Below are positions 1-64,000 of a stretch of 64,000 bases of DNA, in pieces (position 1 is the stretch's first letter; each line of letters opens with the position of its first letter). Source of the stretch: Nemertoderma westbladi. Taxonomy: Eukaryota > Animalia > Xenacoelomorpha. The notes beneath the pieces were generated by a model. It worked only from the letters and a program-made list of their open reading frames with translations. It was not told the DNA's origin and ran no database searches. The translations under genes were made by a program, and so were the position numbers. The DNA lies in NCBI GenBank assembly GCA_032718475.1, contig JAUCBJ010006441.1:31380-95379 (forward strand). Reading direction: 5' to 3'.

Positions 1-1765
1 CTCTCTCGGATGTTACAGACCGACCGGAGGCGACCCAAGGGCTCCCCTCTCTCGGATGTTACAGACCGACCGACCAGAGGCAACCCAAGGGCTCCCCTCT
101 CTCGGATGTTACAGGCCGACCGGAGGCAACCCAAGGGCTCCCCTTTCTCGGATGTTACAGACCCAGCGGAGGCAACCCAAGGGCTCCCCACTCTCGGATG
201 TTAGAGACTCACGGGAGGCAACCCAAGGGCTCCCTTCTCTCGGATGTTATAGACTCACCGGAGGCAACCCAAGGGCTCCCCTCTCTCGGACGTTACAGAC
301 CGAGCGGGGCAACCCAAGGGCTCCCCTCTCTCGGATGTTACAGACCGACCGGAGGCGACCCAAGGGCTCCCCTCTCTCGGATGTTACAGACCGACCAGAG
401 GCAACCCAAGGGCTCCCCTCTCTCGGATGTTACAGGCCGACCGGAGGCAACCCAAGGGCTCCCCTCTCTCAGATGTTACAGAACGATCGGAGGCAACCCA
501 AGGGCTCCCCTCTCTTGGATGTTTCAGACCGACCGGAGGCAACCCAAGGGCTCCCCTCTCTCGGATGTTACAGACCTACCGGAGGCAACCCAAGGGCTCC
601 CCTTTCTCGGATGTTACAGATTCACCGGAGGCAACCCAAGGGCTCCCCTTTCTCGGATGTTACAGATTCACCGGAGGCAACCCAAGGGCTCCACTCTCTC
701 GGATGTTACAGACCGACCGGAGGCAACCCAAGGGCTCCCCTCTCTCGGATGTTACAGACCGACCAGAGGCAACCCAAGGGCTCCTCTCTCTCGGATGTTA
801 CAGGCCGTCCGGAGGCAACCCAAGGGCTCCCCTCTCTCGGATGTTACAGAACGATCGGAGGCAACCCAAGGGCTCCCCTCTCTTGGATGTTACAGACCGA
901 CCGGAGGCAACCCAAGGGCTCCCCTCTTTCGGATGTTAAATACTCACTGGAGGCAACCCAAGGGCTCCCCTCTCTCGGATGTTACTGACCTACTGGAGGC
1001 AACCCAAGGGCTCCCCTTTCTCGGATGTTACAGATTCACCGGAGGAAACCCAAGGGCTCCCATTTCTCGGATGTTACAGATTTACCGGAGGCAAACCAAG
1101 GGCTCCCCTCTCTCGGATGTTACAGACCCACCGGAGGCAACCCAAGGGCTCCCCTCTCTTGGATGTTACAGACCGACCGGAGGCAACCCAAGGGCTCCCC
1201 TCTCTCGGATGTTACAGATTCACTGGAGGCAACCCAATAGCTCCCCTCTCTCGGATGTTACAGACCTACCGGAGGCAACCCAAGGGCTCCCCTTTCTCGG
1301 ATGTTACAGATTCACCGGAGGCAACCCAAGGGCTCGCCTTTTTCGGATGTTACAGATTCACCGGAGGCAACCCAAGGGCTCCCCTCTCTCGGATGTTACA
1401 GACCCACCGGAGGCAACCCAAGGGCTCCCCTCTCTCGAATGTTACAGACCGACCGGCGGCAACCCAGGGGCTCCCATCTCTCGGATGATACAGACTCACC
1501 GGAGGCAACCCAAGAGCTCCCCTCTCTCAGATGTTACAGAACCACCGGATGCAACCCAAGGGCTCCCCTCTCTCGGATGTTTCAGACCGACCGGAGGAAA
1601 CCCAAGTGCTCCTCTCTCTCGGATGTTACAGACCCACCGGAGGCAACCCAAAGGGCTCCCCTTTTTCGTATGTTACAGATTCACCGGAGGCAACCCAAGG
1701 GCTCCACTCTCTTGGACGTTACAGACCGACCGGAGGCAACCCAAAGGGCTCCCCTTTCTCGTATG
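1..1765. repeat. 46-bp GC-rich tandem satellite, array 1 (runs off the window start)
   Basis: Unit ggatgttacagaccgaccggaggcaacccaagggctcccctctctc, about 38 copies with point variants. The long ORFs over it arise from a stop-free unit. Confidence 0.97.
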
Positions 1766-2738
1766 TACGCGCACGAACGCAAGGTGGTTATCGTGAGTCC
1801 AACTTATTTTGTTCCAGTTGTATAGCCGTGCGTGTTTGGACAGTTCGTAATAACGTTACGGACTCGTAACGTTATCGGCTTTAAGTTTGTTGATTTCAAT
1901 CAGAAGCTAATCTCCAACGAGCAATTTCACAGTAAACCAAATGCATTAGTTACATATCTCAAATTTGTAAAATGTAATAATCATTAGTTTGATTTTTATT
2001 GGATTTGTAATTAATCACTAATTGAGCACTTTATTTCCGACACTTACTTGTTATGGTGTTCCAGAACGACAATTCGGGTCTGTTTCCTAACTCAAAGCGG
2101 GAGCAAGTGACAACAGGGGTGAAACACGCTTACCATTGCTTTGTTCAGGCTAATGGACAAGACAAGTGCAAGGGTTTACGTCCTACTCACTGACCGGGTT
2201 TGGCGGTTCTTTGTGTTGTCCGGGTCCCTCTTCTAGATATCTCGGAACATCTCGGAATCTAATCTCGGAGAGTTAGATAAGATAGGCAACCATCCCGGAA
2301 AACATAATATCGTTGAGTAACACATAACACTTAATATATTACTCTTTGCCCTACATGCATTGCAATGCACTACAAGTACATGCAATCTTAGTGCATTTGT
2401 ACAAATAATTATGCTCAATTAGTTAATAGTTAATTATTTTAGTCCTCTTAAAACCTAACTAAACATTATCAGACTCTACAAATAATAACAGGGTATTCTA
2501 ACCTACGCGCATCGCATATACGCTCGTACAGATTGGTAGAATGACAGATTAATTAAAAGGTCATTCAGAGACGATATTATGACTAAAATGGGCCGGAGTA
2601 TCGTGAGGCACAACAATGCAACAAGCATATTATCCCTTGTGGTAGTAGCAAGGTGATAATTGGCTGGCTACACATGCGGTATAACGTGGAGATATTGTGA
2701 CAAGAAGGGCGGGAATGTACATTAATCCCATAAATGCC

Positions 2739-3348
2739 TTGTGGGGTGAGACACGTAGTCGGCGAGCCTTGGCATACGGTTCATATAGGGCAAATGGGGC
2801 ATGTCCGTCTGTCTGTCCGTCCGTCTGTCTGGTAAATGTTTGAACGCGAATTTCTCGGCATCGCTCGTTCGGAATTGAACCAAACTTAGTAGGTAAGTAG
2901 TAGAGAGAAAGTTTAGAAAGTTTGTAAAGTTTGGTGAAAAATCATGCAGTCTGACGTCAGCTACGACAGATTATGTGGTTTTTAGAAAATGTTAAATTTC
3001 TCGGGAAGGCCTCATTTTCCTGAGCTGAAATTTTGGTGGCCTGTAGAGAATCATGAAGTCTATCTTTTACGAAATTGAAAAGTTAAGACATTTAATTGGG
3101 GATCCGCTAGAGACTCTGAAGTAATGACATAGGCCTACCGGTACGGTACTGCTGTACAGTGCTGCACTGGTAAGTACGAAATTGCAGAATAACAATTTGA
3201 CACCACCTAGCGGATTAACATATGATTGTATATCGAATGAATACATTTATAGCATGGGATATTGGGTCCAAACTAGACATACCCCATTTGCTCTATATGA
3301 ACCGTATGCCAAGGCTTGCCGACTACGTGCTGCGCGAAGTCCCCACGA
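2739..3348 (+). mobile_element. Non-autonomous DINE-1/Helentron-like (or MITE-like) element
   Basis: ~55-bp subterminal inverted repeats (2752-2806 vs 3276-3329) and a (GTCY)n microsatellite at ~2803-2831. Termini ttgtgggg...gctgcgcgaagtccccac resemble those of the element at 6834-8118. Confidence 0.55.
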
Positions 3349-4349
3349 ACGTGTCATATCACGCACTAACCGGCCTCCTAATGTATTACATGGGTTGTTG
3401 TCCATTGTAATGTGTTTGCTTATGGTGGAAGCACTCTCTACCGAGTAAAATACCAATTCGCCGTGATGGACCACCGATTGTCTCGATATAGCTCAACATT
3501 GGCAATGGTTATTACACGAGTGACTTCACACGGCCTCAAAAGGGTATGCGATATATTCAAAAATATATTTAAAATATATTTTACAAAAATAGTTAATATA
3601 GAGTATACTCCTTTTCAAATAACTGCGAACAAGGGTAATAACGACTAAATAATGTAAATCACTCAATTTCTAATCAAAATATATATACATATTTACACTA
3701 AATCATTACTTGTTAGCATAATTCGTAAAGCAACTCTTAGTCTCAGTCTTTAAGAAGTTCTAATTTTAGTCAGGTGTACAACGATGTTTCTTTCTATGAG
3801 TCCTTTTCTTATCGTCAATATCAGGATTAGATTTACTGATAGAAACTTTTCCTTTGGTCTTAGCCTCTAATTGTTGTTTATTCCCCTTAAGATCCAAAGT
3901 GTCTTTAAGTCTAGGGTGCTTAACAACTATCATGTCACTGTCATTAGTATCAGTCTTATTATCATTGTCAAGATTTGTACTGATATGAAATCTTTTAGTT
4001 GCAGCGGAGGTAGATGATTGATCTTGTTGGAATACCGTCGTCTACGTCTCTTAATAATTCTACTTTCCAAATAACAGATCGAGTTCAAATACTTTCGTCC
4101 AGGATTTCGGAAGTTCCCCGCGTAGATATTACAATAATAGCTTACAGCCTTCGTCCAATGAAATAATGTTTGAGTATCACGGAATGACTGGGAAACTGTT
4201 TGTACAATTTAAATCCTCTTTGTAAGTCATTGAATATCTTGCTTAGAAGAAATTGACAATATTGAGTATGAAACAATTTGTCATAAGTTCAGTATGGACT
4301 TTTACCCATTATCTATGTTTGTAAATCACTACGCATTCGTCATTAATTA

Positions 4350-6011
4350 TAGGGATGTCCCGGAATTCCGTTAAATTATTATTAACATTTGTATATTTCT
4401 TTAAACATTATTACCAATTACTGTAGTTTAAGATACTTTTCAACACTTGTAAAAAAGTATAGAAATAAAGTTTTCTTCGACCGTTAGAGCTAACATTTAA
4501 GGATGAAAGGCATAGATGCCACATGATTAGCCCCTCCAAACCATTCGTGCTGAATCGAAAACTGCCTTGGCTCACATGCTGGGATCGAACCCACGACCTC
4601 CAGATAGATTGGAAATCAATGCAACCACTATACGTACGTATACACCAAGGTGGAATCTAACTAACCTATGTAACGAGGGAAAATTCACAGCCACCCTGTT
4701 TAGTTTATTAAAGTGAATTCAGTCTTGATGGGTATTTGTAACACATTTCCAAAAACATTTCACCTGGTAATCAAACTAAAATGGTCCCACCATATGTTAC
4801 ACCACCTACTATAGTATTCATATACAATTCACAATAACCATCGTAATTTACATTAACTAATGAAATGCATCAATAGGCCCGTGCCCCAGTGGTCAGAATG
4901 TCAAAATGAAGGCCTCCTTGCTCCATTGGTAACACAAGTCATAAATCATTTAATAGAAAATATAAGATGCGTGTCTCACATTTACTGCATATTTATACCC
5001 AAAGTAACCAATCACAGGCCTCTTGCCGGATATATCACATGAGTCATATGTCATAAGATGGAACATGGGGTATAATCACTTTCGACTCATAGGACGTACA
5101 CTTAACGATTTACCAGTGGAGACGCCCCCATTGAAACCAATGTGTTCCAATGTGTTTTTTAGATTGATCTTACACTATTTTACATTGATTTTATATTATT
5201 TTACTTTGAATTATTAATTATGATAATATTATGATTGGTATAGTCCAACGTAGCATAAAGGATGACCCCTAAAGATTGACAGCTTATTTCCATGGGGGTC
5301 CTTTATGTTACTTGGTTACAAATATAATATTACACAATTACAATAAATTACTACTCTAACCTAAAACTAATATAAAACGTTATTACAATACGTACAGGTC
5401 CTGCGAGTGGTCGTTAGTTCAGTCCTGCGACGTAGGTGCTGCATAATATAGTAGTTTAATTTCTATTTACAGCAAATCCATTTCTTACCATAAATCTATT
5501 TATTCCCAGCAATAATTAAACTGTAACATGTACTATTTATTGGCCTCGTTTATTGTTTTGGTTCGAATAACATGTCACTGTAACCTGCTCCTTTCCCTTA
5601 AAGACACCAGGTTATTGCACCAAAGGACCTAATGACGCGAATAACGCTAATTATGCTAATAACCTAACGTTTGGCCAAAGTTATAGATTTTAGGAAAAAA
5701 TTGTATTGAATTCCCTGTCGTTCAATGCCGAAGTACCATCCCGTCCCCATAAGGGCCCAGGCCATTCTCCACTCCTCCCACCTTAATTCCCCCCAAGGTT
5801 CTGATTCATCTCATTATCAAACTTAACTTTAGAAATTAATAAAATTCATTTGTTTCACAAAAAATTGTAAAGTTTCATGGGTCATTTAGTGTATTTCACT
5901 AATTATAGAAAATTCCGGTTCCGGCCGGAATTCCGGCCGGAATATTCCGGCATGTTGAATTCCGGTTCCGGTTCCGGCCGGAATCAAAATATCGATTCCG
6001 GGACATCCCTA
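4350..6011. mobile_element. Non-autonomous hAT DNA transposon
   Basis: 17-bp TIRs tagggatgtcccggaat / attccgggacatcccta, perfect 8-bp TSD attaatta (4342-4349 and 6012-6019), and subterminal ttccgg repeats at 5910-6000. No transposase ORF. Confidence 0.88.
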
Positions 6012-6833
6012 ATTAATTAGGGGTTCATTAATTTTGAGTCCCAAAGTTTTATGCTCCACACCTTTGGGTGGACTTTGGTATAATCGGATGGTCAGCGCTA
6101 AACAGTTTAACTTTAATCCCTCTACTTACTCGATTAGTATGAGTTTGCATAGATCGTCACTTACAGTTCGCGTTCAATGGAGTGTATCGTTACCATTGAC
6201 TTTGAGTGTAAAGGAATTCGTCAAACGTCAGCGATCCGAACGTCATCATCGTCATCATCATCATCATCGTCATCAACGATATCCCGTCAATCGAGTAGAT
6301 AAGTCACCCGAGTAGATTCGTTGAGAATCGGTAGAACCAAACATTTACGTAGAATTCCAGACGATTAGTATATCAGTTAGAAATCTTTAAGCGTTAATCT
6401 CAATCGTTAAATCCCGGGAGTTCTTGTTGGATACATGATCATCTCCTCCGGTAGATAAGATAACAGCTGGTAGATTCATCGGTAGATAGGCGGTTGATAA
6501 GTCGGAAGGATAGGATCGGAAGGATAGTCGGAAGGATAGGAAATGTTTCTTCCAAGAGTTCATATTCCAACGATCGCCGTCTTCTAGGGTAAATGATCCA
6601 TATCTTTAGTTTCCCCGACGAATAATTCTGCAAAAGTTAATTGAAGAAAGTAGCCGCCGTACCAAATAGTTAGGTACTAGTCAGGTGGAGAGTAGAACTA
6701 CCCAACCTGAAATGACGCTTACATAACCTGAACGCTACTGTAAACATTCATAGTTAGTATAATGTTTCAAGTCTTTATTTCACGGTATAATTAACATACA
6801 TACAGTCATACACGAAGTGGGGCCTTCGCGCAG

Positions 6834-8118
6834 CACGTGACTTAAATTTAATTTAAGTACTAATTCGAAAGTATTACTGTATTAACAAATTTTAAGCAGA
6901 TTTCGCCTAATCACTTTTTACCTCTTTCATTTCTATTCAGACATTTCTGACTCTAGCGGTATAGTGAGAACTGAAGATGGACTAGGGTCTCCAGCCCCGC
7001 AAAGACACAGCCTATGGATGAATAGTACATACGTACATCGGCCAAGTTTCATCTTGAATAACGGATAACGAAATGAGAGACGGATCTCACTTTCAGAAAT
7101 TTCGTCGTATAGCGGCAGACCGATTAAATCTCCCCCCCCCCCCCCCCCCCCCCCCCCACAAAGACGCAGCATGTGGTCCAGAATATATGGCAAGATTCAG
7201 CTTAAACTGATTAAAATCAATGAGACGGGAGAATCTATTCACTTTCAGGCATAAAGTAGTCCTATAGCGGGTGACTGTTGAACTGATTTTCAACAAAACA
7301 AATTTTCAACTTGGCAGCTTTAAATTCGACAAAGTTATAAGCATGTCAATATCATAACGACGACAACGATTTCACTTTCAGACATTTAGCCCTCTAGCGG
7401 CAGACTGGAGAACTGCAGATGGATTCGCCTCCTTTGAAAGTCACAGCTAATGGTCTAATACATATCTGCCAAGTTTCAGCTTAAACGGATTAAAAGCAAA
7501 GAAATGGGAGGGCATTTAATGTTTAGACATGTGGCCCTCTAGCGGGAGACCATTGCACTGATGGTGTCTGAAAGTCTCTCAAAAATCTCAACTTTAGCTC
7601 ATATTGATACCTACAAATTTTCAACTTGGCAGCTTTAAATCCGACAAAGTTATTAGCATGTCAAAATCGTAACGACGACAACGATTTCACTTTCAGACCT
7701 TTGGCCCTCTAGCGGCAGACTGGAGAACTGCAGATGGATTCGCCTCCTTTGAAAGTCACAGCTAATGGTCTAATACATATCTGCCAAGTTTCAGCTTAAA
7801 CAGATTAAAAGCAAAGAAATGGGAGGGCATTTAATGTTTAGACATGTGGCCCTCTAGCGGGAGACCATTGCACTGATGGTGTCTGAAAGTCTCTCAAAAA
7901 TCTCAACTTTTGCTCATATTGATACCTACAAATTTTCAACTTGGCAGCTTTAAATCCGACAAAGTTATTAGCATGTCAAAATCGTAACGACGACAACGAC
8001 GACGACGACGACGACGACAACGACGACGACGACGACGACAACTATTTGCATAAATTGACCCACCCCCTAACAGTGTCAATTCGCTAAGGCTCCGCCAACT
8101 TCGTGGCTCGCCCCACAA
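6834..8118 (-). mobile_element. DINE/Helentron-like non-autonomous element with internal 315-bp tandem repeats
   Basis: Termini are reverse-complement relatives of those at 2739-3348. (ACG)n microsatellite at ~7987-8040. aattttcaacttggcagc recurs at ~7302, 7617 and 7932 (period 315). Confidence 0.55.
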
Positions 8119-9711
8119 ACTGTTATTTTAATTCAATGAATTAAGCTTGAATTACCGGTATGCTAATTATATTTGTCATTAATTTTAATTCCTTTTAAAG
8201 GACGCTCATCCTTTAGTTTAAGAGTTATATCAAACATATATATATTGTTGCATAGCAATGGTCTCCATGACAACAATGTATACATGTTAATCTGTAAACA
8301 TATTACTGAATAATTACCGTGATAAATGCTCAATAAATAACTATTCTCAACATTTACAAATTATTATTTATTTTGGTTAGCTTAACGGTAAGTGAGAATT
8401 AGTATAGAGTAATATTACATACACTCAGATCTGGATTGTCACTTGGTTCCAATTATAATGACCATATATATTAATGCAAATAATTTAGATGCATTAATTT
8501 ATATTGTTCTAATTATCATTCTAGTACACACATCAAGTGCATAGTGACGGAACAGTGTATACAGCTCCATATTTGTTATGATAATTTTATTGAATACCTA
8601 TGTTCGTTTTAATCATAAATTTAACATCACACATGATGCATATAGATCAGTAAATAGTGTACCACAGAGTCGTCATACATACCGTATAGTCTACCTGCCA
8701 ACTCCCGAAAATTAAGTTTAGATGGCATTTTTTGTTAATGGTTGGCATCCACCTGATTTTAGTACTTCAAGACATGGCGAATCCGGCTAGGCCGGATGCC
8801 GCCTCTGCATTTTTGATTTAATGCCTTTTTTTGGGCTTCATTTTTTTTTTGCTCAAAAATGGGTTTTTTCGATTTTAGGATACAAGTTCATGGTGAATGT
8901 TAGTAAATCTCGACTCTTAACCAGTGTGTTTGTTGAAAGTTAATCAAAATGCATCAATGTTGTCCTGAAACAGTTATAAACACTTTGGTGAAGAAAAAAA
9001 TTTCCGAAATTCCCTTCCATTCTTCCAAACTGGACCTAGTTACCGCCTTAGCAACAGATTTATGAAATTTAATTTAATAATTGCTTTCTCTCACCTGTCC
9101 TTTTCCTGATAAAATCAACAAACTGTTTTTAAAATTAAAAAACCCATCACACAACTTAAATAACATCCAGGGTATTATAATATCAAATAGCATCCAATGT
9201 CGCAGACACGAGCCCATTATTTGGACCTGAGTAATTTTCAGAAGTATCAAAATATTAAGTTTAAGTAGAGAATTCGCGTACCTTTACTCAAATATTTGCT
9301 CCCATATTTGTAATTATTTAAAAATATCTCTACAGCTAAGTAGCATGTTGATACTTCCCGTCATATTGTACACATTCCGGTGAAATTTATACAGTCCAGG
9401 TTACCATAGCAACAGACCAAATAAGAAAATTTAATAAGAATTTAATTTACAGGTAACTATAATGCAGTTTTCCTCAGTTTATACCTTTCCAGAGTTTTGG
9501 GAGATTAAATGTGAAACACGTCGCATAGCTATAACCTTCGACTGTTAATCAACATCCTGTTGTGTCTTTGGGAAATAATTGTTTAATACAAATATGAATT
9601 TTGAAGTATCTCTGGCGTTTATCGATCGAGAACTACAGTTAATAATCCGTACCGTTACCTCCAATTTATCTATTTAAGAAATTTGATCATAGGCATTTAA
9701 ACTATGAATCC

Positions 9712-12680
9712 TTATTCGATCTCTGTTATATTAATTTGTCCAATGGGATTGCAGCATCCTGTCCTTTCACAATTGCATGCCGGAAGGCAGACTTGTCCAA
9801 GTTTATAACAACTGCATCGAGCAGTGCTACACTTCAGTTTACAACTACAATAAACAAGCTCCACACAAGCTTTCGGGACTGGCTGCAGTCGAATCCAAGT
9901 AATCTTCATTACTCCAGATGCCATCTTCCAACCACCACATAATAAATGGTCTTCCGAAGCCGAGTTGGTGTTCAGTGGTCAGGTGTAACATTTCCAAACC
10001 TTTACCCTTTGTAAATAAGCGGAGTCTTATAGAATCGATATCGGTTGTAGGTTCTAGGTGCAGGTACTCTCACCAGATGGTGAAACTGAGTTTTTCTCAA
10101 TCCTGGCTGGCGTACTGCAAGGTGACACATTAGCACCATTACTATTTGTAATTGTGCTGGATTATGCAATGAGGACGGCCACAAAGGGTGAAGATCTGGG
10201 ATTCACACTTCAAGAACGCAGAAGTAGTAGATATCCGGCAACTACAGTCCCAGACACCGACTTCGCGGATGACATCGCCCTGCTCTCTAATACGCTAGCA
10301 GATGCACAGCTTCTACTAAATAAAGTGGAGAGGGCTGCTAAGGAGGTTGGATTGCATATAAATGCTACCAAGACCGAATTCATGACCTTTAATGTTGATG
10401 GAAACTTGACAACCATTGATAATAATCAACTAAGGAAGGTCGATGACTTCCAGTACCTTGGTTCATGGATAGAGAGTAGCAAAAAGGACATAGAAGTTAG
10501 GAAAGCAAAGGCTTGTGTAGCTCTATCAAAAATGGATACCATCTGGAAATCAGATCTCTCCAGGCACCTGAAGACTAAGTTCTTTCGAGCCACAGTGGAA
10601 AGTGTATTTTTATACGGGGGTGAGACCTGGACACTGACTAAATCACTTGAACAACGAATTGATGGTTGCTACACAAGACTACTAAGGGCAGCCCTAAACA
10701 TCAGCTGGAGACAACACATGACAAACGCCGAGCTTTATGGTACAATACCACCTGTATCAACCACCCTCCATGAACGCAGATTAAGATTCAGTGGGCACTG
10801 CTGGCGAAGTAAAGACGAGGTCATACCAGATCTACTTCTCTGGCAACCAACTCATGGAAAGCGTAGTCGTGGACGACCTGCCATAACATATATAGATCAA
10901 CTTGAAAGGGATACTGAACTTGGGAGAAACGAAATTGCGACAACTATGGAGAATCGGGAAGCCTGGAAGGATCTCATTTCCACTGTCCGAGTTCGCTCGA
11001 CCTAGTAGTAGTAGTAGTATCGGTTCTAGGTTCACATAGTACTCCTTCTCCACCATACATCAGACATGTGAACTTCTCTTCTTGTTTTCTAACCATTGTC
11101 CAATATTAAAGTCAGTTCCAGACAAATGAAATGTGAAATGAAATTGAAGTGAAATTGTTTCAGGACATTCTCATTTAGCTTTCGTCGCAAGTTTATATTA
11201 GGAAATAAATTTGATTCATCAGCGGTTTCTGCAGCATTTTCTCTTTTTGCCAAGCCATTAGTTGCGTGCTGTGGAAAGTATTTTTCCCATCTATTGTTGC
11301 TTCCAATACATCAATGTTGTCACAACTGTAGTGAATAAATGGTCATTTCACAATATTACTGGGTATGTAGATGTTACCATTTGCTTCATATTTATCCAGA
11401 ATTGAGTTGGCAATTGCATTGTCAAAACGTCTTATAGTATCAATACCAACAATGTGATTGGCGGCATGAAATAAATTTACCAATTGCTCTGACCTTTGTT
11501 GCTTGATGTAATGCCAGACCTAGACCAATGTGTTTCGGAGTTAGTTTAGTTCTATTGGAAACACCGTATATGATATCTTGAGCGATGCTACTAATAGCAT
11601 GATTTCTAGTGTTATGACTACTGGAACATTCCAAGGCATCTTCGAAACCAAAGAGAAGGGAAAGAAACATACTTAGACTGCGTGGAATAATTTTATCAAC
11701 ATGATCTTGGTTTATACGAATCCAATAGCTGTTGTGACCAGCTGTTGCTAATAAATCATTTCGTAGCATGTTTACAACGTGTACCATTTCTTTTAATACA
11801 ATATTATCATTTACAGGTTCTGCATCTGCAACCGCTTGATTCGACGTAATGTCTGTCAACGCAGCAGAAAGTAATAAATCAGATGTATTACTAGGGCATA
11901 TCAAGATACATTTATGTGGGTGTAATGGGCGCATAAATCTAGCTTTGCTTCCAATGATTGCTTTAATATCTTCGTAAAAAGATTGTCTTCTAGATACATA
12001 CTTCTGAGGGACAGCGACAGCATTATCGCCTAGCAAATCCAAATACTGTTCCCAGACATTTCCCATATCTATAATTTGTTGTCGTCCTAGTTCTATCTCT
12101 ATATTATTGCATAAAGTTTTCAAAATGGATGTATAATCTATCTCACTACTACACATCTCCTTCAGAACTCCACGCTCAAATTGAACAAAACATTTAAGAT
12201 GATATTTGCCTCCTACAGAGATAAGGTCATTAATATTAGAAAACCTTAAAATCAAATCAGGGACATGTTTATGATATTTCAGAATCTGATGAGACTTTTC
12301 TATTGTTTCAATATTATGAAGTTTTTGCTTATTAATCAGTTGGCAAAATATACATCTTTCCCAAGATACTGGTGATGAGCTTGTTTGATGTCTTGTTTGA
12401 ATGTCTCTTTGTATCTGAAGTTTGACATTTTCGTTATGTTGAAATTTACATTGTAAACGTTTTAATTTTTCAGAAGATGTAAAGCTGCTATAACATGACT
12501 TATGGTATTTTAGAGCAATAGTGGCCCAATCTTCTTCAGTCAGACTTTGTATATAATCAATGGGCTCTATATTAGAAATATCTTGAAATACCAACCTTTT
12601 TTGTGCTGACACCTTTAATTTTAACTTTCCGTCAACTGAAGCAATTCTTAATGGCTCATCTTTATTTGCTGTAATTTCTA
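9712..12680 (-). pseudogene. AcademX transposase remnants (N-terminal region and C-terminal Cys8/CXC finger; most of the DDE/XPG core missing)
   Basis: ORF 11440-12759 has WERCIFCQ, KYHLKC and PKHIGLGLALHQAT, with a frameshifted continuation DNIDVLEATIDGK. ORF 9712-9924 has CSCKLKCSTARCSCYKLGQVCLPACNC. Confidence 0.75.
10050..11017 (+). mobile_element. 5'-truncated RTE-clade LINE, family 1 (RT C-terminal part)
   Basis: ORF 10058-11005 has GVLQGDTLAP, FADD and FQYLGS. 3' tail is (TAG)n. Probable TSD tatcggtt(g/c)tagg at 10039 and 11018. Confidence 0.92.
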
Positions 12681-12812
12681 CTGTAGACGGTGACACAGAA
12701 CCATTTGAAGTGTTATGGGGCGTCCTCCAGGGAGACGCACTTGCACCATTCTTGTTCATAATTGTTGTTGACTATGTTCTAAGCATGTCCTTAGATCATC
12801 ATAATGGTGATA
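12679..12812 (+). mobile_element. Internal fragment (~130 bp) of RTE family 2 within the Academ element
   Basis: Near-identical to 33298-33430 (ggtgacacagaaccatttgaagtgttatggggc...). No tail. Confidence 0.85.
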
Positions 12813-13826
12813 ATGGTTGGCTTCAATCTGGGAATTTACATAGTTTAAACACCTATGATCAAATTTCTTAAATAGATAAATTGGAGGTAACGGTACGGAT
12901 TATTAACTGTAGTTCTCGATCGATAAACGCCAGAGATACTTCAAAATTCATATTTGTATTAAACAATTATTTCTCAAAGACACAACAGGATGTTGATTAA
13001 CAGTCGAAGGTTATAGCTATGCGACGTGTTTCACATTTAATCTCCCAAAACTCTGGAAAGGTATAAACTGAGGAAAACTGCATTATAGTTACCTGTAAAA
13101 TAAATTCTTATTAAATTGTCTTATTTGGTCTGTTGCTATGGTAACCTGGACTGTAAATGTCACCCGAATGTGTACAATATGACGGGAAGTATCAACATGC
13201 TACTTAGCTGTAGAGATATTTTTAAATAATTACAAATACGGGAGCAAATATTTGAGTAAAGGTACGCGAATTCTCTACTTAAACTTAATATTTTGATACT
13301 TCTGAAAATTACTCAGGTCCAAATAATGGGCTCGTGTCTGCGACATTGGATGCTATTTGATATTATAATACCCTTGATGTGTTCCCAGGATGTTATTTAA
13401 GTTGTGTGATGGGTTTTTTAATTTTAAAAACAGTTTGTTGATTTTATCAGGAAAAGGACAGGTGAGAGAAAGCAATTATTAAATTAAATTTCATAAATCT
13501 GTTGCTAAGGCGGTAACTAGGGCCAGTTTGAAAGAATGTAAGGGAATTTCGGAAATTTTTTTCTTCACCAAAGTGTTTATAACTGTTTCAGGACAACATT
13601 GATGCATTTTGATTAACTTTCAATAAACACACTGGTTATGAGACGAGATTTACTAACATTCACCATGAACTTGTATCCTAAAATCGAAAAAACCCATTTT
13701 TGAGCAAAAAACTTTGAAGCCCAAAAAAAGGCATTAAATCAAAAATCTAGAGGTGGCATCCAGCCTAGCCTGATTCGCCATGTCTTGGAGTACAAAAATC
13801 AGGTGGATGCCAACCATTAACAAAAT

Positions 13827-15390
13827 TTCCGATGTGGTATAACTCAGAGGTAAAACGCTACACTCGCTACCACTGTCGGCTAAGAATTCTCCCACTGGAC
13901 TGGTGGCAACATATATAGAGTTCACTCCATCACAGGCCGCCCTTGCGGTGGAGCATTGGGGTTTCCCGAAGGTTGATTATTGTTTGGGTTTGTGTTATAT
14001 TGTCGTGTTTGAACCCATTCACAGTGTCCGCTACACTTTGTAGAATTTCTCCCGAACCGCCAGTGATACCAGCATAACTTACCGTTTGGGTTATATTGAC
14101 GTGTTCGGGAGTTGGAACGTACTCCGTATCTAGATGACGATCTCTCGAATCTTCTTCCGCGAAAACTACTGGTTGATTGTCGAGGTCTGCCTCTCTCATC
14201 TCCAGATGAAAGTGACTCAAAAGCCCTTGATAATCGGTTAATTTCTTGAGTTATGTTCTGGCACCATGTCTCCATAGTCGGAGCTGATGTGGCTTGTCCT
14301 TGTCTATAAACCTCAGCTTCAGGTTTACTAGTGAGTGAACTTGTTCCCCTTTCATTAATATTATTCACTAAGTTATAATTTGGCATTCGTTCAACCATTT
14401 GATCTGCGATTTCTGCGAGTTTTTCTACTGGCACTCCTTCTACAGCAATTAATACTAGTCGGACTGGTTCTGGAATAATATCCAAAAATCTCATTTTAAC
14501 AATATTAGGATTATTCGGAGCTAACCTCTGTAAGTGTCTCAAAATCACACTCGGCTTTCGGTCGCCCAATACTTGATCTTTGAGAAGTTTCTTTAGGCGA
14601 CGATCTTCACTATCATCGAAATACTTTATTAAGCATTCCTTTATTGTTTCAAAATAATCGGAAACTCGCGCACCACTGTCGAATATAACGTGAGTTGGTA
14701 ATGCTCGAAGTAAGCTATTTTTCTTTATAGTCTCAGATGAATTCGCCAGCATCTCCTCGATCTGGTCGAACCAAACTCTAGTATCCTTTTCGTAAAATTG
14801 TGGTAACTTAACATTTAGTGTCAGAGTTGGCGTTGGAGATCCCGATGAAGTACCAGTATTGTCCGGAACTGGAACAGTATTCATAGTCTGCTGGATGTGG
14901 TTGTAGGCCAACTGAACGAAAGTTGGGTTTTCCGCTTTTAACGCATCTAATATTTCTGGTTTCGTATCAGGAACTCCGGCATATTGAGGATCGTCCTTGT
15001 GTAGTAATTGTAAAATCGCCTCCAGGAAAACTTTTGGTACGTTGTGCAGATCTACCGGCATAGTCGATCCGTCGATATTGTAGGCCTCTTAGTCTACTGG
15101 TGTACAGGTCCACGCAATGGAACACGGTTATTATTTCTGGAGTTTTTTCACCGATCTTGTCTGGGTCACCAATATTATCCTAATTAGATAATAAAATAAT
15201 GAATCAAATAGATCTGAATTATTTAATAAGTATGAAATACTGAATTAACTTTTTACATAAAATATAAATTCTTCACTTTTTATATTAGACAGTACACAGT
15301 CAGACAGTGCTTAATAATAATAATAATCTAGGTTTCAGACTTTTTGTTGGTACCGGTCTGGAATATTGTTGAGTCTCTTAGGTCCTAACA
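13827..15390 (-). mobile_element. 3'-truncated Gypsy (Mag-like) LTR retrotransposon: 5' LTR, PBS, gag and start of protease
   Basis: LTR begins TGTTAGG at 15390 (~220 bp). PBS tggtgacccagac (15171-15159) resembles the tRNA-Trp 3' end. Protease motif FLADSGSECSVLP follows gag. The element interrupts the right Academ TIR. Confidence 0.85.
13922..15061 (-). CDS. gag: Gypsy Gag-like protein, 379 aa
   Basis: KLPQFYEKDTRVWFDQIE, LGDRKPSVILRHL and the C-terminal knuckle CWYHWRFGRNSTKCSGHC are typical of Mag-clade Gag. Confidence 0.85.
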   Translation of the reverse strand: MPVDLHNVPKVFLEAILQLLHKDDPQYAGVPDTKPEILDALKAENPTFVQLAYNHIQQTMNTVPVPDNTGTSSGSPTPTLTLNVKLPQFYEKDTRVWFDQIEEMLANSSETIKKNSLLRALPTHVIFDSGARVSDYFETIKECLIKYFDDSEDRRLKKLLKDQVLGDRKPSVILRHLQRLAPNNPNIVKMRFLDIIPEPVRLVLIAVEGVPVEKLAEIADQMVERMPNYNLVNNINERGTSSLTSKPEAEVYRQGQATSAPTMETWCQNITQEINRLSRAFESLSSGDERGRPRQSTSSFRGRRFERSSSRYGVRSNSRTRQYNPNGKLCWYHWRFGRNSTKCSGHCEWVQTRQYNTNPNNNQPSGNPNAPPQGRPVME

Positions 15391-15433
15391 GCCATCTAAA
15401 CTTAATTTTCGGGAGTTGGCAGGTAGACTAGTA

Positions 15434-17113
15434 TATACTTTCATACATACTGACTCTAACAAATACTGTAAAACCACGTACAATCATTGATTAAATTAAA
15501 CTCGACTAACATTATATTAATTAAAATTAATATAATTCAAATGTAAATTTACATAGTAAACTGCACAAGTTGTTTATTAAATAGCCTAAATAATTAATCA
15601 TTGATTAAATACGAACCACAAATACACATATTATACTAATCTAAATTACCATATGTACAATTTTTATTTTATGATAATATCCGAACTATTCAATATTTAT
15701 TCACAATTTTATCTCATATACAAATCAAAATCAGCAAATACTATTTCACACAAAAATGCCAATCAATACGAAACTACACATTTGGCTCCAACAAATACTG
15801 ATAATTGCATCTGCCTGTAACAAATAATGTATTATTACGCATGAACCTGCAAATAATCTGAAACATATTATACCAATTTAGTAATTGTATACAATGAAAT
15901 TATTTGATTTATGATTTATTTTATCCAAATACTATTTACAATTTCTCACATTACTTTTTTACAGATTTTTTTTGTACTAGTCAATTTCTAGTTTTTTACA
16001 AAATTTTACCACATAATAAATAATAATAGACAACAACTCCGCTCCCTTAAATTAGAACGAGTTACTTTAGTCTCTTTGAACAGTTATAATTTAACCAAGC
16101 TTACAAATATTATTATTTTTAGCTAGAACATCCAAACCAAAAACCGTTCATCGTTTATTATTTATTCTTTATATACGATGGTCTCGGGTTTAAAGGATTG
16201 TTGGTCATAATTTCCCGATTCCTCTCGTGCTCTTTCTAACAAACACAATCGGTGTACTGGTCTGTTCAAAAATTGACCGGTACTTGTTTTTATGTCAACA
16301 TCTCTTACCAAGTTATCGGCACTCACGTATGTCTTAACTATGCGAGCAGTTTTCCAATATTTTCTTGGTAAAATATTCTCAGCTAATAAAACCATATCGC
16401 CTGGTTTTACATTCTCTTGCTTCAAAACCATTTAGTCCGCAGTTGTACTGAAGGCAAATAATATCGTTCAAATGATACTGAGAATCGTTTCGTCAACAAT
16501 TGCATGAGCTTCCATGTCTCTCTCAAATGCTCGTCGCCGTCCTCGGGTTCTGACATTGGATGCATTATCACCGGCTTTTTCATTAGAAAATGGTTCGGCG
16601 TCAGGGCTTCCAATGAGTCAGGGTCCGACGAGACTGGATATAATGGTCTCACATTGAGATATGAGGCAATCTCTTCGAGCAAAATGCGTAGTAACTCATC
16701 TGTTAAATAAGCTTTGCACGGCAAAATGTGTGACATCGCTATTTTCACACTTTTGATTGCTCTCTCCCAACTGCCACCATACCACGGCGCGTGACTTGGC
16801 ATGAGTTTCCAAGTAGCTCCATAGATACTTAATTCTTGTTCAAAATGATCTTGATTCCAAGAATTAATGGCATTCTGTATTTCTTTTGACGCGGCCACAA
16901 AATTTGTGCCTTGGTCAGAATACACAATGCTGCTGGTTCCATAACGAGCAGTCTGTTGTCTTAAACATAACAGAACACTGTTCATGCTAAGATCATTTAC
17001 AAAGTCTAAATACATACAACGATACGTCATACATATTCCCAAGACTCCCCAACGTTTAACATATGTTCTGAACCGTTGGATTTCTATAGGTCCAAATAAG
17101 TCTAAACCTATAT
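15434..17113 (-). mobile_element. BEL/Pao subfamily C fragment: integrase C-terminus, PPT and probable 3' LTR start
   Basis: DLFGP, YSDQGTNF, APWYGGSWER, LTPNHFL and RPVHRLCLLE (frameshift near 16425). PPT-like agggagcggagt followed by TGT at ~16047-16033. LTR extent is uncertain. Confidence 0.8.
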
Positions 17114-18278
17114 TCCGACCTTCTCACCAAAACAATAAACTCTAAGTAAGCGAATATATATTGCAGTATCGGTCTCTTATAACCGGTGAGGCAGAAAACA
17201 GTCTACGAATGGACAAACTTCGATAAAACAAAATCCCGCGCAGCGAATCCTAACATCAGGCTGACTCACTGATGGACTAAGGGGCTCGTATACTTTGCCG
17301 CGGTGTGATTTATATGGTTGGGATAGAGAGATGCTAGCTAGGTGCAGAGATGTCTAACTAGCGGGCAAAGCGCAGTACGGACAAAATTATTTTATATATT
17401 TTGAGGTGTAAATAATTTCTAACGCGCGTGTGTCTTGGTTCTAAACAGTCAAAGTCAGTTTTGCTCCTTCACATATATAATTACTGGGTCCGGTGTGCAT
17501 TTTACAAATATTCTAATTTTGTAACTTGTAGGTCCAATACTCACGAATGATAAGGCTCCTTCCCCTTTTGTGTATTTCCAGGACTCAAATTCAGGCATAA
17601 GGTTAATACTACGCCCAGAATTCGGCAATTTAATTTACCAGGTCCCTAATACTAAGAAGAAATGTGTTAGTTTACTACCGTAGGCGTACTGTTACAAATA
17701 GCTAGCCTGGTATTCTTATCTAGAATTTTGGTTGCCTAGATGGGCACGGCAACTTCCTAACAGAATGTTGGCGGGGACATGGTAGATGTTAGTATCCCTA
17801 AATAGCCTCAATTTATTTGCGCCTAGTTGTAAACTGCCCTACCGCCTGAACGGTACAATCCTAATTCAGGTAAAACACAGTAACCCTTCTAGCCTACAAG
17901 TTCAAATGCAATGGACACCGTTGTACTACAAACAGTCACAGACGCACCTATACTTAGCAAGAGTTAGGCGTACAGTTTGCTGCACCCTACCAATGTGTAT
18001 GCCTTGTAACGGTGTGCCTGCGTCCTATCTGTGTACTAGTATCTCTGCCTGATCTCCTCTCCCCGTAGGAATATGAAGGTCTACTGCGGGTTTTTTCTCT
18101 GAATTAAGACAGTACGGTCCCTAGATGTAAATTTTAGCGCACAGCGTGTCACTACCTCTACCTTCGATCTTTGGTCTTACACTTAGGTAGCAAGGCATTG
18201 AACGCTGTCTAACCTTCAGGCGATGGGCGAATAACTCAAGAATGATATTGCGGGTTGTCTCCTCCTACATTCCTCAGA

Positions 18279-18620
18279 TGTTCCCGTTCATTGCTGTGGC
18301 CCGATGTTTAGCCTGCCATCCTGTCCCTCAGTTAGGTTCACCGTGGTAAAACATGATAGGAAAAGGGCAGATGTAACAAGTATTTCTAACTTTTATTACA
18401 GAATTAAACAATAACTATTATACAATAAATGTAACAAGAGTGAAGATAGATAACTAATGAACAAATCGCACCCTTTTATAGCAAATTTGTGCTGCAATCA
18501 ATCGAGATAAATCTAGATTGTTCTATGAGTTCTAATAGGTTTTTAAAGATAACTATTGGTCCAGCGAACACGTATCTTGCACGACATTGGTTACTATCTA
18601 ATAACTGCAATCCTATTGGT
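18279..18620 (-). promoter_or_regulatory. LTR promoter, R and U5 region (paralog at 25091-~25450)
   Basis: On the minus strand: three CCAAT boxes ~30 bp apart (18619, 18590, 18559), TATAAAA (18480-18474), AATAAA (18397-18392) and terminus GGGAACA at 18279. Confidence 0.7.
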
Positions 18621-18686
18621 TAATCTACCTTGAGCAAATGCAATTTAATTTGTAGCGGTTAATTTAAATGAGTTGAAACTTAGCAC

Positions 18687-18770
18687 AAAAAATGATTCGC
18701 ACCTACTAGGATTCGAACTCAATACCTACTACACGAATTTCCAACGCTTAACCAACTGAGCTACTGAACC
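18687..18770 (-). ncRNA. tRNA-like Pol III unit within the BEL LTR (copy 1)
   Basis: A-box TAGCTCAGTTGG, B-box GAGTTCGAATCC and a T6 terminator. No convincing anticodon or acceptor stem. Confidence 0.6.
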
Positions 18771-19419
18771 ACTTGAACAATGTTATACAAATAGATATAC
18801 TGAATGCAAATGAGGACTTAATGTAATCTTTATAGCAAAGTTAATTCGAACAAAATAAAATTTTGAAATCCACGGCATTTATGAGAATATAATTCTATAC
18901 CGCTCCATGAAAACAGGATATTATCGTGCATAAAATATACGGTTTTCACCAATAATAAATCAAATTATAGAATACTTGGGACGTACTTACATATTTACAA
19001 ATTAAATCTCAACAATAATACCTCTACATAATAATTCGATAGAAAAATAATTACAAATTCAAACTCTACGTATTTAAGGCTTTATTAAGTAAGTACAATA
19101 TAAATCTAAATTATATTCACCAAAATAAATCTATTGCATCTCAAATATTGCATAAATTCAAACAATCACAAATACTAATACTACTTAAATATAAAACAAA
19201 TTGCATAAGTTCGGAATAATTTCAAATAATCACAAGAAAGGCTCACAAGTCTTCCGTCTGCTCTTGCCTTCTATTTACTGCGAATACAAATACTGCTTCT
19301 TTATAAAATATAAATTGCATAATATTCGAAACAATAAATTGCGTAAGTTTGGAATGACTACAAATATAGCACTTTCTAAATATAAATCTTTCTAAATGTA
19401 AATCTTTACTAAATATAGA

Positions 19420-19795
19420 TATAAACTGCATAAGTTTAGAACAATATAAACTGCATAAGTTTAGAACAATATAAACTGCAAAAGTTTAGAACAATATAAA
19501 CTGCATAAGTTTAGAACAATATAAACTGCATAAGTTTAGAACAATATAAACTGCATAAGTTTAGAACAATATAAACTCTTTAGGCATCTCAAATATAAAA
19601 TATAAATCTTTCAAATATAAATTCCTTCTAAATACAAAACTTCCTGAATTTCAAAATTGGAACAATACAAATACATAAGTTTAGAACAATGTAAATTGCA
19701 TAAATTTAGAATAATATAAATTGCATAAATTTAGAATAATATAAATTGCATAAATTTAGAACAATATAAATTGCATAAATTTAGAGCAATATAAA
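19420..19795. repeat. 25-bp AT-rich minisatellite downstream of ORF2 in the BEL element
   Basis: Unit aatataaactgcataagtttagaac. The paralog at ~26220-26470 has fewer copies. Confidence 0.85.
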
Positions 19796-19919
19796 TTTTA
19801 AACAATACAAATTACATAAACAATTCAATTTACATGAACAATACAAAGAAAAACAATACATAAGACAAACAATACATAAGAAAGGCTCACGAGTCTTCCG
19901 TCCACCCTTGCCCTCCCTT

Positions 19920-21350
19920 TTACCGCTTGGTGGATCGAGCCCTGCCGCGTCCTCGAAAACTGCGTACAGGTGACTTTGCTCGCGGTATGGGACTTGTGGG
20001 GCGAGTCACTAGTTTACCTTGGACGTTGGGAGATGGTGCGACCATTTCCTCACATGCTCGTCTATTAGGCATCCCAAATCCTCGACCGACTCCTCGTGAT
20101 CGACCGGTTGTGTCTACCGTTGGTAAAACGTCTGGGAACGCGCGGGAAGCGGACGACGCAGACCCAAGAGAAACTTGCGCCCCCTTTTATCAGCTGGTAT
20201 GTGTCCTAATCCTCCTTGCGGTTCTCTGGGAAGTGACACCGTATCTCGAGTAACTCGAATAGTCGGTTCACTACCCTTTCTTTCTTCAATATTTATAGTT
20301 TTCTTTAGTTGTTGGCTCACTTTCTGAACCCTTATAATCCTGTTCTGTCGAATACGCTCGCTCGTGCGTTTATGGTACAAGGCGGCTCGGTACGCCCATG
20401 CGACGGTTAACCAAGCTCCCTTATTTCGCTTTTCCGTTCGGAAACGATCAAATTCACCATATGTGATACGATTAAACATTTTGGGCAAAGTTTATTCTTT
20501 CGAAAATTTTTGGTGTCATCTCCTTAGCTGAAGTATAATCGTGTGACGTCCAATGGTAAGGTATGCTCGCGAGTCTTCCGCCCCATTCTTCCATCTCTCC
20601 TTCCTCGAAAGCCTTATAGGCTCTGTATAGGCTAAGAGCTTCTTTCTTTTCGCGGGTTGACTGAGTCACCTCTTCCAGCGTAAGTTCAAATGCATCGGGT
20701 TCAACAATCTTAGGTGGACAAACGACAATTTCTCCCACCTTTGGTCCACACATAGCAAATGAATGATATGGATTCGATAAAGGATACCCTCCTTCCTGGT
20801 AGCGTAGTTGTTGATGGTTCGAACACCTCGCCAATATCGGTTCGGGATTTTCTTTATTCAAACGCATCGGAATCGCATTTCGTTGTTCGCGCATACAAGC
20901 ACCGCATTGATAATAAAGTTTATAAACTGAAAATGCTTCCTTTGTTTCTCTATCGTCCCCTCGAGTTCGTCTGTAAAGATGCATTCCATCGAATTCATCG
21001 CGTACCGCGGGCATAGGTTCGTGCGCCTTCAGGTATTGCATAGTATGATACAAATGACTAATTTTGGTATCGGGATCTTCGCTAATATCTCCCGTGTCAC
21101 ATAAAGCGTTGTACGGGTAAAGTTCATTGAAGGTTTTGCGTAAACTTTCTATTCTTTCATTTAACGCATTTTGCCTTCTCTTTAATACGTTCGAGTCATA
21201 TTTGGTCTTTGCGAGTTTCGCTGTACTTTCTGATAAATCCTTTATTCCAAATATGGTGTAATCCTTAGCTCCAAATCGTTCGAATGGCGCTGCTGCTTCC
21301 TCTTGGATATCATATCCCCATCTCGGCTCTCCATGTATCCCTTTCGCCAT
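19920..21350 (-). pseudogene. BEL-A accessory ORF2, copy 1; exonuclease and knuckle region deleted
   Basis: MAKGIHGEPRWG...INFAQNV is joined directly to NRITYGEF (~2.2 kb missing relative to 29455-27258). Ends RSFRGRGRARSTKR-stop. Confidence 0.85.
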
Positions 21351-22012
21351 TATTAGAAGTGTAGTTACATAATCATTGCTACTAGAGGGAATACAACAGA
21401 GTTTATTGTTAGTTGTGAGGAGATGTGAGAGTTTTCGTCTGCCCTTTTGGCTCGACAACGCTCTAACCTCCTACCCATAGCCTAAGATCTAAGGTTTCTT
21501 TAATGACACGCTGTTTCTTATCTAAAATTTTTTGCCGAAATAAAAACGATTTTGGGCTAAACTGGCTGTGAGTCTAAAATACTCACTTTTTGATCCCAAA
21601 CTATTATCAGAAAATAAGCAATCAAGAGTTAGTAATAAATATAGGGAAGTCTATTATTTGACGTAACTTATTGAAACAAGACCGTGTAAATTTTATTAAA
21701 ATTTAAGAAAGGCTCGCGAGTCTTCCGTTCTCTTGTTTCTCTAATTTTAAGTTCCACCCGACTGTACCCTGAAATCTATTCACTGGAGAAAATTTTAAAA
21801 TTTTTTCAAATCCAAATGGATTGTCTAAAATTTCGAAAATGTCTCAATATTGTGAGTTTCAAGTAGAATTCCATTTCTTATACCTACAAATCCCGCTCCT
21901 ATGTGACACATAAGGGTACTACCCTCAATGTTCACATATAAAGACAATGGAATTTTACCGCTGTCTTTACTACAGTGTACAGGTACGTGGAAATCTATTT
22001 GTAAACTCCTTA

Positions 22013-23849
22013 CTATTTACTAACATTAGTTGGAGACTTGTAATCTCCAGACTTGTTTCGCGTCTCTTCAAGAAGTACGAGACGTTGAGTCGGTCTGTCT
22101 ACTGTACGACCGTCAATTGTCCGTACAGTCACAGTTCTTGTCACTCCATCCATAGATGGATGTGTGTCTAAAATTACACCTGTTATCCAGAAGCGTCTTT
22201 TTAGATTCACTTCTGCTAACAGCACATGATCTCCCGCTCTTAAAGCGCGAGTTTTGTTGTACCAACTAGTTCTGGCAGAAATAGAGGGCAAATAATGGTT
22301 TTGCCATATTTCCCAGAATTTGTTAGCCAGTAGTTGCGTGATTTTCCACGCTTTTCTACCGTAGCTATCGCCTTATATTGGAATAGAAATAGGCATTAAT
22401 GTAGTCGGTGCCTGCATTAGCAGGTGTGCCGGTGTTAAAGCAAACTGGGATTGTTTGTCATCGGGTACTAATACTATTGGTCTAGTATTTAGTATTGCCT
22501 CGATTTCAACAAACAATGTTGTCAGTTGGTCGTCTGTCAAGATGTGGTTTACTGGAATTACTTTTGCCATGGCTGTTTTTATAGATCTAATCAATCTCTC
22601 CCAGACTCCGCCTCTCCATGGACTGTCTGGAGGATTAAACTTCCAAACAATCTTGTAAGGACGTAGTTCGTTTGAGATTTGATCATGATCTAATTTCTTA
22701 AAGGCTCTAGCAATTTCATTTCGAGCACCAACAAAGTTTGTACCTTGGTCTGAGTACAAGCATTTTACTAGTCCACGTCTAGCGATAAATCGCCGCAATG
22801 CTAGTATAAAGGCGTTGGTGGAAAGATCCATCACACGTTCAATATGGACTGCCCTACTGGACATGCATGTGAAAATCAGTCCCCAGCGTTTCACTAATAT
22901 ACGTCCACGTTTCGTATGTATGGGACCAAAGCAGTCAATTCCAGTCTATGTGAAAGGTGGTCTGAATGCCTGTAGTCGTGCTTGTGGAAGTTCACTCATT
23001 TCTTGGGTACTTATTCTAGAATGTACCTTTTTACAAATAATACACATACGCGTCACTGAACTTAGTGCTTTACTGGGTCTAATTAATACAAATCTTGTAC
23101 GTAAGTAGGAAAGACAGTGGTGTCTTCCAGCGTGTTTCAGATGTAAATGTGCGTCCAGTATCATTGCACGTTGTAATTCGTGATGTTGTGGTATTATTAT
23201 TGGGTACCTAAAATCAGTATTAAAGTCAAAGTTTTGAAGCCGAGATTTATGACAAATTAAGCCATTATAAATTATCGGACTCCAACTCAATATTGGTGAC
23301 GACTTGATTGGTTGACCTTGACTTATAGATGTGAATTCGCGTGCGAAATATCGTAATTGGTAATGGCGAATTAATTTAATTTCACATCTGTCAATCTCAG
23401 TCAATGTGAGTCGACGTGTAAAGTCGCGTTTGCCTTTAACGTACTGTACAAAACTTACAATCCACGCTAATTTTCGGCACGCGTTTGTCCAAGAATCTGT
23501 CAAATTTACAATACGGTCGACGTAAGTATTTATGACGTCATCAGGTAAGTCAATGGAGAATTTGGAAGGTTTTGTTTTACTAGATGGGCCCACGAGTCCG
23601 CCGGTAAGTATTCCCTTGTTGACTGTTGATCCGTCCGGGTCTACAAGTAATTTGTCCTTCTTCGTCTTCTTACCTTGATTGTCATTACTTTGTGTATCGA
23701 TTCGTAATGGTGGTTTTAACTCTATGGGATCGCTGGGTTTCGGTAAATTTGTTTTTCTGCCGATATTAATCCCAGGTCTCACCGTAGGTTGTAAGGTTGG
23801 TATGTCTCTTGAGCGTCAAGTAACACCTGTATTTACATTAGCGTAGGTA
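22013..23849 (-). pseudogene. pol: BEL-A pol 3' part (integrase), copy 1
   Basis: HHCC zinc finger (HLKH...CIIC), IDCFGP, YSDQGTNF and WRGGVWER, with stops and frameshifts. Confidence 0.92.
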
Positions 23850-25514
23850 TTGGAAGAGACAGTAACAAAATACCCTGCAATATCCTACTGTAAAGTTTGT
23901 GAATCAAATCATAATCCGACCTTCTCACCAAAACAGTAAACTCTAAGTAAGCGAATATATATTGCAGTATTTTGTCTCTTAAAACCGGTGAGGCAGAAAA
24001 CAGTCTACGAACGGACAAACTTCGATAAAACAAAATCCCGCGCAGCGAATCCTAAAATCAGGCTGACTCGCTGACGGATTAAGGGGCTCGTATACTTTGC
24101 CGCGGTGTGATTTATATGGTTGGGATAGAGACGCTAGCTAGGTGCAGAGATCTAGAGATGTCTAACTAGCGGGCAAAGCGCAGTACGGACAAAAGTTAAT
24201 TTTATATATTTTGAGGTGTAAATAATTTCTAACGCGCGTGTGTCTTAATTCTAAACAGTCAAAGTCAGTTTTGCTCCTTCATATATATAATTACTGGGTC
24301 CGGTGTACATTTTACGAATATTCTAATTTTTGTAACTTGTAGGTCCAATACTCACGAATGATAAGGCTCCTTCCCCTTTCATGTATTTCCAGGACTCAAA
24401 TTCAGGCATAAGGTTAATACTACGCCCAGAATTCGGCAATTTAATTTACCAGGTCCCTAATACTAAGAAGAAATGTGTTAGTTTACTACGGTAGGCGTAC
24501 AGTTACTAATAGCTAGCCTCGTGTTCCTATCTAGAATTTTGGTTGCCTAGATGGGTACGGCAACTTCCTAACAGAATGTTGGCGGGGACACGGTAGATGT
24601 TAGTATCCCTAAATAGCCTCAATTTATTTTGCGCCTAGTGTAAACTGCCCTACCGCCTGAACGGTACAATCCCAATTCAGGTAAAACACAGTAACCCTCC
24701 TGGCCTACAAGTTCTAATGCAATGGACACCGTTGTACTACAAATAGTCACAGACGCACCTGCACTTAGCAAGAGTTAGGCGTACAGTTTGCTGCACCCTA
24801 CCAATGTGTATGCCTTGTACCGGTGTGCCTACGTCCTATCTGTGTACTAGTATCTCTGCCTGATCTCCTCTCCCCCGTAGGAATATGAAGGTCTACTGCG
24901 GGTTTTCTCTGAATTAAGACGGTACGGTCCCTAGATGTAATTTTTAGCGCACAGCGTGTCACTACCTCTACCTTCGATCTTTGGTCTTATACTTAGGTAG
25001 CAAGGCATTGAACGCTGTCTAACCTTTCAGGCGATGGGCGAATAACTCAAGAATGATATTGTGGGTTGTCTCCTGTCTACATTCCTCAGATGTTCCCGTT
25101 CATTGCTGTGGCCCGATGTTTAGCCTGCCATCCTGTCCCTCAATTAAGTTCACCGTGGTAAAACATGATAGAAAAACAGATGTAACAAGTATTTCTAACT
25201 TTATTACAGAATATACATAAACGTAACAAGAAACTAATAGATAACTAATAACTAAGTGAAAGAAGAAATAGAAATCGATAACTAATGAATGAAATCGCAC
25301 CTTTTATAGCAAAGTTGTGCTGCAATCAATCGAGAAAATTCTCGATTGTTCTATGAGTTCTAATAGGTTTTTAAAGATAACTATTGGTCCAGCGAATATA
25401 TAACTTGCACGACATTGGTTACTATCTAATAACTGCAATCCCATTGGTTAATCTATTTCGAGCAAATGCAATTTAATTTGTAGCGGTCAATTTAAATGAG
25501 TTGAAACTCTGCAC

Positions 25515-25599
25515 AAAAAATAATTCGCACCTACAAGGATTCGAACTCAATACCTACTACATATAATTTCCAACGCTTTACCGACTGAGCTACTGAACC
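25515..25599 (-). ncRNA. tRNA-like Pol III unit within the BEL LTR (copy 2)
   Basis: A-box TAGCTCAGTCGG, B-box GAGTTCGAATCC and a T6 terminator. Confidence 0.6.
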
Positions 25600-26618
25600 A
25601 CTTGAATAATCATCGTACAAATAGATATAGTAAATACAAATGAGGACTTAATGTAATCTTTATAACAAAGTTAATTCGAATAAAATAAAATTTTGAAAAT
25701 CCACGGCATTTAGAGAATATAATTCTATACCGCTCCATGAAAACAGGATATTATCGTGCATAAAATATACGGTTTTCACCAATACTAAATCAAATTATGG
25801 AATACTTGGGATGTACTTACATATTTACAAATTAAATCTCAACAATAATACCTCTACATAATAATTCGATACAAAAATAATTACAAATTCAAACTTTACG
25901 TATTTAAGGCTTTATTAAGTAAGTACAATATAAATCTAAATTAAATTCACCAAAATAAATCTATTGCATCTCAAATATTGCATAAATTCAAACAATCACA
26001 AATACTAATACTACTTAAACATAAACAAATTGCATAAGTTCGGATAATTTCAAATAAATCACAAGAAAGGCTCACAAGTCTTCCGTCTGCTCTTGCCTTC
26101 TATTTACTGTAAATACAAATACTGCTTCTTTATAAAATATAAATTGCATAATATTCGAAACAATAAATTGCGTAAGTTTGGAATGACTACAAATATAGCA
26201 CTTTCTAAATATAAATCTTTACTAAATTGCATAAGTTTAGAATAATACTGTATAAGTTTAGAATAATATAAACTCCTTTGCATCTCAAATATGAAATATA
26301 AATCTTTCAAATATAAGTTCCTTCTAAATATAAACTTTCTAAATTTCATAAATTCGGAACAATACAAATACATAAATTTATAACAATGTAAATTGCATAA
26401 ATTTAGAATAATATAAATTGCATAAACTTAGAACAATATAAATTGCATAAATTTAGAGCAATATAAATTTTAAACAATACAAATTACATAAATAATTCAA
26501 TTTACATAAACAATTTGATTTACCTAAACAATGCATAAAACAATACATAAAACAAACATAAAAGAAACAATTCACAAGAAAGGCTCACGAGTCTTCCGTC
26601 CACTCCTTCCTTCCCGCT

Positions 26619-29600
26619 TCAACGCTTAGCGGATCGAGCTCTGCCGCGTCCTCGAAAACTGCGTATCGGCGATTTAGCTCGTGATATGGGACTTGTGGGG
26701 CGAGCCACTGGTTTACTTTGGACGTTGGGAGATGGTACAACCATTTCCTCACATATTCGTCTCTTTGTCATCCCAAATCCTCGTCAAATCCCTCGTGACC
26801 GATCTGTTGTATCTACCGCTGGTAAAACGTCTGGGAACGCGCGGGAAGCGGACGACGCAGACCCAAGAGAAGCTTGCGCCCCCTTTTGATCAGCTGGTAT
26901 ATGTCCCGATCCTCCTTGCGGTTCTCTGGGAAGCTAAACCGTATCCCGAGTAATTCGAATAGTCGGTTCGTATCCCCTTCGTTCTTCAACGTTGATAGTT
27001 TTCTTTAACTGTTGGCCCACTTTCTGAACCCTTATGATCCTGTGCTGTCCGTCCTCCCGAGGGTGACGTGCAGATACGCGCCACCGGAGTAGCTGGTATG
27101 TTGGTCGCCTCTAGGACCTCCTCTTCCTCGAATACGCTCGCTCGTATACGTTTATGGTAGAACGCGGCTCGGTACGCCCATGCGACAGTTAACCAAGCTC
27201 CCTTGTTCCGCTTTTCCGTTCGGAACCGATTAAATTCACCATAGGTGATACGATTAACGACTTTCTGGAAATTCCATGTATTCTTATTGTCAGGGTGTAT
27301 CTGCAACAAATATTCGCGCACAACTCGGAATCCGCTATCGTGAGGCAAAATATCAACTACCTCGATGAGTTCATCATATTGCGGCATAGCGGAGATATAT
27401 CCTTCCGACATCATAGTTTGAGGATTTACCGCCCAAAATCCAAGATGCGCTCTCATCGGGAACCGTCTTCTTTGCGCCGATACGTGTTCGTCAGCCAAAT
27501 CTTCCCAATCATCAAATAGTTTTCGCACGAGTTTTACAGATTCGTGTTCGTAAGGTATGTCTCTCAGTTGGCATTCAGATGCTCGATGTCCCTTTATATT
27601 GCAGTAGGTGCATTGAGCCATAAATCTCCAGCAAGTATAAAACGTATGGGACCCTTGATCTCCACACCATCCACAGATTAGTTGAGTTGTAGTAATGTGC
27701 TTTCCACTGCACTTTGTCGAATGATGTCCAGCGACGCCACATTTACCACACATCGTATTAGCAGGGTACCACACTCGCTCATATATAAGATCGCCAATGG
27801 GTCGAGCGCTTCCTCCCACACTATAGTCGTAATCGTCTGGATCAATAGGTTGGTATGTTTCAGAAGGTTGTATGCAAACTACAGCATCTGTTGCTTCTAG
27901 TTGTCGAATCTCCATCTGAGATTTCTTCGGGAGGTTCCTTTCAATCTCAAGAAGTTCCTCTAAAGGATCATCGATGGCCGTCGTTACTTCGAAATCATCA
28001 CCTAAGTGACCGATAGGCGCACGCGTCTGCCGTGATTCGTCCGTAAGCTCCACGATACGTTCTCCTTTATAGGGTAACAATGTAAACATAGATGGTCTTT
28101 CGATAAGAGATCCCGCACAGCGAAGATACACGTCTCGAAATATACTAAATCCTGCTCGAGTGAAGGTCGGAATTGTAGAAGGGTTCGAGAAACCGTCTAA
28201 ACACATCGGTATGAATTCTCCCTTCCGCGTAGAATGTATGATCTTCTCCGAGGCAAAGTGGATGTCTTTTAAGAGTCTGAGACACAATGTCGGCGACTAA
28301 GCAAACATTCACTGATGACTCTATCGCTAAATAATATTGTAGTACCGCTCTTGGAGGTGAAGTAATAGCCCAATATACGCATCCTCTCCATTTGAGCTGT
28401 GATTCAAACTCATTTATATCTGGAGTATCACCTTCTCCATACGTTTCGATATACATTGTTCTTTTACTTTCCTTGTAATCCCAATTAAACATCAAGTAGG
28501 AAATATATCCAGTTCCGGTTTTCTGAGTATCATACTCACGGAAGTATCCTTGTTCTATAGACCACAGTATAAGAGGTCGAGTGTCAACGTAAGGTGTCGG
28601 TAATCGGTCGTCACTGTCCGACATGCCAGCGAAGTCGCTAATTAAGTCCTCTCTTACTCCTGATCCAATCTTTACAACAGTTTTATCTAAAATCATATTT
28701 CTCACCGTCTTTGGTAACATTCTAGCATCGATATTGCAAGCCTGGTCCATTTTCTTTACTATATTTGTGATGAAATGGTGCCGCTTTGTAGTTCCTGGAG
28801 GTATCGGCATTCAATTGTCACTCCTTTGTCTACTGAAAACGTGCAAAACTCCGTCTGCCGCTCTAATTTGTATAGTCTTGGAGGTTAGACTCTGCTGATG
28901 GCTGCCGCCCTCGTTATCATAAAACATGTAACCGTTTTCCTGAAACGATCTAAACGTCCTATTCCATTCGTCCAATAATTCTTCCGAAGGTTGCCAAATC
29001 TTCTCTATGTCTTTCTCGTCCTCGAAACGAATGACTTTACCTTGCCAGTCCGCAGCGATATCTGTATCCGACTCAAAGGTTCCTGTTCCAATCCATAAGC
29101 GAATTGTTTTGGTTAAATATCCTTTCAGGTTACTCGGGGCTATATCAGCGCCAGCTCTATCTAGTTCCCTAAAGTCTTGAATATGAGGCGGAACATTATG
29201 CACGACCTTTTGCGTAATATGTCTACGTAAATCATATATCTTAACCATATCGCTTAGAACAACTGCAGGAAGAAACTCTAAGTTCGAAATGATTTCCGGA
29301 TGATCCACAATAGGTATTTCATACGTTGTATCTTGTCGAACTGGTATACTAATAGGGAAATTGAGTGTCGTACTCAATGGTTTCGTAGTTGAAGTACTAT
29401 ACGGTTGCATTTCTCTTGTCCTTTCCGGGGATGCAATCTGTAGTCTCTGAATAACGTTTTGAGCAAAGTTTATACTCTCGAAAACTTCCGGTGTCATCTC
29501 CTTAGCTGAAGTTTGATCGTGTGACGTCCAATGGTAAGGTAGGCTCGCGAGTCTTCCGCCCCATTCTTCCATCTCACCTTTCTCGAAAGCCTTGTAGGCT

Positions 29601-30328
29601 CTGTATAGGCTAAGAGCTTCTTTCTTTTCGCGGGTTGACTGAGTCGCCTCGTCCAGCGTAAGTTCGAATACATCGGGTTCAACAACCTTAGGTGGGTAAA
29701 CGACAATTTATCCCGCCTTTGGTCCAGTCATAGCGAATGAATGATATGGATTCGATAAAGGATACCCTCCTTCCTGGTAGCGTAGTTGTTGATGGTTCGA
29801 ACACCTCGCCAATATCGCTTCGGGATTTTCCTTATTTAAACGCATTGGAATCGCATTTCGTTGTTCGCGCATACAAGCACCGCATTGATAATAAAGTTTA
29901 TAAACTGAAAATGCTTCCTTTGTTTCTCTATCGTCCCCTCGAGTTCGTCTGTAAAGATGCATTCCATCGAATTCATCGCGTACCGCGGGCATAGGTTCGT
30001 GTGCCTTTAGGTATTGCATAGTATGATACAAACGACTAATTTCGGTATCGGGATCTTCGCTAATATCTCCTGTATCACATAAAGCGTCGTACGGGTAAAG
30101 TTCATTGAAGGTTTTGCGTAAACTTTCGATTCTTTCATTTAATGCATTTTGCCTTCTCTTTAATACATTCGAGTCATATTTCGTCTTTGCGAGTTTCGCT
30201 GTACTTTCTGATAAATCCTTTATTCCAAATATAGTGTAATCCTTAGCTCCAAATCGTTCGAATGGCGCTGCTGCTTCCTCTTGGATATCATATCCCCATC
30301 TCGGCTCTCCTTGTATCCCCTTCGCCAT
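26619..30328 (-). pseudogene. BEL-A accessory ORF2 (~1230 codons): unknown N-terminal domain, DEDDy-like 3'-5' exonuclease, three CCHC-type knuckles, Arg-rich tail
   Basis: Stitched from ORFs 29708-30328, 28811-29572, 28145-28810 and 26986-28287 plus a tail ending at stop 26619. Exonuclease-like motifs FYDNEG, LPKTVRNMILDKTVVKIGSGVREDL, YVDTR and QYYLAIES. Knuckles CGKCGVAGHHSTKC, CGWCGDQGSHTFYTC and CTYCNIKGHRASEC. Confidence 0.8.
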
Positions 30329-30990
30329 TATTAGAGGTATGGTTACATAATCATACTACTAGAGGGAATACAACAGAGTTTATTGTTAGTTGTGAGGAGA
30401 TGTGAGAGTTTTCGTCTGCCCTTTTGGCTCGACAACGCTCTAACCTCCTACCCATAGCCTAAGATCTAGGGTTTCTTTAATGACACGCTGCTTCTTATCT
30501 AAAATTTTTGCCGAAATAAAAACGATTTTGGGCTAAACTGGCTGTGAGTCTAAAATACTCACTTTTTTGATCCCAAACTATTATCAGAAAATAAGCAATC
30601 AAGAGTTAGTAATAAATATAGGGAAGTCTATTATTTGACGTAACTTATTGAAACAAGACCGTGTAAAATTTAATTAAAATTTTAAGAAAGGCTCGCGAGT
30701 CTTCCTTTCTTGTTTCTCTAATTTTAAGTTCCACCCGACTGTACCCTGAAATCTATTCACTGGAGAAATTTTTTAAAAATTTTTCAAATCCAAATGGATT
30801 GTCTAAAATTTCGAAAATGTCTCAATATTGTGAGTTCCAAGTAGAATTCCATTTCTTATACCTACAAATCCCGCTCCTATGTGACACATAAGGGTACTAC
30901 CCTCAATGTTCACATATAAAGACAATGGAATTTTACCGCTGTCCTTACTATGGTGTACAGGTATGTGGAAATCTATTTGTAAACTCCTTA

Positions 30991-33900
30991 CTATTTACTA
31001 ACATTTGTTGGAGACTTGTAATCTCCAGACTTGTTTCGCATCTCTTCAAGAAGTACGAGACGTTGTGTCGGTCTGTCTACTGTACGACTGTCAATTGTCC
31101 GTACAGTCACAGTTCTTGTCACTCCATCCATAGATGGATGTGTGTCTAAAATTACACCTGTTATCCAGAAGCGTCTTTTTAGATTCACTTCTGCCAACAG
31201 CACGTGATCTCCCGCTCTTAGAGCGCGAGTTTTGTTGTACCAAGTTGTTCTGGCAGAAATAGAGGGCAAATAGTGATTTTGCCATATTTCCCAGAATTTG
31301 TTAGCCAGTAGTTGCGTGATTTTCCACGCCTTTCTACCGTAGCTATCGCCTTCTATGGGAATAGAAATAGGCATTAATGTGGTCGGTGCCTGCATAAGCA
31401 GGTGTGCCGGTGTCAAAGCAAACTGGGATTGTTTGTCATCGGGTACTAATACTATTGGTCTAGTATTTAGTATTGCCTCGATTTCAACAAACAATGTTGT
31501 CAGTTGGTCGTCTGTCAAGATGTGGTTTACTGGAATTACTTTTGCCATGGCTGTTTTTATAGATCTAATCAATCTCTCCCAGACTCCGCCTCTCCATGGA
31601 CTATCTGGAGGATTAAACTTCCAAACAATCTTGTAAGGACGTAGTTCATTTGAGATTTGATCATGATCTAATTTCTTAAAGGCTCTAGCAATTTCATTTC
31701 GAGCACCAACAAAGTTTGTACCTTGATCTGAGTACAAGCATTTTACTAGTCCGCGTCTAGCGATAAATCGCCGCAATGCTAGTATAAAGGCGTTGGTGGA
31801 AAGATCCATCACACGTTCAATATGAACTGTCCTACTGGACATGCATGTGAAAATCAGTCCCCAGCGTTTTACTACTGTAGTATACGTCCACGTTTTGTAT
31901 GTATAGGACCAAAGCAGTCAATTCCAGTCTCTGTGAAAGGTGGTCTGAATGCATGTAGTCGTGCTTGTGGAAGTTCACTCATTTCTTGGGTACTTATTCT
32001 AGAATGTACCTTTTTACAAATAATACACATACGCGTCACTGAACTTAACGCTTTACTGGGTCTAATTAATACAAATCTTGTACGTAAGTATGAAAGACAG
32101 TGGTGTCTTCCATCGTGTTTCAGATGTAAATGTGCGTCCAGTATCATTGCACGTTGTAATTCGTGATGTTGCGGTATTATTATTGGGTACCTAAAATCAG
32201 TATTAAAGTCAATGTTTTGAAGCCGAGATTTATGACAAATTAAGCCATTATAAATAATCGGACTCCAACTCAATATTGGTGACGACTTGATTGGTTGACC
32301 TTGACTTATAGATGTGAATTCGCGCGCGAAATATCGTAATTGATAATGGCGAATTAATTTAATTTCACATCTGTCAATCTCAGTCAATGTGAGTCGATGT
32401 GTAAAGTCGCGTTTGCCTTTAACGTATTGCACAAAACGTACAATCCACGCTAATTTTCGGCACGCGTTGGTCCAAGAATCTGTCAAATTTACAATACGGT
32501 CGACGTAAGTATTTGTGACGTCATCAGGTAAGTCATAGGAGAATTTGGAAGGTTTTGTTTTACTAGATGGGCCCACGAGTCCGCCGGTAAGTATTCCCTT
32601 GTTGACTGTTGATCCGTCCGGGTCTACAAGTAATTTGTCCTTCTTCGTCTTCTTACCAATAATGACAGGGTATTGCCTGATAACTTTATAGAAGTAAAAG
32701 TGTCTGAGTCTGTACTCCCAGATATTCCCATTGGCGATATCTCCTTTGCAGAAGTGAAGGCTGCTGCAAAGAGCATTAAGACCAATCGTGCCAGTGGAGT
32801 AGATGGTGTTCCCCCTGAGGTCTTTAAAATACCTGAGTGTTTAAAGCTCATCTATCCCATCATAGTAGACATGTACCGTACAACAAGAGTCCCACAAGAA
32901 ATGAAAACAAATAAGTTGGTGCCAGTTCCCAAGAAGGGCAACCTAACACTCTATGGTTCTTTTCGGGGATTCTCATTGATCTCGATTGCTGCAAAACTAT
33001 ACAATAGAATTCTATTAAATCGCATCAGGGATCCCATTGAGAGACTGCTACGTGGAAATCAGAATGGGTTCCGTAAAGGTCGTGGGACCATGGAGCCCAT
33101 TTTGGCACTTAGAAGGATAATTGAAGAGTTATCAAAAAAGAAAGACAGGCATCTGGCTGTTATCTTTGTTGACTTCTTCAAGGCCTTTGATTCAGTCTCT
33201 CGCTCACGTATGTTCAGCATACTTTCATTATATGGGATTCCTGATGAAATTATTGCAGCAATCAGATCAGTATACGATGGTTCGACAACATTTGTGTCTA
33301 CTGTTGATGGTGACACAGAACCATTTGAAGTGTTATGGGGCGTCCGCCAAGGAGACACACTTGCACCATTCTTGTTCATTATTGTGGTTGACTATGTTCT
33401 ACGCATGTCCTTAGATCATCATAATGATGATGGGGTGATGATAACTCCACCTACTGGCTCCAGAAGTCGAGGAAATCCTGCCAAGTACCTAACTGATCTA
33501 GACTTTGCTGATGACTTAGGAGTACTCTCAGAATCATTAGAGGGAGCCCAGCGGCTCCTCAGCTCATTAGAACATGCTGCTTCTAGTGTTGGTCTTTTTA
33601 TTAACTCCAGAAAGACCAAAATTCTGACAGTTAACTTTGAAAGTCCTCAGCAAGTCTCTGATCGGATGAGCATAAGCTCAAAGGATGGTATGCTTGAGCA
33701 TGTGGACGACTTCTGTTACCTGGGATCATGGATCCGGAAGTCAGGTGAGGACCTTCGAATACGTAAGGGAAAGGCATGGGCAGCCTTGAATAGGCTTTCC
33801 AGGATTTGGAAGTCACCTAGAATTAATCGGAAACTTAAGGTCCGATTATTCAGAGCAGCAGTAGTTCCAGTACTCCTCTACGGGAGTCCATGCTGGGCTC

Positions 33901-36900
33901 TAACTGCTGAGGACACCAAATCTCTGGATGGCACATTCACAAGAATGCTACGCCGGGTACATTGTGTCAAGTACAATGCACACATCTCCAACCAGACACT
34001 ATATAACATTGGAGGTGTCTCATTGGTTCCCCCAAGCTTGACACTAGAACAAAATCGCCTCCGCTTTGCAGGACATTGCTTTCGCCGTGAGGACCAGCCA
34101 GTGCATAATCTTGTACATTGGCAGCCTCATGGAGTGAATAAGCATGGTGGACAGCCCATGACTTTCTTGAGACGCATCTTAAAGGACACTGACCTTAAAG
34201 ATGCGGATGATCTAGCAAATGTCATGGGTGATAGGGAGTTGTGGCGGTGCAATTTTGTTGACAAGCCGGCACAGCATTCTTAAAAATGCAGCTGCAATGC
34301 AGCATGCCGATCCTAGTAGTAGTAGTTCTTACCTTGATTGTCAGTACTTTGTGTGTCGATCCCTAATGGTGGTTTTAACTCTATGGGATCACTGGGTTTC
34401 GGTAAATTTGATTTTCTGCCGATATTAATCCCAGGTCTCACCGTAGGTTGTAAGGTTGGTATGTCTCTTGAGCGTAAAGTAACACCTGTATTTACATTAG
34501 CGTAGGTACTACCCACATCTGTAATACATGAGGTTTCACTGTACTTATGGTTACTCAAGGGTGTCAAGTTTGGTAGTTTGTTAATAGAAGGCCGCTCCAA
34601 TAGGGAAACTGCGGCTTTACTATGTGTCGCTACGTTACTAATGTCTGGTAGATCATCTTGTGAAATGTCTGGTAAAATGTTTCGCGGAACTTCCGGCGAA
34701 ACGTCTAGTGACATGTCTGGCAAAATGTCTAGTTGACCGTCTAGTAACGTGTCTGGTTTTGCGTCTGGTAACGAGTCTAGTTGACCGTCTGGCGATACGT
34801 CTGGTAACATGTCTGGTTGACCGTCTGGCGATACGTCTGGTTGAGAAAGGCTCGCAAGTCTTCCTGCCCTAACTTTGTGAGTTATATTCTTCCATTTCGC
34901 CTTTGGTTTCTTCTTAAGTTTCGCCGTTGTCTTTTTCTTTGCTTTACCTTTCTTTGGTTTTTTAATTTCGGCGTCCTTAGGAATAGTATTAGACTTGTTA
35001 TCGTAAAGTGGCGGCCAGTGTTGTGTCGCTCTTTGTAAGAATTGTGGTCCGTGTTGCCAAAATTTCTTGTTTTCCGGTTTACAGAATTCCTCAGGCATCA
35101 TTCCTCGTGACGCAATATCAGCTGGATTTTGTGATCCGGGACAATGTCGCCAATCTTCTTTTATTGAACGGTCTAGAATTTCTGCACGACGGTTAGCTAC
35201 GAATGTCTTGAATTCAAGTGTGTCGTTGTTTATATAAAATAAAACTAACGTCGCGTCAGTCCAATAAAATATCTGTAAACTTGACTGTAGTTCCGTCTGT
35301 ATGAGGTTTACAATGGTCGTTGACAGAGTTGCGGCTTGTAGCTCAGCGCGTGGTGTCGTCATATACTTAGTAGGCATTGTTTTAGCCTTAGAAGTAATGA
35401 GCGATACATCAAACTCATCTGAGTCTACTTGTCTGCGCAAATACGCTGTCACACCAAAGCCGTTGTCACTGGCGTCTGAAAAACAATGTAATTCTAAGTT
35501 GTCAGGAAATGTCGTCTGTAATGGAAAGTACACCCGGGGTATGGAATAATCCTCTAGCGAAGATAATTGCGCCTCCCAAGTCTTCCATAAGTCCACTTGT
35601 TCGGATGAGATCGGTTCGTCCCATGTCAGTCCATCTTTCCAAATACTGCGCATATATATTCGCGCTTGCAGTATTATTGGGCTGATGAAACCTAAGGGGT
35701 CGAACAGTCTGCTTAGTTTCGACAAGCAAGACCTCTTTGTCAGAGAATCCCCTTCAGCGTCCAGTTTTACTTTCACTCGAAAGTTGTCTGTGTTCGGGTC
35801 CCAAAATAGTCCCAACACCTTGGTCGTCGGCAGTGGTTCGAACTCTAAGTCAATATCACCACCCCCACGTTCAGTCGTTTCGAATGAATTTACCAATTCG
35901 GTGCTGTTTGAGGCAAACTTAGTGAGGTTAAAACCTCCGCCTGCTAAACAGTCCCGTAATTGATGTGCTACTGTGATAGCACTTTCTACTGTGTCACAAC
36001 TCTGTAATCCATCGTCCACATAAAAGTCTCGTTCTACGATCCGGATTACCTCTGGGTCATACATATGTTTCTGATCCCTAGCGGTCTGTTTTAGGGCGAA
36101 CATAGTGCAGTTTGGGCTGTCCCTGGCACCGAAAACGCGAACTTGCATTTGGTAAGTCGCCGGTGGTTGACTTAAGTCTCCATCCGGGTACCAGAGGAAC
36201 CTCAAACTGTCTCTGTCTCGCTCTAACACTCGCACTTGGTGAAACATCGCTTCTACGTCACAAGTAAATGCTACTTGGCGCTGACGGAAGCGCATAATCA
36301 CCCCCATGAGATAATTATTCATGTTTGGTCCATCCATCAACTCACTGTTGAGAGACATTCCTTCAAACAGGGCCGCGCAGTCGTTAACTACGCGTACTTT
36401 ATCAGGTTTGTCGGGGTGTCTCACGTAGTGATGTGGCAAATAGTATGTCTGGTCTGTCACAATCTCTGGGTTTGTCATCCTGATAGCGTACCCTTTTGTC
36501 AAATACGTCTCCATCTGAGTATTGTACTGCAGATGGGCTTTCTCGTCCTTTAATAAACGTTGTCGTATTGAGTGTAGACGTCTTAAGGCTAGCGGATAAT
36601 TGTTGATAAGTTTAGGGCTTTGGCTACGCCATAGCATCCCTACCTCATAATGTCCGTCTTTCGTCTGGCGGATAGTATCTTCCATGATCTTCAAAGATTG
36701 TTTCTCTTGTTCCGACATACACGGTTCGTAACTACCGGGTTCTGCTGTATCTTGTTCTAACCACCTGATAGTTTTCTCTGTTAATTCTTTGTCTAATTCA
36801 GCTTGTTCCACTTGACAATTCTTTAATGTGTCGACATCGATATTGACGGGCATCGTTAATGTTATTGGTGTAGATAGACTCGCAAGCCTTCTGGCGTTAT

Positions 36901-37609
36901 CATTTGTCGTCGATGGAACCTCTGCCTGACTCGTCTTCTTCTCAATCTCTATACTAACCTTGTGGATTGGCTGCTCTTTGTGACTTATCATATTTGCTAC
37001 ACACGTCGTACCTGTAACGTTGTCGTGTTTTGTCGAACGTAGTGTAGTATAGTCTATGTCAGGTGAAAAGGAATGAATCGAAGTTGTAGTTAGTAAACTA
37101 CATGTACTTTGTACATCGTCTTCCTCATCACTTATATCCAGTGTGAGCACAGGCGCTCGAGTATACCACCCTATCGGAGTTCTACAGGCGTAAGCATTTC
37201 CCGCTACGACTACCAATGGTCTGGTTTCCCACACTTGATGTAGATTGAATTGGTCCATCCCGATCAGCATTGCTACCGACCGATAGTTGACAGGACATTC
37301 AGGTACACCAAGGTGTCTGAAATACTTACGGTCCTCTAAGGATTGCTCCGGCACTGGACCCAGTAGGTTACTAAAGTCCTTGGTGGCCGCAAAAGTCAAA
37401 TCCTTAAAGGGTAACAAAGACCTCTCCTTTTCGCTATGTTGCGATTTCGGAAGAAGAGTGTCCAAGTTTAACTTAACTCGTGTCACTGGTATTGCACGTT
37501 GTCCATGCATAGCGCTACTGATGAGGCCTGTTAGGCCGAAACGTGCGTATAGCGCTGGTTCAACCCCCGGTGACGCGCTCCCATTTTTTCCACTTCTGAA
37601 CAAACCCAT
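30991..37609 (-). pseudogene. pol: BEL-A pol (RT, RNase H, integrase) interrupted by an RTE insertion
   Basis: YYLPHH, KVRVVNDC, DVEAMFHQV, FYVDD, FDPLG, HCFSDAS, PRAEL, WTDA and NPADIASRG. Integrase at 30991-32576. Confidence 0.95.
32658..34325 (+). mobile_element. 5'-truncated RTE-clade LINE, family 2, with an intact 536-aa RT ORF
   Basis: QNGFR, FVDFFKAFDSV, GVRQGD and FADD motifs, a (TAG)n tail, and an 8-bp TSD ttcttacc (32650-32657 and 34326-34333). The empty site is visible at ~23667. Confidence 0.96.
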
Positions 37610-37629
37610 AATATTACACCATTAATATT

Positions 37630-40600
37630 ATGAGAGATACCATTCGCCAGACCGCGAATGGCCACTACGAAGTAGGCATGTTGTGGCGCAATGGACAACC
37701 TAAGCTTGTTAACAACTACCCGCTTGATTTGAGGCGACTCAAATCAATAAGGCAGCGATTGTTGCGTGATGAGACGGCCCATATGCAATACAATGCACAA
37801 CTTCAGACGTATCTCCAAAAGGGATACGCCATTAGGATGTTAAATCCCGAGGTAACCACAGATCAGACATATTACCTGCCACATCCTTTTGTTCGACACC
37901 CGGACAAACCTGGCAAGGTGCGTGTAGTCAACGACTGCGCTGAGCTTTACCAAGGGATGTCTATGAACAGCGAACTGATGGACGGGCCGAATATGAATAA
38001 TTACCTCATGAAGGCGGGGTAGCTCAGTTGGTTGAGCGCCGGGCCTGCAATCTAATGGTTGTAGGTTCAGCCCCGCCAGGGTCCACTCAGCCTTTCATCC
38101 ACTGGGGTCGGTAAAATGAGTGCCAGTTAAATAACTGGGAGCAAATCTTGGGATAGGAGTAGCGCCCACCCCTACCCTCGGGTAGCAGCTATCGAAAGAG
38201 GAGCCTTCGGGTCGCCTCCGGCTTCGGCCGACTGTTTGCTTTTTTTTTTACCTCATGGGAGTCCTAATGCGTTTTAGACAACGCAAAGTGGCTTTCACCT
38301 ATGACGTAGAGGCCATGTTTCACCAGGTTAAGGCTTTGGAGCGGGACAGGGACAGTTTGAGGTTTCTTTGGTATCCGGACGGAAATTTAGAACTTCCGCC
38401 AGAAACTTACCAAATGCAGGTAAGAGTTTTCGGAGCCAGGGACAGCCCCAACTGCACCATGTATGCCTTAAAGCAAACTGCATTGGACAGACAAGGCCAA
38501 TTTGACCCAGAAGTAGTTCGGACAGTGGAATGAGACTTCTACATGGATGACGGCCTCAAGAGTTGTGACACTCTGGAGCGCGCTACGACCGTAGCACACC
38601 AACTCCAAGATTGTCTCGCTGAGGGCGGATTTCACCTTACGAAGTTTGCTTCCAACAAACCCGAACTAGTGAACTCATTCGACCCGACGGATCGCAGTGG
38701 AGGAGACTTGGACTTAGACCTAGAACCTCTACCTACGACCAAGGTATTAGGACTTAGTTGGGACCCGAACACCGACAATTTTAGGGTATGTGTAAGGTCC
38801 AACGGACAGATTCGACATCTCACTAAGAGGACTTGCTTATCGACCATGAGTTGATTGTATGACCCATTGTGTTTCATTAGTCCAGTGATCCTACATGCTG
38901 GGATCATACTCCGCAGCATTTGGCAAGCCGGACTGGAATGGGTTAGCTGAGCAATGGAGGGACTGGGAAGCCCAACTGACGTTCTTACAAGACTATACCA
39001 TACCAAGGGTATACTTTCCTTTGCAGACCACCTTTCCTGCCGATTTAGAGCTTCACAGCTTCAGTGACGCTAGTAAGGATGGACTGGGGTTACTTTATAC
39101 CTTAGACGACAAGTGACATTGGACAGCTACGAAGTGTCTCTCGTTACTTCAAGGGCTAGAACAATGCCATTGAAGTATATGACTGTACCTCATGGAGAGC
39201 TGCACGCCGGGACGATATCCACTGATATTGTCAGTCTAGTTCAACGCGAGCTGGAGGCTAACTTGAAGGTCACATATTGGACGGATGCGACGTTGGTACT
39301 TTGGTACATAAACAACGAAACATTCAAGTTCAAGACTTTCATAGCCAACAGACGGGCTGAAATATTAGACCGGTCACTCAAACAAGATTGGCGTCACTGT
39401 CCAGGGAAGCTGAACCCAGCTGACATCGCGTCACGGGAGATGCTACCAATTGACTTTTGTAAACCGGACAATAAATCTTTTTGGTTTAGAGGACCCGATT
39501 TCCTTCAGCGACCATCAGACGAATGGCCACCGTTATTCGACGCGACAACTAATACCATACCGGAGGGTGCCGAGATAAAAATCGACACAGTTGTCAAATC
39601 TAAAGCGAAAGCCAATGCTAAGGTCAAGGGGAAACAAGGACGGACTAAATCTGATGACCTGGACGCTAGACCTGACATTACGCCAGATGTCTCACCAGAC
39701 TCTCGACCAGACGTTCGTACGAATCTTTCACCAGATGTTTCACGGGAGATTTCACCAGACGTTTCACCGGATTGTTCACCAGATTACTCGCCAGATTATT
39801 CACCAGAAGTGACACCAGATTGTTCTCTGGATTATTCGCCAGATTGTTTTATGGAACTCTTGACAGATTGTCTACCGGACGTCTCACCAGACTTTCCACC
39901 AGACATCTCAACAGACTGTCCACTAGACTTTAGACCAGACATTCTGACAGAAGCTACGCCAGACTTTCTTTGGGACTGACGACAGGACATTTCGCCGGAT
40001 GTTCCGCGCTATGTCTCACCAGATATCTCACCAGACTGTTCACCGGACGCCTCACCAGACTGTCTACTAGACTTTCCACTAGACGACTCGATGGAAATAA
40101 AAGACTTGAACTCTAAGGACGCAATGAATTCATTGGAGCGGACTAGTACACACCCATTAGGTATTAAAAACTTACCGCATTTGACTTCCTTGGATGACAA
40201 AGGTGTGGCCACAGCGATCACACTCCGCTCAAGGAAAATACTTGACTTACCGTCTACAGGTAAACGTGTGACTAAGGTTAGGAAGCTTACGAGCTCACAG
40301 GAACACACTAGTACTGTAGAGTTGAAACCGTTACTGCCAGTCAATTCACTAGGTGTGGACGGTAAAGGTAAGACCGTGGAGATTGAAATACTTGAGGACT
40401 CCGACAAACCTATTGCACAAAGGGAGACACCTACCGGAAGGCCCGTGGGCCTACCAAGTCCAAACAAGTATCCACATTTTGACTATACCTTACCTGAGGA
40501 CGTCACCAACACTTATGTTGACAGGATAGTAAACCTAACTAGATCATGGACTGACGCGTGACGCAAGTTAGCATGGCTCAAACGTTTGAGACAATATGCC

Positions 40601-41997
40601 AGAGGCAAACGCGACTTTCCTAGAAGACTTACCTTAGAGGAAGTTGGTCTTTGTGAAGTTGATATTATTCGTCATTATCAATTGCGATATTTCGCACGAG
40701 AGTTCACAGCGATCAATCAGGGTAAACAGATCAAGTCTTCACCGATTTTGAGTTGGAGTCCGATTATCTATAGGGGCTTACTTTGTCACAAGTCCAAACT
40801 CCAGAACATTGACTTTGCACTTGACTTTAGGTATACTATCATCATACTGCAACACCATGAGTTACAGTACGACTCAAACACGTAGGTAGACATCACTGTT
40901 TATCACACTTATGCTCGAGGTTCGTACTGATTAGGCCTAGCAAGGCACTGAGTTTGGTAACACGGAACTGTATGATTTGTAAGAAGGTGCACGCGAGGAT
41001 ACGACACCAAGAAATGAGTGAACTACCACTAGCGAGATTACAGGCTTTTAGACCCCCTTTCACTGAGACAGGGATAGACTGTTTTGGACCCATAATCGCG
41101 AAACGCGGAAGGGTACAGGTAAAACGTTGGGGATTGATCTTCACTTGCATGGCCAGCAGAGCTGTCCATATAGAGCGTGTGACAGACTTGACCACCAACG
41201 TCTTTATCCTAGCCTTACGGCGATTTATCGCTAGACGTGGATTGGTCAACTCCATTCATTGCGAGCAAGGGTCTAAATTTGTGGGTGCAAGGAATGAAAT
41301 TACCAGAGCTTTAAGGAAGTTGGACCAAAACCAGATTTCCAAGGAACTACGTCCTCACCGTATTGTTTGGAGCTTTAACACTCTTGACAGTCTGTGGAGA
41401 GGCGGCTTTTGGGAAAGGCTGATTGGCTCGATAAAGACGGCTATGGCGAAAGTAATAGCGATGCAACACATACTAACAGACGACCAACTGACGACGTTGT
41501 TAATAGAAATCGAAGCGGTTTTAAATACTAGACCAATCGCTTTGATCCCAGACAATAACGACTCACAGTTTGCCTTGACACCAGTTCACCTGCTTATGCA
41601 GGCGCCGACGACATTGTTGCCCACTTCGGTACCTGTCGATAGCGACGGATATGGCAACAAAGCTTGGAAAATCACTCAGTTGCTAGCCAACAATTTCTGG
41701 GAAATATGGCAGAAGCACTATTTGCCCTCTATTTCGACCAGAACCTCTTGGTATCTTAATACCCGATGTTTGAGATGAGGTGACCATGTTTTATTGGCTG
41801 AAACCAATCTGAAGAGACGGTTTTGGCTGACTGGAGTCATTTTGACCACACACCCTACATCTGGTGTAGTAAGGACAGTTACTGTACGGACTATTGACGG
41901 ATGTAGCGCAGATAGGCCTGTACAACGTCTCGTGCTCCTTGAGGAGACTAGAAACGAGACAGGAGACTACAAATCTCCACCCAATCTTAGTAAATAG
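37630..41997 (+). pseudogene. pol: BEL-B pol (RT, RNase H, integrase)
   Basis: YYLPH, DVEAMFHQV, FYMDD, HSFSDAS, NPADIASR, IDCFGP and WRGGFWER across fragmented ORFs. Confidence 0.92.
38011..38247 (+). mobile_element. tRNA-derived SINE inserted in the BEL-B RT region
   Basis: tRNA-like head (tagctcagttgg...ctgcaat...ggttcagccc), a central box gtccactcagcctttcatcc...gtcggtaaaatgagt resembling widespread SINE core domains, a T-rich tail, and a 10-bp TSD ttacctcatg (38001-38010 and 38248-38257). Confidence 0.93.
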
Positions 41998-42720
41998 AGA
42001 TGTGGGACCCTTGATGGCCGCCACATAGACTTACCGTATTTTAGTAATTTAGTAGTTTGTATTACTGTATGTGCATTTTGTATTCCTCTTCACTGTAGAT
42101 AGAGACAGCGGTGGAATTCCATTGTCTTTATAAGTGAACATGGAGGGTAGTACCCTTATGTATCACATAGGAGCGGGATTGTGTGTACAGTAGGAATGGA
42201 ATTCTTTCAAACAATTTTTCAAAAATTATTAGACAAATCCATTTGGTTGGATTTAAATTTAAGAAAAATGAATCTCGAGTGAATGCGAATTCTAGAATAC
42301 AGCTAGATAAAAAATTAAAATTGGGGAGGACAAGAGCGGATGGAAGGCTTGCGAGCCTACCGATAATTTTTTTTGGAAAAGAAAATCGGCCTTGTTCTAC
42401 GTAGTCGTGTCTACTATTATTTTAGACCGAATTAATTCTTGACTGCACTATTTTTCTTTGGGAAGTAGTTTGGGAAATTAAAAGGTGAGTATTTTAGACT
42501 CGCGGCAAGTTTACCCAGAATTCGTTTTTTATCGGCACATTTTTTGGATTAGGAGCCAGTGCGAAATCACACGAAACCCGAAGTCATTAGGCAAATGGGT
42601 AGGGGTTTTAGAGCAAAGTTGAGCCAAAAGCCGACAAACTCTAAGTCTCCTCACATCTAACCTCTATTTTGTGCTTCATCTAGTAGAAACGTAACGATAT
42701 GTAACCATATATACACGTAT

Positions 42721-44755
42721 ATGATGGCGGAGAAGATTTATAAGGAGTTACGTCAGGGGTTTACGCAGGAACAGGAGCACCAGGCACCGTTTAATCGTTA
42801 TGGAGCCAAAAACTTTAACGTGTTTGGAGTGGAGAGTATGGCTAGGAGTACAGCCAAGCTCGCTAAATCCAAGGCGGACCCGAATGTTATGAAACAGCGA
42901 TTGGACGCTTATAACAAAAGAGCGGAGGAGTTACGCGCGGAATTCAATGCGTTGTATCCCTACGATGCGTTATGCGACGCCAGTGACATTTGCAAGGATC
43001 CAGACATGGAGATATGCCGATTATATCATACGCTGCAATATTTGATGGCGAGCGAACCCTTTCCTGCAGCCAGGGACGAATTCGATGGAATGCATCTTTA
43101 TAGACACGCTCGAGGAGCGGATCCAGAGACAAAGGATGCGTTCTCCATTTATAAACTGTTTTACAAATGTAGAGCATGTATGCGCGAGCAAGACAACACG
43201 ATTCCTATGCGCTTGAACTCGGAGAACCCCGAGCCGATATTAGCACACCAAAGTCTCCAAAGTGCACCATGCTTCATGCCACCAAAGTCTGCGTTACCAA
43301 GAAGGCGGATACCCTTTGATGAATCCGTACCATTCGTTTAAGATGAGTGGACCAAACGCGGGCGAGATTGTTATTTACGAACCCAAATTAGTCGAACCAG
43401 ACGTCTATAGTATGGTAGTGGATGAGTCTAATAAGTCGACACAAGAGAAACGGGAAGCATTGAGCCTCTACGGGGCGTACAAGGCGTACGAGAAAGGCAA
43501 GATCGAGGAGTTCAGCGGAAGGCTCGCGAGCCTACCATTTTACTGGATATCCCACGATCAAACCGAACCTAAGGAGATGACACCCGAGCTCTTCGATAGT
43601 ATCACCTTTGCTCAGCGTTTGTCGCAGAGACTACAGATACCTCATGTCGAGATGACGCGAGAACCTCAGCCCCATCCTACTAAAGCGGTAGTACCAGTCG
43701 CGAGACCAACCAGCTTTCCTATTAGCATACCAACCCGAGAGGAGACAACTTATGAGATTCCTATAGTTGAACATCCGGAGATCATTTCGAACCTGGATTT
43801 CCTCCCATCGGTTACCTTTGGTGATGTGTTAGAGGCGGCAGAGTTGCGTAGAATGATAGTTCAGAAAATCGTACGCAACGTACCTCCACATATTACAGAC
43901 TTTAAGGAAGTGGATCGCGCGGGGACGGATATCGCACCTTGTATCTTGCGAGGATATTTAACGAAAACGATTCGATTATGGATCGGAGTCGGCACGTTTG
44001 AAACCAACACCGATATTGCGACCAATTGGACCGGAAAACCTATTAGTTTCGACGATGAAAAGTCCATAGGGAGAATTTGGAACCCTACTAACGATTTACT
44101 CGATGTTTGGGATGCAACTAGCCGATCTCTGAAGGAGAATGGTTATATGTTTTATGATAATGAAGGAGGAAGCCATCAGCAAAGCCTCATTTCAAAGACC
44201 ATACAAATTCGAGCACCCCTCCACGAATAATCTTGCAATACTATTTGGCGATAGAATCTTCAGTAAACGTTTGCTTCATCGCCGATGTAGTGTCTATCTA
44301 GAACTCTAAAGCGACATCCGTTATGTCTCGGTGAAGGACATACCATTTACGACGGAGGAAGGACGCATACTGATGTATTCCGCCGATTTCTCCAACCCTT
44401 TTATAACACCGATGCGCACTGCAAAGTTATCACGCAAGCGGGACTTTGTGTTTTCAGGGACGTTTATCTCACTCACGCGGGAAGCCTAGTCGACAGACCG
44501 TCGATGTTGACGTTAGTACCCTACGACGGGGAACGCCACGCGGAATTCAAAGGCCCGGAAGGATCCTGGAAGGCTCACGAGCCTACTGCCCATCATGACG
44601 ATGTGGATCCAACCGAGTTTGCAATAATAGATGAACCGTCGCGGCAACTCATAGAGATAGAAGAGAACCTTCCGAGGAAGACGCGAACTGAGATACGCGA
44701 GTTAGAGAAAAGCGATGCCATGGTTTGTGTACAACCTACGGAGACGAAATACCGA
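42721..44755 (+). pseudogene. BEL-B accessory ORF2, internally deleted in the exonuclease domain and 3'-truncated
   Basis: Homologous to A ORF2 (RDEFDGMHLYR, LRYQEGGYPL, GYMFYDNEGGSHQQSL). At ~44215 it jumps to LQYYLAIESSV. Confidence 0.85.
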
Positions 44756-45830
44756 CTGACCAGATGTTACAGATTCACCGGAGGCAACCCAAGGGCTCCC
44801 CTCTCTCGGATGCTAAAGATCCACCGGAGGCAACCCAGCAGCTCCCCTCTCTCAGATGTTACAGATTCACCGGAGGCAACCCAAGGGCTCCCCTCTCTCG
44901 GATGTTACAGACCTACCGGAGGCAACCCAAGGGCTCCCCTCTCTCGGATGTTACAGATTCACTGAAGGCAACCCAAGGGCTCCCCTCTCCCGGATGTTAC
45001 AGACCCACCGAAGGCAACGCATGGGCTCCCCTCTCTCAGATGTTACAGACCCACCGAGGCAACCCTAGGGCTCCCCTTTCTCGGATGTTACAGTTTCACC
45101 GGTGGCAACCCAAGGGCTCCCCTCTCTCGGATGTTACAGACCCACCGGAGGCAACCCAAGGGCTTCCCTTTCTCGGATGTTACAGATTCACCGGAGCCAA
45201 CCCAAGGGCTCCCCTCTCCCGGATGTTACAGACCCACCGGAGGCAACGCAAGGGCTCCCCTCTCCCGGATGTTACAGACCGACCGGAGGCAATGCAAGGG
45301 CTCCCCTCTCTCTGATGTTACAGACCCACCGGAGGCAACCCAAGGGCTTCCCTCTCTCGGATGTTACAGTTTCACCAGTGGTAACCCAATGGCTCCCCTC
45401 TCTCGGATGTTACAGACCCACCGGAGGCAACCCAAGGGCTTCCCTCTCCCGGATGTTACAGACCGACCGGGGGCAACGCAAGGGCTCCCCTCTCTCTGAT
45501 GTTACAGACCCACCGGAGGCAACCCAAGGGCTTCCCTCTCTCGGATGTTACAGTTTCACCAGTGGCAACCCAAGGGCTCCCCTCTCTCGGATGTTACAGA
45601 GCCACCGGAGGCAACCCAAGGGCTCCCCTCTCTCGGATGTTACAGACCCACCGGAGGCAACCCAAGGGCTCCCTTCTCTCGGCTGTTACAGACTCACCGG
45701 AGACAACCCAAGGGCTCCCCTCTTTCGGATGTTACAGACCCACTGGAGGCAACCCAAGGGTTCCCCTTTATCGGATGTTACAGACCGACCGGAGGCAACC
45801 CAAGTGCACCCCTCCATCGAATGTTACATG
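44755..45830. repeat. 46-bp satellite, array 2
   Basis: Same unit and orientation as 1-1765, about 23 copies. Confidence 0.97.
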
Positions 45831-46969
45831 TAAGATGCCACACTAACTCCCAAGATCGAATACTCTCACTATTCAACCCATTTCTTTACTCCCCCATCAA
45901 ATGCCAAATTCCCATTGCAGCTGGATGGGATAAAGTTAGTTTACAATATTTACTCGCGATATTTTCGATATTTTCAATCTCGCGATATTTTTACTCTCGC
46001 TATTTTACTCGCGATATTTTTCAAGTCTCGATATTTTCACCAATACCCTGCGGCTTCAGCTTCATCTTTCCACATTTTTATGTTACTGATGTTACTGATA
46101 TCCAAAATATAGCTACTGCAAGATTGATGTATCATAGAGAGCAAGGTAGCAGCCACTGCAACCATCGGCCTTTACCATATCAAATATATCGATTATAACA
46201 TTCCACTACCGGTTACTGAACAAAATGATGTCATCCGATATACTAAATCATGCTGTGGTTCAATTATATATATTGTCTTAGTCGATAGATATTCGCAGCA
46301 CTCAGCTCATATTCCACCACAATAATGAAGAGGAAAGATGAAAGTGGGTCACCCTGAAGACACAGCAAATGGATCTATACATATGTTGTTCAGACAAAAG
46401 TTAAGGAACCTCCATTCAGTGATTTGATTACAGCAATTATTGTATCATCGGAGATCCCAAAGGCCTAAAGGATCATAAACATGAAGAATCAACATTATCA
46501 TGTTGAATAGTTTTCGATATCAGTCTGATTCTACGAGACCCATATAATATAGTCTGTAGGCAGTCTCATGTAGTATTACTGTTATAGTAACTGTTCTAAA
46601 AATTTTTGACATTGATTGTTTTTAACATCAATATATTTTAAATCTTAAAAAGTCCACCATAACTGTTGTTTTTTATTGTTTGTTTTTACTATTAATTTTA
46701 ATTCATTATCACTGCCATTATATTCTATTCTGCCATTAATTACATTTTAATTTAACCCGCACTGGAATGCTTGCGTTGATCGTTTTTTTTTTATTGTTTG
46801 TTTTTTACTATATTAATTAATGTTGTATATTCATACATAATATATCATATATATATATATTAGTACCGCACAGTAATGTAAAGTAAATTTAAGTAATTAA
46901 CTAATAAGTAAGTAGCACAAAAAAAAAAAACAAGGAAAAACACATAAGTATTCAGACACTAGAAAATAT

Positions 46970-47835
46970 CTAGAACGACGATACATATTTCAAAATTTCA
47001 ATTAGTTCTTCAGATGAGAAATCTGGTACTGTAGTCTCATCGAAATAGCAATCAATAATTTCTTTACACAATTTAACTCGCCAGTAACTATCAGGTGGAG
47101 AAGGCACATATCGTAAATTAGAAAGGTCACCTACTGATATTTTACGTAGTTCATTTATACCACACTCATTCCCTATGTTACGCAAGTTCGCACCACTTCT
47201 ACATCTACAATCATAAAATACTAAATTTGCCAGAAATCTTATACACAATTTATCAGAAGTCAAAACAGTAGTTGCAAATTTAACTAAACGTTTACTGAGC
47301 ATAACCTTAGGGTGGGGAAAATTAACAATATCTTCTACTATGAACCTATGGCTGTTATACGGCAGATGATAAATGTAGCGCACATTCGTATTCCAAGCGG
47401 TGTATATTCTACGGCATTCATCAGAAGCCAAATCCCAAACTGGGCTTCCATAAAAACTTGTCGCATAAATACGTTGAATGTTAGACAAGCACCGCGGGTG
47501 AGCGAATGAAAATTCCTGCCTTAAATTTGCCAATTTTCCTATAAATGCACCTCTCTTACGCTGTATATCTATATTGACACTACACGTAAAATTAAGCAGA
47601 ATTCCTAAATGTAGCCCTTTCTCAACCCATGGTAGTGTAACGTTATTTACTGAAATATTCACACTAGGCGGCTTCCATGTGTTCTGGAACGGGATACATT
47701 TAGTTTTACTTTTTTTCGGATCAATATCAGTACTAATCTGTAATTTATACTCTTTACAAAAATCTTTGCAAATATTAATCATGTATTGTAGGCCAATTAC
47801 GGACGGGCACAATAGAAACATATCGTCCGCAAAGG
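46970..47835 (-). mobile_element. 5'-truncated CR1/L2-group LINE, RT C-terminal fragment
   Basis: FADDMFLLCPSVIGLQ, KSKTKC, HLG and FYGSPVW, followed by an AT-rich 3' region. Confidence 0.8.
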
Positions 47836-49080
47836 ACGGCTACAATATTTACGATGATCGTTTTTATTGTTTGTTTTTACTATATTTTATGATGTTTTTA
47901 TTGTTGGTTTTTAATTACTACATTATTTTAGTTGATTTTTTATTTCATAACTATTGCTATTGCAGTCACGAACTATTAATTACTGTGTACTATGTGTTGT
48001 CAGCGCCTTAGAGTACGTATATTATGTAAATTTGGCGCTATATAAATAAATATATATTATTATTATTATAAAAATAACCCAGGTAACAAATTGCCACTTT
48101 TGTTATAATATGTAATTTCCTTAGCTACTGTAATTGTACGTTTATGCGGTGATTTTATGATCCTTGGGTACCCATTTTTAGAATTTCATCTAAAAGATTC
48201 CATGATTTTTTATACGTTCTAGAACACTTGTTTAGAGCTCTGAGTTACTAAATATTTGTTAACTATACTCCGTTGCGCATTTAATACTATAGATACAGAG
48301 AGTGTAATGAGCGTCATACATATCAGTGTCCACAGAACCAACCGAATATTGAGCAAGTAGGCCTATGTGCTCTGGTATCGGGCATCTGGTCTCATTCTAA
48401 GTTGACAGTGATGATAAAGTGAAGGAGCACGAAAGAGAAGCTGCTAATGAACAACCTTGTTAAGTTCCCGCTGCTACAATTACATAAGAACACATGTGGA
48501 ACTTATTGAACTTATAAGAAAAACGATGTTAAATAAATGTGCATGTTATTAGCTTTCAATAATTTATTTACTAGCATTTGATAAAATAATGAATCAGTGT
48601 GTTTCTGACACAGGGCATTACTGGAACGATTTCATGCGTTTTAAATAGAATCCAGATTTTTTCTAAAAAATGTTCTATAACAAAAAATATTTGTTATAGA
48701 ACATATTTTTTTAAAAAATGAATAGCTAACATGTTTTGGAACAATAAATAAAACAAAAAACAAAAAATGAGTCCAGAATAACAAAAGATAAGTACAGAAA
48801 ATGTCATATTAAAATATTCAATTTTTGCTTATACATACCATAGTAATGCCCTGACACAGTAACATACATTTTCATTAACAAATATAAGATATTAATTAAT
48901 CTATTCGGATGTTAAAAAATTGTCAAAATGGGTATCCAAAGTTTGTTAATACATTATGCTAGGGTGGCTGAAAGCGGCCGAAACAAAACTTCAATTAAAA
49001 ATATTATAGCAGTTTAGCATTTTTAATTTTACTCGATAATTTTCTTCAATTTCTTCACAAATTGCAATTTGCCCCGAAAG

Positions 49081-52000
49081 AAGAACCAACTACAATGCAA
49101 TACAATAAGAACCAACTACAATAAGAACCAACTACACTAAGAACCAACTACAATAAGAACCAACTACAATAAGAACCAACTACAATAAGAACCAACTACA
49201 ATAAGAACCAACTACAATAAGAACCAACTACAATAAGAACCAACTACAATAAGAACCAACTACAATGCAATACAGTAAGAACCAACTACAATGCAATACA
49301 ATAAGAACCAACTACAATGCAATACAATAAGAACCAACTACAATGCAATACAATAAGAACCAACTACAATGCAATACAATAAGAACCAACTACGATGCAA
49401 TACAATAAGAACCAACTACAATGCAATACAATAAGAACCAACTACAATGCAATACAATAAGAACCAACTACAATGCAATACAATAAGAACCAACTACAAT
49501 GCAATACAATAAGAACCAACTACAATGCAATACAATAAGAACCAACTACAATGCAATACAATAAGAACCAACTACAATAAGAACCAACTACAATAAGAAC
49601 CAACTACAATAAGAACCAACTACAATAAGAACCAACTACAATAAGAACCAACTACAATAAGAACCAACTACAATAAGAACCAACTACAATAAGAACCAAC
49701 TACAATAAGAACCAACTACAATAAGAACCAACTACAATAAGAACCAACTACAATAAGAACCAACTACAATAAGAACCAACTACAATAAGAACCAACTACA
49801 ATAAGAACCAACTACAATAAGAACCAACTACAATAAGAACCAACTACAATGCAATACAGTAAGAACCAACTACAATGCAATACAATAAGAACCAACTACA
49901 ATGCAATACAATAAGAACCAACTACAATGCAATACAATAAGAACCAACTACAATGCAATACAATAAGAACCAACTACGATGCAATACAATAAGAACCAAC
50001 TACAATGCAATACAATAAGAACCAACTACAATGCAATACAATAAGAACCAACTACAATGCAATACAATAAGAACCAACTACAATGCAATACAATAAGAAC
50101 CAACTACAATGCAATACAATAAGAACCAACTACAATGCAATACAATAAGAACCAACTACAATGCAATACAATAAGAACCAACTACAATGCAATACAATAA
50201 GAACCAACTACAATGCAATACAATAAGAACCAACTACAATGCAATACAATAAGAACCAACTACAATGCAATACAATAAGAACCAACTACAATGCAATACA
50301 ATAAGAACCAACTACAATGCAATACAATAAGAACCAACTACAATGCAATACAATAAGAACCAACTACAATGCAATACAATAAGAACCAACTACAATGCAA
50401 TACAATAAGAACCAACTACAATGCAATACAATAAGAACCAACTACAATGCAATACAATAAGAACCAACTACAATGCAATACAATAAGAACCAACTACAAT
50501 GCAATACAATAAGAACCAACTACAATGCAATACAATAAGAACCAACTACAATGCAATACAATAAGAACCAACTACAATACAATACAATAAGAACCAACTA
50601 CAATACAATACAATAAGAACCAACTACAATACAATACAATAAGAACCAACTACAATGCAATACAATAAGAACCAACTACAATGCAATACAATAAGAACCA
50701 ACTACAATGCAATACAATAAGAACCAACTACAATACAATACAATAAGAACCAACTACAATACAATACAATAAGAACCAACTACAATGCAATACAATAAGA
50801 ACCAACTACAATGCAATACAATAAGAACCAACTACAATGCAATACAATAAGAACCAACTACAATGCAATACAATAAGAACCAACTGCAATGCAATACAAT
50901 AAGAACCAACTACAATGCAATACAATAAGAACCAACTACAATGCAATACAATAAGAACCAACTACAATGCAATACAATAAGAACCAACTACAATGCAATA
51001 CAATAAGAACCAACTACAATGCAATACAATAAGAACCAACTACAATGCAATACAATAAGAACCAACTACAATGCAATACAATAAGAACCAACTACAATGC
51101 AATACAATAAGAACCAACTACAATGCAACACAATAAGAACCAACTACAATGCAATACAATAAGAACCAACTACAATGCAACACAATAAGAACCAACTACA
51201 ATGCAATACAATAAGAACCAACTACAATGCAATACAATAAGAACCAACTACAATGCAATACAATAAGAACCAACTACAATGCAATACAATAAGAACCAAC
51301 TATAATGCAATACAATAAGAACCAACTACAATGCAATACAATAAGAACCAACAACAATGCAATACAATAAGAACCAACTACAATGCAATACAATAAGAAC
51401 CAACTACAATGCAATACAATAAGAACCAACTACAATGCAATACAATAAGAACCAACTACAATACAATACAATAAGAACCAACTACAATGCAATACAATAA
51501 GAACCAACTACAATACAATACAATAAGAACCAACTACAATGCAATACAATAAGAACCAACTACAATGCAATACAATAAGAACCAACTATAATGCAATACA
51601 ATAAGAACCAACTACAATGCAATACAATAAGAACCAACTACAATGCAATACAATAAGAACCAACTACAATACAATACAATAAGAACCAACTACAATGCAA
51701 TACAATAAGAACCAACTACAATGCAATACAATAAGAACCAACTACAATACAATACAATAAGAACCAACTACAATGCAATACAATAAGAACCAACTATAAT
51801 GCAATACAATAAGAACCAACTACAATGCAATACAATAAGAACCAACTACAATGCAATACAATAAGAACCAACTACAATGCAATACAATAAGAACCAACTA
51901 CAATGCAATACAATAAGAACCAACTACAATGCAATACAATAAGAACCAACTACAATACAATACAATAAGAACCAACTACAATGCAATACAATAAGAACCA

Positions 52001-52250
52001 ACTACAATGCAATACAATAAGAACCAACTACAATGCAATACAATAAGAACCAACTACAATGCAATACAATAAGAACCAACTACAATGCAATACAATAAGA
52101 ACCAACTACAATGCAATACAATAAGAACCAACTACAATGCAATACAATAAGAACCAACTACAATGCAATACAATAAGAACCAACTACAATGCAATACAAT
52201 AAGAACCAACTACAATGCAATACAATAAGAACCAACTACAATACAATACA
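49081..52250. repeat. A/C-rich satellite of 16-bp and 26-bp units
   Basis: Units gaaccaactacaataa (16 bp) and gaaccaactacaatgcaatacaataa (26 bp). Confidence 0.97.
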
Positions 52251-52540
52251 AAGCGAATGCGGTCAATTTAAATTCATTATAAATATTAATTATTATTCTA
52301 TAGCAACAATCCCCTTTTCATTTTACCTCGTCATTGTGATCTTGTACTTACTAGTTACTACTACTGTTATTTTTTCGGTATCCAATCGCCCACTCGACTC
52401 CCATGACAGCAGAACAGGTTGGTTGACTTGTCAAGTACCTACATATACTATTTACTGTTACATATTCACCAGAAAATACCTAACTTTACTACTAACTATT
52501 TATTGCAATTATACGTTACTGGAAAGTAACCACTTTTAAT

Positions 52541-54145
52541 ATGTGCAGTAATTTAGATGAAAGCGATAGGCCGTCGTTTAGACCAGTCACTCCTTCGGAA
52601 CTACAAACACAACTTATCGAATCTCATCAACAATTGACCGATTTCAAGAACAAAGTAGAAGAAACAAAAAAGTCATACCTCAATAAAAAATGCTCGAATG
52701 AAAAACTTCGGGATAAACTCCAAGCAACAATAGATGGTAAAGACATACTACTTGAGATTCGCCATAATGAACTTGACAGTCAATTGCAGTTGATAGAGAA
52801 ACTAAGGAATTTATTGGAAACTTATGAAAACCAATGTCGATATTATATGGAGCTTCTCAACAAATCGAGGACAAATCAGCAGTACCAAGAAGCCGCAGTG
52901 GAAATGTTTGCAGAGGTCGACAATGCTATTACTACTCTTCTCAAAGAAAATATTTGGCATATTCATGAACCTCTTCCACCTTATACGACTTTGGAAACGT
53001 TGAAGGTTGCAGATAAGTTAAAAATGCTCGATCGTTTATTGGGGAAGATTGGAGGAGCTTCAGAAGATAACCGAGAACAAATAATGCAGGCACGCAACCA
53101 AGTTTCGGATTTAGAGGCAGAGAAACTTGAGATAAATAAAAAGTTTAATACCTTAGAACTTTCACTTCAGGAGTCTTCTAATGCTAGCAATATTGATGAA
53201 TTAATATTAGAACTGAAGAGGAAAGACTTTCATGTTTCTGAGCTAACTGAGCAATCTAGGGTAAATATTGAAAGATTGGATGAATCAGAAAAGAGCAACA
53301 TTGAGCTGATGAAAAAGTGTTCAGAAGTTTCATCGCATTTGGAAGACAAAGAGAAGGAATTGAAAGTAGAAACAAATCGACAACAAGAAATGGTTGAATC
53401 GCATAATAAATTAATGAAAAATGTTGAGGATGGAAAAATAAAGAGCAGCTTAACATTGAGGCAACGGAATATCGAAGCGAAGGAAGCTATAGAAAGATCG
53501 GAAGATATTGAACGTGATGTTAGAGTGGAAAGAAATAAAGCGTCGCTGTTAGAAAATAATTATTTCGAGTTGAATTCACGAAGAGATAAGGATATGGCTG
53601 AAACCAAGAACGTAATTGCAAGAGAGAAGCAAGAAATTCTAAATAAGGAAGTTACACGTTTATCTAAACAGCTGAATGATCAGGAAGTTAAAGCTAATGA
53701 GAGTTTTGCTAAAATTTCAGATAAAGACAAAGAATTACAAGAAAATGAACAACGATTACTAAACTTAATCAATGTTGCTGATTCGAAACAGACGTTGTTG
53801 GACTCAAGTCAAACGCAGCTAAATGAGATGAAGGTAGTTGTGGAAGCTAGAGGTGAGGAATCTTCTCGATTACGTGAACTAGTGGCTCAGTACAAAGACC
53901 TGTCTGATACGGCTGGACAGGATGCTGATGAACTTCGGAGGGCAAATGAAGAAAGGCAGACTCTTCTGACTCGTTTAGAGACCGAAGTTGACCTACGTGA
54001 ACAACAACAAGAGGATCTCAGGAGTGCCTGCTACTACCACGCCATGGCATTGAAAGAAACTCGCAACTGGTTTTACGAAAAAATGACACCCCCTGATCAA
54101 CTACGTTCTTACAGCAATCATAGTCCACCTCAACCAGATAGGTAA
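52541..54145 (+). CDS. Uninterrupted 534-aa coiled-coil-rich protein of unknown function
   Basis: ATG-initiated open ORF with non-repetitive DNA and an E/K/L/Q/N-rich heptad-like composition. No recognised catalytic motif. Confidence 0.6.
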   Translation: MCSNLDESDRPSFRPVTPSELQTQLIESHQQLTDFKNKVEETKKSYLNKKCSNEKLRDKLQATIDGKDILLEIRHNELDSQLQLIEKLRNLLETYENQCRYYMELLNKSRTNQQYQEAAVEMFAEVDNAITTLLKENIWHIHEPLPPYTTLETLKVADKLKMLDRLLGKIGGASEDNREQIMQARNQVSDLEAEKLEINKKFNTLELSLQESSNASNIDELILELKRKDFHVSELTEQSRVNIERLDESEKSNIELMKKCSEVSSHLEDKEKELKVETNRQQEMVESHNKLMKNVEDGKIKSSLTLRQRNIEAKEAIERSEDIERDVRVERNKASLLENNYFELNSRRDKDMAETKNVIAREKQEILNKEVTRLSKQLNDQEVKANESFAKISDKDKELQENEQRLLNLINVADSKQTLLDSSQTQLNEMKVVVEARGEESSRLRELVAQYKDLSDTAGQDADELRRANEERQTLLTRLETEVDLREQQQEDLRSACYYHAMALKETRNWFYEKMTPPDQLRSYSNHSPPQPDR

Positions 54146-54675
54146 CGTGGGATGCATCATAATTTATATTGACTGTATGTGTACAGTAATGTGGAGTTTA
54201 AGTAAATAATGCCATTGTACAACAACAACTGTACATACAACTGTATGAATGAAACGGAACAACTACATTATTATTTGCTGCCTATGATTACGTTATCCGT
54301 CATCTGCCGGTTTTGAAGTAGGACTCCAACAACTATGGTAAGTGCGGGTTCACACATTTCACCACGGATCATTATTGTTCTTCTTTCCATTGGTCTGTTG
54401 GTGGGTTAAAGTCGGCAGGCAGGGGAGGGGGGTGGTTGGATAGGATATCTGTGGGTTGTTAAATTAAAAATTAAAACATAACAAGTTCAACACCATCGAT
54501 GTCAGCCCGAGCCAGATTTTTGATGTTGCCTTTGCTTTGCATTCAGAATAATGGAATTAATAAAATTCAATTGTTATTATCATTCGAAACGTTACGTTGC
54601 AACGATTCAAAATTCAACATCTTTTTATTCCAGATCTTAACAGTTATTTTGCCTTAGAATTTGGATAATTAATGT

Positions 54676-56002
54676 GGACATGTATAGGATACAGAGAGTC
54701 CCACAAGAAATGAAAAAAATAAGTTGATGCCAGTTCCCAAGAAGGGTAAACTAATACTCTATAGATCGTTTCGTGGAATCTTGTTAATCTCGATTGCTGC
54801 AAATGTATACAATAGAATTATATTAAATCGCATCAGGGATCCCATTGAGAGACTGCTTCGTGGAAATCAGAATGGGTTCCATAAAGGTCGTGGGACCATG
54901 AAATCCATTTTGGCACTTAGAAGGATAATTGAAGAGTTATCAAAAAAGAAAGACAGGCATCTGGCTGTTATCTTTGTTGCAAGGCCTATGATTCAGTCTC
55001 TCGGTCACGTATGTTCAGCATGCTTTCATTATATGGGATTCCTGATAAAATTATTGCAGCAATCAGATCAGTATACGATGGTTCGACAGCATTTGTAGCT
55101 ACTGTTGATGGTGACACAGAACCATTTGAAGTGTTATGGAGAGTCCTCCAGGGAGACACACTTGCGCCATTCTTGTTCATAATAATTGTGGTTGACTATG
55201 TTCTACGCATGTCTGTAGATCATCATAATGATGATGGGGTGATGGTAACTCCACCTACTGGCTCCAGAAGTCGAGGAAATCCTGCCAAGTACCTAACTGA
55301 TCTAGACTTTGCTGATGACTTAGGAGTACTCTCAGAATCATTAGAGGGAGCCCAACGGCTCCTCAGCTCATTATAACATGCTGCTTCTAGTGTTGGTCTT
55401 TTTATTAACTCCAGAAAGACCAAAATTATGACAGTTAACTTTGAAAGTTAACTTCTGACCGGATGAGCATAAGGTCACAGGATGGTATGCTTAATCATGT
55501 GGACAACTTATGTTACCTGGGATCATGGATCCGGAAGTCAGGTGTCAGGTGAGAACCTTCGAATACGTAAGGGAAAGGCATGGGCAGCCTTGAATAGGCT
55601 TTCCAGGATTTGGAAGTCACATAGAATTAATCGGAAACTTAAGGTCCGGTTACGCCGGGTTCACTGTGTAAGTACAATGCACACATCTACTACTATATAA
55701 CATTGGAGGTGTCTCATTGGTTCCCCCAAGCCTGACACTAGAACAAAGCCGCCACCGCTTTGCAGGACATTGCTTACGCCGTGATGACCAGCCAGTGCAT
55801 AATCTTGTGCTTTGGCAGCCTCATGGAGTGAATAAGCATGGTGGACAGCCCATTACATTCTTGAGACGCATCTTAAAGGACACTGGCCTTGAAGATGCTG
55901 ATGATCTAGCTAATGTCATGGGTAATAGGGAGTTGTGGCGGCGCAATTTTGTCGACAAGCCGGCACAACATTCTTAAAATGCAGCATGCCGTTCCTAGTA
56001 GT
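54676..56002 (+). mobile_element. Decayed 5'-truncated RTE family 2 copy
   Basis: Colinear with 32865-34325, with frameshifts and deletions. Ends DKPAQHS-stop followed by a tagtagt tail. Confidence 0.93.
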
Positions 56003-56035
56003 ACTACTACTAGGATCGTCATGCTGCATTGCTGC

Positions 56036-59000
56036 GTTACAGTGCGCCTAATATAGGTTACAGTGCGCCTAATATAGGTTACAGTGCGCCTATAGGTTAC
56101 AGTGCGCCTATAGGTTACAGTGCGCCTAATATAGGTTACAGTGCGCCTAATATAGGTTACAGTGCGCCTAATATAGGTTACAGTGCGCCTAATATAGGTT
56201 ACAGTGCGCCTAATATAGGTTACAGTGCGCCTAATATAGGTTACAGTGCGCCTAATATAGGTTACAGTGCGCCTAATATAGGTTACAGTGCGCCTAATAT
56301 AGGTTACAGTGCGCCTAATATAGGTTACAGTGTGCCTATAGGTTACAGTGCGCCTAATATAGGTTACAGTGCGCCTAATATAGGTTACAGTGCGCCTAAT
56401 ATAGGTTACAGTGCGCCTAATATAGGTTACAGTGCGCCTAATATAGGTTACAGTGTGCCTATAGGTTACAGTGCGCCTAATATAGGTTACAGTGCGCCTA
56501 ATATAGGTTACAGTGTGCCTATAGGTTACAGTGCGCCTAATATAGGTTACAGTGGCCTAATATAGGTTACAGTGCGCCTAATATAGGTTACAGTGCGCCT
56601 AATATAGGTTACAGTGCGCCTAATATAGGTTACAGTGTGCCTATAGGTTACAGTGCGCCTAATATAGGTTACAGTGCGCCTAATATAGGTTACAGTGCGC
56701 CTAATATAGGTTACAGTGCGCCTATAGGTTACAGTGCGCCTAATATAGGTTACAGTGCGCCTAATATAGGTTACAGTGCGCCTAATACAGGTTACAGTGC
56801 GCCTATAGGTTACAGTGCGCCTATAGGTTACAGTGCGCCTAATATAGGTTACAGTGCGCCTAATATAGGTTACAGTGCGCCTATAGGTTACAGTGCGCCT
56901 AATATAGGTTACAGTGCGCCTAATATAGGTTACAGTGCGCCTAATATAGGTTACAGTGCGCCTAATATAGGTTACAGTCCACCTATAGGTTACAGTCCAC
57001 CTATAGGTTACAGTGCGCCTAATATAGGTTACAGTGCGCCTATAGGTTACAGTGCGCCTAATATAGGTTACAGTGCGCCTATAGGTTACAGTGCGCCTAA
57101 TATAGGTTACAGTGCGCCTAATATAGGTTACAGTGCGCCTAATATAGGTTACAGTGCGCCTATAGGTTACAGTGCGCCTAATATAGGTTACAGTGCGCCT
57201 ATAGGTTACAGTGCGCCTAATATAGGTTACAGTGCGCCTAATATAGGTTACAGTGTGCCTATAGGTTACAGTGCGCCTAATATAGGTTACAGTGCGCCTA
57301 ATATAGGTTACAGTGCGCCTAATATAGGTTGCAGTGCGCCTATAGGTTACAGTGCGCCTAATATAGGTTACAGTGCGCCTAATATAGGTTACAGTGCGCC
57401 TATAGGTTACAGTGCGCCTAATATAGGTTACAGTGCGCCTAATATAGGTTACAGTGCGCCTAATATAGGTTACAGTGCGCCTAATATAGGTTACAGTGCG
57501 CCTATAGGTTACAGTGCGCCTATAGGTTACAGTGCGCCTAATATAGGTTACAGTGCGCCTAATATAGGTTACAGTGCGCCTAATATAGGTTACAGTGCGC
57601 CTAATATAGGTTACAGTGCGCCTAATATAGGTTACAGTGCGCCTATAGGTTACAGTGCGCCTAATATAGGTTACAGTGCGCCTAATATAGGTTACAGTGC
57701 GCCTAATATAGGTTACAGTCCACCTATAGGTTACAGTCCACCTATAGGTTACAGTGCGCCTAATATAGGTTACAGTGCGCCTATAGGTTACAGTGCGCCT
57801 AATATAGGTTACAGTTCGCCTATAGGTTACAGTGCGCCTAATATAGGTTACAGTGCGCCTAATATAGGTTACAGTGCGCCTATAGGTTACAGTGCGCCTA
57901 ATATAGGTTACAGTGCGCCTAATATAGGTTACAGTGCGCCTAATATAGGTTACAGTCCACCTATAGGTTACAGTCCACCTATAGGTTACAGTGCGCCTAT
58001 AGGTTACAGTGCGCCTAATATAGGTTACAGTGCGCCTAATATAGGTTACAGTCCACCTATAGGTTACAGTCCACCTATAGGTTACAGTGCGCCTAATATA
58101 GGTTACAGTCCACCTATAGGTTACAGTCCACCTATAGGTTACAGTGCGCCTATAGGTTACAGTGCGCCTAATATAGGTTACAGTGCGCCTAATATCGGTT
58201 ACAGTCCACCTATAGGTTACAGTGCGCCTAATATAGGTTACAGTGCGCCTATAGGTTACAGTGCGCCTATAGGTTACAGTGCGCCTAATATAGGTTACAG
58301 TGCGCCTATAGGTTACAGTGCGCCTATAGGTTACAGTGCGCCTATAGGTTACAGTGCGCCTAATATAGGTTACAGTGCGCCTATAGGTTACAGTGCGCCT
58401 ATAGGTTACAGTGCGCCTAATATAGGTTACAGTGCGCCTATAGGTTACAGTGCGCCTAATATAGGTTACAGTGCGCCTAATATAGGTTATAGTCCACCTA
58501 TAGGTTACAGTCCACCTATAGGTTACAGTGCGCCTAATATAGGTTACAGTGCGCCTATAGGTTACAGTGCGCCTAATATAGGTTACAGTGCGCCTATAGG
58601 TTACAGTGCGCCTATAGGTTACAGTGCGCCTAATATAGGTTACAGTGCGCCTAATATAGGTTACAGTGCGCCTATAGGTTACAGTGCGCCTAATATAGGT
58701 TACAGTGCGCCTATAGGTTACAGTGCGCCTATAGGTTACAGTGCGCCTAATATAGGTTACAGTGCGCCTATAGGTTACAGTGCGCCTATAGGTTACAGTG
58801 CGCCTATAGGTTACAGTGCGCCTAATATAGGTTACAGTGCGCCTATAGGTTACAGTGCGCCTATAGGTTACAGTGCGCCTAATATAGGTTACAGTGCGCC
58901 TATAGGTTACAGTGCGCCTAATATAGGTTACAGTGCGCCTAATATAGGTTATAGTCCACCTATAGGTTACAGTCCACCTATAGGTTACAGTGCGCCTAAT

Positions 59001-62000
59001 ATAGGTTACAGTGCGCCTATAGGTTACAGTGCGCCTAATATAGGTTACAGTGCGCCTATAGGTTACAGTGCGCCTAATATAGGTTACAGTGCGCCTAATA
59101 TAGGTTACAGTGCGCCTATAGGTTACAGTGCGCCTAATATAGGTTACAGTGCGCCTATAGGTTACAGTGCGCCTATAGGTTACAGTGCGCCTAATATAGG
59201 TTACAGTGCGCCTAATATAGGTTACAGTGCGCCTATAGGTTACAGTGCGCCTAATATAGGTTACAGTGCGCCTAATATAGGTTACAGTGCGCCTAATATA
59301 GGTTACAGTCCACCTATAGGTTACAGTCCACCTATAGGTTACAGTGCGCCTAATATAGGTTACAGTGCGCCTATAGGTTACAGTGCGCCTAATATAGGTT
59401 ACAGTGCGCCTAATATAGGTTACAGTGCGCCTAATATAGGTTACAGTGCGCCTAATATAGGTTACAGTGCGCCTATAGGTTACAGTGCGCCTAATATAGG
59501 TTACAGTGCGCCTAATATAGGTTACAGTGCGCCTAATATAGGTTACAGTGCGCCTAATATAGGTTACAGTGTGCCTATAGGTTACAGTGCGCCTAATATA
59601 GGTTACAGTGCGCCTATAGGTTACAGTGCGCCTATAGGTTACAGTGCGCCTAATATAGGTTACAGTGCGCCTAATATAGGTTACAGTCCACCTATAGGTT
59701 ACAGTCCACCTATAGGTTACAGTGCGCCTAATATAGGTTACAGTGCGCCTAATATAGGTTACAGTCCACCTATAGGTTACAGTCCACCTATAGGTTACAG
59801 TGCGCCTATAGGTTACAGTGCGCCTAATATAGGTTACAGTGCGCCTAATATCGGTTACAGTCCACCTATAGGTTACAGTGCGCCTAATATAGGTTACAGT
59901 GCGCCTATAGGTTACAGTGCGCCTATAGGTTACAGTGCGCCTAATATAGGTTACAGTGCGCCTATAGGTTACAGTGCGCCTATAGGTTACAGTGCGCCTA
60001 TAGGTTACAGTGCGCCTAATATAGGTTACAGTGCGCCTATAGGTTACAGTGCGCCTATAGGTTACAGTGCGCCTAATATAGGTTACAGTGCGCCTATAGG
60101 TTACAGTGCGCCTATAGGTTACAGTGCGCCTAATATAGGTTACAGTGCGCCTATAGGTTACAGTGCGCCTATAGGTTACAGTGCGCCTAATATAGGTTAC
60201 AGTGCGCCTATAGGTTACAGTGCGCCTAATATAGGTTACAGTGCGCCTAATATAGGTTATAGTCCACCTATAGGTTACAGTCCACCTATAGGTTACAGTG
60301 CGCCTAATATAGGTTACAGTGCGCCTATAGGTTACAGTGCGCCTAATATAGGTTACAGTGCGCCTATAGGTTACAGTGCGCCTATAGGTTACAGTGCGCC
60401 TAATATAGGTTACAGTGCGCCTAATATAGGTTACAGTGCGCCTATAGGTTACAGTGCGCCTAATATAGGTTACAGTGCGCCTATAGGTTACAGTGCGCCT
60501 ATAGGTTACAGTGCGCCTAATATAGGTTACAGTGCGCCTATAGGTTACAGTGCGCCTATAGGTTACAGTGCGCCTATAGGTTACAGTGCGCCTAATATAG
60601 GTTACAGTGCGCCTATAGGTTACAGTGCGCCTATAGGTTACAGTGCGCCTAATATAGGTTACAGTGCGCCTATAGGTTACAGTGCGCCTAATATAGGTTA
60701 CAGTGCGCCTAATATAGGTTATAGTCCACCTATAGGTTACAGTCCACCTATAGGTTACAGTGCGCCTAATATAGGTTACAGTGCGCCTATAGGTTACAGT
60801 GCGCCTAATATAGGTTACAGTGCGCCTATAGGTTACAGTGCGCCTAATATAGGTTACAGTGCGCCTATAGGTTACAGTGCGCCTAATATAGGTTACAGTG
60901 CGCCTATAGGTTACAGTGGCCTATAGGTTACAGTGCGCCTATAGGTTACAGTGCGCCTAATATAGGTTACAGTGCGCCTATAGGTTACAGTGCGCCTATA
61001 GGTTACAGTGCGCCTAATATAGGTTACAGTGCGCCTAATATAGGTTACAGTGCGCCTATAGGTTACAGTGCGCCTAATATAGGTTACAGTGCGCCTAATA
61101 TAGGTTACAGTGCGCCTAATATAGGTTACAGTGCGCCTAATATAGGTTACAGTGCGCCTATAGGTTACAGTGCGCCTATAGGTTACAGTGCGCCTAATAT
61201 AGGTTACAGTGCGCCTAATATAGGTTACAGTGCGCCTAATATAGGTTACAGTGCGCCTAATATAGGTTACAGTGCGCCTAATATAGGTTACAGTGCGCCT
61301 ATAGGTTACAGTGCGCCTAATATAGGTTACAGTGCGCCTAATATAGGTTACAGTGCGCCTAATATAGGTTACAGTCCACCTATAGGTTACAGTCCACCTA
61401 TAGGTTACAGTGCGCCTAATATAGGTTACAGTGCGCCTATAGGTTACAGTGCGCCTAATATAGGTTACAGTCGCCTATAGGTTACAGTGCGCCTAATATA
61501 GGTTACAGTGCGCCTAATATAGGTTACAGTGCGCCTATAGGTTACAGTGCGCCTATAGGTTACAGTGCGCCTAATATAGGTTACAGTGCGCCTAATATAG
61601 GTTACAGTCCACCTATAGGTTACAGTCCACCTATAGGTTACAGTGCGCCTATAGGTTACAGTGCGCCTAATATAGGTTACAGTGCGCCTAATATACGGTT
61701 ACAGTCCACCTATAGGTTACAGTGCGCCTAATATAGGTTACAGTCCACCTATAGGTTACAGTCCACCTATAGGTTACAGTGCGCCTATAGGTTACAGTGC
61801 GCCTAATATAGGTTACAGTGCGCCTAATATCGGTTACAGTGCGCCTATAGGTTACAGTGCGCCTAATATAGGTTACAGTGCGCCTATAGGTTACAGTGCG
61901 CCTATAGGTTACAGTGCGCCTAATATAGGTTACAGTGCGCCTATAGGTTACAGTGCGCCTATAGGTTACAGTGCGCCTATAGGTTACAGTGCGCCTAATA

Positions 62001-64000
62001 TAGGTTACAGTGCGCCTATAGGTTACAGTGCGCCTATAGGTTACAGTGCGCCTAATATAGGTTACAGTGCGCCTATAGGTTACAGTGCGCCTAATATAGG
62101 TTACAGTGCGCCTAATATAGGTTATAGTCCACCTATAGGTTACAGTCCACCTATAGGTTACAGTGCGCCTAATATAGGTTACAGTGCGCCTATAGGTTAC
62201 AGTGCGCCTAATATAGGTTACAGTGCGCCTATAGGTTACAGTGCGCCTATAGGTTACAGTGCGCCTAATATAGGTTACAGTGCGCCTAATATAGGTTACA
62301 GTGCGCCTATAGGTTACAGTGCGCCTAATATAGGTTACAGTGCGCCTATAGGTTACAGTGCGCCTATAGGTTACAGTGCGCCTAATATAGGTTACAGTGC
62401 GCCTATAGGTTACAGTGCGCCTATAGGTTACAGTGCGCCTATAGGTTACAGTGCGCCTAATATAGGTTACAGTGCGCCTATAGGTTACAGTGCGCCTATA
62501 GGTTACAGTGCGCCTAATATAGGTTACAGTGCGCCTATAGGTTACAGTGCGCCTAATATAGGTTACAGTGCGCCTAATATAGGTTATAGTCCACCTATAG
62601 GTTACAGTCCACCTATAGGTTACAGTGCGCCTAATATAGGTTACAGTGCGCCTATAGGTTACAGTGCGCCTAATATAGGTTACAGTGCGCCTATAGGTTA
62701 CAGTGCGCCTAATATAGGTTACAGTGCGCCTAATATAGGTTACAGTGCGCCTATAGGTTACAGTGCGCCTAATATAGGTTACAGTGCGCCTATAGGTTAC
62801 AGTGCGCCTATAGGTTACAGTGCGCCTAATATAGGTTACAGTGCGCCTAATATAGGTTACAGTGCGCCTATAGGTTACAGTGCGCCTAATATAGGTTACA
62901 GTGCGCCTAATATAGGTTACAGTGCGCCTAATATAGGTTACAGTCCACCTATAGGTTACAGTCCACCTATAGGTTACAGTGCGCCTAATATAGGTTACAG
63001 TGCGCCTATAGGTTACAGTGCGCCTAATATAGGTTACAGTGCGCCTAATATAGGTTACAGTGCGCCTAATATAGGTTACAGTGCGCCTAATATAGGTTAC
63101 AGTGCGCCTATAGGTTACAGTGCGCCTAATATAGGTTACAGTGCGCCTAATATAGGTTACAGTGCGCCTAATATAGGTTACAGTGCGCCTAATATAGGTT
63201 ACAGTGTGCCTATAGGTTACAGTGCGCCTAATATAGGTTACAGTGCGCCTATAGGTTACAGTGCGCCTATAGGTTACAGTGCGCCTAATATAGGTTACAG
63301 TGCGCCTAATATAGGTTACAGTCCACCTATAGGTTACAGTCCACCTATAGGTTACAGTGCGCCTAATATAGGTTACAGTGCGCCTAATATAGGTTACAGT
63401 CCACCTATAGGTTACAGTCCACCTATAGGTTACAGTGCGCCTATAGGTTACAGTGCGCCTAATATAGGTTACAGTGCGCCTAATATCGGTTACAGTCCGC
63501 CTATAGGTTACAGTGCGCCTAATATAGGTTACAGTGCGCCTATAGGTTACAGTGCGCCTATAGGTTACAGTGCGCCTAATATAGGTTACAGTGCGCCTAT
63601 AGGTTACAGTGCGCCTATAGGTTACAGTGCGCCTATAGGTTACAGTGCGCCTAATATAGGTTACAGTGCGCCTATAGGTTACAGTGCGCCTATAGGTTAC
63701 AGTGCGCCTAATATAGGTTACAGTGCGCCTATAGGTTACAGTGCGCCTATAGGTTACAGTGCGCCTAATATAGGTTACAGTGCGCCTATAGGTTACAGTG
63801 CGCCTATAGGTTACAGTGCGCCTAATATAGGTTACAGTGCGCCTATAGGTTACAGTGCGCCTAATATAGGTTACAGTGCGCCTAATATAGGTTATAGTCC
63901 ACCTATAGGTTACAGTCCACCTATAGGTTACAGTGCGCCTAATATAGGTTACAGTGCGCCTATAGGTTACAGTGCGCCTAATATAGGTTACAGTGCGCCT
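56036..64000. repeat. 18/21-bp satellite with higher-order repeats (runs off the window end)
   Basis: Units ataggttacagtgcgcct(aat) with a variant agtccacct. Rare variants recur at spacings of 462, 1770/1865 and 3635 bp. Confidence 0.97.

Follow-up and report, generated by a model that had tools for sequence, protein, structure and literature searches.

A 20-nt near-palindrome, GGAAGRCTYGYGAGCCTWYC, recurs 17 times in the window (the whole 64,000-nt stretch analyzed), always inside one of three broken copies of a single BEL/Pao-type retrotransposon family and always scoring best in the sense of the element (17/17 on both counts). The sites, located with a weight matrix and with a covariance model run without filters, fall at eight distinct, mutually non-homologous positions that share one sense and are spaced 0.5-2.3 kb apart. 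They occupy protein linkers (with two reading frames represented), the gap that separates pol from ORF2, and the 3' non-coding region. Tentatively, the motif could act in cis on the sense strand, as a signal for pairing between RNAs and/or for binding by a zinc-knuckle protein; for an RNA signal, dispersal through and between genes would be an unusual layout. The evidence comes from the three broken copies within this one window:

17110-23849, minus strand: copy A1, paralogous to A2 and likewise truncated at its 5' end (blockwise identity to A2 83-96%), containing IN, an ORF2 that has lost 2.2 kb and the 3' region
23911-37621, minus strand: copy A2, BEL/Pao-type, 5'-truncated, defined by Pfam matches and a self-BLAST map
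26986-30328, minus strand: ORF2 of A2, ~1100 aa, broken by two in-frame stops and one frameshift
37624-45828, plus strand: copy B (subfamily B), 5'-truncated, head-to-head with A2, defined by Pfam matches and inverted identity to A

In sense order, A2 runs from PR-RT-RNase H through a linker to IN, ORF2 and ~3 kb of 3' non-coding DNA, and is split by a LINE fragment at 32657-34326; it matches Peptidase_A17 (E 9.4e-43) and DUF5641 (E 1.5e-21) in Pfam, with Integrase_H2C2 matched under its cut-off. Copy B carries a tRNA-like insert (38010-38248) and a 46-bp tandem array at its end. Subfamilies A and B share 67-72% nucleotide identity, in inverted orientation. The three copies are present in the window without 5' leader, gag or LTRs, and no LTR boundary is definable for them there. 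The remaining ~37 kb of the window includes LINE fragments, another LTR-like element and satellites.

How many sites are there? The first-pass annotation listed 14 starts of a 14-bp core palindrome, and the core or a near variant is present at each of them; those at 19239 and 26068 have three mismatches apiece and were recovered by the weight matrix. Two degenerate A sites reported at ~23585 and ~28015 also exist, as the 20-mers 23583-23602 and 28012-28031, and the A2 twin of the former (32566-32585) was absent from the list. These 14 sites are not independent, however: they reduce to eight distinct positions because each A1 site has an A2 paralogue at an offset of 6.7-9.0 kb, and the four sites in B have orthologues in A. 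Four of the eight positions are common to both subfamilies. The sites, in element sense, are:

36873-36892, minus: site 1 (A2), AGAAGGCTTGCGAGTCTATC, PR-RT linker, reads RRLASL
34845-34864, minus: site 2 (A2), linker past RNase H, reads GRLASL; no counterpart found in B
32566-32585, minus: site 3 (A2), degenerate GGCGGACTCGTGGGCCCATC, linker before IN; G-C replaces A-U, with one U·G pair
23583-23602, minus: site 3 twin (A1), by weight matrix and covariance model
40436-40455, plus: site 3 orthologue (B), GGAAGGCCCGTGGGCCTACC; C-G replaces U-A
30686-30705, minus: site 4 (A2), non-coding, 286 nt past the stop of pol, with the ATG of ORF2 (30328) following after 358 nt
21707-21726, minus: site 4 twin (A1), by weight matrix and covariance model
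42342-42361, plus: site 4 orthologue (B), non-coding, purine box upstream
29538-29557, minus: site 5 (A2), within ORF2, reads GRLASL
20560-20579, minus: site 5 twin (A1), one change, GAGCAT, reads RLASI
43517-43536, plus: site 5 orthologue (B), within ORF2, 19/20 identical to A2; its 14-nt core (from 43520) is the sole perfect palindrome
28012-28031, minus: site 6 (A2), degenerate GGCAGACGCGTGCGCCTATC, within ORF2 in another frame, reads QTRAP; G-C replaces U-A
44568-44587, plus: site 6 orthologue (B), within ORF2, reads KAHEP
26578-26597, minus: site 7 (A2), 3' non-coding, 389 nt past the ORF2 stop, purine box before it
19880-19899, minus: site 7 twin (A1), by weight matrix and covariance model
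26065-26084, minus: site 8 (A2), 3' non-coding, center TGTG, purine box before it
19236-19255, minus: site 8 twin (A1), by weight matrix and covariance model

Outside the elements the motif has no good match: no weight-matrix match of at least 12 bits occurs in the ~37 kb of non-element DNA, and the strongest covariance-model match there reaches only E 1.8. Searched with up to two mismatches, AGGCTCGCGAGCCT gives 11 matches against 0.01 expected (100 shuffles); exact CTCGCGAG occurs five times, each inside a site; and, tandem repeats aside, the motif is the sole dispersed repeated 10-mer in A2 and B. The GGA/AGA flank, described earlier as always 5' in element sense, is part of the symmetry, which spans 20 nt, with the 5' GGA partly complementary to the 3' WYC.

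Could a peptide be what is repeated? As had been noted, the motif reads RLASL twice in the pol frame of A2 and once each in the ORF2 of A2 and of B (RLASI in A1); four coding sites share the G-R-L-A-S-L frame and the three sites in pol coincide with the PR/RT and RNase H/IN borders, where GRLAS/L might be a repeated protease cleavage site at polyprotein domain borders. This disfavored reading is scarcely credible. Non-coding DNA holds three of the positions, site 6 is read in a different frame, and the peptides at sites 3 and 6 differ between A and B (GGLVGP vs GRPVGL; QTRAP vs KAHEP) while the dyad is kept; the earlier view that protein constraint does not explain the motif holds for the same reasons. 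Among the best 120 pol relatives none has the peptide in these linkers: four RLASL and one RLASI all lie elsewhere, three of the RLASL starting a conserved RLxSLKRR helix before RT.

What the sites do keep is pairing between their halves. On the sense strand 103 of 120 pairing cells are filled (84 Watson-Crick, 19 G·U) vs 95/120 on the antisense strand; in the 8-bp stem 82.5% of cells pair vs 32-60% with the partner column slid; and at least 8/10 pairs are reached by only 0.9% of the elements' own 20-mers. The covariation score, 0.195, compares with 0.135 ± 0.014 in shuffles and was reached by 1/500 of them, a control that related sequences without structure can exceed. Double changes occupy three cells at two pairs (U-A to C-G, U-A to G-C, A-U to G-C), the paired compensatory change claimed for the variant at 40439 being real, and the one U·G pair looks like the intermediate of such a change. 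On the other side of the balance stands the simulated chance of retained pairing at the diverged sites, only 0.01-0.16 each. The center is biased as well: deviations from CGCG across 12 non-redundant sites comprise T9 (four), T11 (five), A10 (one) and A12 (none), i.e., 9:1 for changes compatible with G·U on the sense strand (one-sided binomial 0.011; 0.02 with one orthologous pair counted once), with no general TG>CA excess in the sense strands of the elements (665 vs 761 in A, 408 vs 483 in B).

The simple hairpin proposed in the first-pass annotation fares poorly. The sense hairpins of subfamily A are weak, at -0.4 to -3.4 kcal/mol, and 7/8 A2 sites bear an A·C mismatch at 6·15; folded within 40-nt context, the 12 canonical sites are no more stable than shuffled sequence (z between -1.29 and +1.03), and the palindromic stem is part of the minimum-energy fold at 4/4 B sites but only 2/8 A2 sites. 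The center, too, behaves as if paired, which favors a duplex between molecules or between sites over a hairpin; for homodimers the predicted energies range from -11 to -35 kcal/mol. The suggestion of iterated cis-sites survives in part: a strand-oriented cis-acting element is the best reading because the eight non-homologous positions are both coding and non-coding, four are shared, double changes keep the symmetry and departures are strand-biased; a kissing contact through the 4-nt CGCG loop, by contrast, is unlikely. Under the pairing model, sites would pair with one another, either between two genomic RNAs or within one RNA, probably as an extended RNA-RNA duplex and not as a lone hairpin; such pairing may serve dimer linkage, genome condensation or packaging. 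In addition or instead, an element-encoded zinc-knuckle protein would bind the sites while the genome is packaged.

Or are the sites functionless by-products, a segment copied by template switching in reverse transcription or a selfish mini-palindrome that is merely tolerated? Direct copying would yield one orientation without selection, the sites lie where protein tolerates change (linkers, intergenic DNA, the 3' region), and site 2 is absent in B. Synonymous-site constraint, which had been expected at coding occurrences, is not significant at site 5 (5/7 codons vs a background of 0.46, P 0.17), and the folding test likewise gave no significant excess. Host-run contigs join motif copies or carry extras (26064 to 26572; 30705 and 34864 to 25961), which suggests that copies recombine or vary in number; each joint, however, is one contig with 21-nt sides and may be an alignment effect of the repeat. 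A-B identity at the four orthologous 20-mers is 14, 16, 19 and 13 of 20 (62/80), modestly above the 59-67% (~63%) of the site flanks. What makes inert relics a rather improbable explanation is that four positions outlast ~30% nucleotide divergence with symmetry restored through double changes, that the 20-mer of site 7 is 20/20 identical between A1 and A2 inside a block only 83% identical (the box preceding it has diverged), and that position 6 has changed in concert: subfamily A has an A there and subfamily B a G, in 4/4 orthologous pairs.

This position-6 change affects one side only, the pattern to be expected of sites that track a trans-acting partner, and may reflect co-evolution with a trans-acting protein, e.g., Gag or ORF2. 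ORF2 is an orphan with no detectable relatives. Its C-terminal third contains three CCHC zinc knuckles (zf-CCHC profile match E 0.026, under the cut-off; Atlas neighbors are zf-CCHC families), which are consistent with nucleic-acid binding by ORF2.

A partner that binds double-stranded DNA, i.e., a host or element factor acting as activator, chromatin opener or insulator, is unlikely, even though a 20-bp dyad is the usual form of a site for dimeric factors and the CpG observed/expected ratio in the elements is ~1. A symmetric dimer, which had been offered as an option, leaves unexplained the single orientation at eight positions, the A/G difference at position 6 (4/4), the 9:1 bias at the center and the double changes; joint changes of both half-sites (U-A to G-C etc.) should weaken a sequence-specific site, the sites extend across 11 kb of coding sequence with no promoter clustering, and Pfam finds no DNA-binding domain in ORF2. 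The central CTCGCGAG is the middle 8 of 10 bp of the CGCG element TCTCGCGAGA, the motif bound by BANP/Kaiso, and the unmethylated-type CpG content is alike; unlike that element, the sites are 20 nt long, oriented and not promoter-proximal, only 5/17 retain the exact core, and the flanks are G/C, not T/A. Another LTR retrotransposon with iterated sites, gypsy, carries an array of Su(Hw) binding sites that serve one factor, but these form one tight, non-palindromic cluster in the 5' untranslated region, whereas the BEL sites are dispersed palindromes. Comparable, too, are the element-specific RM motifs of Sirevirus Ty1/copia elements, which are dyad-symmetric, CpG-containing, 10-20 nt long, well conserved per element and present in 8-32 copies, with extra copies tied to an additional ORF (PMC2829016), much as site 4 lies upstream of ORF2. 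These plant motifs are described there as non-coding, clustered in the LTR's U3 and immediately before env, marked by a CGG-CCG signature and proposed to be transcription-factor sites (PMC2829016); the BEL motif belongs to an animal BEL/Pao element, in which its copies are dispersed singly with strict orientation and half of them fall within coding frames.

A purine-rich box, missed in the first-pass annotation, precedes the sites, and the pairing model leaves it unexplained. Could the sites instead be internal plus-strand primers? The box plus GGAAGR resembles a polypurine tract (PPT), and copies of the 3' PPT would provide many second-strand starts on an unusually long element, with the dyad positioning RNase H cleavage or halting strand displacement. 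Purines make up 69% of the 20 nt preceding the 12 sites vs 53% of the elements, a mean reached in 0/20,000 resamplings; the box RGARGRMAAGRGNRGAY, common to the non-coding sites, lies directly 5' of GGAAGR, and every base in the motif's left half is a purine. Priming would also account for the strict sense orientation, the 0.5-2.3 kb distances, the presence of sites inside and outside coding sequence and co-variation with the RT/RNase H of the element. Precedents exist: internal PPTs in Ty1 (PPT2) and HIV-1 (the central PPT), where one purine-rich plus-strand word is repeated, coding regions included, and Sireviruses, which have several identical PPTs along with an inverted repeat where PPT and LTR meet (PMC2829016). 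Known internal PPTs number one to few, are uninterrupted and are identical to the 3' PPT (PMC2829016), whereas the BEL boxes are interrupted and variable, and the dyad is the conserved part. Moreover, the longest uninterrupted purine runs of A2 (14 and 13 nt) are elsewhere, only 3 of 21 runs of at least 9 nt adjoin a site, boxes at coding sites are weaker (55-65% purine at 6/12 sites) and, with no definable LTR, no site can be placed against a 3' LTR. Primers have no need for dyad symmetry, which leaves the symmetry-keeping double changes without a cause; their role here is doubtful.

For RNA-RNA pairing there are models in other retroelements. Self-complementary dimer-linkage sequences, the DIS/PAL elements, are found in retroviruses. 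In Ty1, self-complementary PAL1 and PAL2 mediate genomic RNA dimerization, with alternative contact points. Palindromes on the genomic RNA can there pair within or between molecules, and more than one contact is possible; PAL3, like the coding BEL sites, lies inside a coding frame (PMC6844567). Known dimer-linkage palindromes are 6-16 nt long and clustered in the 5' leader, unlike the BEL motif: a 20-nt word plus purine box, repeated at least eight times over 11 kb of pol, ORF2 and 3' region. The 5' leader of the BEL family lies outside the window.

A ninth position is a weak candidate:

32092-32111, minus: candidate ninth site (A2), GGAAGACACCACTGTCTTTC, in the zinc-binding region of IN, with an A1 twin at 23109-23128 and a B counterpart at 40885-40904

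Its covariance-model E is only 0.49 and 1.7. It has the outer arms of the motif, a different center and an 8-bp stem, which folds at -10.9 kcal/mol in A2 (z -3.4) and -7.1 in B (z -1.7); in B the stem is kept by two synonymous changes (A-U to U-A).

One BEL/Pao-type LTR-retrotransposon family is represented at 17.1-45.8 kb of the window by three broken copies, through which a 20-nt near-palindrome recurs in a single orientation:

37621 to 23911, minus strand: copy A2; in sense order PR-RT-RNase H, a Pro/Asp-rich linker, IN, a second ORF and ~3 kb of non-coding DNA
23849 to 17110, minus strand: copy A1, a 5'-truncated paralogue of A2 whose ORF2 has a 2.2-kb deletion; 83-96% identity to A2 by block
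37624 to ~45828, plus strand: copy B, head-to-head with A2; 67-72% nucleotide identity to A (A1 and A2)
26986-30328 (A2), 20472-21470 (A1) and 42661-44965 (B): ORF2, the second ORF, which follows pol

The family assignment rests on pol, which combines a Pao-type PR/RT-RNase H (Pfam Peptidase_A17, E 9.4e-43) with an IN carrying the DUF5641 C-terminal domain (E 1.5e-21) in the order PR-RT-RH-IN; Integrase_H2C2 scores 21.4 bits, under its Pfam cut-off of 25.5. The best 120 pol relatives in the protein collection (32-44% identity) have identical Pfam sets; the nearest are ordinary BEL/Pao polyproteins, and the top-scoring named ones (32-44% identity) come from marine invertebrates. All three copies are truncated at the 5' end, a LINE fragment on the opposite strand splits A2 at 32657-34326, and no gag, leader, PBS or recognisable LTR or LTR pair of this family is present in the window in any copy. 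At the A2/B junction (37621/37624), 3 bases or fewer separate the two copies; each is truncated at a different PR-RT point, which suggests an inverted rearrangement, not two clean insertions.

The first-pass annotation, made from the sequence alone, had listed 14 starts of a 14-bp palindrome in these elements. All 14 are present, and the 14-mer with at most two mismatches has 11 matches against 0.01 expected. The palindrome is real, but the dyad is longer than described: it spans 20 nt, GGAAGRCTYG|YGAGCCTWYC. Scanning the window with a weight matrix, and with a covariance model free of filters, gives 17 sites. The orientation bias that had been claimed holds, and the motif is restricted to the elements: every one of the 17 lies within A1, A2 or B and scores highest in element sense, and the remaining DNA, ~37 kb with LINE fragments, another LTR-like element and satellites among it, has nothing comparable. 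Tandem repeats aside, the motif is the elements' sole dispersed repeated 10-mer. The listed starts are not independent, however: A1/A2 sites are paralogous pairs and each of the four B sites has an orthologue in A, so there are only eight distinct positions, all in A2 and 0.5-2.3 kb apart. The degenerate A sites that had been noticed do exist; the one at 23583 has an A2 twin at 32566 that had been overlooked. A half-match at 35586, considered as a further site, was dropped because it is not palindromic. Numbered along A2 in element sense, the sites are:

36873, 34845 and 32566, minus strand: sites 1-3, each in a pol linker of low conservation (PR/RT; past RNase H; ahead of IN)
30686, minus strand: site 4, non-coding, with the pol stop 286 nt before it and the ORF2 ATG 358 nt after it
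29538 and 28012, minus strand: sites 5 and 6, within ORF2
26578 and 26065, minus strand: sites 7 and 8, in the 3' non-coding region, either side of a 25-bp tandem array

Could a word that lies in coding frames at five of eight positions simply be a peptide? Sites 1, 2, 3 and 5 share a G-R-L-A-S-L frame. Site 6, however, is read in another frame (QTRAP in A, KAHEP in B), and the residues at site 3 also differ between subfamilies (GGLVGP in A, GRPVGL in B); a protein signal thus does not explain the motif, in line with the first-pass annotation. For the same reasons a protease site in the polyprotein is very improbable, and the motif peptide is absent from the pol linkers of all 120 best relatives. 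Site 2 has no counterpart found in B. It stands in A at the start of the linker that follows RNase H, which consists of short tandem repeats that encode, in frame, (S/L)PD(V/I)-type peptides (34762-34841; 39751-39845), with units that differ between A and B.

Primary sequence is conserved only modestly above its surroundings: the A and B 20-mers are identical at 14, 16, 19 and 13 of 20 positions, compared with 59-67% for 150-nt flanks. Synonymous conservation, a check proposed for the coding sites, is non-significant at site 5 (5/7 codons vs 0.46, P 0.17). The symmetry is the more striking feature. Among the 12 non-redundant sites (eight of A2, four of B), 8-9 of 10 positions pair in every one; 103 of 120 cells pair on the sense strand (84 Watson-Crick, 19 G·U) and 95 of 120 do so on the antisense strand, and the 8-bp stem has 82.5% of its cells paired, vs 32-60% with the partner column shifted. 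Double changes preserve the dyad at three places: U-A to C-G (B 40436), which is the paired compensatory change already noticed in the variant at 40439, U-A to G-C (A 28012) and A-U to G-C (A 32566); in addition, 32566 has a U·G where B carries C-G. The covariation score, 0.195 vs 0.135 +/- 0.014 in shuffles, is reached by 1 of 500 shuffles, in a test whose tool warns that related sequences may beat shuffles even when unstructured. When random decay is simulated, just 1-16% of trials for each site retain as much pairing.

The centre and one arm add direction to this symmetry. The centre is YGYG at 11 of the 12 sites; its departures from CGCG (T9 four times, T11 five times, A10 once, A12 never) comprise nine that are G·U-compatible on the sense strand and one that is not, while TG is not favoured over CA across sense strands overall. 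At position 6, in one arm only, all four orthologous pairs have A in the subfamily A member and G in the subfamily B member. Taken together, the double changes, the sense-biased centre and position 6 argue for an element that would be specific to one strand and dependent on pairing, with its copies evolving in a concerted way. CpG decay as the origin of the site variants was dropped: CpG observed/expected is ~1.0-1.1 in elements A (17110-37621) and B (37624-44650) vs 0.83 elsewhere in the window, so the elements show no sign of methylation-driven CpG loss. Also set aside was the idea that A6 of the motif would create an m6A DRACH site.

If pairing matters, in which form would the RNA pair? The hairpin originally proposed fits B, whose sense hairpins are predicted at -6.0 to -9.6 kcal/mol, better than A, where an A·C mismatch at 6·15 leaves them weak (-0.4 to -3.4 kcal/mol); the dyad stem appears within the minimum-energy fold at 4/4 B sites and only 2/8 A2 sites, and shuffled sequences fold just as well as the 12 sites in their 40-nt context (z -1.29 to +1.03). 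A kissing-loop contact, also proposed, was abandoned, the 4-nt loop being too small. The sites are self-complementary on genomic (sense) RNA in the manner of DIS/PAL sequences, and different sites are mutually complementary. Predicted homodimers reach -11 to -35 kcal/mol as extended duplexes, which engage the centre too; a same-site or inter-site duplex would fit the G·U-compatible centre better than a hairpin does. A search made post hoc added one lead, and only a lead:

32092-32111 (A2) and 23109-23128 (A1), GGAAGACACCACTGTCTTTC: candidate ninth site, in the coding region of the IN zinc-binding (HHCC) domain; covariance model E only 0.49 and 1.7

Its outer arms are as in the motif, and in B (40885-40904) two synonymous changes, replacing A-U by U-A, leave the stem intact; the predicted folds are -10.9 kcal/mol in A2 (z -3.4) and -7.1 in B (z -1.7).

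Contigs from four DNA runs (three studies, one organism with the family; 1,470 to 120,635 pieces on 25.9-45.0 kb) suggest that motif copies recombine or vary in number, as seen in single contigs with short sides: one joint, 26064 to 26572, links motif copies, and joints of 30705 and 34864 to 25961 involve a further copy ~100 nt after site 8. Variable places within a site are absent among the 40 listed of 1681, too few to gauge conservation. The motif might then be a tolerated by-product of copying within the element; these joints favour that account, as does the lack of significant excess in the synonymous-site and folding tests, and it is nonetheless judged quite unlikely.

What might the sites be for? 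The anatomy is observed and the mechanism is our reading of it: tentatively, and with well under even confidence, the motif is taken as a sense-strand cis signal. It could serve self-pairing of genomic RNA, either as multi-site dimer linkage or as inter-site condensation, and/or provide iterated binding places for an element-encoded zinc-knuckle protein. The concerted change at position 6 suggests that the sites may evolve after their reader. A fuller version, a 'zipper' in which at least eight self-complementary 20-mers along the RNA join two genomes or fold one and are read by a co-evolving orphan zinc-knuckle ORF2 or Gag, is speculative and on balance doubtful; if true, the code for dimerisation and packaging would be scattered over many sites, where retroviruses and Ty elements have a single signal in the 5' leader.

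ORF2 (~1100 aa, ATG at 30328), a candidate reader, is broken in every copy. Its C-terminal third contains three CCHC zinc knuckles; the ORF2 of B is without ~200 residues and the knuckle region. The protein collection holds no relatives of near or longer length, Pfam returns nothing at E <=0.01, PDB sequences give no meaningful match, Atlas neighbours are zf-CCHC families only (scores <=0.89), and the AlphaFold model (mean pLDDT 31.5) is unusable. A suspected DEDD exonuclease motif in ORF2 found no support.

This arrangement has parallels in known systems, with which it shares a dyad word, its number of copies and an association with an extra ORF; it differs in that single copies are spread through coding sequence, in strict orientation, in an animal BEL/Pao element. 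In Ty1, the dimerisation palindromes PAL1/PAL2 lie in the 5' UTR and make alternative contacts, and PAL3, in gag, is dispensable (PMC6844567). Sites of the DIS/PAL type lie in the 5' leader or packaging region, whereas those described here lie in pol, ORF2, intergenic DNA and the 3' region, the leader being outside the window. Sireviruses have between 8 and 32 palindromic repeated motifs, located in the LTR and 5' of env, together with several PPTs and, where PPT meets LTR, an inverted repeat (PMC2829016). Like the eight sites of A2, these motifs are dyad-symmetric and number at least eight per element; they are non-coding, bear a CGG-CCG signature and cluster in U3 of the LTR and ahead of the extra ORF, whereas the present sites are 0.5-2.3 kb apart, coding at five of eight positions and devoid of CGG-CCG, with site 4 alone upstream of ORF2. 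The CGCG element (BANP/Kaiso site) is TCTCGCGAGA in promoter-proximal CpG-rich DNA; here exact CTCGCGAG occurs at 5/17 sites, flanked by G/C rather than T/A, and the sites are intragenic. That the motif serves as a set of double-stranded DNA factor sites, like the Sirevirus repeats or the CGCG element, is considered unlikely.

Upstream sequence opens another possibility. Purines make up 69% of the 20 nt preceding the sites vs 53% across the elements (0 of 20,000 resamplings as high), and a box, RGARGRMAAGRGNRGAY, directly 5' of GGAAGR, is common to the non-coding sites of A and B; this purine box invites a polypurine-tract-like reading, in which the sites would be internal plus-strand primer sites. 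The purine runs are interrupted, however, only 3 of 21 A2 runs of at least 9 nt adjoin a site, and the longest lie elsewhere, and the primer reading is held to be rather improbable. No LTR boundary could be set in the window; site 8 as a PPT/LTR junction was dropped when no matching terminus was found there, as was a PBS or tRNA mimic (loop too short for a T arm, TGG before only 2 sites).

Outside the window, the motif matches 13 public viral contigs and 60 metagenome loci, at one site each; 7 of the 73 loci have a weak second match (>=14 bits), and tblastn finds no pol or ORF2 relative at any of them. These matches are chance. Rfam and tRNA scans returned nothing. Literature searches with the motif strings returned only unrelated primers and the like, and those on BEL/Pao with an extra ORF or palindromic motif no description of such a layout.

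Known LTR-retroelement cis signals (dimer linkage, packaging, PPT, enhancer arrays) are single or clustered in non-coding ends; here one oriented dyad word runs through coding sequence every 0.5-2.3 kb and is retained across ~30% divergence. If the sense-strand cis signal works as proposed, a retroelement can spread such a signal over its whole genome, and for the BEL/Pao group, which has been little studied, the sites would offer a compact, easily mutated handle on genome pairing, packaging or second-strand priming; the change that all sites share between subfamilies would be a natural experiment in signal/reader co-evolution. Should the motif be a by-product, it would record how short palindromes spread and persist within a retroelement.

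A tRNA-like sequence, GGGGTAGCTCAGTTGG..., is inserted in B (38010-38248); ARAGORN calls no tRNA there. In all four runs there are contigs that pass directly from 38000 to 38248 and lack it, which marks it as a SINE-like insertion of later date. LINE-type fragments lie at 32657-34326, 54674-56006, 10058-11005 and 52496-54145. The one within A2 (frame 32634-34283: RVT_1 and DUF6451) is missing from A1, has a 91% copy downstream and shows by far the highest summed depth in the contig runs. A gag-like ORF (DUF7041, under cut-off; 13922-15088, minus), a weak integrase-like ORF (16422-17123, minus) and an inverted repeat pair (96%; 8730-9706 / 12839-13825) look like the remnants of a different LTR-type element, in which there is no motif copy. 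A 46-bp tandem repeat unit is common to the window start (1-1766) and the end of B (44763-45828), and the DNA beyond the two arrays is unrelated. Two satellites follow, a 26-bp unit repeated 120 times (49081-52251) and a 21/39-bp unit repeated ~400 times (56036-64000, to the window end), the latter open in several frames on both strands.

Follow-up and report, generated by a model that had tools for sequence, protein, structure and literature searches.

Exonucleases of the DEDDy type were described in 2017 as cargo of retrotransposons from bdelloid rotifers, namely the Gypsy-type LTR elements Juno and Vesta and the Athena/Terminon elements, where these ORFs conferred no clear copy-number advantage (PMC5408684). 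The catalytic residues of a cellular relative, EXD2, are D108, E110, D171, Y242 and D246 (PMC6648332). The ORF analyzed here (ORF2) lies in a BEL/Pao element within a 64,000-nt window of Nemertoderma westbladi contig JAUCBJ010006441.1 (forward strand 31,380-95,379; all coordinates below are positions in this window). Like ORF3 of Juno, Vesta and Athena, it is a sense extra ORF located 3' of pol, of (predicted) DEDDy type and without a clear membrane segment; the rotifer ORF has one catalytic acid changed from D to E, as is predicted for ORF2, and both are putative nucleases (PMC5408684). Unlike the rotifer ORF3, it is carried by BEL/Pao, spans ~1,230 codons and includes a 425-residue N-terminus, three zinc knuckles and a basic tail, and, compared with the rotifer ORFs by description, its D to E change would fall at the last position (D-E-D-y-E vs. 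DEED). A preliminary description of this locus treated DEDDy cargo as a surprise for LTR elements, but such cargo was already on record from rotifer Gypsy-type and Athena elements (PMC5408684). Our survey of non-subscription literature (Repbase and Dfam entries aside) for BEL/Pao elements with an exonuclease or knuckle ORF turned up the rotifer paper and reviews that cite it but nothing further, and we found no earlier report of DEDDy cargo in BEL/Pao, or joined to knuckles, as opposed to other retrotransposon classes.

Three BEL/Pao copies are found in the window, A1 and A2 (subfamily A) and the diverged B (Table 1). The carrier is assigned to BEL/Pao (Belpaoviridae) from its RT - RNase H - integrase order and Pao-specific domains, the A2 pol matching Pfam Peptidase_A17 (E 9e-43), Integrase_H2C2 and DUF5641 (E 1.5e-21), with YVDD in its RT and a LINE inserted at about 32657-34326. 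All copies are 5'-truncated with gag outside the window (A2 lacks the 5' part of pol, gag and the 5' LTR), and the element exceeds 13 kb even without gag. A repeat of ~2.1 kb and a TGG-starting stretch follow ORF2 in both A1 and A2; no CA end precedes this stretch in either copy, and the 5' end of every copy lies outside the window. No tRNA or Rfam match was found.

Table 1. Coordinates of BEL/Pao copies, ORF2 and associated features in the 64,000-nt window.
Feature	Position	Strand	Remarks
A2 BEL/Pao pol (RT, RNase H/Peptidase_A17, integrase)	30991..37621	minus	
A2 pol-ORF2 spacer	30329..30990	minus	blocks conserved A/B
77-nt spacer block	30867-30943	minus	94% A/B
Spacer signals	30562; 30389; 30361; 30348	minus	GTGAGT donor; CTAAC branch; YAG acceptor; start-stop ATG-TAA
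A2 ORF2, about 1,230 codons	26619..30328	minus	ATG 30328, stop 26619-26621
ORF2 N-terminal part, ~425 codons	29050..30328	minus	62-66% identity to B; CxxC pair also in B
Predicted DEDDy-type 3'-5' exonuclease domain with insertions	28280..29050	minus	profiles, block order, A/B invariance
Predicted pre-ExoI strand	29047	minus	
Predicted D471/E473	28918, 28912	minus	
Predicted D561	28648	minus	
Predicted Y666/E670	28333, 28321	minus	alternative ExoIII Y630/D634
Three zinc knuckles	27571..27750	minus	two canonical CCHC, one x5
Low-complexity basic C-terminal tail	26619..27050	minus	ends RGRGR
A2 LTR-like repeat 3' of ORF2	23914..26060	minus	then TGG-starting PBS-like stretch 23914-23930
Copy A1	17112..23850	minus	3' pol, spacer, internally deleted ORF2, LTR-like repeat, PBS-like 17112-17129
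Copy B	37624..44760	plus	pol, spacer, ORF2 from ATG 42724 (ExoI + ExoIII motifs), middle block deleted, truncated
Hairpin-like motif (~20 nt), eight in A2	26063, 26576, 28010, 29536, 30684, 32564, 34843, 36871	minus	26063..36894
Hairpin-like motif, four in B	40434, 42340, 43515, 44566	plus	

The ~1,230-codon sense ORF previously noted after integrase is indeed associated with all three copies, and in A2 begins 662 nt downstream of pol. Because it is linked to pol in three copies, follows a common spacer and is under purifying selection (see below), ORF2 is part of the element, as first proposed, and the same observations rule out a chance neighbour. The frame is not open in A2, which carries four stops (29708-10, 28811-13, 26934-36 and 26784-86) and is frameshifted twice, around 28165 and in the 27190-27050 interval; ORF2 is broken in every copy within the window. 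Only sections of the ORF fit the description of two A copies with conservation in B: A1, whose ORF2 has a large internal deletion (21350-19920), lacks the A2-equivalent 27257-29453, i.e., the entire nuclease and knuckles, while B lacks the A2-equivalent 28361-28859 (ExoII block and YVDTR) and is cut near 44760, upstream of the knuckles, by a 46-bp satellite. The ExoII block and knuckles occur once each in the window (in A2); contigs of other copies from public runs span both without gaps, and one of 1,887 nt aligns gap-free to 28383-30269, differing at 158 places. The N-terminal part matches no known family.

Between A2 and B, ORF2 (628 codons) retains 65% amino acid identity with a saturated pS of 0.77 and a dN of 0.26, the same comparison giving a dN of 0.37 for the RNase H region and 0.14 for integrase. 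The dN/dS between A and B, suggested earlier as a check, is far from 1 (bootstrap upper bound 0.12). Purifying selection on ORF2 equals that on the RNase H region in strength. Within the nuclease block that B lacks, third codon positions account for 24 of 36 variant places (among the places listed, 40 of 72; p-value 4e-5), and the single listed difference in the D561 codon is also third-position. Rotifers supplied the only earlier report; another case that looks independent, found in another LTR superfamily and with selection of this strength, suggests that LTR elements repeatedly recruited an RNA-end nuclease.

The motifs originally quoted in support of an exonuclease were each found at the expected place (FYDNEG, 28924-28907; LPKTVRNMILDKTVVKIGSGVREDL, 28717-28643; YVDTR, 28591; QYYLAIES, 28339-28316). 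As in WRN exonuclease, EXD2 and Mut-7 (Nibbler; PF01612), the predicted order is pre-ExoI strand, ExoI, Q strand, ExoII, vD, C-x-x-W and Y-x3-acid; unlike them, ORF2 is only about 15-20% identical, includes insertions of ~14, ~33 and ~35 residues, scores below Pfam level and resides on a mobile element. When a profile built from 66 divergent WRN/EXD2/Mut-7-like domains was scanned over 1,278 window tiles, the nuclease stretch ranked first (E 1.8e-5 alone, 0.024 window-wide), the next unrelated tile had an E of 9.6, and none of 2,000 shuffles reached its score. This HMM signal stems from the ExoII block alone (K-x-G-x-G-x3-D, E 1.8e-5, rank 1 of 697). Nine blocks fit in order (z 6.8, 0/300 shuffles), with a z of 2.6 (3/300 shuffles) when ExoII is left out, and the top-scoring site out of ~700 for each of the pre-ExoI, ExoII and vDL blocks falls in the expected succession. 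Overall, the nuclease region is likely of the WRN/EXD2/Mut-7 DEDDy type: the original assignment stands on profile tests with shuffle controls, but not on Pfam or unseeded structure prediction, and its ExoI and ExoIII motifs are individually weak.

Of the checks initially proposed, Pfam gave no exonuclease match to ORF2 at E up to 10 (the PF01612 cut-off was not reached), and an unseeded AlphaFold model had a pLDDT of 35 and was uninformative, with no match in two fold searches. A seeded model (pLDDT 67) reached Z 8-10 to DEDDy nucleases, a circular result, and was poor in the ExoIII third. Neither the NrnC nor the RNase D profile was significant in a global test (z 0.6 and 0.8), hhalign with three sequences gave a probability of 0.7%, a bacterial EXD2-like HMM ranked the nuclease region first, yet with an E of 5, and EXD2 was second of three matches in a PDB search (E 1.5). 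In collections poor in animal transposon ORFs, no relatives of ORF2 were found among 1.84 billion protein representatives, by word search, or in metagenome contigs, viral contigs, plasmids and phages; 201 prokaryote genomes yielded four weak matches (E 0.02-0.07), and an Atlas search with the B frame was blank. ORF2, a real and selected gene, might adopt another fold, its exonuclease likeness being partly chance or restricted to a homologous ExoII half, as the blank standard searches and the modest window-corrected E would allow. We consider this very unlikely given the concurrence of independent lines, i.e., the block fit without ExoII, the first-ranked pre-ExoI and vDL, and the A/B invariance of ExoI and ExoIII.

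Looking at the putative active site, ExoI D-x-E is matched on strand 1 by D471 and E473, both unchanged in B, although the block alone is weak (rank 15 of 717); with a wide profile, ExoI ranks 15th and ExoIII 47th. Unguided MAFFT alignment places D471, E473 and the next Q in columns invariant across 49 relatives, and the longest A2/B-identical runs over 658 columns are those of ExoI (18) and ExoIII (14). Only two Y-x3-D/E occur after ExoII: Y666-x3-E670, the better one (rank 4 of 701, unchanged in B, 3' of the sole C-x-x-W), with E where the canonical D is expected, and Y630-x3-D634 (rank 24, canonical spacing). Both the best block chain and MAFFT picked ExoIII sites other than Y666/E670. A non-canonical last acid and large insertions would also fit an RNA-binding adaptor with the DEDDy fold whose catalysis was lost or dispensable, as in EXD1 or Egalitarian, and which, with the knuckles, would hold the recurring stem-loops so that element RNA is localised or packaged. 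The hairpin-like motifs described below are dispersed and sense-oriented, and one study reports that the exonuclease-homology domain of Egalitarian, which reads short RNA stem-loops, binds such signals with its putative catalytic residues dispensable (PMC13186709). Egalitarian and EXD1 belong to the fold family predicted for ORF2, but they are encoded by the host, carry LOTUS-like or Lsm domains and lack knuckles; ORF2 keeps selected acidic residues. Against an adaptor, A/B invariance peaks at both predicted active-site motifs, and the listed D561 codon difference is third-position. We regard an adaptor as unlikely.

Two of the three CCHC knuckles reported earlier are canonical (exact C-x2-C-x4-H-x4-C at 27709-27750 and 27571-27612), but the middle one (27631-27675) has x5 ahead of H, and the match to Pfam zf-CCHC is sub-threshold (E 0.003); Atlas leads were CCHC clusters (score up to 0.87). 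The frame of the RGRGR tail was correctly called, with 21 silent and 23 replacement differences between A1 and A2 against 5-6 silent and 37-39 replacement in the other frames, a weak constraint only. Since the best hydrophobic 19-mer reaches only 1.39 on the Kyte-Doolittle scale, ORF2 has no clear membrane segment, in agreement with the preliminary description. It resembles the env-like ORF of BEL/Pao (Belpaoviridae) in its place 3' of pol and predicted spliced expression, but has predicted nucleic-acid-binding domains instead of a hydrophobic anchor, and the env-like reading was rejected. Proofreading or cDNA trimming for the reverse transcriptase of so long an element could be envisioned, as WRN, EXD2 and polymerase exonuclease domains work on DNA (PMC6648332; PMC5408684). 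We hold this to be highly improbable: the nuclease is separate from Pol, knuckles and tail indicate RNA, and polymerase-specific features are unmatched, the profiles that came up being the non-significant RNase D and NrnC.

Two features are new in this analysis: conserved candidate splice signals upstream of ORF2, and a repeated ~20-nt hairpin-like motif. The donor and aligned branch site (one each) and the acceptor occupy matching positions in all three spacers, and the sole GTGAGT of the spacer sits inside a short inverted repeat. From these conserved signals, we infer that ORF2 would be translated from its own spliced mRNA, separate from Gag-Pol. The hairpin-like motif has 18 matches at 13 places (0.04 expected) and in A2 is dispersed at eight places with 0.5-2.3 kb spacing; all 35 matches of the motif model fall inside BEL copies, and its covariation score was equalled by 2 of 500 shuffles.

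Separate expression, as in retroviral accessory genes, and the presence of Mut-7/Nibbler in the matching family would suit a freely diffusing suppressor of silencing; ORF2 would then degrade or over-trim piRNAs or siRNAs of the host in trans, and the hairpins would be unrelated Gag packaging signals. Loops of this kind are usually read by the knuckles of Gag. Against such a role, the 3' ends of piRNAs usually carry a methyl group that makes them resistant to this trimming. We regard such a suppressor as quite unlikely.

The reading we tentatively favour, at slightly less than an even chance, is that the selected accessory ORF2 of this multicopy BEL/Pao family encodes an active WRN/EXD2/Mut-7-type 3'-5' exonuclease with zinc knuckles that would work on element RNA. 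Beyond the observed position, pol linkage and selection, a product of the spliced mRNA would adopt a DEDDy fold using D471, E473, D561 and Y666, with E670 replacing the last D, and its knuckles and basic tail may bind element RNA, for which the G-rich tetraloops of the repeated hairpin are plausible sites. It is tempting to speculate that the tethered nuclease trims 3' ends within the element's ribonucleoprotein, acting on the element RNA, on primers or on small silencing RNAs that pair with this RNA, for silencing escape or RNA maturation. Knuckle fusion, splice signals and repeated hairpin offer testable predictions for the role of such cargo, and bear on element-encoded counter-measures to piRNA silencing in animals. 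In a distinctly improbable extension, hairpin tags every 1-2 kb would mark element RNA for sequence-specific, RNA-level anti-silencing, the separately spliced knuckle-exonuclease stripping or trimming silencing small RNAs solely from tagged RNA; if true, this would be an animal RNA counterpart of self-addressed counter-defence. The motif could also be a DNA palindrome instead of an RNA hairpin; its folding is weak (z -1.1 to +0.6), with the hairpin being the best fold at all four B sites and at two of the eight A2 sites.

Three truncated copies of a single BEL/Pao lineage lie in the window, which is animal DNA rich in repeats: A1 and A2, a tandem pair of subfamily A flanking a common LTR-like repeat that is followed by a PBS-like stretch with a TGG start, and B, from a diverged subfamily. 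Their Pol domains are Peptidase_A17, Integrase_H2C2 and DUF5641, and gag and a 5' end are absent from all three copies in the window. In every copy, a sense accessory ORF (ORF2) begins 0.66-0.72 kb behind the pol stop. Across 628 codons, A2 and B ORF2 share 65% identity (pS 0.77, dN 0.26) with an upper bootstrap bound of 0.12 on dN/dS, which bears out the preliminary description's claim of strong amino-acid conservation in ORF2; the RNase H region has 58% identity (dN 0.37) and the integrase 75% (dN 0.14). At 28290-28930, 72 variant places are listed; of the 40 shown, 27 are third positions (p 1e-5), as are 24/36 shown in the nuclease part absent from B. ORF2 is a real accessory gene under selection and, judging from these sequence comparisons, was functional throughout the family's history.

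Features of the window, with positions and strand
Feature	Positions	Strand	Remark
Copy A2	about 23914-37621	minus	
Copy A1	17112-23850	minus	~96% identity to A2
Copy B	37624-44760	plus	diverged
ORF2 of A2	30328-26619	minus	4 stops, 2 frameshifts
A2 part missing from A1	27257-29453		
A2 part missing from B	28361-28859		B ends before the knuckles
77-nt non-coding block behind pol stop	30867-30943; 42104-42180		94% identity between subfamilies
P-D-x-x low-complexity linker, RNase H to integrase	34510-34860; 39640-40100		long; both subfamilies
tRNA-like stretch in LTR-like repeat	25520-25600; 18690-18775	minus	
AT-rich 25-nt tandem repeat, 3' untranslated region	19350-19870; 26160-26520		copy number varies
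tRNA-derived SINE	38013-38250		inserted in B pol
LINE reverse-transcriptase fragments	32657-34326 (+); 10058-11005; 46300-47840		one inside A2 pol
Integrase fragment, third, unrelated BEL element	16200-17110	minus	A1 joined into it
~1-kb inverted repeats	8730-9706; 12839-13825		region 8687-15430
DUF7041 Gypsy-like gag	13922-15088		
Satellites	1-1766; 44760-45830; 49090-52500; 56036-64000		units ~46-nt, 26-nt and longer degenerate

Because of the deletions in A1 and B, the three-copy support first described for ORF2 holds for its N-terminal half, ExoI and ExoIII, but not for the ExoII block or the CCHC zinc knuckles (ExoI to ExoIII being the predicted DEDDy 3'-5' exonuclease motifs). All 30 bins of 23800-34400 are covered by contigs from public DNA (four runs in three studies), which include a gap-free 1,887-nt contig across 28383-30269 (158 differences) and another, also gap-free, across 27593-27942 (28 differences). 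Since other copies among these contigs do not share the window's sequence at the stop within the nuclease domain, the ORF2 lesions look like decay of the window copy.

ORF2 had no Pfam exonuclease match and no relatives in a word search of 5.8 billion proteins or a phmmer search of 1.84 billion; against the PDB, phmmer placed EXD2 second of 3 matches (E 1.5), over the ExoII block. As standard searches were blank, we built our own profiles from fetched exonuclease-family proteins. With 120 bacterial EXD2-like proteins, the nuclease region ranked first of 1,278 tiles (E 5, reached by 7/2,000 shuffles); global alignment gave z 3.9 and 3.4 (0/400 shuffles), and z <1 with NrnC and RNase D profiles. 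A second profile, covering 66 divergent domains (WRN, EXD2 and Mut-7 among them) taken from the weaker scorers of a separate set of 120, yielded E 1.8e-5 for the region alone and 0.024 window-wide (0/2,000 shuffles), its signal being the ExoII block. For nine ordered blocks z was 6.8 (the top tile scored 44.5 and the second 26.6, among 1,266), and 2.6 once ExoII was dropped; the chain, however, put ExoI and ExoIII at other places. Among ~700 positions, the pre-ExoI, ExoII and vDL blocks ranked 1st, the Q strand 3rd, ExoI 15th and ExoIII 47th. MAFFT alignment with 49 of 240 relatives matched D471 and E473 to invariant columns, the last third being uncertain; when scored on 11 relatives that were named or eukaryotic, Y666-x3-E670, preceded by the sole C-x-x-W, ranked 4th of 701 and Y630-x3-D634 24th. 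Independently of profiles, the longest A/B-identical runs among 658 columns are those at ExoI (18 residues) and ExoIII (14). AlphaFold was uninformative unseeded (pLDDT 35); seeded with family sequences it gave pLDDT 67 (84-91 at ExoI/ExoII, 36-71 in the last third), and the model's match to DEDDy nucleases (Z 8-10, rmsd 4-5) is circular and carries little weight.

Profiles, ordered blocks and A/B-identical runs speak for the DEDDy call, whereas the blank Pfam search and the unseeded model speak against it. A DEDDy nuclease identity is likely, the fold itself being held with high confidence, and a likeness due to chance is very unlikely. The predicted nuclease is probably catalytically active; ORF2 as a non-catalytic adaptor seems unlikely.

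Two canonical knuckles and one variant follow the nuclease domain, Atlas leads for this region being CCHC clusters (score <0.9), and the N-terminal ~425 residues had no match in our searches. With no membrane segment found, ORF2 is unlike the usual env, as initially noted, and that reading was rejected.

The pol-ORF2 spacer retains blocks with 26-29/30 identical bases between A and B at 30945-30871, and 25/30 around 30560, despite saturation at synonymous sites. Each of the three spacers carries a single GTGAGT, a CTAAC and a YAG at aligned places, with a donor-to-acceptor distance of about 200 nt ending ~30-40 nt before the ATG, and also a start-stop ATG-TAA. Translation of ORF2 would likely use a spliced mRNA transcribed from either the 5' LTR or an internal promoter. 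The 77-nt block, a candidate promoter or RNA element, is foldable into two hairpins, with no compensatory change between subfamilies.

In our best reading, which remains tentative, the ORF2 product would be expressed separately as a predicted active knuckle-exonuclease, tethered to element RNA, and would trim 3' ends within the element ribonucleoprotein. A diffusible suppressor of small RNAs is unlikely, and a proofreader of cDNA highly improbable. Earlier work describes DEDDy ORF3s in rotifer Juno/Vesta LTR elements and Athena elements, with a DEED motif, activity never demonstrated and a copy-number effect that is not clear (PMC5408684), so the cargo is less surprising than first held; our literature search found no report of a DEDDy exonuclease carried by BEL/Pao. 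In other sources, the DnaQ-like domain is termed a well-known accessory domain (PMC6338049), belpaoviruses have diverse ORF3 and env-like genes (PMC5718144, PMC11599104), the EXD2 active site is described (PMC6648332) and Egalitarian binds stem-loops (PMC13186709). With the BEL/Pao carrier, knuckle fusion, splice signals and a repeated motif, a class of transposon cargo becomes testable, the spacer signals and the motif being new observations here.

This motif, a ~20-nt near-palindrome, occurs at 17 sites (8 in A2, 5 in A1, 4 in B; 19234-44589), 0.5-2.3 kb apart; the rest of the window lacks it. Its orientation always follows the element's sense strand, whether the site is coding or non-coding. 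Each of the four B sites aligns with one in A2, and one such pair preserves the motif at the DNA level despite changes in most amino acids. If it is folded as a hairpin of 7 pairs and a 4-nt loop, pairing holds in 89% of cells, with two pairs altered on both sides; the covariation score, inflated by relatedness of the sites, was reached by 2/500 shuffles. Exposed G in hairpin loops of this kind is a preferred target of CCHC knuckles. Given unremarkable folding energies, and wobble pairs pointing to both strands, the motif may instead be a DNA palindrome that serves a dimeric protein. Several sites follow purine-rich runs, hence another reading as repeated plus-strand priming sites.

Elsewhere in the element, the P-D-x-x linker keeps its length between subfamilies and not its sequence. 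The tRNA-like stretch presumably has A-box- and B-box-like motifs and was not called by ARAGORN or Rfam; the SINE's central domain we take to resemble Nin/Deu SINEs. A 443-codon ORF with no Pfam hit lies between the ~1-kb inverted repeats, and the whole is likely a DNA transposon. In the satellite at 56036-64000, both strands show long ORFs, which are repeat artefacts.
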